Both the position numbers and the translations under genes were made by a program. A stretch of 64,000 nucleotides of DNA from Kudoa neothunni (lineage: Eukaryota > Animalia > Cnidaria), in assembly GCA_964304625.1 (NCBI GenBank), contig OZ199840.1, positions 5,321,200 to 5,385,199 on the forward strand, read 5' to 3'. The notes beneath the pieces were generated by a model that worked only from the letters and a program-made list of their open reading frames with translations, made no database searches and was not told where the DNA came from. Below, in pieces: positions 1 through 64,000 of this stretch. Within the stretch, counting starts at the first letter, position 1; each line of letters begins with the position of its first letter.

Positions 1-760
1 ACCACTAATTGGTAATCCCCTCAGGGCTGGGGAAAATTACGAATCGCACGTCCTTGACACCCAATTCGCAATAGCTTTGTGCGCGCACGATAAAAATAAA
101 ATAAGAAACTGACTTTTATTGATTCATCGATTTAAGGATATTCGTAATTTAGATCAAAACTAAAAAAATAATATAACACTCTTTTGATGAGCCCAAAATA
201 ATTGTTGTTATGGAAATAATATTAAAACTTTTTGGTTCCAATCGTATTTAATGTACGGAAAAATAATTTATTGGAAACTAGAGTAACCATGTCTGGGAAT
301 AATTTAAGAAGCGTTAAATGATAGAACAGCGCGGTCCAGTCGACATATTATATTTGATCCTCCTTATAATTTTCAAGAATTGTAAGAAGTTGAGTGTTCT
401 AATCTGTAATGATTCCTATGGGTACCGTGATAACTAGCTAGCTTCGACATGTGAACTAATTTTGTTTAAGTAGAACTATTTTTAAAGTCACGAAACTATC
501 CATATCTAACATTTTTGACATTATTTTCAGAAGAATCAATCTCATTTCTTTTTCTAATTATTTCGATGGACGATAATTCGATACTTTTTGACCTCATACA
601 CATGTTGATCAGCGTTTTCATCTTTTCCTTTCCACATTGAGCGTCATTTAGCTAGAAGCAATTGACTTTCAAATACGTGTTTAATTTGAGTCTAACTAAA
701 ATGCCATTTAAAGTTGAAATATAACCAATTTTGAAGTGTTTAATAATTTCTGTCTATCTG
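1..760 (-). mobile_element. Decayed pogo/Tigger (DDE_1, CENP-B-like) transposon, terminus cut by the window edge
   Basis: Minus strand reads ...TQLLTILENYKEDQI*YVDWTALFY, matching the pogo 'IYNxDETxLFY' block, with many stops. Bases 1-45 (taattggtaatcccctcagggctggggaaaattacg) resemble the reverse complement of the pogo-type terminus at 26450-26498. Confidence 0.6.
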
Positions 761-979
761 TCTGTCTATTCAAGGGCGGTATACTATCATAATATGTAAT
801 TATATCATATTTCTCTTGAAGCATTATAGATTTGTGAATTCTTTTTTGAGGCATTTAGAAATAATTACGAACTATCGGTTATTACACAATTTTAGAACTT
901 TTTATTTCGCAAAATAAAAAAATAACTTTTATATTTAATTAATAACTCATAATTCATGTTATTCAATAAATTTAACAGG

Positions 980-1946
980 ATGGATAAAGTTTTAAGGAAA
1001 GTTACGAATTATTGGTCCTGCGAATTAACGGCCATCTACTGTATTATTCTTTTTATTAAGATTCAATTCTACTCATATAGATCCAAATGCTTTCCATGAA
1101 ACTTGACATTGATAATGTGTTGCAGATCGTTGATGCTTATTTAAAGCGATTGGTAAATTATTTAAGTCGAGATATTCTTCTTTGACCCACACATTTTCAC
1201 TAGTCACTGAAAAAAGCAAACATGGGAAACAAAAAAGTCTTATTGTTATAGCACACCCATATAACCCCTTTTTTTCTCATATCACGAAATATTAAACGCC
1301 CTGATAATTGTCTTCCCTTTTAGTTGTTTGTGTTCTTAAAGAAAAGGAGTCGGACTACCATTTCTTATAATTTTTAATTTATCTTCATTAGGAACTTTTG
1401 AAAACTCTTCAATATATCCGATATCCATATTTGAAGAGATGAAATAAGATTAACAGGGGTACGCGCCCTTATGACAAGTAGGACAATAATTAGTATTATC
1501 TTTAGGTGATATTCCCAGTATAGTTGTCATATAGATTATCTTATTTCAAAGACGCCCTTTAATTAAAATTAAGAAAAAATTGAAGAAACATAATTTATTT
1601 GAATAAATAATGCACGCACAACTGGAATATTTTGGAAAGATCACGTGATTCCACAGTAGACAGAATTTATACTGTCTACGGTCGGCCTTTAAAAACACAG
1701 TTATGTGCAGAATGATGCGGCACATGCTAGTCTCGAAATTTTACGTGGAATTTTTACAGCGATTAGAAGGTAGAGTCGACTCGTGCCTACCTTGCTACTA
1801 ATACCTCGAATTTTTTGTAATTTTATAAGAATATTTGAATGATTATTGTGGTTTTGAGATAAAAGTGATTTTATCTTTATAAAATTAATTAATTTTTTTT
1901 TCGACAGGGTAAGCGCTACCTACCCCTACCCTGACGGCACGTGCCT
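980..1946 (-). mobile_element. Decayed hAT transposon, 5' part (TTF-type zinc finger, ZMYM1-like transposase N-terminus)
   Basis: Minus strand reads EEFSKVPNEDKLKIIRNGSPTP...LYGCAITIRLFCFPCLLFSVTSENVWVKEEYLDLNNL...KHQRSATH...FG, with stops and a frameshift. A GC-rich hAT-like end (taggcacgtgccgtcagggtagggg on the minus strand) lies at about 1920-1946. Confidence 0.7.
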
Positions 1947-2500
1947 AATACACACACATTAACATATATATATATATATATATATATAGATTTTGAAATA
2001 TATCAAATGATACTATTATATTAACACTATGTATTTATTTTTAATTATATAATAAGCTATTGAAACGACAAACAACAATTGTTGGATGATACCCCCAGAT
2101 CTGATAATTATTTTATATTAAACTGATAACCAAAGAATTACTAAAGAAATAATCTTTATGCGAAAATTCCGTGTGATAACAAAGAGATTTGTAAAAATGT
2201 AGGAATCATTAGTATTAATAATGCTATTGTAAATTAAATTAATTCACAATTTCTTGCACGTATAAGTGTCATGGTCTATTTGGAAAAATAATCGAATGCA
2301 ACTGGCATTAAAATAACATTAAAGTATCCTTATCTAAAACAGGTATGGCATATGTTTTCGATTAATTGAAAGAGATTAACTCCTATTTATAGATAAAATT
2401 GATAATATTGTTGTTTACAAGATAATAGATAAATAATAATGATAACAACCTAGATTCAACAATATTCCTCCAAGAGTTTATTAGAACTAGAATTAAATAA

Positions 2501-3434
2501 ATGGATATGTTGGTTTCTATAACTGTCGGATTGTTTTGTATGAATTGACATTATTTATATGGAATTGAGATCATTGTAGATTTTTCCAGCATGCGAATTA
2601 CTTCTCAAGAATCCAATGTAATGATATGTATATGTTGACGAATAACTAGAATTTAATGCAGATAGAGTTAGTTCAGGGGACCGACATCGATGTTTACAAT
2701 GCTCTGGTCTCTTTAAGATTTAAATTACTTTTTCAAGGAGTTGAAATGGTAGGATAAATTTACTATATACAATTCTTATGTTATTTTGATAGCAAAGGGT
2801 CATAGATATTGGCTTAAAAAACCAACAACAATTTGTTAATCTCTACCCTGACCCCGATGATACCTGCAAGACATTTGCTTATTGTGTACTAGGAACAGGT
2901 TTACCGCATTTGATTACATTTATTATGATACCTGGTTTTGGAAATAGTGGTTAGGCTAGTCACTCGATTCAAAAACATAAGGAGTTGCTTTCCATGCGTA
3001 GTAATTACAAATATTTTAAATATAAAAATTTTAATGCATTAGGTGATTATCTATTCCGACAAAATTGCAGAAGAAAGGAAACACCGTGCGATTGATTATA
3101 AGGTATTATAAAAATTACTTCATAAAATTCATGTGGATTTTTTGGAGGTAAAAATACATAATAATACAATCACGGGTTTTTTACATAGGATAGGGAAAGT
3201 TTTGTTCAACACGCGAAAGGTAAATGCGTATTTCATCATTATTGTGAACCACTTCCAGGTTATTGTTTATAAGTTAATTGAAGAAATTATAATAATATAA
3301 AAAAAATATTTTTAGCATGTGGATACAATTCCTTGGACTCATCGAACCCAATGAGGATGGGCAACTTTTTAGGAGCAAGTTCAGAATTCAGCGATCATGA
3401 ATTTAAAAAAATTACATTGGAATTTAGACCATAG
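2501..3434 (+). CDS. Cys-rich secreted family paralog 1 (8 exons; last-exon frame uncertain)
   Basis: Spliced: MDMLVSITVGLFYFSSMRITSQESN/IELVQGTDIDVYNALVSLRFKLLFQGVEM/QRVIDIGLKNQQQFVNLYPDPDDTCKTFAYCVLGT/VTRFKNIRSCFPCV/VIIYSDKIAEERKHRAIDYK/DRESFVQHAKGKCVFHHYCEPLP/...KKITLEFRP*. GT-AG introns fall at the same positions as in the other copies. Confidence 0.8.
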
Positions 3435-3949
3435 ATTATCATCATCTATTTGAGAAATTAACACGTTGTACTATTCTCGATTTGTGAATGAATTTTTCGA
3501 AAATAAATAATCAAATTATTTTTATTGACAATAAGAATTAATAAATTATTTATCTCTCTTAATATTTTATTTAAATATTAGTTATTATATTTTGACAACT
3601 AGTTGCAACATATTAATACTGCTTCAGGTATAAAAACTCGTTGCAAAGTTCAATACAAACATATTTTTCATTAACAATTAAAATTATGATTATATATATA
3701 TATATAAGGAAAATGTAAGCAGATTCAAAAAAAATTTAATGCAAAAATATTTAATACTATTATAGAACTATTATAAGTATAATTTATAATGTAAAAATAA
3801 TTGAATATTATCGTACATATTTAATTTAAATACAATATTTTATTATTTTAATAATGGGAAATATAATGCTTAATTATTTTAGAGAAGAATTGTAGAAATT
3901 ATTATAATATTTAATTTTTATGTTTGAATTTATTAAAAACATATAGTAA

Positions 3950-4450
3950 CATAACGACTTGGATCTTTAAAGATTTTTATAATTTACTTAAAAATTACAT
4001 AAAAAGTAACGATAATTCGTAGAAAATGTTTTCAACACTTCTGATAGTGGAAAAATAAAAGTAGTATATCTAGATAGGTTATAATATTTGTGTATTGTCC
4101 TAATTCAGAAAATTTAATGCTTGATTTTGTTCTTGTATTGATGTAATTATAATATGAAGTTTTGAATATACATTCAATAGTATTTCTCATAAAAATTCTG
4201 GATATAATATTAAAGGATATGACTTTCAAATATATAAAAAATAGTTAAAAAAGGAATATACTCTGTGATGTGGTTTTAAATGTGAGTAATCCATTAGAGC
4301 TTAACATATAAATGCGAAATTTATTAAAGTAAACTAAAAATTACTATATTTTATTTTGGTTCATTGTATATTAGTAAATATAATATGAAGGAAAATTTTT
4401 AACTTTTTCCTTGGATCATATGTAAATGGTAATTAGATAACAACGTGAGT
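3950..4450 (-). mobile_element. Highly decayed piggyBac transposase fragment
   Basis: ORF 4032-4229 (FNIISRIFMRNTIECIFKTSYYNY...) loosely follows the piggyBac 'mSRxRFxxIxxxLHF' block. Weak match. Confidence 0.35.
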
Positions 4451-4707
4451 TTTTCATCACTAAGTCCATTATTAAATAATTAACAATCATTTTAGTTTTC
4501 CTTGTATAGATTTATGTATCTCATTCTAATTAGACAATTATACTTGAAGTTGTATTAATCGTATTAATAATTTTTTTAAACTGATTAAAAATTTAATTAT
4601 TTCAACCCAATACAGATTTAATAATATTTAAAAAGAAAAAAGATGAACATAAGTAATCAGATATGTTCTTATTAATAATTTACAAGTTTCCTAAGCAATA
4701 AAATATA

Positions 4708-4897
4708 CGGTAGTCTTTGCATATTGCTTAAAAAATTAATGTTAATAACTAATAATCATATTCCATTTTTAAAATAATTAAAATAAAAACAAATTAGTAC
4801 AGAAATAATTTTATAATTTCATCCTATACTGCAAAACCTGAATATTGCGGATTAATTTGAATTCCCCGGTTTAGTGGACAGTATCCAAAGGCGACTG
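4708..4897. mobile_element. Possible pogo/Tc1-type MITE
   Basis: Imperfect terminal inverted repeats (cggtagtctttgcatattg versus reverse complement cagtcgcctttggatactg), with TA on both flanks. Confidence 0.35.
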
Positions 4898-5461
4898 TAA
4901 TAAATTATTACACATCAATCAACATGGTTTTTTTCATGCATAATCTTCTTAAAAAGCTTATTTTAGTTACTGTTAAGAAAAAAATTACCTTGTAAGTTTT
5001 ATTGAATCATATATTGAAAGTTTATTTTACGCTAGCTTTTGATTAAGTTAATGCAAACCAGCATACGTATTTCGAATTATAATTTAATTTTATTTATTAC
5101 ATAACCAACTTAAAAATTGAATATTTAATATAAATGTTTTAGAGTATTTACTCAATAAGTTAAAGACTAGAATAATTCCAGGAAATTCATTAAATTAACA
5201 ATTATTGACAATAGATACTATAATGATCTCCGAAAAGGAAGGATTTATTAATTTATAATTGGCCATATACTGTATTATACGTAATGAAGTCCAAAGTCGA
5301 TAAGCTAAAATTGTTATAATTTTTTTATTTTTAGCGATTAATAAAATTCTTTAAAAATCATAAAAAATGACTAAATTGTGTATATTTAAATATTTAGTTA
5401 ATTTTTATTCATTTAATTTACTCCATTACACCATTAATAATAAAATTTCGGTAAGGTTCTT

Positions 5462-5953
5462 ATTGTTTACAAAGTCAAACCCCTGGCGCAACTTGTTCGA
5501 TTATGAAGTTCGGGCTGGTTAGACCTCCATTTACGGTTTACGTACCGCAACGTCGTATTAAGACGACTTACATGTATGCGGTAGTGTGGGATTTTAATCC
5601 ACTAAACATCCTCATTTTGGAGCAACCATACCCTGGACTAACCCAGAATTAGTCTGGAAAATTCGTCTGAATGTGGGTATCGGCTCTACAGAAACCACTA
5701 ATGGGTTGTTTGGTTGCATTTCGTTCCTGTATCCCGGCGTTTAAGAGTTTATGACAACTTGAGATCTACCCTTCCGCCAGGCTCCCCTCCAGCTACAATC
5801 AAAGCCACGATAAATCGTAGATCATTGCGATTACTACAACCTTCTTACTTAATTTCGGATTAGGAGTACAGGAACGCCTGGACTTAGACTTCGAACTCGC
5901 AACCTCACGGTATGTTATCTCGACCTAACCTCAATATGTCATATTGTCCAGTT
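5462..5953 (-). mobile_element. tRNA-derived SINE, family A
   Basis: About 490 bp repeat, also at 15343-15839, 38871-39370 and in pieces near 58.8 kb and 60 kb. The minus-strand head has an A-box-like motif (tgacatattgagg) and a B-box (gagttcgaagtc). Degenerate TSD of about 21 bp: atttcggtaaggttcttattg (5445-5465) and atttcggtaacgtatttattg (5954-5974). Confidence 0.85.
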
Positions 5954-7205
5954 ATTTCGGTAACGTATTTATTGAATAAAAATGACTATCTGATTGTTGC
6001 TCAAAAGATTTGTAAACACCTACAGGATAACAAGCCGCATTTTTTATGAAAATGCAATGAATGAATATTAATTTCAGAATTTTACCATATTTAATCATAT
6101 TAAAATGTTATTATAGAAAATATTAAAACGATTATCTGGCAAACTCGAATAATTGTTTTGTGCACGTCCTTCGACGGTTAATATTATATATTTATTGCTA
6201 TAAAACTTATCTTGCTACATTTTTTATTTAAACATTGTTATTTTATAAAATATATCATGTTTCATCTAATATGTATTAATTTTATTTACATAGAGATAAT
6301 ATTTAATTTATCTTGTATGTGAAGCTTTTATCAACGAGCAGCATGCAAAGGTTTCAGATTAAAATATATTTTTATTCCAATAAAATTAATATAGATGTTG
6401 ATTACTAAATAAAGTAAACCTATACTAAAAGGAATAGAGAATTAATTTATAAGAAATTGTTATAATCAAAATTGATTGAGATTATTATTACTTAACAATA
6501 TTTAACAATAAATAGTTTTTAATTTATCCGATAACCGTGAGAATTTTTTTTATTTTTTATGACACTTTCATAATCGTATTTGCAAATATGATTATGAAAA
6601 AACGAGTTATTAAACAAAACTAAATAATTAATTGGTTAATAACGAATTTCCAATAAACTAAGTTTGGAAGAGAGATAAATAATTGCTTATTTATTTAATT
6701 TATTTGAAATAATTAATGTCACACGACAAATCATAAGTTATATCCAAACAAAAGTGTTCATGATAAAACATTTTTCTTACAGATATATAACGATAAAGTT
6801 TTATTTATATAATAAAATTTATTAAAAGGAGTAATTTTAACGTCATAATTATAGAGAAATATTCAAAATAATAGAATTCGTCCAACAATATGTCATAAAA
6901 TAATATTTAAATTGAAATATATTCAATTACAAATGGTGCATTAAACTGGATATATTTAATTTTTCAAAAAATAAAAAATAATCTTTTTATGGTTTAAATG
7001 TAATGTAATTACACATAAATATAGGTATTTAATTAATTGTTTCATCCAAAATGTTCAATTGTGGTTAATAATTAAATAAAGTTAACATAAAAACTGAATA
7101 TATTTATTATCTAATAAATGATAATTGTTTGTATTTATATGGTATGTGAGATATGGAGGATTATTACAATCTATTTTGATTTTGACGCCGCCATAACGAA
7201 GGAGA

Positions 7206-8148
7206 ATGAATATACCATACTATATTGTTTTATTTTGTATACAAATGATGAAATTTTGATTTAAATGATATATTTAGACATTCTATATATATACCACTCA
7301 TTGCAAGAATCCAATGTTTTTTCAATTTTATAAAATTATTATTACATAAATATTTAGTTTGATTTGTATCCCCCAACAATACCTATTTTAAGGCGTGTGT
7401 TAAACAAATTTCTTACAAAGATTTTATTTAGTGATGCTCAAAGAGTATATACTTTAAAAGTATTTATAATTAGGATTTTATAGCAACAAATAATCAAGGA
7501 TGGCTTGGCCAATTTGAAATGGTTTATCAATATGTATCCCGATCCAGGCGACACTTGCATTATCTTTGCCATTTGTGTTGGAGACACCAGTATTATTAAT
7601 TATTTAAACACTGCCAACAGTAATTTTTAATAGTCCATCGCTTTTTAAATGAAGATACATGCATGCCATGTGTAGTAATGTAAACACAAATATGACTTAG
7701 ATGTACTTCATATTAGATAGTGTTATATTTGGATTACTTGAAAACTTCGAGTCAAGATGGATCGCTAAATTTTAAGGTATATTGATGATTTATCGAATAT
7801 ATAAGAATGTCGACATATATTTTTTTAATGTTTCATTGATTGATTGTCCAATTAAACTATATCTAGGAGAGGGAAAATTTGCTTTTATCTTCTAAGGGTG
7901 TGTGTAATTCAATTGAATACTGCAACGGGTTACCGATTGACGTTGATAAAAGTATTTAAATTTATATTAAATAATATTTATAGATTATTATATTTTTTTT
8001 TCTTATTAAAAATTTAGTTCAATTGTTAAGCAACTATCAAACTGGTCAAAACATTGCTAATAACGCAATCAACGAAACTATGGCTATCCTTAGCAATGGT
8101 CACCCGTCACAAAAACTTAGATTAAGACTGGTGTTCTCGAAAGTATAA
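7206..8148 (+). CDS. Cys-rich secreted family paralog 2 (8 exons, intact)
   Basis: MNIPYYIVLFYILYIYHSLQESN/FDLYPPTIPILRRVLNKFLTKILFSDAQR/QQIIKDGLANLKWFINMYPDPGDTCIIFAICVGDT/IHRFLNEDTCMPCV/IVLYLDYLKTSSQDGSLNFK/ERENLLLSSKGVCNSIEYCNGLPIDVDK/IQLLSNYQ...QKLRLRLVFSKV*. Open through 7 GT-AG introns. Confidence 0.85.
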
Positions 8149-8688
8149 AACCAACTTATACTTCAACCATATTACGATTACGATCTATTCAGAAACTTTT
8201 TCGATTTATCATTATTTCTACAATTTATGGCAATTTATATAAGGCCCTTCTAATATATATTATTTCAATTTAAACATTAATGTAAATTTCAATTTTAAGA
8301 TATTACAAAATAATATTTCTAATTTGTCTCAATTTTAATCATAGCTAATTAAAGTTTACATTTTAATGTAAAATTGAGGGCTTATAACTACCCAATTTTT
8401 TGCACATTGTTATCAAAACTATTTGAGAAAATATTTTTAGTCAAATATATAATTTAATAATTTCTAGAAACTTGAATATAATACGCATGAAATCTAGAAA
8501 ATATATTTGTAAAACGAAATAATATATGATCACTTTCGTCATTGAAAGATGATAAAAGCAAAAGTTTATGCAAAAATTATAACATAAATTTTCAAAATAT
8601 TCCTTATTTAATCGATTTTTATAATAATTATTATTATAATTTGTTTATAAGTTATTTTAAGTGAAAAATTTAAAAAAATGAAACTTAA

Positions 8689-9350
8689 CCCTCTAAAAGA
8701 TTTGGGGTCCATAAGACTCTAGTTTTTTATTTGATAAATTAACTTGATATAATATATATATACATATATATATTATATTTGTTATTTTAAAAAATTTCTA
8801 CCGACTAAATTTGAAGAAAAAAAGCCAAACATCTGTATAATTAATCCGTTATACTATCATTGGCACTGTGTCGAGGTGGATCGCAATTAATCTTAATGTA
8901 AAATAGTTGCTATTTAAATTCTTTATTTGAGAAATAAAGAATTTAAATGAATGGAATTAATGATTATTATTTTTTGGTGAATATATTCGAGTCTATATTC
9001 TAAATGATTGTTCAAGAGCATATTGTTACTTTGCTCAAATAATTCCACGCGTCCCCGCTTTTCCTATACAAAATAAGAGTGAAAGTGATGAGTGTATTGA
9101 TGAATTTGAAGAAACCTATACGGAATCATCTGAAACGTTGATTGAATTGGTGGAATGTAGTAATACTGAAGACCTAATAATCAGTTAAAGTGGTCTTATG
9201 TGGAGTTTTAGTAAACCGATAACAACAGTAATCGGTGCAGAAACTATCATTAAAACCCGCCTGGACCTACTTTCTATCGCACTCGGCGTCTTAAAAGCAT
9301 ATTAGAAGCATGTGGATTGCTTTTCATCTTCTTCACAAACATAATTTGTG
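8689..9350 (+). mobile_element. piggyBac 5' remnant (PGBD4-like N-terminus)
   Basis: TTAA followed by CCCT terminus at 8685-8692; acidic N-terminus then SGLMWS...IIKT.PGPT.Y, typical of piggyBac transposases. Confidence 0.55.
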
Positions 9351-9750
9351 AATAAACATACAAATATATTAATTGTTTGGAAGATTTAATTTCAAATGTC
9401 TAAATTTAATTATTAACTAAATTCAAATAGAATATATTTACTTTTTATGATTCCATAAAGTTATTTTCTATGGTGATTGAAAGTTAACCATTTCTATTTT
9501 AATTAACGGTCAGTTGTGAATAATTATATCCTTATCAAAGATAAACGTTAATTAATTTAACCTTCGAGAATGCCAAAATCTACCATACATCAGGGCGTCC
9601 AATATTTGGGCTTTTTGTGGTCACCTTGGTTTTTTTTATTTTTCTTTATAATCTTGGGTTTGTTTGTAATTATTGAATTTAAATAACTTAACCTAATTTT
9701 TGATGATGTAAAGTTTGTCCTTAATAATTTTTTTATCACGTATCAGGCTA

Positions 9751-9935
9751 CAGTGGTAATGATAAAGTATGCGGAACCTAAAATACGCCGACTTACACAC
9801 ATTTTTCCACATTCCTTTTTTCATAATTGTTCATAATAAAATAATAGAATATGGAGAACGAAAATTCAGCTCAAAATAATAACTTTAAAATTTTATGAAT
9901 TTTTCATCTGAAATCGGTCGGATGTTGGATACACG
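9751..9935 (+). repeat. Tc1/mariner-type terminal segment, with an inverted homologue at about 50335-50505
   Basis: Starts TA|CAGTGGTAATGATAAAGTATGCGG; about 180 bp aligns by eye with the reverse complement of 50335-50505. Confidence 0.6.
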
Positions 9936-10539
9936 TGTAATCTGTATCTGTTTTCAACAAACATTGAATTATTTTGTTTCTTTCTTAGTTATTAACTTAA
10001 AAGTTATTTGATATTATTATTTAGTTTTTTACTATTGATATATAAGAATTTTATATAAACTAACCTTAAAAATAAACTTAGTGCCAGTTTCACAAAAACA
10101 TCTCATTTTTTTACAAAAAAATACTTTGTGAACTTTCAAATATAAATATTAATGTAGCACGATTTGTTTTAGTTTATAATTTTTTTAACTATATTTTTAT
10201 TGTTTAATAATTTTTTGATATGCCAAAAATTCCTAACAATATATTCAACAAAATATACTATTTGAGAATATTTTGAGATGTTAATGCAATATGCTAATAT
10301 ATGGTTTTTTTAGTACATACATAATCCACTAAAACTAATAATTTCATAGAATAACCAGTTTTCTTTTTTTTAGATTTTATTATAATATTTATACGTTTAT
10401 TAAGTGCTATATTTATTCTTTTACGCCTTAATTTTTATTTATCGACGAAAAAAATATACATATTTGAATAAGTAATTTAAACATAAAAACGATAGTTATT
10501 TGCTAAAAATACTTTTAAAAATTTCATAAAATGGGATAT

Positions 10540-12722
10540 TAGACGTTCCGATACCGGACATCTGGCATTCGTGGACCGGAATTTGTGCGTATGATAGAAA
10601 TCGAATGGAATTGCATAAATAACAAAAAATAACTCATAAAATATAAATTAGTTATTATGATAAATGTAGAAACAATTTCTACCGTTCATAAGACAGCATG
10701 AAGCATTACATTTCAAACATACTACTTGGGTTTTTCTTCCGAAAATTTTACATCTTCTTGGAAATGAAGTTACTTCAGGCAAGTGACCTATATTATCAAA
10801 TCTTATTTGATCGGATAATGAAATGTATTTTTCCGTGGTAATTTAATGTTTTCGTTGGTATTGTTTGGAGTGGGATAAATATTTGGGCGGCCTCGTTTAC
10901 GAATTTTTCTGGATAATTGATTTTTATATAAAAATGATTCACAAATTGAGTATGTAAAGGATAGTGGATCAAGAGTTTCCGCTTTTGAGGTATTGCGCAT
11001 TTTGCATTGTCTTCTATATAGCAACCATGAATTGGTTATCGACGTATTGATACACCAAAAAAATTCGCATGTAGAATTTTCTGTACTTGTGACTTAATCT
11101 ATAACGTGACATTAACATGTCAGACAGGTCAACACCTCCCATATTCTTGTTGTATTCTGATACGACAGCTGGACAATCTACTTTAACTCGCTTCTTTTGG
11201 CGCCTATCAAATCTGAATAAAGTTGTTAAAGGTTCAATAGCAGAATGAGTTGATGATAACGTCACGACTGAACCATCGTACCATTAAGGCAACACTAAAC
11301 TTTCATTAGCTTTTTTTTTTGGAAGCAAAGGACATTCTTTAATTCGATTATTCCGGATGGTTCCCACAGAATAAATGCCTCTTTTTTCCGATATTCTTTG
11401 CATCTTGAATGACGTAAACCAATTATCAAGGTACACTAGAAAATTTCTGTTTCTAGGAAGATGCTCACATAACTTGATCACATAATCTCCAGAGCTTTCA
11501 GCGACCATAGGGGGTTTACCGTCATAAAAACTAAAGTTACAAACCATACCACTTCTTTCATATAATGCAAAAACTTTAAAACCTCATTTTGTAGGTTTAT
11601 TTGGGGTATATTGTTTTGCTCTACATTTACCCTTGAGTGGAATCATCTGTTCATCCACCGAATTGATAGTTTCGAAACTGATTTTTAAAAACTACATTCT
11701 CAAATGTTCCAACAAGGGTTGAATTTTTGCAAATCGATCGAAGCATCGAGAAGATTGATCCTTTGTAATATTTTCGTTGTCGTTAAAATGTAAATATTTT
11801 GATATCTGCTCGAATCTATCTCTCGAAAAGACATCAGAAATGGGTCGATAATTAAAATATTTAGACCAATTACATCTGTAACGGGGTATTCGAACAATCC
11901 CCATCAAGATCAGAACTCCAAGGTAGCTTTCGATTTCTGGAGTAGAGGTTCTAAAGTATGAATTATTCTGGATTGCGTATCGATTTGATTCGACAACAAT
12001 CAATTCAAGCAGTTCATTATCGAATAATCTATTAAAATAATCTATGGGATAAATTAACCCGCTTAGATTTTCAAAATGATCGTTATTATTGGATAATTCC
12101 TGTGGCAAACCTATGTTGCTCAAGGTTTTTTTCCATTTTATTTCTGAATTAATTTTGGAATTATCTGATGACATATTCTTCTCTTTTCATATTTGATGAT
12201 ATAATCACTGGATCGTCGTGAGAATACGTATCTGGTTCATATATGTCAGCATCAGTTAGACCAATGATTTCTGATAATTTGTTTTCACTTCATTATTAGT
12301 CCGAATGTCAGGATCCATTGTGGCTAATCCAAATCCAGTCCACGAATGCCGGATGTCCGGTATACGGACACGCGTTAAACATTGTATTATTTCAAAAATC
12401 ATACACCGAATTCGTTTATAAATATATTTTCTTAATGAAATTGATTATTTACATTACGTAAAATTTTTATTTTGGTAAATCATGAAAACCCTAAACATTA
12501 TGATCAAATTCTTTTGAATGCTACAACGGTATCGTAGTTCTAACTTTAAATATCTAATTTAATGACTATAATGTTTAGTAATAATTGTGAAATCTATTAA
12601 TAAGAAACAACTACTTTAATATATTGTACCGATATTTATCATATTACTAAATTTCGCTTAAGTAAGTTTCAGAATTAGAGACAAGTTGCTGTCCTGTATA
12701 GGGGACATCCGGCACGAAAGAG
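10540..12722 (-). mobile_element. piggyBac transposon with frameshifted transposase (left end not resolved)
   Basis: ORF pieces contain SRDRFEQISKYLHFNDN, DEQMIP, YLDNWFTS, YNKNMGGVDLSD and a C-terminal Cys-rich domain. Right terminus ...ggcacgaaagag|TTAA. Internal inverted repeats of about 30 bp at about 10544-10578 and 12338-12372. Confidence 0.9.
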
Positions 12723-12971
12723 TTAACTATAAATAAACTTTAGGATTACACTTCATTATATTCAAATCTGAGAGTATGAGAGAATATAATGTGTTACATT
12801 TAATTTTTTATTAGGATATAATAGAAAATAATATAGAATTATGGTAGTTAAAAATATTAACCGGATAAATTTTTATGCATATTTTATCTATAATATGTAT
12901 TGTTTTATTTATCATTATCATTAATTATGTGATATCGCTTCAGCAGATAAATATTATTTATGTTGTTAAAC

Positions 12972-13927
12972 ATGAACATCGTTATGCATATTAAAATAAC
13001 ATGGTGCTTCTTCCTTTTCTGTAAATTTATTTTGAATAAATACTGACATAAAATATAAGCTATTAGACTGAATTCTCACGCAATGCAGCAATTGGTAAAA
13101 ATTCTTTATTTTAAAACTAATATCAAATATTTTAGTTGGTGTTGTCATTTCAGGCAAGGGAACAACTAAATAAAAATTTATGTGCATTTTCAGGTGAGAG
13201 TATGGTAGACGATTATATTAAGGTGATTATCGTTACTAACTGTGTTGATTTAAATTATTAACATAGCAAAACATTATCGAAACTGCCTTTAATGATTTGG
13301 ACCTATTTGTAAATATCTACCCATCTACAACCGATATTTGTAAAACCTTAGCTATATGTTTAATTGATAAAAGTATTATTATCAATAAAAATTGCTTAAT
13401 TTTATTATAACTTAGTCGTTACTTTTAAAAACAATCATAATTGTTTTCCATGCGTTGTAATAACAATTATATGAAAATCAATGTTATATTTGAGTAGGTT
13501 GTAATGTACCTATATTATATTAGAATAAATAGCCATCTGGTAATTAATGAAAACGTAAGTTTGTTTACTATCATTTAAAAACATTTATTTAAAAATCTAT
13601 TAAAATTATAATGAAAAATGGTCTCCTTTCCGTGTAGGTTAAATTATTTTTGGCTAATGAAGCAAAAATTGAATGCCAAAATGAAAACCAATGCCGAGCG
13701 TTTCGATCTTTTCGTTCATGTATTATCTTTTATTTAATAATTTATTAATAGGAATTTAATTGTCTTAACAATCATATTTTTATTATTAATAATTTTATAT
13801 TTTAGATAATAGTCTCAACCAAATAAAATTGCTCGACCACAAAATCAACAAACAAATATGTGGTACACAGAAATGTTATGGTGATTACAAAATTATAAGT
13901 ATAAAGGCAAAATTTGAATATCCATAG
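12972..13927 (+). CDS. Cys-rich secreted family paralog 3 (8 exons, intact)
   Basis: MNIVMHIKITWCFFLFSIRLNSHAMQQL/LVLSFQAREQLNKNLCAFSGESMVDDYIK/QNIIETAFNDLDLFVNIYPSTTDICKTLAICLIDK/IVTFKNNHNCFPCV/VVMYLYYIRINSHLVINEN/VKLFLANEAKIECQNENQCRAFRSFRS/...YGDYKIISIKAKFEYP*. Confidence 0.85.
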
Positions 13928-15342
13928 ATACTCAATTACATTATGCCAATAAAAAGCTATACTTTTTCATTTTATCTCGTATTTATCATCCTTTCGATAA
14001 TTTTCGTATAAAATTAAGATGCCTCTTACATTATAAATTTTGTCCACTATCTCAAATATAGTGTGTGTACATGTTTGAAAATAGTTGATTTTAATTTTTA
14101 TCATGGAGTAATACTATAAAATAAAGGAAAATAATTATCAATAAATCAAATTGTTGAATTTTTTTATTTTAAAAATTTTAATACGAATCGACAAAATTCT
14201 TGATTTTTAGATAACAATATTTATTTTAGGGCCATGAAATAATTTTTTGAAATATTGCAATATTACCATAAAATATAATCATACAGCTTTTACTTTATGG
14301 AGTCTATTTAGATCATAGTTTTTTAATCAGTAAAAAACATAAAATACCGTAAATTATGTATCTAATTGTAAAAAATTCTGATGAAGAAATTCTGAATAAA
14401 TGTTTATTATATTTAACGAGATAATTCGAAGAGAGACGAAAATAAACTTATTTGTTTTAGCCAACATTATTGAGTTATTCTGAACTAATTTCGACATTGA
14501 TTAAAAAGAAATTTGTAATAAATTATATACTGAGAAATTCCAACAGATTAATTTAATAATTTTCATGTGTAATTAGGCTAATAATTTATCATACAACATT
14601 CAGTTATTTTCAATATTATACAAAATATGCAAAAATTTCATACGTTTTATATTTATTTTTGCGCTTTTAATATAAGTATTATATAACAATATTATGCCTT
14701 ATTGTTAACTGAACGTGCAAATTATATTATTATAATTATTGGTTTATTTAGATGGTAGCTTTCCATACATATTTTGAAAATAATGAGATACATTGATTAA
14801 GAATTTTGAATGATATTTTGGGCTTATCAGAATAATTTTTGCACGGTAACGCTCTCATGTTTTCGATTACATAAAATGGCGAAACTTTTAATTAAACTCC
14901 ATTAATTGAATTTAATTGAATTTATAGAATATAAAACTAAGAAAAATCACATTTAACACAAAAATGACGATTAATGCATTTTTTTAGATAACATAATTTT
15001 AAAATTTAACCAAAGAATAATAATTTTCATTATTTATTATATTTTGTATTATTAACAAATTAGTAGACTTGCCATTTCTTTTAGCCGCTGTTTGAAACAT
15101 TTAATAATGTATGCTTGCATAAAAATCTCTATATTTCAAATATTTTAAATATTGAGTTTGATGGAGTTTTAAATTATCGATTTAATATTTATTACTTGAT
15201 TAAGAAGACAAATTGATCTCTATATTAATTTTAAATTTTAGAAGGATATCATTTACGCATTTAAAACACTATATATAAGCTTTTCAATAAAAAGTAATTG
15301 TGTAATAAACATGAAATTGAGGCATCTAAAAAAATTAAATGC

Positions 15343-15839
15343 CTGTACAATATGACATAGTTGTATTAGGTCGAGATCGCATATCATGAGGTTGTGAGTT
15401 TGAAGCCTAGTGGGGGTGTTCCTGTACTCCTAATCCGAAATTAAGTAGGAAGGCTGTAGTTATCGTAATCACAAGGATCTACAATTTATCGTTGTATTGC
15501 TTTCAGCTGGGAGGTTAGATCTTGGGAACTCGTAAACGCCGGGGTACAGGAACGAAATATAACCAAATAAGTAGTAAGTAGGGGGTTTCCAGGGAGACGA
15601 CGTCCACATTAAGACGACTTTCCCAGACTAATTCTGGGTTAGTCCAGGGTATGGTTGGGATGGTGGTTGCTCCGGAAAAGGGGATTTTTAGTGGATTAAA
15701 ATCCCACACTACCGCATAGACGTAAGTCGCCTTAATATGACGTTGCGGTGCCTAATGCGTATATGGTGAAGGCCTAATCAGCTCGAACTTCACAATCTAA
15801 CAAATTGCGCCGAATGTTTGACCTTGTAAACAAAAAAAA
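15343..15839 (+). mobile_element. tRNA-derived SINE, family A
   Basis: Reverse-complement homologue of 5462-5953; tRNA-like head, ends gtaaacaaaaaaaa. Confidence 0.85.
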
Positions 15840-16418
15840 GAAAATAGTTGTGTATGTTTTTTAACTGCGAACTATATCTAATCTAAGTGCATAAAGTGAA
15901 TGATAAACTACTAAAAAACGATAAAATTAATTTATAACGGCAGATTTATATTAAAACGTTAAGAACAATTTATACTTTTATCTTATTCCATTAAAAAAAT
16001 ATTGTGCATGTTTCACTATTCTACAGACAAAAAATTATACTTGAATGAACAAAGTAGTAAAATTAATTGGAGATCACGTGATTATATTATTTTATTGATT
16101 TTGATTAAATATATTATAGATATTAACCCTCTAATCATTAATCAATCAAACTACATATTTTATAAGTAAATAATTTTATTATTCAGCAGTAACTTTTAAT
16201 TCAATTACTTATTAAAATAAATGATATGAGAAGTTGTTGTTACTAAATTATTTTTTTCCTGTCCAAAAATAAATATATATTGTGACATTTTAACATGGTT
16301 TTTAAGTTGACTTAAAACTATTTATCGTCGAAAATTAACACACAAAGAACCAAGATTTCATTTAGAATAAAATTAATAATATAATCTTTATTTAAGGAGG
16401 CCATAATTAATTGGAATA

Positions 16419-17866
16419 CAGTAAGTAACCAATTTCACGCAATTTTTAAAAACCTATTTAATTAGAATACTGATTGGTCATTGTTTATACAATATCTTTC
16501 TTATAATATTTCAATGAAAATTTGTATAAAAATAGTTATAAAAGGCTGCGAAATATTGTAACTAAAAGTCACGTGATTGGCAAATTCGCGCACTTTTTTT
16601 CGGGTACTTCCTGTTTATTATTTGGTTAAGTTAATATTTAATGACAAAAACCGCCTATAACTATATGATATATATATATATATATATATATATATTGCCG
16701 AAAGGCACAATATTACTTACTATTACGAAAGTTTCCAATCTAATGACCCAAAAACTGTCACTGTATAACTTTTTTAAATATTTATTATCTCGTCTCCTAA
16801 TGGCATCCTAGAGATGAAAACTAAAGTAACCCAAATTATAAATGTTTGTAGAATGTAAAAATTGAAATTATCTGCACGCAAGACAATTTAATTCTGTTGA
16901 TGAAGATGTATATGAGTAGATACGAAGCAAAAAGATTGTAGTAGGCGTCGATCAATGATAATCATCAAGAGAAATCAATTAGCCAAAGAAAAAGGTTTAC
17001 CATCATATACAATTCGTGGAGGGTTTCGTTGTTTTAAAAAGAGGTCAAACATTTAAAAATAAAATTTACTAATTAATCTGCCGATGTTATGCCTGAAACT
17101 ACTTCAGAGTGGATCATTCAAATAAGAACATTTTTTAAAAGATAATCAGAAAATTTTATTTACAATGTAGACGAAACTGCCTTATTCTACCGATAGCAAC
17201 AGGGGAAGTAATTCATAGATAAAGCCGTGGACAGATAACAGCACATCGGTGTGACACTCGGACTTAGAGCCATGAGGTAATGGGTTCCATTCCGCCGGTA
17301 GTCAGACTACTGCTTCCGTGTCGGTGGGTCTCTATCCCATATTTGGGAGCTGTGATTAACGTGTACGCTCGCTGTGAAATGGGATGCATTGGCAGCCAGA
17401 TTTGCGTGAGGTGGGATGAGCGTGAATAGGAGTTTGAATCTCCGGAACCCATCGAAAGGCAAAGTGATTTGCAGTTCCCACAGAGCCAACGTCCTTAAAG
17501 AGATATGGTTTGGGGTGGTGGTCTTCCTGAGACGAGGATGTTTAGTGGGGTAAAGTCTCACACTACAGCATAAAGATAAGCGACGGGATTTCATGTTACG
17601 TCCTGCGGTGCATGAAGCGTTAATGGAAGAGGTCTGACCAACCAGAATTCCACAACCTAATAAGTTGCGCAAGGGGTTTTACTCTGTAAACAAAAAAAAA
17701 GTAATTCATAGGTCGTTCAAAAATATTATTGTGCTGTTTACACGTTTCTCGAGTTATAATTATCTTTTATAAATTAATGGCCTTTTAAACGCGACTTAAT
17801 CATTGTTAAATGTCAATTTTTCTGACATAATCGCGCGCGAAAGTGTGTTAAATGGATTGCCTACTG
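16419..17866 (+). mobile_element. Internally deleted pogo/Tigger element carrying a SINE insertion
   Basis: TA|cagtaagtaacc...ggattgcctactg|TA termini; residual FKKR...SADV...W...FIYNVDETALFYR. Confidence 0.75.
17219..17698 (+). mobile_element. tRNA-derived SINE, family B (different head and body, 3' tail shared with family A)
   Basis: Perfect 13 bp TSD aagtaattcatag (17206-17218 and 17699-17711); B-box-like gggttccattcc; last ~200 bp match the family A tail; poly-A end. Confidence 0.8.
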
Positions 17867-18075
17867 TATATATTACTACAAACATTTATCAATAGAGAAA
17901 AATTTTGAAAATGAATACGCTATAGAACATCAGTTTTATTTTCTTCTAAAGAACTGAGTCGAACAATATTTTAACATTTAATCGATGTATGTATAATTTA
18001 ATACGTGACACAATCAATAAATGGTCACCTAACGGATATTATAGGTTACGCAAACCGCATTACAGAATAGTTATA

Positions 18076-19780
18076 CCATAAATCCTCGTGTATAAAGCCA
18101 CACCCACCATGCCAAACTGATTTTATCCGTCATCCTAATACTTTGTTTCATTCATTTAACACACTTAATTTAACCTAATCACATAAGTCGTTCGCCAAGT
18201 CTATTGTCTGTGTCTGTCGTCACAAGCACGCATTGGCTGACGGAGTTGCAGTCCACCAAAGAGTGATCTCACCTGTGCAGAGGGAGTTTTACGTCTGTAG
18301 TTAATTATGGTATGCAAGTAACGAATCACTCCGCACATTTTTAAACTATATTATCGAACGGGAAAAAATACGACTCCGCGTTTAAATTGAAAGTTGTGAA
18401 TGTGGATTTGGAAACTGCCAGCCGAAACGCTTCTGCTGTTTTTGGCATAAATAAAAAACAAGTTCGCCTTTGGAAGAAAGCTCAAGATAGCTCGAAGATG
18501 ATTCCACGATCAAAGTGTGCGAGAAGAGGAAAACGATGTCAATGGTCCGAACTAGAAACCTCCTTAATTGCTCGGGTAACAGAAAGAAGGAATGCTGGTT
18601 TCATCGTCACAAGAAACAACATTCAAATTTAGGGTATGAAATGCTCCAAGTAGAATCGTGATTTGTGTCAAAAGTTCAAAGATTCGCGTGTTTGGTTGAA
18701 CAGATTCATGACAAGGAATAATTTATTCTTATGCTAAAAAACGAGAATTGCTCAAAAACTACCTAAAGACTTGGAAGATGAAGTAAGTTCATTTCAACAT
18801 TTCATTATAAAACATTGCAAGCATAACAATTGCTTTCTCAACGATATTAGAAAATTGGATGAGACTCCAATATTTTTCGATATGGTTGGGGACAAGACGG
18901 TCAACAAAGTCAGAGAACAAGAAATATGCTTGAAATCAACAGGGCATGAGAAGAAACACTTCACTCTAACTTTATCTTGTTTAGCCGACGGTGATTTTTA
19001 AAAAAACATTTCCTTAAAAAAAGTTTCCTCCTGGAATCGTTGTCCATGTACAAGAGTGAGGTTGGATGGATGACGAAGGGTGTCTGGAGTGGATTAATAA
19101 CGTATGGTCTAAACGTCCTGGTGGCTTATTGAAGAAACGGTCGCTTTTCGAGTGGGACAAATTCATGTGTCGTCTTGTTAAACGGGTCAAACAGCGTATG
19201 TTGCAAAATAACACAGACATTGCTGTCATTCCTGGTGGTTTGACATCAATTCTCCAGCCTCTCGATGTTTCACTAAAAAAAACCTTTCAAAAATAGACTT
19301 CGAGCGATGTGGAACGAATGGATGATATCTAGAGATCATCAGGTTAATTGTGGTAGAAACCTCAATGCTCCTTCATTAATCACTGTGTGTCAATGGATTC
19401 TGCTAGTCTGGAAGGATTTAATACCCAAAATAATTGTAAAATCCTTCAAGCAATGTTGCATCAGCAGTACAATGGATGGAATAGATGACGATATTTTATG
19501 GGAGCGTGACGAACAAACTTCACCTTCTGATTCCGATGAATTCGATCCTTAAGACGACACATTTTTAACCCCACGAATAGAATCAAGTGTTAGAGATGTC
19601 GCATGACAATGACCAAGACTAATTACCTGATTATTTGGGTTCAAATGTTAGATATTTCCCAGTGTCTTATTGTTGAATTAATTATTTGTAGCATTTGAGC
19701 ATTCTAAAAAGTACGTTAACCCCCAAACTTAAAACAAAATTTTAGGTCCACAGGTGTGGCTTATACACGCGGATTTACGG
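18076..19780 (+). mobile_element. Full-length pogo transposon (POGK-like: BrkDBD, HTH CENP-B, DDE_1); transposase broken
   Basis: TIRs ccataaatcctcgtgtataaagccacac and gtgtggcttatacacgcggatttacgg, with TA TSD. Motifs KYDSAFKLKVV, DETPIFFDM, STGHEKKHFT, WMDD, IPGGLTSILQPLDVS, IVKSFKQCCIS, split by stops and frameshifts. Confidence 0.92.
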
Positions 19781-19824
19781 TAATTTATTGTTAGAAAGGA
19801 TCTATTGTTCTGGTTCTGTTACTG

Positions 19825-21046
19825 ACTAGAGCTTCAAAAATTCGAGGGTCGAGGATCCTCTAGTTCGAAGAGATTAAGTCAATGTATTAAAAAGATTGTG
19901 TGATTTTGTTACAGTGGAATCTTAAAATCAATGTTAGGAGAAACTTTCTTATCAAAATTCAACAATACATTAATTTTTGGAAGAAACTATTGTACTTCTT
20001 TTAAAATATCAGCTAAACTACAATACTACATTATCTGTGTAGAACATTGGACGTTGTCGCATACAAAATCGGAAATATAGTCGTTTCCTACAATTCAGCC
20101 TGTTATTTCACTCCATTTTCAAAAGTTTTTTCCATTTTTGCTCTTATCACATAAAATTACGTCATGTGGTTAAATTCAGATCAAAAAGAGTTAACTTATA
20201 AACTGGAAATAAATCTTAAGTCTGGCACATTCTGATTCACGTGGAATCACTATGTTGTTGACAAATACATAAAAAATTATTATTTCTCTATAATTTTAAC
20301 AAAATCGAAGTCGTTAATCGTCCACTCATTTTTTTTATTTTATCTGTTAGTGATAAGTTTGTAAACGTTCAATCTTGTGACTTCCTATTTTAAAAACAGA
20401 ACTTTCTAATTTATTTTATTTAAAATTAGAACGAAGATGTTTCAATTTAACTATGGCGTAATTTAGTGTGGGTTATTAGTTTATAAATTTTGTGCGTAGT
20501 TTATTCATGTTTGAAAAAATGTTAATAATATTTGTCCCAAAATTCAAACATGGAAATTTTTAATTTATTTTATTAATTTATCTTTTTATTTATGTCCATT
20601 GGGTTACTAAAAATAAAAATATAAAATAATTATTCTTTAATTGAGATTAACTTTAAAGTAGAATAATCATCACAATTAAAAATATACGATTTTTAATAAT
20701 TAAATCAATTATGGATGATAATATGACAAAAGAATTTTTTTATTATTTATCTCAACGGTATAAAAAAGATGAAAAATCTAATAATAAACATTTATTACCC
20801 ATTTTTTGAGTATAACTTGAAATATTACGTCATATTTTATCATCTACTTCAATATTTTTGGGTGGTTGAATGTTTCGCGCGTTTAACACTAATATAATTA
20901 CTTTACTGAGATATATTATCATTCAAAATATTTGTGAAAACTAGTAACAACCAAATAACGTTGTAATCATGAAATCTCTATCCAAATCCTTAAACATCCT
21001 CATTTCAACACATAATCACCCTCAATTTTTAAAAGCCTAATTATAA
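19825..21046 (+). repeat. Left arm of a near-perfect 1.22 kb inverted repeat
   Basis: Reverse complement of 24342-25577, with roughly 15 substitutions and one 13 bp indel counted by eye. Confidence 0.95.
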
Positions 21047-21475
21047 CTCAGGGTTACTCTGCGCTTTGATAAGACTTAACAATAAGATTATTGTATTAAT
21101 ATGATATAAACAAAGAGCAACATATTAAATATGAATACAGATAGGGTTATCAATCATGTTAATATCAGATGATAATCTTTACTAGTAAAATTTAATAATT
21201 AAAAAACTCAACATTCAAAGCAATAAAACTATTTAATTTTAATTAATAACTATAAAAATATATTAATAATAAAATTTATAATTTTAGGATCCGTGGCTAT
21301 TTTTATCATAATTTTTTATAATCTATATACTTATAAAATTTTATTCTGATAGTTATTTGTTGAATCATCACATTAAATTCCGTATTTATCGAATCAATAT
21401 GCCAGGTAATAATTTAAAGATAAGAGAAGTTATAAATAGATTACTCCATATTCTGTCATTGATATTCATAGTTAA

Positions 21476-22241
21476 ATGAAACTTACATTAGTATTAGTGG
21501 CTATAATAGGTGTTACTCCATTCCAATATATTTATTGAATAAATTTAGGATTTTCAATACTACGCAACAGCGTCAGAGGAATTACAGTATTTGGAAAATG
21601 TATATTTAATAATGTTTTACGCAAATGATTATACCAGGTTACTTTGAATGGTCTGTCTCGAGCTGAACTATTAAATTCTTACAAATTTTTGGCTGCAAAT
21701 ACGGTTTTAGATTCAAAGAAAGTATACTTTAATGAGAAATTTATATTAACTGGAATTAGGTAAAATTGGTGTTTTATTTAATGACTGATCGAGTGGATTC
21801 TTTGAGTGTATTTCCATATCACAAATACATTTGTAAATACCTTGCCATATGCAGGGCTAGTCAAGGTAATTTACAACAAAAAATAATGATTTTGTCTAAT
21901 TTTTAAAGTTCAACAGCTCCAAGCTGACAAATCTTGCTTGCCATGTATTGTAAACGATCATATTTGAGAATATATATTACCCTATTTTAGGTATTGAATT
22001 ATGTCGATATTACTCATAAAACTGTTGAAGATCCTAATGCGATTGTGAGAAAAGTAGTTTGTTTTTAAAAGAACATTAGTCGTTTGAAATTTATATACAT
22101 TGGAATAAAAAAAAATTTTAGTTATCAAAAAAAGCAGCCAAACAAGCCATAAATCTGTGTAACAGAAAGCGCTTTTGTAAAAGGCGATACGAAACTGAAA
22201 ACAACACGGCTTGTGCTTCTAATTCTCATGTAGAAATTTGA
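21476..22241 (+). CDS. Cys-rich secreted family paralog 4 (7 exons seen; 3' end uncertain)
   Basis: MKLTLVLVAIIGFSILRNSVRGIT/VTLNGLSRAELLNSYKFLAANTVLDSKK/VKLVFYLMTDRVDSLSVFPYHKYICKYLAICRASQ/VQQLQADKSCLPCI/VLNYVDITHKTVEDPNAI/LSKKAAKQAINLCNRKRFCKRRYETENNTACASNSHVEI*. Confidence 0.82.
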
Positions 22242-22739
22242 ATTTTACGTAAATAACTCTATTTACTTTGAATTAATAGAATTAATTTTTAGGAAATAAA
22301 TTCTACCTCATAATACTTTATTTTAGATGAACATTTAAATGATACATGATCTCGATTTAATACGCTTTCATTTATTAATTTTTATGTTACCTAGTTAAAA
22401 AATGTAAGAAAAATTTATTTGACAAAAAGCCGTGTCTCGATATTGCATAATATTTTGGCATCTGGGAAAATTACGCAAAATCTAGTCATCTGCGCACGCA
22501 CAACAACTTCTAATTTAACATTTCTTACAGAATAACTCATCTACATTATAATTTTTTTATTACTTTAAATGTAAAATTTTGTTTTCTTCCCAAAAATAAT
22601 ATCATTACACATTATTATCTACACATATGAATAATAAAATTTTGTATTAATTACTCCATAATGTTATATTATCTTCATATTAATTTAAAGGTTTTTCTTG
22701 CTAGTTTTTCAATAAAAATCAAGATTTATCAATTATTTT

Positions 22740-23940
22740 TGTTCGAAAATGATCGGCTTGTCAACTCAATTACTAGTTTTCTAACCGTAACCATTCCCCA
22801 CCCAATTTTAACGTATTTCAGTAATCGAATACGGCATATTTAAATAATTTTGTGTCTTTGTCACCGAATAGCACATTTATGCATAATATTTGTTTCTAAT
22901 TTACTTTTAAGTGGTGAATTTTTCCCATATAAATTGGTTGCACCACGCAAATAATGTTTTTGATAGAAGTACGAGCTGGAAGTTCTCGAAATAATCGATC
23001 CATTAAGGGCAATATGAGTACTAATATAATAAAATAAAAACCTTCATATTTTCTTAAAGGAAGCTCTGCTTCATAACTTAAGGATCTGATAAAATACAGA
23101 TGTAGATAATCTCACATTCATTTGCGAATGGCGCTAAATTGAAAGTTCTTTAATTCTCCCAAAACAGTGATTTTTTTTTTAATTTTAGTATTATGTGTAA
23201 TTGAAATTTGTATTGGGACATTGTAGAAGTGATAAACTTCGTAGCACGATTTTGAATAGTTTTACATCTTTACATTGTGCTAATTTTTAAGAGTGGACGT
23301 ACGCTGTATCAGCGGTCCATAAAAATGAGCCGTCCAATCCAAATTTAATATGTATTCCGGATTGTATCATGACAATATCTCGGGAAAATTTCTCATCCAT
23401 AGATAAATATATTCAAAATCAGCGCTCTCCCTCTTCGTGCGAATTGAGTTTTTCAAACCGTAACGCCTTCTGCAATTATTAAACTAACCTTAGGTTCCGC
23501 TAAAATATATTATTCAAATACCTTTGGTAATAATAAAAGATTTGTCGTTCATTAAAAAACAAGATAATAGTTTTTTCTCGCATTCAAACTACCCACTTGT
23601 AAAAACTATATTAATATCTTTATATTTTCCGGGTTTAAATATTTTTAGTGATTTTGGAATATTTTAATCTATGATTTTGTCTTGTTTAGAAAAACTTCCA
23701 AAAAGATTTAAATAACCTATTTTAAATTATCGAACAATACAAAAAATTATAGTAATCAATTATTTTTATTATAACTTCATTAGTTATTTGAGAACTTGAA
23801 ATGCTTGTTATAGTGCATCCATCAAATTAAATGGAGTAAAGTCGAAAAATGAGTTTCGCAATAGAGAGACACAAGTTTTTCCTAGTTTGCTTTATATCCG
23901 CTTGTTCAAAATTTTCGTTTTTTCGTATAATTATTCATTT
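22740..23940 (-). mobile_element. Decayed pogo/Tigger transposase
   Basis: Minus strand reads RRRYGLKNSIRTKRESADFEYIYLWMRNFPEILS*YNPEYILNLDWTAHFY, then PLNGSII...FYQKHYLR and KIGWGMVT; many stops. Confidence 0.65.
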
Positions 23941-24341
23941 ATAAATACGAAATATGATTTTTATTATTTAATTCGTAAATTAAAACACCTAATGCTAATA
24001 AAACTAAATTACGCACTATCGAGGCACAACTATAATATTGTTTATAATGATATCTCTTGATTAAATTAAAATCTATTCTAAATTTGTGATTTATTATTTT
24101 AAAAGTTTAATGACAAATTCAAAAATGTTAATTTACCTTCAATATACGGAAGACAACGATTATACGTCATTTTTTACATTGTATTATGATCACAACAATA
24201 AACTAAATCAATAAACTAATTTTTTGTTACAGAATTAGGGAAAAATTATTAATAATCTCAATTGTACAGAATATTATTGTATAATTTTATGTTTAAAACT
24301 TCAAAACCTCATAAATTACTCATTTGAGTTTAAATCACGAA

Positions 24342-25577
24342 TTATAATTAGGCTTTTAAAAATTGAGGGTGATTATGGGTTGAAATGAGGATGTTTAAGG
24401 ATTTGGATAGAGATTTCATGATTACAACGTTATTTGGTTGTTACTAGTTTTCACAAATATTTTGAATGATAATATATCTCAGTAAAGTAATTATATTAGT
24501 GTTAAACGCGCGAAACATTCAACCACCCAAAAATATTGAAGTAGATGATAAAATATGACGTAATATTTCAAGTTATACTCAAAAAATGGGTAATAAATGT
24601 TTATTATTAGATTTTTCATCTTTTTTATACCGTTGAGATAAATAATAAAAAAATTCTTTTGTCATATTATCATCCATAATTGATTTAATTATTAAAAATC
24701 GTATATTTTTAATTGTGATGATTATTCTACTTTAAAGTTAATCTCAATTAAAGAATAATTATTTTATATTTTTATTTTTAGTAACCCAATGGACATAAAT
24801 AAAAAGATAAATTAATAAAATAAATTAAAAATTTCCATGTTTGAATTTTGGGACAAATATTATTAACATTTTTTCAAACATGAATAAACTACGCACAAAA
24901 TTTATAAACTAATAACCCACACTAAATTACGCCATAGTTAAATTGAAACATCTTCGTTCTAATTTTAAATAAAATAAATTAGAAAGTTCTGTTTTTAAAA
25001 TAGGAAGTCACAAGATTGAACGTTTATAATCTTATCACTAACAGATAAAATAAAAAAAATGAGTGGACGATTAACGACTTCGATTTTGTTAAAATTATAG
25101 AGAAATAATAATTTTTTTATGTATTTGTCAACAACATAGAGATTCCACGTGAATCAGAATGTGCCAGACTTAAGATTTATTTCCAGTTTATAAGTTAACT
25201 CTTTTTGATCTGAATTTAACCACATAATGTGATTTTATGTGATAAGAGCAAAAATGGAAAAAACTTTTGAAAATGGAGTGAAATAACAGGCTGAATTGTA
25301 GGAAACGACTATATTTCCGATTTTGTATGCGACAACGCCCAATGTTCTACACAGATCATGTAGTATTGTAGTTTAGCTGATATTTTAAAAGAAGTATAAT
25401 AGTTTCTTCCAAAAAATAATGTATTGTTGAATTTTGATAAGAAAGTTTCTCCTAACATTGATTTTAAGATTCCACTGTGACCAAATCACACAATCTTTTT
25501 AATACATTGACTTAATCTCTTCGAACTAGAGGATCCTCGACCCTCGAAACCAACTCTCGATTTTTTGAAGCTTTAGT
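24342..25577 (-). repeat. Right arm of the 1.22 kb inverted repeat
   Basis: Reverse complement of 19825-21046. Confidence 0.95.
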
Positions 25578-25780
25578 TATCATGTATAATTAAAATTAAA
25601 AAATTGTTTTTATAAAATATTTATGCAATTAAATTTATAAAATTAACCATATCTCAAAATAACTTATTTTAATAATTAAAGTTAAAATCAGGACATAAAC
25701 TCGATTTAATTATATATATATATATATATATAACGAAATTATTGATTCTTAAGCTCACATTACTGTTACGTTGACTGTTT

Positions 25781-26498
25781 CAGTAGGTTACCGATAGGAC
25801 GAAATTTTCTTTTTTCGAAATATGTTTCATAGTAATTTTAGTATGTTATATAATAATTTTATTATTATATTGAAGTTTAAAACATTTAAAAATTAAAATA
25901 AAAAATTGCGGAATATTCACCTTTGTTTGTTACGTGACTTATGGATAGTACGTAATTTTTCTGTGGTTGATTTTAGGTTGTTAAATATGACGATATTAAA
26001 AATGAGTAATTATTCCAAGTAAAATATAGAACTGTCGTAGAAAAATATAACAAAATATTACTCCAGTCTTCCTTATAATGGTGCCAATGGCTGCCACAAT
26101 CAAACATTTTAAGATTTCCTCTCTGTCTACATTAGATGGTAGCTTTAATATTAATTTTTGTAATATTTATTATATTAAGTTAACAATATTGACAAAATTA
26201 TAATAGACTCCGAAACTCAGATAATGAAAGCGTATGACAACAGATCAGCTAGTTTTTAGAAAGCACTGGAATATGTAAAAGAATTGAAATTATTTTTTGA
26301 ATATTACAAAAGGAAAAAATCACTAAGCTCGGTTTCCTTAGAGGAAGACATAATATTATTTCGAAGAGGTTAACTCGAAAAGAAGAACCGAATATTTTTC
26401 ATTTCATTTCAATAATTTAATATAATGTAAATTAAATGATCAAACGGGCGAAATTTTTTACGGTCCCGAGGGGATTACGCATTACCAGTTACCTACTG
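25781..26498. mobile_element. pogo/Tigger-type non-autonomous element
   Basis: Termini cagtaggttaccgat... and ...ccagttacctactg|TA; right subterminal region resembles window bases 1-45. Confidence 0.55.
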
Positions 26499-27599
26499 TA
26501 GTAATGGATCTTTTACAATACTGTGCATGGTAAATTTTATTTAAATTGAAAGCATGTACAATAATTCATAACTAATGTTATGATTAATAAAATTATCAAT
26601 ACATTTATAACCTCGATTTTATTTTGTATTTTATTAAAAAATATTGCATAGATAGGTAGTCTTAATGAATTAATTCTTTTCAAAATAATAAAATATCACC
26701 CCATAAGGTGGTTAACACAAATATTTTCTATTGTGGTAATCTCATTGTTAGTGATAAATAAGAAATTTAATGTAATATTATCCTTTTTCCCACCAAATAA
26801 TATTTTATTTAAATTAAAATAATAATATTAAAATTATCTATAAATAGATATAAAATCCTCGTGCTCTTTGGAAAATTTTTTGTATTGTCTCATATTTAAA
26901 TAATATTACATGATTAGGTATAATATTGACAGTAAATTTTATAGTCTTTCAAACAACTGTTACCAAATTATAAATAGTATTTACATATATTATAAGTTTT
27001 GACAATTTACTATAAATATTAACATCTAAAATACTCAAAAGGTTTATCATTACAATATTAGGAAAAAATACATTAGATTAATGCTCAACATATAAATACC
27101 CTATCTGTTTTTTTAGTTTAGATCCTTTTAGGTGATTTTGAGACTGAAAATATTGAAATAAGTAATATATATTTATATGTCTAAAGGTAACTAATCATTT
27201 ATATTCTGACTCACGTAATATAAAATAATTTGTTTAAATACCATATTTTTTAAAGAATTAAAAATTATAAACTTCATCTTGTTAAAATATTACTGCAAAT
27301 ACATTATTTTATTACAAATTTTTAAGAAATATTAAAGATTCGGACGAATTAATAACATTTTTTAAACCTTAATGCCGAAATCACCTCACAACTTTTACAA
27401 TTCATATTATTTGAATCAATTCATTTTTATTCTCATTTAAATTGATCAACAAATAAAGCTCGCATTTACTAAAGAGTTCATATCTTTATTTAATTATCTC
27501 TTTCGTCATTCGATTGTACCTAAAACTATTTAGAACGGTTAACTTTACTTATGAATTTTAATTAACATATTATTTAAAAAAATATTTACGTTTGATTGA

Positions 27600-27900
27600 A
27601 TAAAATTAAATAATAGAATGATTGAAAAAAATGTGATATAATAAAATACTTTCGCAGCGTTCCATAAACAGGTACCAAATCTTCTACAATAAAGCAATTT
27701 AACGTATCCGTCCCAAGCGCCCTAAATGGTGTACTAAAACAAGAAATCAATATTTTTGAAACGCAGTAATATTCTGGTTATACGGAAACGAAATAGCTAG
27801 TCCTAATAATTTTAGATAATTAAGTCTTCAATGTTATTTATTAAGGTAACGATGAGTTTAGAAACTGTGAACAAAAAAGTAATTTTTTCATTCGTATAAA
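27600..27900 (-). mobile_element. Highly decayed piggyBac transposase fragment
   Basis: Minus-strand fragments GLAI..., RFKNI, GTDTL and IWYLFMERC occur in piggyBac order across frameshifts. Weak. Confidence 0.3.
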
Positions 27901-29355
27901 GACTTCTAGGTATTATTCTAACAGCTTTATTAACAAGATAAAATTAATATCACCAAGAAGAAATTACTGGTTTAGATGTGCATAAACCTACAAGAATGAA
28001 ATTTAAATTTCATAAATTAACAAATTCACCGTTCTATATTATATGATATTTAGTAATTCTTTCTGATTTAATCATATTCTAATAATTAACAAAATTTGTA
28101 AATTTTTGTATTAATATTTTGTTTTATAATTTTATCTGAATAATACTAAAGTTGAATATAGTATTTAATTAATTTATGTTGATTGGCATTTGATCTGAAT
28201 TAATTTGTTATAAAATTACTCTTATGAAAACAGTATATTATATATTAATTAAATAGTTTAATTAATACATGCGAAATAATATTAATTTAGTTGATCCATG
28301 TTAAAAAACTTAATAATTAAATAAATTATATGCGTAATCAATAATTAATTTTATCAATCAGAAAAGTTTTCTATAAAAAATTTAAAAAAAAATTTAGAGG
28401 AATATATTATCTCTAACTTTGGCTGAATCTAAGATATGATTAACAATTAAAATACGATTCATTATTATATTTGTATCATTAAAATTTAATATTTTTAAGG
28501 GTTACTAATTATTTTCTAATTTGTATAACTTAGGGGTGTATCTATTGAAAGGAAAATTACTACGAATCACTTACCTAACATTTTTGGTCACATGAATTAG
28601 AATTTGAAAAATTATTTGTATCATTTTAAGTTTTTATTTAATTCAATAATTTTTATATAGAGTTTAATAATACAAATATATTATAATACTCAACGAAACA
28701 AAAACAATTATTTCCTTCTATTATTAATTATTTATCAATATATAGTTAGGAATTTAAAAAATTCATTAATTACTTATTAATTTATTTAAAACTATTTATA
28801 TTCAACTTTGAAAACGTGTATTTTTCATTATTGTTGTTCTCTTTATGAAAATTGCAAAAGTTTTGCAATAATTATATTAACCTTAATCAATTAATATAAT
28901 TCACATTATATTAAAATAATGCACAGTATATATTGAAAGAAGTTAAAAAATTAAATTTTATTTTAAATTATAAATTGAAAATAATGATACAAATTAAGGA
29001 TGTATTAAAAAAAGAATATTTAGATTGTCTGTTACTTGTATAGTATGAAAAAGTGAAACTGTTATTTTTATCGCTAGTTTATTTAAGGTAAAACGGCTTA
29101 AAATTCATCTGATAACATCAAATAAACTGTTTAGAGAATTTCAATATTATTTTAAATAATCATATATTTAAATATAAATGCACTTGTTAATTTTTCCTGA
29201 AAAATGTTTTTATTCCTAAAACTATCGTGAACGCTGGAACATGTAATTGAAGTTTTTCAGACTCTATATATTCAATAGTTATTCGTATAACTCATTCAAC
29301 ATAGATTAATAATCGTAATCCAAGTAGTTATTCCGCAAATTCACAATATCTACAA

Positions 29356-32300
29356 ATGATATTACTTTCGGTGAAATGGAATCACGTTTCATTATTTTGC
29401 TTGTTGATTTTTAAACGTGATTTATTTTGATAAAAATTATTTTTGATGTCTATTATTAGTGTTGGATAAATATGTCTCAACGCAAGATATTGATAATAAT
29501 ATAATGAAATTACATTTTTCACAATCTATGGACAATAAATACATTGTTTCTCTTTCTGGTTATCAGATTCAAAATAGTAACAAAAAGTGTGCTCTACAAT
29601 ACTACGATAGTGGGACGTCGTCATTGGAACATATACCATCTTGCACTACTGATATACGTGAGGCTGACACTAAAGTTGATTCCGCTTCAAAGAAATGCAT
29701 TTACGATTGTAAAAAAGTGGAATTAAAATTTAGTAGGGCAGAATTGGAGAAAATTAAATACCTTAGGTGGTGTCAAGGAAAAGGCGAAAATGAAGTCATA
29801 AATTGTCCCAACAAGAGAGTTTATAAGACAAAGGGTAATTTATTTATGTGCATATTACATAAATAATGTTATTAGATATTTATCTTCAAACATTATTGGG
29901 CGTAAAAAAATCAAATAACCAATTTGACGTTTCTATTAAGAGTAAAATTGACAAAGGCTTCAAACTGAAATCTGATACCCATCAGGAATCTAATCAGGAT
30001 GGAAGTAACAACTTCTATACAGAAAAATCAATTCAACTTAAATCAAAATCTTATAAACCAAAATATATCGTTATATTCAATGATAATTTACCCGAAATAT
30101 TTCTGAATCCTAAAAAACCTGATGAGGATTGGTTTATTGCAACGGGTTCGAAAGCAACATCTGATGATAATAAGCGCTACTTCACAATAACTCTCCAAAA
30201 TCCCGAACCGTCAAAGTTGTGTTACTTTGGAATCAAAGATATAAACGACTCACATTTTTCATCTTATTGCTCTATAACGAATAAAGCTGGTCCGTGTTAT
30301 CAACCTTGTTACAAGGCGACATTATTCTATGACTCTGATTTGTATTTTGCTCAAGTGCTTGTAAAATCAGTCGGAAAATTAAGTTCAAAGGAATTCATTC
30401 AAACCGTTATATGTATTCCCTAATTTCCTTACAATTTTAATAAAATTTTGTAGTTCGTAATAGTCAACCCCCTAACGCTCCTTTAAATGAAAAAAATAAT
30501 CAAATTACGATTGATCTATCAGGTTTAAATAAAAATGAGGGAGAAGCTACAGTAAGTGACGCACAAATCAGAGAAGTAAAATTAATAAAGAAATTTATGG
30601 GAACAGAAAGTATTGGCGATGATGCAACATGTGAAAATAGTTGTACTGATTTCGGCTCAAAAATTATAACGGGACTTGAACCGTTAACTGAATACATTTT
30701 GAAAGTGAAAATAACAGGTCTAACAACAGTAGATTCTTCCGAAGTGAATCATTATCATCGTTATTTTTATTTCAAAACTAAAGGTAAAGCGATAATTAAT
30801 AATATATCTGAATGCTGAATAGGGATTGATTTTAACAGTAGTAAGAATATTACACCACAATCTGACTCTGGTGTACACACCAAATTAACTTTAACTCCGT
30901 CTAGTCTTTTTCCAACGCAATCTACTAATGTTAACGACGTAAAATGTGAACTGTTTTATTCTATTGAAGGAGATGAGACATCCAAGTTTCCGGCTACGTG
31001 TGAAAAAGATTCAAAGAAAATTTTTTGCTCAGATGTTTGTAGTAGTTCATTCACTATTATAAACCTTGACCCTAAAACCCCCTACAAAATAACTATCTGC
31101 TCCAAAAATTACACATGTGCTGAGACTGGCTCCATATCAAGTAATATTTCTTTAAATTCAATATCGTTTATTATAAACAGCCGGTGGAATTACTATTTCC
31201 TTAAATAAATCCGACGATAGCTCTACACGTAAGACTGTGGCGACAATGTCGTCTACTATTGGCGAAAGTCTGGGAGATTCCTGGCGTTATACTCTATTTG
31301 AAAAAAGAACGAAGAAAGTTATTGTGGATTGTTTGAATATCGATTGTACTCCTGGAGTGCATTCAGATACATCATCAATAAAATTAGACATTTCATGGAC
31401 TACTATTGACGCAGGAGTTTTATACGAACTAGTCATGATCAATATAGGTTATGCAAAACCGGCGAAAGTGGAAATAAAAAGTTGTTAAACAAATAAATAC
31501 CAATAAATATATTTAATTAGGATCTGCTGAAAAAGGAACGGATGAAATGATTCTTACGTATGATAAAACACCAAGTAATTATAAGGTGATATTTGGGGGA
31601 ACCTTATTACAAATAAGTAATAAAAAATGCACGATTAAAAAATCAGACGATGTATTGTCTGTATACGTCAATGTTGGTGACAATAGTTCAGAAATCAAAA
31701 TTGATTGCGATCAACTTGGAACCGAAATTAATGTTGACCTTAGTAGTAAAAATAAGTTGAATTATATTTCGGTTACATATTCGGACACGAAAGATCCACC
31801 CTCTGCTAAATCAGCTATTAACGAGTCAATTCAATTCGAAGCGAGCATTTGGAAAAAACTTCAAGGTGATTACATAGATAAGAATAAGAATGATCGATCT
31901 ATATCTTCCATAGCAAAATCAGGAGGTCCCCTATCCGAAAGTCATGACGGATTGGCAAAAACAGGACCGAGTGGAACAGTTGGTCCCCAAAAAGCGAAAG
32001 AATCTATAAAAAGCCCTGATGCGGTTGGTTCAAAATCTAAGGGAATTGTGGAAAAAAAAGAGGGTAATAATGAGAATCAAGGGATAGAAGCACAAAAAAA
32101 ATCAACGCTACCAACCTCTCAGCCGACTCCAACAAAACCACCACCGACCCCGTTCACTGTAGGGAAGGTCTTTTCGTATTACTTAGGTAAATCTATTTTT
32201 GTAAATACATATAATGTGGTTAAGATTTTTACGAAGAGTTGACTCATGTGGCAACATTGCATGATGATCAAATAAAATTAGATGTTAATAAATGTTCTCT

Positions 32301-35300
32301 AAATTGTGACAAATATAAGGATGATGAGAAGGAAAGTTCCATCTCTAGAACACAATCAGGGGTATCCTGTAACAAAGAAAGTTACTTAATCCAATTTGAT
32401 GAGTCATTTGATGATTATTACATAAGTTGTCCTAAATATTTTGACTTTCATTACTACTATGGCAATACATTTGTGAAAAACAATGCACCACTCTTAAATA
32501 GATTTTATTATGAATTGGCGATAGATGATGCAAATAGAAAACTCACCATAAAATTGGTTAACGATGAGCCTTCTAAAATGTGCACTTTCGAATGGATTGA
32601 CGCAACATCATCATCTTCTACCACATTTTTCTCAAACACTTGTGAGAATAATGCAAACTGTATTCATAGTTTGTGCAGTAACGTTACTTTTGGAGATATT
32701 TCAACGGAAGTGAAAGCAGTAAAAATACGCGTGCTCAAATTAGGAATGGAACCTGTCGTTGGTTATCAAAATAACATTTATATTTGTAATCGTTTAAGTT
32801 ATATGCACAAATACATATATATATATATATTCTAGTGAAACATGGCAATGATACATCCGCTAAATCTGATGGCGATAAAATCAAAATTAATATCGATGGT
32901 AAAAATAGGGACGAAAATGGTCAATCTGTTAACGCAGCGTCTACCGTAAAATGTGAATTAAATACCTGGAATGTGTACGCTCCATTGGTTAAGGAAACTG
33001 GCAGAAAAAAGGTTAACCCGTCTAATACTTGCGACTTTGGAGAAATTAGTATTTCACCAAATCCACCTCATTTACCAAATGATATTATGGTAACATTAAA
33101 AAACATACTAAGTTATTCACCAAGAAAATACTTTTATTATAAAACTGGTAGTATATATATTTTTAAAAAATTATTTGACTTTATTAGATCAAAAATCTGC
33201 TCTTTCTAATGAGTCAATATCGGTTAAGGAAACAACAAGTGGATTCACTCTTACTCCAGGTTCTACAGGTTTAAAAAATACATGTTCAATCTACGTAAGA
33301 GATCACGGTAAATTACATTATTATCCAGCTATATGCACAGAAAAAGAATTGTGCATAAAAAAGTGTAATTTGGAATTTACCATCATTGGTTTGTATTCTG
33401 GTGCCACCTATGATATTAAGATTGTACCTAGTGGCAGCTATAAGGTTCATATTCTCGAAAAACAGAAAACAAGTAATTAATCTGGAATTATCATTTTATA
33501 AATAATTATAATTAGCTGGTAACGCAATTCAATTTAAAATTTCACCTGATTCAACAAGTAAAAATCTCAAGATAATACCGATAGAAAGTATAGATAATGA
33601 TAGTTCTACTTACTGTTATTATCAGTTTTATGTGCATAAAGAAGGAAACAGTAATATCAATAATATTTAATTTACTAAGTTATTATCTAGCTTCACCAAC
33701 AAAGATACAACAATCTTGTGTTGAATGTGAAGCTCCAACCAATAATCAAAAAAAATGTGATGACATTCAGTTTGGTTCAAAATTGTACAATAAAAAACAC
33801 AATTACAGATTATTTATATATGTAAATGATAAATCACCACCATTTAAATTAGAAATACCAGGTATAAACACATGTATAAATGTTATAAATTATGAATAGC
33901 TTTTTCCCGACAGGGAAGATTACGTCAAAAGTTTGAACAACGATCCAATGAAGCTATTGGGAAATTCTACGTTTCATTAGCAGAATTTCCAAGTGGGGAT
34001 AAATGTGCCTTAAAACTTTCCAATTTTGAGGACTTCACTAATTTTGTGAGACCGCGCTGTACACCAGAAGTTGATAATGATTTCTGCGTAATTAACTGCA
34101 CGTCTCAAAATGTTGAAATTGGATATATAAATTCTAAAATTGATCGTTTTATGTCAGTATGTTATGGTAAAGATGAAAATGATGTGAAATCCTGCAAAAA
34201 AGTTAGAGTTTTTACAATAAAAATGGGTAATTCTAATAAATATTATTCGTCATTTTACATTTTCATAAATTTCGTTATAAATAGAAGTTACTAATACTTT
34301 TTTATTGGAAAAATAAAATTCAATATTTTTAGATTATAATCAAAGGCATACTTACTCTATCGCTCATACTGATGGTAAAGTTACTTTCTCCTATCAGACA
34401 AACTCAAAAACCGAATGGATGCTGTATGTTGACGGAGACAAAGACACATATGATGATGCGGAAAAAAAGAAATTAGATTTAACCAGTTACTCAAATAATA
34501 TCGAAACAAAGTCTGCCAGTTTCTTAGTTGACAGACACATGAGTTATTATAAAATTAACTCAACACTTATGTGGCCAGGAATTTACTATTTTACGAATAC
34601 TACCTTATTGAATAGCACTATTCCTCTAAAAACAGAGATTATTTATTCTATTCTAGCTGTTGATAATAACAAAAATGAACTGAAAATTAAATTTTCACAT
34701 GGTCCATATAATGATGAAATGTGTCAAATAAATATATTTGAAGTGGATTCAAATGGTGAAGATATAAATGATAATGTTTTGAACGCATGTAAAAATGAAG
34801 GGAAGGGTTGCCACCAACTTTGTCGAGATTCTATTATTAACTTCACAGGAGACCATCAAAATGTTGGTGTGATAGTTAAAAGAAGATTTGATTCGACTGG
34901 TTTCACACAATACTTTAGAAGTAATTAAAATCCAAAATTATAAATAAAACATTTTTAGGAAACGATATTGGTTTTAATCTCACTGACATAACGAGAAATG
35001 GTGTCAAACTTATTGGGCTTCAAAATTACAAAAATTTAAAATCAGGAAGTACTCCGAAATGCACAATTAATATTTCTAGAGCGTCTACTATATCAACTAA
35101 GAAGAGAGCTCGATGTGATACTATTGAATGTAACGACATCTGCGATGAGTCCTATTCGATTTCAGGTCTCTCAGCGGGCACCGGTTATATAATTACAGTA
35201 ACAGTTACAAACCTTGGTGTGAGGAATGATTATATTAAAAAAGTTTCCTTTAGAACAAGTAAATTTGACTTATAAACATATTATAAAATGTTTTTAGTTG

Positions 35301-36496
35301 ATGAGGAAGAGTCAAAAGATTCTAATTCTGAAAAAACTATAAGCACAGGCACTGCTACCGTTACACCATTTGAAGCAGACAATTCGCTTCCATTATGTAG
35401 AATTTATGTCAGAAAACATGGCGATTCGAATGTCAAGTTTATGGCTTCTTGTGAAGGAATGGGAGCCTGTGAAAATAAATGTGATGGTCTATTTAAAATT
35501 GTTAACCTAGAATTGGGAGTAACATATGATGTTACTGTGGAGCCATCTGATGGCAAGAAACCAAAAACATTCGTTGTTACTACTGGTAACAAATTTTTGA
35601 TTTTATTATTATTATTATTAAATGGGTAATAGTTAATGTCGACACATCGGTTACTTACACATCTTATGGTGATAGTGATATAGCAATTAATATATCGTTC
35701 GTTGGTAAAGAGAAAACTTCGAAATGTCCATTTATGTTGCATGAAAAAACAGATGATGAAAAACAAAAACCAATTGCATTTTGGTGTAATGACGATGAAG
35801 AGTGTTCATCAAATGGTTGCTTTATCGGCATCCACGGATTATCCAGGGGAAAGGATTATAGGTTGAGTGTGAAAGTAAAGGATTTATCGAATTATAAAAT
35901 TCACGAGATTCCATGTAATATTAAATAAATATTTAACTTATTATTTTTTGTTAACTAATAATGTTATGTATATTAAGACTCAAAAATATCCCAACATTCA
36001 CGGTAAAAAAATTTTTAAAATTATATTATTTTAGCAAATTATTTTAGTAAATTTCTATGGACTATTTTGAAATTAACACACTAGTAGAAGAACAAAATAT
36101 AAGAAGTGAATATACCAACATTGACGTAAGTGATATCTTCCAAAAAGCGATTGTAAAGATTGCAAAAGGGTACACTGCGTGCTTTCTAATTTTTCTAATA
36201 TATTTTTAGTAAACTTTTGATATTCAACCGAATTAAAAAAATTTGTAGATAGTGAAAGAAAGCACGAATATGAGGCCGCCAAAAACAGTCATTCGTATTT
36301 TACATAACATTTTAATTTTTTTAATTAATTTAATTTAGGTCTGTTGGAAAATACATGTAATGATAAATTTGTTTAATTTTGTGAAATAATTCTTTCTAGT
36401 TGTTACGCAATGATAGCAATCGTAGGAGCATTGCTAGTAGCGATAGGTTTGTTCCTGTTCCGAAGAAAATCCAACGACGCCGCATACGATTTGTAA
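29356..36496 (+). CDS. Large type I membrane protein, about 2,000 aa and about 22 exons; three copies of a five-domain Cys-rich/FN3-like cassette
   Basis: Signal-like exon MILLSVKWNHVSLFCLLIFK (29356-29416). Consecutive long exons are joined by phase-1 GT-AG introns of about 40 bp (e.g. 29417-29459, 29835-29875, 32187-32224). FN3-like signatures ITGLEPLTEY, IIGLYSGATY, ISGLSAGTGY, IVNLELGVTY. Last exon 36400-36496 reads CYAMIAIVGALLVAIGLFLF-RRKSNDAAYDL*. Splicing at 35.9-36.3 kb is unresolved. Confidence 0.85.
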
Positions 36497-36890
36497 GCAT
36501 AGTATAGCAACAGTTAATGATTAGAATACGAATTATATTCATTATTGATAGCATACGTATTTCATACTCCTTCTAAATATTTAAAAGTTATCTATATCAA
36601 ATAAATATAAACGAACGATTATTATTAATAGATGCATACAAATTATTAGATAGTTTCATTCTACTTCTAGTAAGTTTTTGATAAATTTATGTAAGAAACA
36701 TTTAATATTTAGGTATTAATTATGGTTGTCTTATTAAATAAATGTGTATTTAAAATAATAATTTTTTAACCTATAACATACAAACATAATTAAAAAATTA
36801 TTTTCATAAGAACATTAAAATCTATATTTATCATCAAAATTAATAAGAACCGCGATCAATTAAAGACAGCCATTATTACAACTTACAAAT

Positions 36891-37109
36891 GATCCGTTTA
36901 ATCCCTGTGTGAGTACTGGCTAATGCAACAGTTGAGAATATCTACTAAAATAAAGCGTAAATAAAACTTTTAATCCAGAAGTTTTATAGTTTAATAGGTA
37001 ATCTATATTGAAATCCATTTTAAAATTTAAAAATTTGATATACGCGCTATTTTAGTAGATGCTCTTAACTTTTGCAATAGCCAACCCGCACCTGGAGATT
37101 ACAAGGATC
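36891..37109. repeat. Imperfect foldback with arms of about 80 bp, probable MITE
   Basis: tggctaatgcaacagttgagaatatctactaaaataaagcgt pairs with acgcgctattttagtagatgctcttaacttttgcaatagcca, and pairing extends to gatcc/ggatc. Confidence 0.7.
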
Positions 37110-37561
37110 CACTGCGAAAACTATCGCCCAGAATTTTATCGCTAACAGAAAAAAGGTTAAATAATTTTATTAATATTTCTAAATTCCATAAAAATTATAA
37201 AAAGAACAATTGCGATTATTGATGTATGATAAAATATACAATTATTGACTCAATATTTTATTAGAAAATAATGAATATAATAATAAGATAGATAAATTAA
37301 TTAATTACTTGAAATGTATCAAATTATAATAAAATATAAACGAAAACTATATTTATCTATGAATTCTAATAACAATATATATATATATATATATATATAT
37401 TGTTAAATGTACGATAAGATAATTAATAATTTTGATTATTTGATACATTAACAATCAATAAGTGACAATATAGAGCATTCTCAATAAGAAAGATAAAAAT
37501 TAGGAAATAATAATATTGCATTATTGTTTCGATATTTCATTTATATAATATAAACAGAAGA

Positions 37562-38463
37562 ATGAGAAACGGATTGGTTCTTGTAGCTTTACTCTGTATG
37601 TCATTGTTCATCAATGTGGCATGACTTTATATAGATTTATCGGAATTAAGTAGAAATGCTATATGTATTACGGTAGTTATTTTGATTTAATTTCGCTTAT
37701 TTCCTTTACTAAATAAATAAGGTCACCTTGTCCCCCGCTTGCACAGTCAGAATTGCATAATTCGTATCACTATTTGGAATCTAACATGGGTTTGGATTAC
37801 AAGATAGTAACCTCTTGCTTTTAGGTAGTCTTTTAGTTTTAATTTAGATGAATATTTTTAAATATCTTATGTCAAACAAACATAGTACATTAAAAGTGTT
37901 CCCATTTCATGACTACATCTGCGGGTATCTTGCCTTTTGCATAAATAACGAAGGTATCATCACAAATAAACATACTATAATTAATATTTATAAGTACGAC
38001 AACTTCATGCGGATAAAACCTGCTTATCATGCTTAGTAAATTTTTTCATATTAAATATATATATGTATAAAATTATTTACTGATAAATTAGGTGTTGTAT
38101 TACATTGATTTAACGCATGAATATGTGTATACTCCTGAAATGATAACGCTAATCGTAATTATTAAAATCCATAATAATTCGTTTTCGTAATTTTTAAATA
38201 ATTATTAGGTTTCAAATAGTGACTTCAAAAACGCTAAAAATATTTGCAATAAGAAGCGTTTTTTGCAGACCTATGTCACAGATTTCGGAATTTTCAAGTG
38301 GTGCTAATAACCATTGATGTAAGAAGGAAGGATATTTTTTATTAACAATTAATTTTATAGTTGATATACACGAAATGACTGAATATATTATATAATTTTA
38401 GATATGCAATATGTTTTTGGCAACAATAGAAAATTAGAAACATACTCAGTTGGTCAAATATAA
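37562..38463 (+). pseudogene. Cys-rich secreted family paralog 5 (frameshifted as assembled)
   Basis: MRNGLVLVALLYLSELSRNAICIT/VTLSP[+1 in C5]LAQSELHNSYHYLESNMGLDYKI/...LKVFPFHDYICGYLAFCINNE/VRQLHADKTCLSCL/.../NICNKKRF[+1 in T6]CRP. Closest to paralog 4. Confidence 0.75.
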
Positions 38464-38870
38464 TTGAATTTAATGAATATTCCACTATTTTAAACATAAT
38501 TTTCAAAATAAGAATTATATACTTTGTTTCTTTTTATGCCTATCAACTCGTTATTTGAGAAATATTTATTTATATTAATGAGGAATGATTTGTTTGCTCT
38601 AATAAAGTACTAAAATTGAATCTATATCTTATAATAAATATTATACGATTAATTTAATTTAACCGAAGAAAACTCTGTTGGATGACAATTAAAAGATGCT
38701 ATCTAACAATCGGAAGTTTGAATTCAAAATCATTTGTTTATATCATAAATTCTAACATAAAAAAATATGACACAATCGGAATTATTAATACTTTTAGTTC
38801 AATTATGCTTCAATTTATTTAAAAAAAAGAGATGACTTAAAATAATTTTCTGTTATCGAGAATAAATTGC

Positions 38871-39370
38871 TTTTTTTTGTTTAAAAGATAAAACCCCTGG
38901 CGCAACTTATTAGGTTGTGAAATTCTGGTTGGTCAGACCTCTTCCATTAACGCTTTAGGCAACGCGTGACGTAACATGAAACCCCGTCGCTTATCTTTAT
39001 GCGGTAGTGTGGGATTTTAACCCATTAGACATCCTGGTTTTGAAACAACTAACACCCACCATACTTTGGAATAATCCAGAATAATCTGGGAATGTCGACT
39101 GAACGTGGGTGTCGACTCTGCGGAAACCCCCTACTGGGTTTATATTTCGTTCCTGTACTCCGGCGATTATGAGCTCCTGAGCTCTACCCTTCCTTTAGAC
39201 CCCCTCCCAGCTGCAAGAAAGATCACGAAATAAATCATAGACTCTATTGATTATTACAGTCTTCCTATTTAATTTTGGATTAATAGTTCAGGAAAGTCCG
39301 GACTAGGCTTCAAACTTGCAACCTTATGGTATGTGATGTCGACCTAACACCATTATGTCATATTGTCCAG
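38871..39370 (-). mobile_element. tRNA-derived SINE, family A
   Basis: Collinear with 5462-5953; poly-T at the left end. Confidence 0.85.
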
Positions 39371-39857
39371 GCTATTTCAATCAACCGATACAGGAAAAAC
39401 AATTGCTATACGTAAATGTATAATTTTCTAACAAGGTTATCTTATTAATACAATCTTTTATGTTTTAATCTATCAGTTTTTTCATTTTAAACAAATTCCA
39501 AGAAATTTATTATATTTATCAAATTAAATTCATAGGAACTTTTGAAATTATTAGATTAGATAATAGTATCATAGTGTGAATTGATGTAAACTAAAAATTA
39601 TCTTATGCGATTTTTATTATTTGATATTAGATTATACACAAAATGTAATTTTTCACAATAACTAATCTATTATTACATTTATTATTTTATAGATAATGTA
39701 TTAATAAGACTAAACGAAGAGGGAATAATTTGATAAAATATCGACTTATTTATTATCTTTCTGTATAGTATTGGACAAACACCCTTATTAAATCTCTGAG
39801 TGATTCAGTAAGGATAGGCATTAATTGATTTCAGATTTATCGGAATTTCGAAGGAAT

Positions 39858-40802
39858 ATGAAGTCATTTACTATTATTCTATTTGTGGCTATATGTAATT
39901 ATAATAATGTCACTATCTGTTAATACATTTCAAGATTCTAGATTGTCGAAAGTAACTATTCAAGATTTAAAAGTATGAAAAAATTTAATATACTTCAACC
40001 AAGAAAACCCCTTTTCAAATATGTGAATTTAGCTTCAACTAACTGACGGTGCAAAAGCGGAATGGTTAACATCATTCATCTATTTGAGTAAACAAGGAAT
40101 TTTCACCGAGAGTGAAGTAATATGAGATCATTTAAAAGAATAACGTTTGATAGTTGAAAAAAATATATTACTTGAGCAAAAATGCGAATTATGGCTTCAA
40201 AATTTTCCCAAATCATCAAGATTTGTGCAAATATTGGGCTGTTTGCAATGGTGACCAATGTAAAAATTTTAAAATAAAATTTTGGTTTATTATCAATTAG
40301 TAATCGCTTTTCAATCTGATAAACATTGTTCAACGTGCGTGGGTACTATTTATAACATCTTAAATGAATAATCTACTACCGATTATTTAGCTTACTGTTT
40401 ACACAGTAAGTTGGGAAACGGAAAGGAAAAAACCAGCTGGATTATTTAGAAAAGTAAAGAACATCACCAATCCTTGATTTTTTTAAATTATTAAATAAAA
40501 TTATTTAATTGGTAGAGTTGGCATACGATTTATGAAGAATCAAAACATTTCTGCATCAGAGAAATATTTTGTTTTCCAATACCCCAAGAAGCACCAGAAC
40601 CTTCACGTAGATGTATATATTGTTCTCTTTAAAATGACACATATGTATATGAATATTTTCTTAGTAATTTAATTATTTAGGTGACACGTTAAGAGACACA
40701 ATCCACGATCGACCTGACACTATTAGAGTTCCCACACAGGATATTCCATCATTTAATAATTTTCGTGTACGAGAAGTACAACTTGCGTACACCGCGCCTT
40801 AG
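39858..40802 (+). CDS. Cys-rich secreted family paralog 6 (8 exons, intact)
   Basis: MKSFTIILFVAIYSRLSKVTIQDLK/LQLTDGAKAEWLTSFIYLSKQGIFTESE/LKKIYYLSKNANYGFKIFPNHQDLCKYWAVCNGDQ/LIAFQSDKHCSTC/LTVYTVSWETERKKPAGLFRK/SWHTIYEESKHFCIREIFCFPIPQEAPEPSRR/CDTLRD...FRVREVQLAYTAP*. Confidence 0.85.
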
Positions 40803-41030
40803 TTTTCATTAATAAAATTGGAGGGTTTCTCTATATTTTGGTTTTTTGTCGCTAGAATTGAATAATTACTGTTATTTATAACATAATATGCTACAATATT
40901 AAATAATTCCATGAAGAAATATTTATTTCTCCAACAGCAATAACAGATATGTTATTATAGAATTAAAAAAAATCATACAGTGATATGTTAATTAATATTA
41001 ATATTTAGATTTTAATTATGTTTATAAAAC

Positions 41031-41945
41031 ACTAGCGCAAACTGCCCAGCTTCGCAAAGGATTGGGAAAATTTCATCATAGAAGAATACGTTGAAAAAAT
41101 AATGAAATATAAGACTATGGAATAGACCAAATGAGAAATTAAATAAATCATTATTTTGTATATCATTTTTAACGATTGTCTTATGGATAGCAAATAATTG
41201 AGATAATTAATTTTTATTGCTCAAGTTAATATCTTTATCCGACACGTTTTTATACACCCTCTTCTCAAAACTGTTGCGTAGCCTCTTAATATAAGCGAAA
41301 ATATGTTAAATAATTATATAAAGTAAGATTTTAAACTATACATTAACTCATACCGTTTAAAATTAAGTCTACCGGTGGCAATAATGAAATTTGGGGGCTT
41401 AGTTTCAGTATGCAACGATTGAATCCATCGGATTATAACATACGTTTCCAATTCTTCCTTAATTTAGAAAATTTTCATATTTTTGCTATATTAAATGCCA
41501 CCTATAGAACGTCTATAGTGTACTTATCAAGACAAATATATAAAATTTCCAAAAATAAGGAGTGTATTTAAGCACACATCCAAGTTGAACATCTACTTTA
41601 AATGTAGAGGTAGATAAACGATATAAGATTTATCTTAAAATCGTGGATATATAGCTCAAGTTTGATCCACTAAAAACGTTCAAAATAACTTTCAGAAGTT
41701 CGGTGTACATAAGTGTCATCATGAATAAACAAACCTAACACCGAGGACAACACAATTTTCTATATTATTTTTGAACTATAGTCAGTGTAATAAAAAATGA
41801 GAGAATTTTTGAATTATTTGAAATTATTAAAAGTTACATAAATATCTATTTAAAAGGAAAAGTTTTTAGCCGCAAATGACACATGGGTACTTGGGACACA
41901 CGCATTGACAGACAAGAACTTTGTATATATAGGAGATAATAGATT
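41031..41945 (+). mobile_element. Possible non-autonomous Helitron/Helentron-type element
   Basis: 5' actagcgcaaactgcccagcttcgc and 3' gacagacaagaactttgtatatataggagat resemble the ends of DINE-1/Lep1-type elements. No coding remnant. Confidence 0.4.
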
Positions 41946-41949
41946 TAAA

Positions 41950-43520
41950 AGTTGATTGATTGCATTTATAGAACGAAGTTCTTTATTCAGTCATGACCGG
42001 AATTTTAGATGTTTAGTCCGTATACAGTAATCCAATATTTAAATAAAATAATATTTCAACAAGAATATTAATCTTAATCATATTTATTTTCCGACGATAA
42101 AAAAATTCAAAATACTTACTATTTTTCTTATTAGTTATAACTCTTTATACTTCCGATTTATTCAAAATAAATTTATTTAACACTGAGTAATAATCCGATT
42201 AGACAGAAAATATGAATTTACACTCCAGGCATCCTTGTAAGTAATAGATTTAAGAATTGATTTGAATTAAAAAAATGTAATTTAAATGGACTCTGTTTTT
42301 ATTAAATAATACTCTTACATGATATATTCCATTTTTAATAAACATTCTTAAACCTATTTTTGAATACTTGATTACAATATTCCTTTAAATCTAAAGTTGG
42401 TACACAAATTTATAACCTTCTATAAATTAGAATTTTAAAAAATAATAATTTTCGTATATCTGATATGAGTACTCATTAACATGATACATGATTAACGCTT
42501 TAGCTGATAATATTTCGAGGTAAATTGCAATCGTTAGGTATATGCATAGAAAAGCTAATTGTTATTAATGCGGTAAATTATAAAAATAAGTGATTACTAT
42601 TTGAAGAATCATTGTTTTATTTAAATATATTAGTTAATTCATGTTATAATAATAATAATAATAATACGGAGGAAACATTATAATTATTAATTACAGAAAA
42701 TATAAATTTTTAAAATTGCATATAATATTTTAGTAACAATTCTATTATTAAAAAAATTCAAAATTTAATTAAATGGAAAGATTTTTTAACTACGCTCAAA
42801 TTACAATAGACCAGGGTTATTACGCACATTTATAGTGTCGAAAATTCAAAATATACCAATTCAATATAGATATAAATCGTGAGATAAGAGTAAAATATAT
42901 CTTTAAATATAATTCTAGAATTAGAAAATAATTTTTTCGTTGGAAAAATAGGAGTGCATGCTTATTGCTCATTTCATGGTCACTACGCACCTGAAATCTA
43001 TTGTTTGATCACATTGATATGGTTAATACGCAAAAGTTGGATAGGATAAATTATCGCTTACTTGAAATAAACATGTAGATTATTAAATAATTGGAAAAAT
43101 TAGAAAATAAAAGTGGCAATAAAGTCAACATCTTTAAACTCTCCGGCCTTAAATCAGTCACTACATTGAATACAACTGTATTAATAAAATCAAAATTATT
43201 TTCAGTTGTTATATCAAGTGATTTAAGCTTTTGTCGCAAAATTCGTATAACAAAATTCAAACTACTCAATATTTGAATGAATGGATCGAACTTTTGAGAT
43301 CGAGAAATATAAAGCTATCCAGATAGTACAATATAACAGGAAAATAAATTAGCCATTGGCATAAACGAAGACACGAAAGACAACACTCCTATAACTGCCG
43401 GTCAAGGACAGCTCCATGAGTTTTCTCCTAGAATTAGTCTAAAAATGAACAAATTTAATAAAAAATTTTAAAGAAATTATTCAAGGTCCATCACACCTAA
43501 ATGCTGGAACACATTACAAA
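41950..43520 (-). pseudogene. Possible decayed sugar-porter (SLC2/GLUT-like MFS) gene, C-terminal half
   Basis: Minus-strand fragments occur in sugar-porter order: LILGENSW..PAVIGVLSF, ILRQKLKSLDITTE, KQ*ISG (QQLSG-like), ITISFS...LPRNIIS, and MTE..SINAINQLL (PETKG-like). Many stops. Confidence 0.35.
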
Positions 43521-43774
43521 ATTAAATTTTGTGGTTTGGAAAATAAAATTAATTTCGTTTTAAACAAGTGAAATAACAAATTTCTTGTTGAAAAAATATT
43601 TCTGTCTTAAACTACCTTATTTAATTTGAAAAAATTCTGTGAATAATAAAAAATTATTACGAAAGTTTTTCACGTCTATTAAAATTATTATTAGTGCTAT
43701 GAAAGAATAAATAAAAAAATTTATATTGTTTTTATTTTTTCATAGGTTTGAAAAAATTCTCTTTCAATTATATT

Positions 43775-44534
43775 ATGAAGTTTATTTTCATATTATAACG
43801 TGGATTATACAAGGTTCTAATTATAAAATAGCATCTTTATTTGATAGTAGATTTAGAATGCATTAAAATATCATCACAACATATTCAAGTAATTAAGATC
43901 GCTATTGATATATTAATTATTTTTATTAGCTTAAATTTGTTGGTTGCGGTCTGAAACACATGCTAAAAGCAATCGAAAAAATTTAAATGCATACAATATT
44001 CGTAGAATACCCTAGGAAAGTACTCTGCGGATTACCAATTAAAAATTTATAATAATTATGTAGATGTTGATAGTCCAAAAAGTTCTAATGAATGTTGGAG
44101 AAGAATTTGACGGATATCCTAGACATATTAACTTTTGCAAGATTCATTTCTTTTGTTATAAAGATAAAGGTAAATTTTTACCTTTGTGAAATTTTAAAAT
44201 ATATTATTTACACAGTGGAGTCAGTACGCTATAAACGGGCCTGCTCGCCCTGTATTGTAATTTATTATTTTCTATAAGTTCTCAATATATTCTAGCTATT
44301 TATATATAAGTTTAAAAATATGTTTGAGACAAATCGCAAAAATTGATATTAATTAGGCTTAGCGTTTGAAATAATTTTTAACAAAAAATATATATTGTTT
44401 GTTTCATTCTTATTCATTTAGAGATTCATGATAAGAATGAAGAGTGTGGGAAGCAACACAATGATGATATTTTGAATAATCTTATAGCTGGATATGAATA
44501 TATAGAGGTGACTGTCGAAATTAAGTCACCTTAA
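43775..44534 (+). pseudogene. Cys-rich secreted family paralog 7 (pseudogene)
   Basis: Exon 1 frameshift in a T run, in-frame TAA in exon 3 (AIEKI*MH), exon 7 not found. Retains FDGYPRHINFCKIHFFCYKDK/VESVRYKRACSPCI and last exon ...GYEYIEVTVEIKSP*. Confidence 0.78.
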
Positions 44535-44609
44535 CTTCTAAAACAAATAATAATTAGTCAGATCAGGTTTTGTTTTGTGCAACATTTTCTGTCTTTATTT
44601 ATTTATATG

Positions 44610-45300
44610 ATAATTAACCATCTAAGTCATATAAAAATTTACACCCTCCAAGTATAATTGGTGACCAAAAGACACCACGTTCTTATTTTATATAATATTT
44701 GAAAAAATGATAATATGTATTACATTTGAGATCACATATTTTGTATAAATATAACTCAAAATTTAACTCATTTGGTAAAATTAATTCTTTATTTAATTTG
44801 CGCTTAAAGTATTCAAAAATATCATAATCCTGGCATAGATTATTGTATAGACTACTGCATAACACAGGTAACATAGATACGCTTGTAATGTTCATTAGGG
44901 CGGAAACGACTCGTGAGAAACCCACTTAAATATGCCATAGTTCACCAATATGGCAAAAATTTCCGGATTATTTTGTTACCCAATATTTTCCACACATCAA
45001 AACGTGAAATTCGCATTATTTGGAGGAATTTATGTAATGAGAATAAATCACGATATATCATTCCTTCTTCTAACCCAAATATCTCTATAACCGATTCCCG
45101 ATTATCCCTGTGATATCTCATCAGAAATAAACAGCTAATAAACCCATCCAATTCGATCCATCTATCACCAAAAATTTTTCCACCTATGTAGTGTTATATC
45201 AACTATATAAAGCAAACTGGAAATCCATGGTTGTACGCATTTTTCATTAATTATAGAGAGACATATCGCTCTATTTCAGCATACATGTGGAAAGAGAAAA
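44610..45300 (-). mobile_element. Decayed piggyBac transposase fragment
   Basis: ELDGFISCLFLM...GMIYRDLFSLHKFLQIMRISRFD...W...RFRPNEH...KICDLKCNTYYHFFKYY follows the piggyBac core order. Confidence 0.6.
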
Positions 45301-45529
45301 TTTTATTTTAACGCAGAAAAATACTTAAAAAATTATAAAAAATTTGCATCAAACAAAATAACCAAAAACATTTTCGCGTGGTATGATTGGTATGAGTTGA
45401 GGATTTATGCAAACATATATATCATTTCGTTAATGTTTTAAAAAGTTAATTTTATACGTACCATAGTGTTTATTTTACTTTAAATTTATTAAAAAGTCAT
45501 TTAATCATTGAATTAAATCAAATATTAGT

Positions 45530-46130
45530 ATGAAGTCCATTTGTTGATGTTTGGCATGATTATTTATATTCAAATGGTATGATTTATAGGTTACTGTGAA
45601 CGACAAGGAGAAACTCTACATTTTAGGAACTCTATAGAGGAAATTTCAAACGCTCAGTAGTGTTAATTCATTTTTAAAAATCTTAAATAAGGTTTATGCG
45701 TTCAATGAGTTAAATAAATCATCAATTAAATAGGTAATCTTTGTACTATTTATCTAAATACTCTGAATTTACTTTGAATTTAAAATGACCTTGGCCTACT
45801 CAAGGCTTTAGTCTGCGTGACTTTTGCGCTAGTAAAACATACATTAATTACCAATTATTTAAAAAAGCAGATCATTCCTTTGTCGACGTGTAAAAACTGC
45901 CATAATTGTGTACTGTTTTTCCTATAAGTCTCCATATCCTTAGTTAATAGATATATCAACATTTTTAATTTAAATAGCACAAATAAAAATATTTTATTTA
46001 ATAAATAGTAAAAAAGTGATTATTAATCAAGTAAAGAATCCTTTAGGTTTAAATTAAAAAAAACCGCCAGTTCCAAATTTTCCGAATATTCGAGATTTGA
46101 TTGTAGATGTAATATTAGTAGGAGATTTTG
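45530..46130 (+). pseudogene. Decayed paralog of the Cys-rich family
   Basis: Exon-3-like VTVNDKEKLYILGTL*, exon-4-like WPTQGFSLRDFCASK, and a 14-aa exon-5-like IIPLSTCKNCHNCV after an AG acceptor. Confidence 0.45.
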
Positions 46131-46329
46131 TAAATTTTAAGTGAATCAGAGTTAAAATAAGGTAGAAAATTGCCAAAGTAAGACACATGATTAATCGGTC
46201 TTAGTATTTTTTATTGATTAGTTTTTATTCTCAATGACTGACCAATTTTCGTTGAAAGTGGATGTATAATTATTAATATAAAATTAAAATGTAATAGAAT
46301 GGTCTTCCATTGTGAGGAGGCAAAAACCT

Positions 46330-46950
46330 ACTACCTTACTATATTGCTATTTAAGTGCTATAAATTAACATACGTAATGGGATTTTAAAATACAGCCAAG
46401 AATTCCATTCGAACATCCAATATACGCAGACTAAAACTATTTAATAATTAGAAACCCATTTTATGTATCAACACATTAATAACCGGATTTGATTTAATGA
46501 ATGTGGTTCGAGAATATGAAGTATTGCGTATATATTTATAAGGTATAAAGTATCAGAAAAGATATATCTAATCATTTAACTAATGTTTGATCCTGTAACA
46601 TAGATTAACAATGTCAATCCTTTGTTACAATAATAAAAAGTATGATGTGTGGTGAGGCAAATAATTTTTTATGACAAGGCTAACTCCTTTGATTTAATCT
46701 ACAAAAATTGCATATATTCTTGTACCAGAAACCAAGCGATGTAAAATTAATTTTTTTAACGCAAAACGTATATAAAAGTGGTCAGGTGATTATTTTTTAT
46801 GGACTTTTTTCCGGATCCGAGAGGATTTCTTAAAACTAACCATTGACTGTATTTTCTCTCAAAAAACAAATGTTTTTAGGTGTTCTTAAAGTGAAAAATT
46901 CGTTTGAATAATCCATTCATTGATATGATGAATTTGTGAGAATAAAATAA
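46330..46950 (+). pseudogene. Decayed paralog of the Cys-rich family
   Basis: Exon-4-like end ILCYNNK|gt, exon-5-like STKNCIYSC, exon-6-like ag|VIIFYGLFSGSERIS. Multiple stops. Confidence 0.4.
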
Positions 46951-47810
46951 TCAAATTCTTTATAATTTTAATTATTTTTCAATTTTTTATAATTATAAGT
47001 ATTTCTTAAACAAACCACGTATAGTATATAGTATATTACAGTTAAGATAGAATAATTGAGATAAATTGATGTGATTATAATTTTAGTAGAATATGCCAAC
47101 CATAAGCTGATGGATACCAAATATTATTTTTAAAATAATAATTTTTAAAACATTCAAAAATTATAGTTTAAGGTAATTTTTGAAATAACGTTTAAAAATA
47201 TTTTTTTTAATTATTAATATTAATTTAATCTGATTTTAGTAATTAAATATTTTCCTGATATACATTTATATTTCAAACAATAAAAAATGAATTAATATTT
47301 AAAAATTGTATGAAAAATGATTTTAATATTATAAATTATCTTTAAAAAATATATATCTAATCTTAGTACGATTTTTAAGAATTGTTGGCTATATAAATGT
47401 CATATTAATTTAAGAAATAACAGACCTCAATTAATACAAGTATAATTTAGTACTTGAAAAATAATTTATTCATTTTGGTAACCTAATTAAATCCTTTTCC
47501 TAATATATGATAATTAATTAAATTATTCATGAAAACATTATTTTTGAACATTTTATTACGAGTTAATAATAGTTATTTTTTATTCATGTTAAAAATTTAT
47601 AAGTTTTTTTGAATACTTTGAATTTTAAAATTTTTTAGATTTTATTTTTTTGTTTACAGATAGATTGAAAACAGAGATATATAATTGACTAACGAATTTA
47701 AAAAATTATCTTTAATAATTTATATTTTAACGACAAAAGTTTTTGTTTAGAATATAATTCTAGATAAGATAACAACAATCCATATAAACTTAAGGGACCA
47801 TACCATCAAA

Positions 47811-48672
47811 ATGATATTTCAAAAATTAATAAACATACTTATTCTAGGTAATTGAAAATAGAAATAAATGTCTTATTTAATTTAGGTTCGATGTTATTAA
47901 AGTCTTCGTCACAAAAAACTAAAGTGATTTTAATGTTTTTAGTTATTAATTTATACAAATAGATGATTTTTGTTGGAAACGGGCTGACCCAAATATTGAG
48001 AGCGATAGAAAGTGTCAAAATAAATAGAAATATTAGAAGAGACATTAGAAAAGTAATTTAAACAACTAATTATTAAGTTAATATCAATCTGCAGCTGATG
48101 GTCATTGACAACGCGTTGATCGATTTGAATGAAGCATTCAGCGATTTCCCCTATCGCCCAACCTTATGTTCTCTTCACTTCGTATGCAATAAAAATAGGA
48201 GTAAGCATTCTATTTATTTCCGAAATATATGAAAAAATTATTAAATAGTAACCTGGATAAAAAATCCAAAAACCTGTTCTCCCTGCATTGTAATTTATTA
48301 TTTGCTACAAGGTTTTAAGATTTATAGCTGTTTAATTTCCTTTATTATAAAAATGTATTGCTGGAAGGAAGAGATATGAGTTCGCATGTAATTATTTATA
48401 TTTTATATAAAAATTATAAGATTGTCTTAAATATTTTATAATAACTGGTTGTAGGAGAGGAAAGAGTTCTATGAGAGCGCTAAGAGGTTCTGCATTCGAG
48501 AATATTTATGTGAAGAATTTGAAGGTAATTTTACCTTTATAAGAGTTGAATTATAGTTTACAGTCTCAATATATAATTTTAAAATGATAACTTTGTAATA
48601 ACGTTTTATTTAGAGGAACCAAGTAGAACGAATGAATGTTTACCGTCAATTCTTCCGAATTTCGAATATTAA
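47811..48672 (+). CDS. Cys-rich secreted family paralog 8 (8 exons; short last exon as assembled)
   Basis: MIFQKLINILILGSMLLKSSSQKTK/MIFVGNGLTQILRAIESVKINRNIRRDIRK/LMVIDNALIDLNEAFSDFPYRPTLCSLHFVCNKNR/ITWIKNPKTCSPCI/LFNFLYYKNVLLEGRDMSSH/ERKEFYESAKRFCIREYLCEEFE/EEPSRTNECLPSILPNFEY*. Confidence 0.83.
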
Positions 48673-50334
48673 TCCTACAATAATACAGCGTTATGCCTAT
48701 TGAAAATTATAACTGAATTATATGAAATCGAAATCACATTAGATAAAATATTTTTTTCAAAAAAATGCTTTATTTGCTGAGGGTAATTAATTATATCATG
48801 AAGATTCTGAATTACTATAAATAAATGATTACAATCGCTTAATTAAGAAAATAAATATTTTTATTCAAGAAAATATAATTATCAACATTTTTCGTTTTTG
48901 ATTTTTGAGTAAAAATTTATTTTATTACATTTGATATCCAGCAACAAAATTTAAACGTGTTTTTAAAAACGGTATAATATTAGTTATTTAATCCTTAACA
49001 AATAGACAATTTTTTAGCGCGAATTTCCAAGCTCTGCCTAGAATGGGGATAATTTTTCTATGAAAAATATCTTAACCAATTCATTTCAAAATTTTGATTT
49101 TCCACCTAGAGATAATTTATTAAAAAATGGTTAGTTATAGAGATTTAATAAGTTAAAATGATCCAAAAATCTGCATTTGGCATTATCATCAAATTCCAGG
49201 AAAAAATAAATATTAAATAAAAATTCTGATCGTATACACAATAATGACGTTAAAAAGTTCACGCTGCCTTTAAATGCATTGAATATTTATTTGATTTCAG
49301 TTTTGTAAACAATAACGTAGTGCAAACAATATGCTTACAAGATCAATTTTTTGTGTATGCGCGCCTATATTATAGTTAATTTCTCATTTTCAAAACCATT
49401 CCATATCTATAGATATCTAAAGCTGAAACTTTAATATGTAACAAGTTGAGTTATAGGATATATTTTTTCTTTTAAGTAGATATATTATTGTGATTTTTGA
49501 TAATCACTCATAAATTGGTTATGTTTCATATTTGTTAACATATAAACAAAAATTTTACAATATTAGATTTATCTATACATTTTCTTAATTTTCTTAGAAC
49601 TGACGACTTCATTAATAATAAATCAACATTATATTTTAGATAAACATTTAATTCCAATAGGAAATTAATTTATGGTTGATTATACGATGTTTCTATTTAT
49701 TAGAGGAATTCTTACGTGTGTGTTTAGTATAACATTCAATAAACATACAAATTTTGTTAATATAAATTCAAAAAATTATTATTTCAATAGATTTATTAGT
49801 TATAGTTAATTTTATGTGGACCAATATTAACAATAACTTTAATTTACAAACTATATGTACCCGGCGTGATATTCTTAGTTCTTATATTTTGCCGAATTTG
49901 TCGTTATCAAGTTTTGACATATAAAAAAACTTATAAATAAATATAAATATAGCTTATTATTTTTTTTCAATATATTACAGATACTACATGGTCAAAAAAT
50001 TAAATTCTAACATTTTAAAAAATTAGGTTTCTGAATTTCAATGATAAAAATTGAATAAATTCATAATTTCTAATATAAATGTAATAGAAAAATTTAAAAA
50101 CTAAAACAAACCTTACAACATCAAGGCCTACTTTTTAAAATTCTAAAAGTATTTTTATCATAGTGAAACTTGAAGTGTTTTTGTAAAATCTGCTTTTTAA
50201 AGTTATTTTATATAAAATTGTTACATATCAATAGTAAAAATCTAAATAATAATAATAATCAATAACTTTTGAGTTATTGACTAAGAAAGAAAAAAATAAT
50301 TCAATGTTTGGTGAAAAAAGATGGACATTGTGCA

Positions 50335-50505
50335 TGTATCCGACCGCATTCGGATGAATAATTTTTAAATTTTGTAGTTTTTATTTTGAGCTGAATTTTT
50401 GCTCTTCATATTCTTTTAGTTTATTATCAAGAATAGTGAAAAAAGAAATTCGAAAAAACGTGCGCAAGAGGACGTTTTTAAGGTGCCGCATACTTTACCA
50501 TCACC
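50335..50505 (-). repeat. Tc1/mariner-type terminal segment, homologue of 9751-9935
   Basis: ccgcatactttaccatcacca and ttttgagctgaatttt match the reverse complement of 9751-9935. Confidence 0.6.
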
Positions 50506-50780
50506 AAAATATGCAAATATACAAGTATGAAAATATGCAAAAGTGCTATAGATTGGGAATTTATTTTAGTCTTTCTTTGTTTAAAACATTGTATAAATTG
50601 ATAATAGGATCTAAATTATACGAATAAAAAAATACATTTTTGAAATCGGTTTTGCCAAAAACCGAACCGATCTTAACCCCAAGTTTTGTTCATCAACTAC
50701 ACGATTTTATTAATGTAAAGATTAGAAAACATTAGTTCTAAAACTTCAACTAACCAATAAAATTATTGATTCGATGGCAT

Positions 50781-52090
50781 GGTGAAATTTCGCCGGCATA
50801 GCCGCGTACGCTTCCACACAAAACGCGTTTACGATTTAACTAACATGTATGATGAATCTAATTCTAATTAACCGAATTATTTGCTATTTAAAACCATAAG
50901 AAATGGGGAAAAAATCATGTTCAATAGATTTTGTTACGTGAAGGATTGTTCTAACGGTAATCATCAATATTGGAGATGTCTATATAGAACATGCAAAGGA
51001 AGACTGAGAACATCTCCATTGGATGATATCTTACAAATTGAAAAAAGTGGAACCCATAATCATTCTCTATCGGATAACGAAATAAAAAATAATTCTAAAT
51101 CAAAAAATCAAGGATTTGGCTGAAAATATCAAAAATTCGGTCGACAAAAATATACAAAATTCAAGAAAATAACTCCATTGATGTTAACTACAAACCCAAT
51201 TTATTTGAATTAAATATCAAATCATTAAGAAATGAAGCTTTGATCCTATACGATACGATTGGGGTTCCAAGGACTTTGAGCGTATCATCATTTTTTTCTA
51301 CTCCCCAAAATCTGGTACATTTGAATAATGCCGACGTATGGATAGTGGATGGAACGTTCAAAATGGTGCCAAGAGAGTTTTCACAATTACGCATTATTCA
51401 TGGAAAGATATTGGGGCAAAGATTTTCCGCTTATTTATTTATTAATGGCAAATATAACAGAATGCACGTATACCGAAGTTTTGTCCATTTTCGAGGATAA
51501 TAAAGTGAAGTTTCCAAAATTGTTGATAATAGACTTTGATCTTCAAGTATTCAATGCTTCTAAAAAAGCATCAAAAAAATATACATAAAATTCTGTCTTT
51601 TCCATTTTGGAAAATACATTTGGAGACGGATACGAATAAAAAGGTTTACGAAATTATATGAAGAAAACGTTGTTTTCAAAATTTATATCAAATGTTTCCT
51701 ATCTCTGTCCTTTGTTTCAATAGAATATGTCCGTCAGGAGTTTACCAAACATAAAAATAAAAGAATCAAGTTCGTTGATATCAATTTAGCATCGTTTTAT
51801 AAACTACTCTGAAAAAAAACATCATCAATTGTTCAGAATTCATAATAGAAAATTGTAATGTTTTCGCTCGTGTCATCGATGGAATAAACCTTACCTCAAA
51901 TTCAGCGGAAGCATTCAACTGTAATTTTAAAAATAGATTTGATCGGAGCCATACAGGCTTGCATACATTTATTGAAGCATTAAAAGAAACTCAGAGTAAT
52001 ACCTAACAAAATATTCAATGTCGAATATGCTATTAGTTTTCTTTCTATATTCGTGTATTTATAATTGTACATCAAATTTCGCCGGCTAAT
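50781..52090 (+). mobile_element. Decayed MULE/Mutator transposon (FLYWCH plus MULE DDE domains)
   Basis: YWRCLYRTCKGRLRT...HNH (FLYWCH), then WIVDGTFKMVPREFSQL, PLIYLLM, IIDFD, FCLFHFGK and TSNSAEAFN. Motif aaatttcgccggc recurs at about 50785 and 52074. Confidence 0.88.
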
Positions 52091-52576
52091 ATATATATTT
52101 CTTTTATTTGGTTTCAATGAAATTTTAATTTCGTATATTAAAGTCCAGCTAATATTTTAATGTCTAAGATCATAAATCGTTGATTTAAAGAAAATTACGG
52201 GGATGAAACACAATGAAACAGATGATAACAGCACATCCAATGAAGATTAACTGGGAATTATGAATCCAATTATTTCATTTAATCAAGCCATCGAATATTC
52301 AGTAGATCTATTTAAGTTATTAAAGTAAACAAATTCGAACCTAGTTAAATACATTTGTATTTTCGGAAAGGAGGTTTACAGTATTATAATCGATTCAAGA
52401 ATGTCAACAAAAATTTGCATTTTTTAAATATTTAAAAATTGGATAACCTAAATTCGTAGTGAGATACTAGAGTCGAAAAAATACGAAACAATAAAAATAC
52501 ATATTATTGCATAAGAATATTTGTTACCACTTATTTTTATTTTCTCAATTTCTTTATAATTTTTTTAGATCTTAAA

Positions 52577-54858
52577 CCCATAGCGGTTTTTCATATTTAA
52601 ATCTTTTAAAAAATTTAAACTACAAACAGAGCACAATTATTAATGATAAAGCGTAAAATATTTCTTCTAGAATCATGTGTGAAGTTTGAAAATAATCCAA
52701 AATACTAAAGTGCCGAAAAGGGAACGATAAACCATCTACGTGCGTTTTACTAATTATGCATTCATGCGTTTGCGCCGAGGAAAAATACAATAATATATTA
52801 ATGGAACGACAAAATATTACGAGTTATGATAGATCATTGAACATTTAATATGCATATAATTTTTTGCATATTCAGGCACAAATAGATAGTGTTTTTTTAC
52901 AAACAACGCATTTGTGTCTTTTTTTCAATGGGTCTGCACTCATTGTTGGCCAATCACATAACAGAGCAGCGTGAATATTTGCAAGAGATGATATTCTAGT
53001 AATTTTTTCAGTGCGGTCAGTTTGGATCATATTGGCTACAATACGCCTAATATGAGTCAATAATTTTACGTTGCATTTATTCTTATAATTGAGCCATTTG
53101 CAAGAATTGACCGCTGCGATTGAGATAATTTTTGTAAACAAGGGCCAGTACCAATTTTTGGAACGAATTTTTACTCTGTAACAGGATATATTATTGTCTG
53201 CGATGTCAACGCCTCCCTTATGTTTTTTAGACATATGACTGATCTATCGTCACGTAACACTTCTTGTTTTATAATAACGCTTTGTATACTGGATTGATTA
53301 AACAGAAAGCGCATTGCTAAGAAAGGCAACTGGTTTTGTATCGTTCCAATAAACGCAATTTATTTTGGTTTAGAGGTCTTCGTACGACTCATAAAAACCT
53401 CTCAGTTTCTTCTCCATTACCTTAGGATCTATTAAGGAACATTTACATCTCTCTTCTTCAATTCAGCTATCAATTTATAGGAGGTAAAAAATTATCTAAA
53501 AAAACATGAACGTCATTTCTTCCTTCAAGTTCTTCAACAAATTTTAATACAACACTGCCACCCAAACCAAAACTGTTGCAATACGATTCCTCCTTACCGG
53601 TGTACACGTTAAAACTGTAAATGTAACCATCAGAAGATGCTAAAACCCATTGCTTAAAGCCAAAACCAACCGGTTTCCCTTTCATGTGCATTTTGCAAGT
53701 ATGATGGCCTGTGTATGGTATCATTTGTTCGTCAATTGCAAAGTTATTATGGAAAAAACCAAATTCTTTAAGATTTTTATTCATTTTTTCAATTAATGGT
53801 CTTACTTTGAAAAGTTTATCCAGTTTTATCTAACTTTGAAGTGTCGTTAAAATGTAGATATTTTCTTATTAATTTGAATTTACTGCATGGCATTGACTTT
53901 TTCACAAGTTCAACTCCAGCGTCCATAGCAGACTCCCAATACATATGCTGCTGGGATAATTTATTATATCCAGTTAATAATAAAATGCCGACGAAACATT
54001 TGAGTTCCTTTATCGTCAAATGCAAATTTATGATCGTTCTTTTGTTGAGCGTATACATTTGTTTCTTTAACTATATGCAATAACACGTTTTCGGCAAAAA
54101 CTTTCACACGACTCATACATGTTCGAGTCATCATTATGGATAATATCTATACCATGGGTCATCATATTTGCATTTATTGAGTTTGTCGACAATTGCAACG
54201 TGGGATGATTTTATGGCATCTGGCTCCGCCATTTTTCAACGTTTTTCATCATGTTCTACGTTAATGAAAGTTTCTATTTCACCGCATATCTCAGGAACAG
54301 TTCCAATTTCAATGTTATCGTAATCTCTGTGGACGAACTCATCCTCTTCATCGGTCAATGTATCCACATGATCTGGAGGTATGACCACAAAATCAACTGT
54401 ATTTTGGTAATTCATCGATATTTTCAATATTTTCGATAGCATCAACTAAGTTTCTGTACCTCATCTTAAAGCTTTTACCGCGAGGTTAACAAAAAGATTA
54501 ATTGAGAAATCGCACGCCAGTGGTTTATTTTGATAATTATTTGTAGCTCTCTTTTATGTTATGTTTAATTCTTTACTTATATTAAACTTCTGGTAATATA
54601 TTATTATATTCTAAAAATATAATATTTTTAAATAACAGTTTAGTAGAATTCCTGTTCTTTTTGTACGTTGTCACATTACAAGGGCAATATAGAACAGTAT
54701 CTGGCACAATGTAAAATACATTTAATGAATATTTTTATATAATATAGATATTATACATATAAATCATATATCCTAGAATTACACTATTAAACAAATTATT
54801 GTAAGATATAGAGTGGCGTGAAGAATGTGCCGAAAAGGGAACGAAAAACCGCTATGGG
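52577..54858 (-). mobile_element. Full-length piggyBac transposon (PGBD2/3-like), transposase frameshifted
   Basis: TIRs cccatagcggtttttc and gaaaaaccgctatggg, flanked by TAAA and TTAA. Internal copy of gtgccgaaaagggaacg at about 52710. Motifs YLHFND, IDEQMIPYTGHH..KGKPVGFGFK, FLDNF, KGGVDIAD, KNWYWPLF. Confidence 0.93.
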
Positions 54859-55209
54859 TTAATAGAAATCGAATCGCTCAATATAATAATAGACGCAATA
54901 ATATAAAATTTATTTTATTTCAGATAAGTATGCATAAACCAATAATTAAAGAAGAATAAAAATTTCGGGAAAACCATCAGTGTGCACGTAATGAGACTCC
55001 TTTCCCCGACTCGTTCCGCACCAGCCCTGTTGGACTATCTGTAATTAAACTTAAATGTACACTTATTAATGCACACATCAATAATTCATTTATTCACGTA
55101 TAAATATTCATTATTTTAATATTTAAAATAATGATTACTTCGCGTAAAAATATATTTTTTATCAGAAGATTTCATATAATAATCAAGAAAGGCATTGGAT
55201 AAAAAGTTT

Positions 55210-55620
55210 TTATCCTAAAAAGGAGGGGTTGGATGAGATCGAAAATGTTGGGGTTTACTGTACGGGACTTTGGATGATAGCTGCATTTTGCAACACAACA
55301 GACGCGGCGGCATACAATGCATTTCAATTGCATGGGTCTAAGACCCTCAATTTTTTAGTCGCTACTATAGCGATGTTGGAAAGAATTTATAAAATAGTTG
55401 TCAGCGGAACGTACATATGAATTAAAAACAATTATACAAAATAACAATGATAAAACAAACGATGCGGCACAAACTGCAGTATGTGTAATTAATCCACTTG
55501 TGATGAATAAAGAATAAAGTTAATAAAATGTAAAATATGTTTTACTAAATAATTCATAATTCATTTATATGTTTCAATGTTTTATTGGGGATGGATACTG
55601 TGTCCACGTGCAGGCATATG
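55210..55620 (+). mobile_element. piggyBac 3' remnant (PGBD4-like C-terminus)
   Basis: KGGVG*D, WMIAAFCNTTDAAAYNAF and terminal Cys cluster CGTNCSMCN*STCDE. Confidence 0.6.
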
Positions 55621-57467
55621 CGTAAGTTTTTTCCTGGGTATCGGAGGGTTCATTAAACTTTCAAATATGCTTATCGATTTAAATACGTTAAAACTCTCGA
55701 CATAAGGAGTATAGTTACACGAGTACCCAAATTGGCATGCTAAATTTATAAAGTTAGATGATATAATTTAATCAACATTTGATAAAACCTATAAGAGGCG
55801 ATGTTAATTTCAATAGACTATCCTTAGAGCACAAGTAGATATTAATCATTTATTCGAATTCGTGTAATCCACTCAAAAGGCTCAAAACTGATGGAATAAT
55901 TATTTTATATTTGTTATTCGGAACATTGTTAATAAAAATTGAGAGATTCGTTTACATATCACAAGCTATTAAGAATACCAAAATGTCTCTCTAACAAAAA
56001 TCTTGAGTCACCTATGTGTACTTAGGGGCAAACGTTTTTGTAACTTTTCTTTATATACATAGTAAATAAATTATTTCATCATTCTCTCATAAATGCATTA
56101 GGAATATATTATTATTATAAATTAAAAATTTCAATATTTCTCAGTTGAGAAATCTGTGTAGATCAAAACTATCAAAGATTATTTCATCATGATCTTCAAA
56201 TGAATGTATATATTATTGTTATTATTATTATTACAGAAAAAATAAAATATATTGAAATTTTTTTGTAATGACTTATATTTTACGTTTATAATACATAAAG
56301 TATAATATTGAAATTAATAATTATGATGAAATTTAATCTTTTCCAATTGGAATTGTGTTTTGGTAATAAGTTTATAGTCTATTTACAAAGCAATACAAAA
56401 AAATATATTTTGTTAACGTTTGAAAGAAATAATTTCGCTTTTTGAATTGTTAAAAATAGTTATTTTAAGACCCCTTTTTAAGTGATTTTAACCTGAAATA
56501 CTTACATTTTAATTTTATTGAATTATGAAGAAAATGAAATAGTACTATTAAAATTATCATTTAGATATTTAGTTTCTATATATATATATATATATACACA
56601 CACATAATTGTATATAAAATCTTAAAATTTATAATCTCTATTTGAACCTCTGATTTTTATTACGATATTTTTTACCGGAGAGAAAAAATAGTAATATTTA
56701 TTGTCATCTTGGATTATGTAACAATCATGCAATTTAAGCTACCCCCCTATTAACTATTAACAGTTATGTTATAAGATTTAGAGGATAATTTACTATCCAA
56801 GAATAAATACGTTTTTGCTCTTTAATGGTTAGATTTGTTGTAAACATTATGTATAGCCGGATAAAAAATAATAAGTTAAAAAAATGAATAATAGGATATA
56901 GCAAATTATGTAATGTTACATCGTTTTTTTAAGTTGACGAAATATTAGAGTATTGTAAGAGATATGCTTTTAACGATAAAACCTATTTATTATTACCAAC
57001 ATAAAGGGTTATTGTTACATTATTATACGATAATACTATCTATTCCTAATATAGAGTAAATAATGGATGTTAAAGAATTAATCAAAAATGAAAATTTATT
57101 ATTTTTTAAGTCGGTTTAAAATTATATGAATTTATATTATACTTTTTCAAAATCAGCAACAACAAATCAGATTAATACATAAAACTAAAAACTGATTATA
57201 TGGAAAAATAATGTATGGACTTCATTAATAAAGATTTTAATATAGTTATACCTAATCAATAACTTTTTATAATTTATATGATAGTATTGTAATATTCATT
57301 AAAAAGTTGTTAACATATAAAGAAATTTTTCTATTGAAATCTAATTATAAATGACAATAAAAAAATTGATAAATTAGTGTATTTATTGAATATTTGTGAT
57401 AAGATAAAATATCCTAATATATAAATAGAAGAAATGTTTTCATTAAAAAGTGACTTAATCTAGAAAT

Positions 57468-58325
57468 ATGATGATGCTAATAAATGCTTCATTCCTCGTC
57501 CTTTGTAACCGAAGATATTTATAATTTTTAAATTCTGTTTAGTGTGTTTAAACCTTAAAACTTCGTTACAACAAACAAAGGTATTCTAATTTCGAATTTT
57601 AATTTTAATAATGTGTATAGATTCGGTTTAATAGGAAAGGGCTCGTACAAATATTAAGCTCAATAGAACAAATAAAAGAACATGAATATTTTAAAAATGA
57701 TCCCCAGAAAGTAAGTTCACGCGTAAATTATAAATTATACATTAAAAAATAGATGATGATCGTTAGAAAAGAATCAAACGACGTAGATGAATCGTTTAGT
57801 AACTATTTCCAACGTCGTATGCTCTGTTTGGCGCATTATATTTGTAACAGAAACGTTGGTAAATTTTTTGGATCAATTGCATGTATATAATATTTTCTCC
57901 GATAGTAACATGGATAGTAAATCCCAAAACATGTACACCATGCATTGTAATTTCTTATTGATTTGATTATAATTAAATTAAATGATTTAAGCATTTTACC
58001 TCAAAATATTTGAAATACATTCGGTTCGCTTATCCAGTAATAACCTATGAAGTAATTTGATTACGTTATTATGCAAATTACAACATGATAATAATTTTTA
58101 TAATTTGGTAATGTATAATTAATTGAATTAGAATGAAAAAAAGTTATATGAGGATGCAAAAGCTATTTGTATTGAAAAATCATTATGCGATCCCTTTGAT
58201 GGTAAACTTTTGTTAATATTTTATTTTTGTTTTTACGTTTTAAATATAAAAATAGATGAGATTCATAAAAATTATTTAATTTAGATGTACCAGATAAACC
58301 GAATACATGTATTCCGAAGAATTAA
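57468..58325 (+). CDS. Cys-rich secreted family paralog 9 (8 exons; short last exon as assembled)
   Basis: MMMLINASFLVLLCLNLKTSLQQTK/IRFNRKGLVQILSSIEQIKEHEYFKNDPQK/MMIVRKESNDVDESFSNYFQRRMLCLAHYICNRNV/VTWIVNPKTCTPCI/HFTSKYLKYIRFAYPVITYE/NEKKLYEDAKAICIEKSLCDPFD/DVPDKPNTCIPKN*. Confidence 0.83.
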
Positions 58326-58755
58326 GCACACGCTGTCATGTCGCTCTGAAGGATATTTACGTAGAATTTATGAATATTTCAATTTAACTGTCGTCGAATT
58401 GCATTTATACATTATTTTTTCAAGAGATGCACTTATTTTCTATTTCAAATTTCGTGTACTGAGAATGGCGGTTTATAATAATTACTATAAATTGGAATAA
58501 TTTTATCTAAAATAATTAAAAAATACTGCATTTATGAAAGATCAATCATACATGTTTGTTGTTCACGTTTAAGCCCATTAAATAATCAAAAATAATACTA
58601 TTTTTGAATATTTCCAATAATATATATATCTTAAATAATATATTCTGTCGAAAATTATACAAATAAATTAAATATTTATTTTTATTTTTAATTAAAATAA
58701 TTTTAGTTAATATATGCCAGAATAACACAAGCTTTTTGAGTGACACTCCAAACCA

Positions 58756-58856
58756 TTTTTTGTTTGAAGATCAAACCTCTGGAGCAACTTGTTGGGTTGT
58801 GAAGTTTTGGCTGGTTAGGCCTTCTTCAATTTGCTGAAGGAACCGCAGTGTCATAC
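58756..58856 (-). mobile_element. SINE 3' tail fragment
   Basis: ttttttgtttgaagatcaaacctctggagcaacttgttgggttgtgaag matches the tail at about 5462-5560. Confidence 0.7.
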
Positions 58857-61100
58857 ACGAGGTATTCGGTTATCGTTAATCCCGTGAGGATTAGAGAAAA
58901 GTTATTGAAAATTTATTATTGACCACTTTTCCGTAAATTTTTGATACGTGCGCAGAAATTTAATATATTTCTTATTGATGTAATATTATCAAATAAAGAA
59001 TTATTAACTTGTGGAAAGATTTTTATCCTTCTACCATAAATTTAAAAAAATCTGGTGGCTACGAATTTAGATAGCTATCATTTTCAAAAATGGAGGTTTT
59101 AACCGAAATCTTTATGTAGTCGGATTTTGAACGAACTATTCATTTATTGAGAAATAATAGTTAACTCGATAAATTATTTTAAAAATACTAGAATGCTGTT
59201 ATATAATTTAGTTTCATGGTGAATGGTTGAGCTACAGAGACATACATATAAATTGTTAGCATTATTTTTGAAAGTATTATTTTAACAATATAGATATTTT
59301 CTAAATGTTTAATCATAATTCTTGCTTTATTTTTTTACTTAAAATAAATGGATAAATTTTTGCTTCCGTTAAAAACTCGTTAATTCTTGAGATGACAACG
59401 CAAAGAACTATCTGAACAACAAAAAGAAGTAGACGTATAAAATTAGCTCATAAATCATTTAGATGTCTTTTATAGACGTGAATTAAATTCCAGACTTAAA
59501 TAGAAGTTTAAAAAATTTATACATATTAAAGTTATTCGAATTTGTTTTTTTTTGACTGAATTGTTTAGTTTTATATAAATTGTACAAAAATGGCCGGTAG
59601 TAGATTTTGCATCAATAGCACTCAATTTGTTCTACTAGTTATGGTGACAGTTTTGAGTGGATAAATCGCAACGAAAGAAAATTGAAAGTTTTTAAATTAA
59701 GGCCCGATCTATTATCGTAAAAGCTCCCATAAGTAATTATTTTTTTAAAATAAATTCCTTTAAGAATTATTTTACATATTTAATCACCTAAAATAAATCG
59801 GGTTTCTTGACTCTAAAGGCTTTAATCAGTTATAAACTATAGAATAAAAATTATGCTATAGTACCCATTTTCCAGAATGTTTCTTCTGAATTTAATCCAA
59901 GATTATATTACACGAGGAAATTAATTTGGCATTGACCCAGAATTAGTCTGGGAAAGTCGTCTGAATGCGGGTGTCTGCTGTAAGAAAACCCCCTACTACG
60001 TTGTGTTTCGTCCCAGTACCCCGGTATTTATGAGCACCTGAGTTCTACCCTCAATCAGGCCCCTATCCCAGCTGCAAGAAAGACCACGATAAATCGTAGA
60101 TCCTTGCGATCACTACAACCTTCCTACTTAATTTCGGATTAGAAGTACGGATACACCCGGGCCAGACTTCGAACTCACAACCTCCAGATATGTGAGTCGC
60201 ATACAACACCACTTGGTCATATTGTCTAGTCTTGGTAGCCAATGCATGGTAGGCTGGATGGGGATATTTGATGGACCGCAAATTTAAGGCCACTGTTATA
60301 AAGCCTAATTTATATGGTAAACATATTTGTTGGTTTCTTCTAAATCTAAGTTTGGATTTTTGTAGGAAAAACTTTATTATGAATATGAACGTATGGCTGA
60401 AACAAATTATTAACACCTGTTGGAGGAAACTTCGGCATGTGCGATCCCTTATGGTAATGTTTTTATAGAAACCGTCTAGAATCAATCTTAAGTCATTAAA
60501 AGTGTTTAGTGAACGTTATGCTCACACTCAGGCAGGTCTCAATAACTGACGCAATCTTCCAATTTATTATTATTCTATGTATAAAGGAACCTTCTTTATT
60601 GGGTCCTAGAAATGAAATAAGTCTTTTCAATACTTTGCTAAATTCATTTATTGAAATGATTATTTTTAAGAATCACACGTGTATCAAAAGCTGGCGAAAT
60701 AAATCGTAGAATGATATCTTTTAAAGTTTTTATGTCGAAGTTTATTTTTAGTTTTGATTTTACTTTATAAATAGAAATTATTATTTGGAATTTAATGTTT
60801 CGAATAAGGAATATTATTTCTTCATTATAATATTTAGGCACATATAATGATAATTTAAAATAAATTTCTGCTCATAATAATGACTAAATGGTGTTCAGTA
60901 TTTTTAAATAATTAATTAAAGTATTAATCTGCATTGATTCATGAATTATATCTGTATTTAATGTATTTAGCGTGCGAAATAAAACAAAATTTTTTCAAAG
61001 ATCCCACATTGCGTCCTTGGGGTTGAAAAAATTATATGGGTTTATTCGATCTTTCCTGATTTTAAATCTTAAATAATTATGTAGAAAATACGTTTTTATT
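58857..61100 (+). mobile_element. Possible highly decayed CMC/Chapaev3-like transposon
   Basis: Begins CAC. Fragments MAGSRFCINS..., VDKSQRKKIE (about 59590-59690) and GIFDGPQI (about 60260) recall the 'GPQIR' transposase family. Right boundary is a guess. Confidence 0.35.
59933..60230 (-). mobile_element. SINE family A, 5' two-thirds
   Basis: Matches about 5640-5950; minus-strand head tgaccaagtgg (A-box-like)...gagttcgaagtc (B-box). Confidence 0.8.
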
Positions 61101-62515
61101 TTTTGATTGTATTTATACGATAAAAATTTTATCTCCTATTTATTGCGAAAAATATCTTGGGTAGTGCTTTCGTTTGTTAGAAGGTTAATATGCTTGTATT
61201 AAAGTAAAATACAACCGTTTTGTTTCTATCAAACTATACATAAGGGTTACAGACGCCAATATTTGTTGATAACATAATGTTATCTTTCAACTTATATATG
61301 TATAAATTATTTTACTTACTTAAATATAATATTTGGTGTAGTTTACATATTTTAAGATCAAGATATCAGATACCTTCTATTTTAATATGGTTGGATTACC
61401 CAATACTTATACCTTTTCACTAAAATAAATTATTTTTTAAAAGTTATTTCATTATGACATGCAAAAAGTTGTTTTTGTTTGAAGATTTTTAAAAAATTAA
61501 TTCTATTTATGACTTTTTTAATTAACGTGATTTTATTACATTAAATGACATTAATCATTATTGGTATTTATAGTATAGAAAAAATACAGACGTTTTTACA
61601 TGATACATACAATTTGTAATTTATATTTCATTATAAATAATGAATGTATCTATTAAATATATTTTAAATAGAATTTTATTTATAATTATATTTTTAAAAA
61701 TATAAAACCTGATCTACATTTGTAAAATATTGAATACACACCGACAAAATATGTATTAATAGCATTTAATATTGATCATTTTATTATGAATAAAATAAAT
61801 TTATAATTGATTAATAATTTTATTCTAATATATTGATAAATTAAGATATGATTTGATTAGTTAATTGATGTGATAAAGCTATAAAAATTTTGACAAATAT
61901 TAACATTTTATGGAATGTAAAAAATAATGTTATAATAAATAAAATTCAATATTTTAACTAATACAATATCAAAAATTACTTTTTAAATTATATCATACTA
62001 GGTCAAATTGAATATACATTTTACTGTTCCCATTATCTATAATTCTTAGGTTTATATTCATAGGATAAAAATTTGATTCTTTATCTTATATGGAAATAAA
62101 ATTAATTTTTTTAAAATTTATTAACAAATACAATGATAATTTAAATTAACTATAGTAATGATAAAATCAATTATGAGTTTAAATTCCTTAATTGTCTGTC
62201 TTAATTTTATTATTTATAGATAAATGCATTCTTAATTACAAGAGTCTTGTAATAAACAATAAAAGTAAGTTATTTATAAATAGAAATATTCGTGATCTAG
62301 AAATGTTATTATTTAATTATTTTTCAAAGTTCTAGCAATCATTATGATACGCGAAAAAATTCAATTCTTATATACGAAAATATCTTATCTAAACTTTTTC
62401 AATCTAATATTCATATAAATATTCAATTACTATTATAGAAAGATATTAATATATGATAACGCTATATATAAAGAGAATAATTTTTTTGTATAATCACCGT
62501 CAACAATATTATTCG

Positions 62516-63461
62516 ATGTATCACATAGTAACGCAGTTTCTATATGTTCTAGGTATTTGAAATGTCGAAAATATTCTAATCAACATTTAATAGCATTAGG
62601 CTCAAAATATACAAACCAAGACCCAAACGTAATTATTTGATTTAATATAGGGTTTTATAATAATATAACCTAGTTTGAATTATCAGATCCTGTGCTATAT
62701 GATATATATGAATGTTTGAAATCGTTTAAAGAAAAAGAATTATTTCAGGATGATAACAAGGTAATAAAGTTAAAATCAAAGTTATTTCAATAAAAGGTCA
62801 GTTGAAAATAATTGGAGAAGAAATAGAACACCTACATGGGTTTGTGAACAAATATCCTGAACCGAAAGATATATGTACAATCATTGCCGTGTGTAATGAA
62901 AATAAAAGTATTGTTTTTACTGAAATACTATAAAAAAATTAATTATAAAAAAGTCATAAGGTATAAACAAAATAAAGAGTGTCTGCCGTGTTTAGTGAGA
63001 AAAATATTTATGTTTATTTATTCAATATGTTCTATCAATAGTTGGTTCTTTATTTGGATACATTAACTTTGGAATTAAACCACAAAAAAGTCTCGTATAA
63101 AGTAGATATAACTGATAAACTAATTCCATTTTATTAATTAATCTTTTTGAACAAATGAAGAAAATAATTAATTATCACAAAATAATAATATAGGACAGAG
63201 AAAAGTTCCTTCGTGATGCCAAAACTAAATGTGTTGAAGTAGGTCATTGCGACCATTTTGAAGTAGACCCAGGAGATGGTAAAAATATTATTATTTTATT
63301 CACAATTATTTTATAATTCTTAAATTAATGTTCATTAATTTTGAATTATATTAACGATTAATTTAGATGATCTAATCGGAGAAAGAGATGATTTCGACCA
63401 AGTTCGTAGTTGGTATCATGGAATGGCGAAAAAAATGACCTTTGAATTTTCAACCCCCTAG
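62516..63461 (+). CDS. Cys-rich secreted family paralog 10 (8 exons, intact)
   Basis: MYHIVTQFLYVLALGSKYTNQDPN/FELSDPVLYDIYECLKSFKEKELFQDDNK/LKIIGEEIEHLHGFVNKYPEPKDICTIIAVCNENK/IIRYKQNKECLPCL/LVLYLDTLTLELNHKKVSYK/DREKFLRDAKTKCVEVGHCDHFEVDPGD/DDLIGERDDFDQVRSWYHGMAKKMTFEFSTP*. Confidence 0.85.
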
Positions 63462-64000
63462 AAATTAATTATTACTTTCAATAGTGATTTTTTTCTACTT
63501 CATTAAAAACTGTAATATAATATAAACATGAAATTTACGAGTCTAAAATGGGTATATTATGTAAGCTGTATAAAATAATTTCGTTGTTTAATAAAATTTA
63601 ATGAAAATTGAGAGAAGTCAATATTATCAGAATCATGGTGCATATGTGATAATTAAATTAAACCTAAATTTTTATGTACTAAAATAAAATATAAGCTGCT
63701 GTTTTATATTTATATTTTTAAGAATTTTGAAGTAAGATATAAAATAAAATTTTAGGACACACCAAACCACTAACACTAAGATTATAATTTATAATGCATA
63801 CCGCTACTCCATTAAAGTTGTTACGTATAAAATTCTTTTTATATAATTTCGTATTAAAAAAGATGCTAATTGTGATTAGATACTATTAGTTTATATCGAA
63901 TCACTTTTATTTTGAAAATAAATTATTTTTATTAACTTTTCCAAATAAAATGGTGTATTTTTATACCCCAGGCCTATTTAATCTTTAATTTTTTACCTCA

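Follow-up and report, generated by a model that had tools for sequence, protein, structure and literature searches.

The window considered here is a stretch of 64,000 nucleotides from the genome of Kudoa neothunni (contig OZ199840.1, positions 5,321,200 to 5,385,199 of the forward strand), and it contains ten copies of a single gene family. A preliminary description of the window had placed ten co-oriented genes at starts 2501, 7206, 12972, 21476, 37562, 39858, 43775, 47811, 57468 and 62516, and a gene of the family, on the plus strand, does indeed begin at every one of them. Eight of the ten copies are intact and two (g5 and g7) are broken. In window coordinates, the copies, together with a weak candidate for an eleventh, are as follows.

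1858..1960, plus strand: possible exon 4 relic of an eleventh copy (weak; HMM E 0.037, over 11 residues only)
2501..3434, plus strand: g1, intact, 8 exons (2501-2537, 2580-2617, 2662-2748, 2793-2898, 2960-2997, 3043-3102, 3189-3258, 3316-3434), 184 aa, introns all GT-AG, reading frame open to a TAG
7206..8148, plus strand: g2, intact, 8 exons (7206-7236, 7278-7315, 7358-7444, 7484-7589, 7634-7671, 7717-7776, 7867-7951, 8018-8148), 191 aa; the start of exon 4 was set at 7484 to match the 106 nt of the family
12972..13927, plus strand: g3, intact, 8 exons (12972-13020, 13060-13094, 13136-13222, 13267-13372, 13416-13453, 13498-13554, 13638-13713, 13806-13927), 189 aa, the mature part with 3 extra cysteines
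21476..22349, plus strand: g4, intact (exons 21476-21509, 21549-21586, 21638-21721, 21760-21865, 21909-21949, 21991-22053, 22122-22212, 22327-22349), 159 aa; choice of last exon uncertain, alternative 22395-22450; flanked by both arms of a 1.2-kb inverted repeat
37562..38395, plus strand: g5, copy with two frame problems, left as read (exon-like pieces 37562-37595, 37635-37672, 37722-37806, 37848-37953, 37995-38035, 38092-38154, 38209-38300, 38361-38395)
39858..40802, plus strand: g6, intact, 8 exons (39858-39894, 39935-39972, 40033-40116, 40154-40259, 40301-40338, 40391-40453, 40516-40606, 40681-40802), 192 aa; exon 7 has alternative donors at 40612 and 40621
43775..44534, plus strand: g7, pseudogene, left as read
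47811..48672, plus strand: g8, intact, 8 exons (47811-47847, 47886-47923, 47963-48052, 48095-48200, 48249-48289, 48328-48387, 48455-48524, 48614-48672), 166 aa
57468..58325, plus strand: g9, intact, 8 exons (57468-57504, 57543-57580, 57621-57710, 57753-57858, 57906-57946, 57992-58051, 58132-58201, 58285-58325), 160 aa; identical DNA sequence in an independent contig set
62516..63461, plus strand: g10, intact, 8 exons (62516-62552, 62594-62628, 62674-62760, 62802-62907, 62954-62994, 63042-63101, 63194-63278, 63367-63461), 181 aa

The reading frame of g5 is lost twice: just past the acceptor of exon 3 at its family position (about 37722-37746) and again in a run of T within exon 7 (38256-38268), so that the last conserved cysteine is out of frame. 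This copy is either a pseudogene or the product of assembly indels. By comparison, g7 is a clear pseudogene, broken in at least four places: exon 1 (43775-43813) has a stop at codon 8, exon 3 (43930-44019) contains a TAA in frame, exon 6 (44296-44346) reaches a stop and is without a donor, and exon 7 (44422-44534) is missing the second cysteine of its pair. Exons 4 (44064-44169) and 5 (44216-44256) of g7 remain intact. The relic at 1858-1960 is an open frame ending ...ATYPYPDGTC LIHTH, followed by a stop.

All eight intact models have eight exons separated by introns of phases 1,0,0,1,0,0,1, as had been read from the window at the outset. Every one of their 56 introns is GT-AG (37-114 nt, median 44.5), and the GC content is 0.34 in exons and 0.19 in introns. 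The exon lengths are ~31-49, 35-38, 84-90, 106, 38 or 41, 57-63 and 70-91 nt, followed by a last exon of variable length, which is not featureless, as it has a conserved strand-like motif at its end. Exon 5 had been described as 14 codons long and ending in CxxC; the CxxC holds, but the fixed length does not (38 or 41 nt). The CxxC closes the exon in g1, g2, g3 and g6, and one further residue follows it in g4, g5, g7, g8, g9 and g10.

An HMM of exon 4 was trained on the eight intact window genes, with g5 and g7 left out. It recovered both of the omitted copies (g5 with E 1.2e-6, g7 with E 6e-5) and gave no further match with E below 0.03 on either strand of the window. Elsewhere in the genome, AG and GT flank the 106-nt exon 4 at exactly matching codon positions in 17 of 19 additional copies, the eight intact window genes agree in every intron position and phase with 11 genes modelled in full, and the matches to an exon-7 profile all lie ~360 nt downstream of exon-4 matches. 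The same gene structure was found on three chromosomes as well as in a second organism, and the open reading frames are still open although synonymous divergence is saturated. Three metatranscriptome runs bearing the label of the host species, in which the presence of the parasite was not established, gave zero reads on 57468-63461. On the sequence evidence, the ten window loci are confirmed as real tandem eight-exon protein-coding genes, more than chance would produce. Were they instead decaying copies of a repeated element, with chance open frames for exons and no functional genes among them, broken copies (two in ten) and transposon fragments between the copies would both be expected. That explanation is nevertheless scarcely credible: in eight of the ten copies all seven GT-AG introns, their phases and the open frames have survived despite saturated divergence, GC differs between exons and introns, and the structure recurs across chromosomes and in a second organism.

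The size of the family was counted from matches to the exon-4 profile, full gene models being available for the eight window genes and the 11 others. Genome-wide, there are about 55-60 loci (62 matches at E<=0.1, 55 at E<=2e-4), of which 41 lie in one 420-kb region of the chromosome that carries the window, in a minus-strand block of 18 loci (C3:5.049-5.167 Mb) and a plus-strand block of 23 loci (C3:5.316-5.469 Mb). The array extends well past the window, and transposon fragments lie between family copies. An upstream AGATAA/TATA-like arrangement is shared among members, which hints at co-regulation. Copies within the window share 15-39% identity, and the maximum identity is 49%. The copies are ancient: saturation is seen at synonymous sites (pS 0.65-0.87), and the terminal branches of the tree have lengths of about 1 substitution per site. 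The dN/dS ratio was 0.24-0.55 in the few cases in which saturation allowed it to be computed, and positive selection cannot be shown. The birth-and-death pattern suggested in the preliminary description is borne out: a fixed scaffold with a variable remainder is encoded in tandem arrays, in which the pseudogenes said to accompany the scaffold genes are represented by g7, with g5 as a second broken copy. Arrays of this sort, with diverged paralogues standing beside pseudogenes, are one feature of the effector or variant-antigen multigene families of parasites, which are a kind of family and are not defined by homology. The host-interface role suggested along with the pattern (effector, toxin or variant antigen) is a conjecture.

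The proteins are about 160-190 residues long. Their cysteines follow the frame proposed earlier (C-x5-C, then C-x2-C, then C-x5-C), which is invariant as C-x5-C / C-x-P-C / C-x5-C, the CxxC being almost always C-x-P-C. It had also been claimed that almost nothing else is invariant, and the six cysteines are the sole invariant residues in 144 aligned columns from 19 proteins; in a further 34 of the 144 columns of these proteins, conservation is of hydrophobic character only. A hydrophobic N-terminus had been reported for the window genes, and a hydrophobic stretch follows straight after the initial methionine in 19 of 19 models. This stretch is taken to be a predicted signal peptide, and the proteins are probably secreted. 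Beyond it, there is no segment of membrane-spanning length in any of the 19 models. The cysteine count is odd in several window proteins. An extra pair of cysteines, with one member in exon 6 and the other where exon 7 begins, is present together in seven members (L017, L018, L021, L023, L024, L029 and L035) and absent together in 20; this co-occurrence could reflect a single event, because the seven members may be one clade. The window copies (10 of 10) are without these two middle cysteines and have the additional upstream C-x5-C. An internal duplication linking the exon-7 and exon-4 modules was considered and dropped (hhalign probability 1.5%), and a crude script combining Chou-Fasman propensities with hydrophobic moments gave nothing informative on secondary structure.

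Homology searches were run exon by exon. The family had gone unrecognised in the first reading, and at the level of exons it resembles no recognisable family in Pfam, PDB, the ESM Atlas or 1.84 billion proteins. Exon-4 peptides gave no match in Pfam at E<=10, chance matches only in PDB (E>0.09) and no usable match in the ESM Atlas. The single match among the 1.84 billion proteins was a 35-aa exon fragment, which derives from a metagenome scaffold of another organism (L035); this scaffold has the same gene structure as the family and no DNA match in the Kudoa neothunni genome. The family is undescribed, it is missing from the public protein libraries that were searched at exon level, and as far as searched it appears restricted to Kudoa neothunni and one other organism.

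Combining the gene structure with the cysteine pattern, an architecture for the protein can be proposed. Exons 1-2 would encode the short hydrophobic leader, exons 3-4 a helical-looking region ending P-x-x-(I/L)-C-x5-C, exon 5 a short hydrophobic stretch leading into C-x-P-C, exon 6 a very hydrophobic segment, exon 7 a helical-looking region bearing the second C-x5-C, and exon 8 a variable linker before the strand-like motif. Once the protein has entered the secretory pathway, its six cysteines would pair into three disulfides and thereby fix a compact scaffold, which would be mostly helical. The C-x-P-C and the exon-7 segment would probably be stapled together as an antiparallel hairpin, nested as in saposin-like proteins, to which the seventh and eighth cysteines, where present, would add a third, inner rung. 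The core would be fixed and nearly all exposed residues would have diverged among paralogues, which would therefore present dozens of different surfaces on one fold. The function that we tentatively favour, with rather less confidence than doubt, is that this large, old family built on a disulfide scaffold supplies a repertoire of extracellular lipid, membrane or protein binders. The parasite would release such binders inside tuna muscle fibres or build them into its spores.

The saposin-like proteins (SAPLIPs: saposins, NK-lysin, amoebapores and caenopores) offer the closest points of comparison. They are small, secreted, helical proteins fixed by disulfides, as is predicted for the present family, and SAPLIP genes have also been expanded in several parasites and in nematodes. 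The end of exon 4, P-x-x-(I/L)-C-x5-C-x-G, is the local pattern of the end of a saposin domain, and exon 5 begins a C-x-x-C segment resembling the start of one. In the seven members with eight cysteines, exons 5-7 carry the complete saposin order C-x2-C...C...C...C-x5-C. However, a saposin domain has ~75-80 residues, with ~70 between its first and last cysteine pairs, and the family falls short of this size: the distance from C-x-P-C to C-x5-C is about 33-36 residues in six-cysteine members, and the whole cysteine span is about 38-45 residues in eight-cysteine members (altogether about 33-45 as opposed to about 70, i.e., approximately half the canonical length). Furthermore, most members are without the middle cysteine pair, the CxxC contains a proline, and the protein is approximately twice one saposin domain, with ~55 further N-terminal residues and an extra upstream C-x5-C pair in exon 4, for which no partner is evident if the cysteines pair as in saposins. 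A six-frame search of the genome at E<=10 with SapB_1 (PF05184) and SapB_2 (PF03489) gave two weak matches each, none of them at a family locus. The circularly permuted swaposin (as in the plant-specific insert of aspartic proteases) is similar in having C-x5-C, ~13 residues and then C-x-x-C, but it needs a single cysteine before and after these motifs as the third pair, whereas in the family no conserved cysteine precedes them and a second C-x5-C follows; moreover, hhalign finds the exon-4 and exon-7 modules unrelated. We regard the saposin-like cysteine order in a miniature span, as read from the eight-cysteine members, as a lead. A bolder version, that a miniaturised, saposin-derived, disulfide-stapled hairpin is the largest effector repertoire of Kudoa, with ~60 secreted paralogues binding or perturbing the membranes and proteins of the host muscle cell, we judge unlikely on the present sequences. 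If true, it would represent a variant of the saposin-derived fold and an effector class unknown outside Myxozoa.

Rather unlikely also, but with several observations in its favour, is the possibility that the proteins are structural components of spores or polar capsules, exported into the forming spore valves or the wall of the capsule, where disulfide exchange, with C-x-P-C as the exchangeable pair, would cross-link them, by analogy with the polymerising cysteine-rich domains of cnidarian minicollagen and NOWA. The cnidarian that carries these genes builds six-valved spores with polar capsules, C-x-P-C resembles redox-active dithiol motifs, the odd cysteine number of several members could give intermolecular bonds, and the common upstream arrangement would suit co-regulated components. 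Wall proteins, however, are usually less divergent than 15-39% identity; the family proteins are without repeats or low-complexity collagen-like stretches, and their cysteine pattern differs from that of minicollagen domains. On another reading, the proteins would be secreted and similar to thiol-disulfide oxidoreductases, with the hydrophobic stretch and C-x-P-C as the active site of a thioredoxin-like fold, in which C-x-x-C follows a beta strand and opens a helix of a beta-alpha-beta core. Locally, a hydrophobic stretch, 4-5 residues, C-x-P-C and then a hydrophobic segment recall the WCGPC site of thioredoxins. This we consider highly improbable: enzymes seldom diverge to 15-39% identity with only their cysteines invariant, dozens of paralogues would be unusual for them, the two C-x5-C pairs are foreign to thioredoxin, and there is no Pfam match at exon level (exon 5, with 12-13 residues, being too short for a profile search).

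The large strand-segregated arrays, with their pseudogenes and transposon fragments, and the extreme surface divergence on a fixed scaffold are also what a variant-antigen system would produce, in which, at any given moment, a single member or a small number of them would be displayed or released to escape fish immunity and the arrays would serve as an archive of alternatives. Yet the family is a poor fit to variant surface antigens because no membrane anchor is evident, the tails having neither a transmembrane segment nor the hydrophobic C-terminus typical before a GPI anchor. In addition, the copies are ancient, neither young duplicates nor traces of recent gene conversion are apparent (maximum identity 49%), and the muscle fibres in which K. 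neothunni lives are a site of low antibody pressure; a variant-antigen role is thus improbable. In another myxozoan, Sphaerospora molnari, VSP-like proteins have been described that combine ectodomains of 300-700 aa, containing numerous CXC/CXXC motifs, with a transmembrane helix and a cytoplasmic tail that is conserved (bioRxiv 10.64898/2026.02.11.705288). These are similar to the Kudoa family in being parasite-restricted and multi-copy, in conserving mainly their cysteines and in having a leader at the N-terminus, but the Kudoa proteins differ in having 160-190 aa, six cysteines and no anchor. Among these alternatives, the repertoire of extracellular binders remains the reading that we tentatively prefer.

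Myxozoans are economically important parasites of fish and have tiny gene sets, with about 5,300 predicted genes; K. neothunni is a parasite of tuna muscle that is associated with softening of the flesh after harvest. To our knowledge, almost nothing is known of how myxozoans handle the host cell. The family described here amounts to ~1% of the gene complement of K. neothunni. Its exons are too short to be picked up by ORF-based or hint-based annotation, and entire gene families are probably missing from the published annotation, which did not use RNA. If expressed and secreted, the members would be prime candidates for host-interaction or spore-building proteins and candidate species-specific diagnostic antigens, and the family would be a test case for the limits to which a disulfide scaffold can diverge.

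A co-oriented gene is present at each of the ten starts proposed in the preliminary description (g1 to g10, at 2501, 7206, 12972, 21476, 37562, 39858, 43775, 47811, 57468 and 62516), in AT-rich DNA (GC 0.22–0.37 across the window), where it becomes readable only via the splicing of short exons. Gene g1 was read manually, GT-AG models were then enumerated using the intron phases that had been proposed, and the remaining genes were inspected in three-frame displays. Eight of the genes are intact, and in these the proposed phases (1,0,0,1,0,0,1) and shared eight-exon layout hold: the exon lengths are 31–49, 35–38, 84–90, 106, 38 or 41, 57–63 and 70–91 nt, followed by a last exon of variable length, and the predicted proteins have 159–192 residues. 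All 56 introns are bounded by GT and AG (mainly GTA donors and mainly TAG acceptors) and are 37–114 nt long, with a median of 44.5 nt; the median in the published Kudoa neothunni assembly is 49 bp (PMC12239612). The GC content is 0.34 in exons versus 0.19 in introns. When both strands of the window were scanned with an exon-4 HMM trained on the eight intact genes, the two copies that had been left out were recovered (g5, E 1.2e-6; g7, E 6e-5), and there was no further match below E 0.03. A weak extra match at 1858–1960 resembles a truncated exon 4, which from its sequence is perhaps the relic of a further copy. Thus, the window count is exactly ten copies and perhaps one relic.

The array is part of a larger family. 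The genome searched comprised 40,260,978 bases in four contigs, with the window at C3:5321200–5385199; the published assembly of this species was recovered from yellowfin tuna data and comprises 40.2 Mb in three chromosomes plus the mitochondrion, and since few RNA reads could be mapped to it, protein hints were used for its annotation (PMC12239612). The sequencing runs in which the window occurs bear a label that is also attached to large fish-type WGS and RAD data sets. An exon-4 profile of 10 sequences matched 50 genomic places, and one of 29 sequences gave 62 matches at E ≤ 0.1 (55 at E ≤ 2e-4), these counts being profile matches rather than curated genes. By the latter profile, a single region of the window's chromosome (C3) holds 41 matches, of which the 18 minus-strand ones lie at 5.049–5.167 Mb and the 23 plus-strand ones at 5.316–5.469 Mb; there are smaller clusters at C1:2.956–2.994 Mb and C2:11.29–11.38 Mb, and single copies are scattered elsewhere. 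AG and GT lie at exactly matching positions around the 106-nt exon 4 in 17 of 19 extra loci, exons 1–7 could be modelled at 11 loci outside the window with phases and lengths as in the window genes, and the matches of an exon-7 profile all fall some 360 nt downstream of an exon-4 match. The first description of an array is correct, and the family is bigger than the ten genes listed there.

All homology searches were carried out at the level of exons. No family was recognised in Pfam, nothing meaningful was found in the PDB, and there was no usable match in the Atlas. Among 1.84 billion proteins, the exon-4 profile had one match, a 35-residue exon fragment (E 3.8e-7), which sits on an ENA metagenome scaffold (L035; 1978 nt, GC 0.26). 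The gene there begins at about 1265, is cut within exon 7 by the end of the contig, and has eight cysteines; its exon order, intron positions, tiny introns and cysteine frame are as in the family. This structure, together with the finding of no DNA match for the scaffold in the Kudoa neothunni genome, indicates that the family occurs in at least one other organism.

The proteins were described as having a fixed scaffold and a variable surface, and this holds: in 19 proteins, only the six cysteines are invariant among 144 aligned columns, proline is almost invariant in both Y-P and C-x-P-C, and in 34 columns hydrophobicity is all that is conserved. A hydrophobic N-terminal stretch is present in 19 of 19 models, with no segment of membrane-spanning length after it. 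The pI of the mature proteins is 5.2–9.4, and the cysteine count is odd in several of those from the window. The first part of the last exon is variable and its end is conserved (L-G-N-H-x-I-x-N-V-T-L-x-F-x-x-P, then stop), being recognisable in g1, g2, g3, g6, g10 and the C1 cluster.

Several local patterns resemble those of saposins: exon 4 ends P-x-x-(I/L)-C-x5-C-x-G, a C-x-x-C is followed by a hydrophobic segment, and exon 7 contains another C-x5-C. Seven members (L017, L018, L021, L023, L024 and L029, all outside the window, and the foreign L035), which may be descendants of one event, carry two additional cysteines, the first in exon 6 and the second eight residues ahead of the exon-7 pair; both are absent from 20 members, and one degenerate copy is ambiguous. 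Their presence or absence as a pair is the pattern expected of disulfide partners, and in members that have them the saposin order C-x2-C...C...C...C-x5-C arises in exons 5–7. Because the cysteines of these exons span only about 38–45 residues, or roughly half the length of a saposin domain, exons 5–7 would be at most a miniature hairpin version of it. Under such pairing, the exon-4 cysteines would bond internally or with something else; hhalign did not relate the exon-4 module to the exon-7 module. The SapB_1 and SapB_2 profiles, run genome-wide, did not match the family loci. From the local patterns and the paired extra cysteines, a hairpin joined by disulfides in a saposin-like manner is the leading candidate, and actual membership of the saposin family is no more than a possibility.

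The two broken copies were kept as read, with the sequence uncorrected. In g7, codon 8 is a stop, exon 3 is interrupted by an in-frame TAA, exon 6 reaches a stop without a donor, and the exon-7 pair is without its second cysteine; this copy is a pseudogene. In g5, the frame is lost right after the exon-3 acceptor at the family position, and again at a T-run in exon 7. Independent contigs from a DNA run, compared over 3.3 kb of nearby intergenic DNA, are one base shorter than the assembly at each of four AT-rich sites (61662, 61691, 61888 and 62244), which suggests homopolymer-type indel differences or errors close to genes. Because of these gaps, the frame losses of g5 could be assembly errors. 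The depth of DNA contigs rises sharply at 59868–60267.

Other features lie between and around the genes:

19841–21049 and 24339–25548: 1.2-kb inverted repeat, 98–99% complementary, two adjoining pairs
11692–12174, minus strand: piggyBac-type transposase frame (PF13843 DDE_Tnp_1_7, E 2.4e-25)
52872–53234, minus strand: piggyBac-type transposase frame (PF13843 DDE_Tnp_1_7, E 2.8e-4)
17307–17672 (minus strand), about 38890–38970 (plus strand) and about 58770–58840 (plus strand): repeated element with similar translated pieces (...NLLGCEILVGQTSSINA...)
29356–36496, plus strand: long open frames of 113–231 aa, interrupting the array

The inverted repeat, which encloses g4 and has inner ends 3.3 kb apart, may represent a foldback or transposon-like element, or may have arisen as an artefact of assembly. 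By their Pfam matches, the two transposase frames are transposon fragments between family genes; the NLLGCEILVGQTSSINA element is probably a dispersed short repeat, and the long open frames have no Pfam match. The 150 nt before the ATG were examined for 21 genes, namely the ten in the window and 11 in L011–L028. Of these regions, 17 contain AGATAA/TTATCT (a GATA-type site), whose frequency in random windows of 150 nt is 22% (binomial p ~1e-8, for a motif picked after a k-mer scan and against random windows rather than Kudoa promoters); the site may be a general promoter feature. A TATAAA/ATAAATA-like box is often found near −45 to −50 in the same regions.

The window copies share 15–39% pairwise identity (median 21%; the family maximum is 49%), and the synonymous difference, 0.65–0.87, is saturated; in the few computable cases, dN/dS is 0.24–0.55. 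In a maximum-likelihood tree, the terminal branches are about one change per site, the window genes represent four or more deep lineages (g1/g2/g10 together with L013, their neighbour upstream; g8/g9; g4/g6; and g3), and the C1 cluster is a separate clade. The low identity, saturation and deep, long branches thus indicate that the array is old, and the retention of open frames and splice sites across such divergence argues for functional genes. None of the runs recorded as RNA contains the window; the 0 reads obtained from three RNA runs that carry the label of the host are no test of expression. A role as effectors, toxins or variant antigens, as first proposed, is plausible for these proteins, with structural proteins of the spore as a serious rival.
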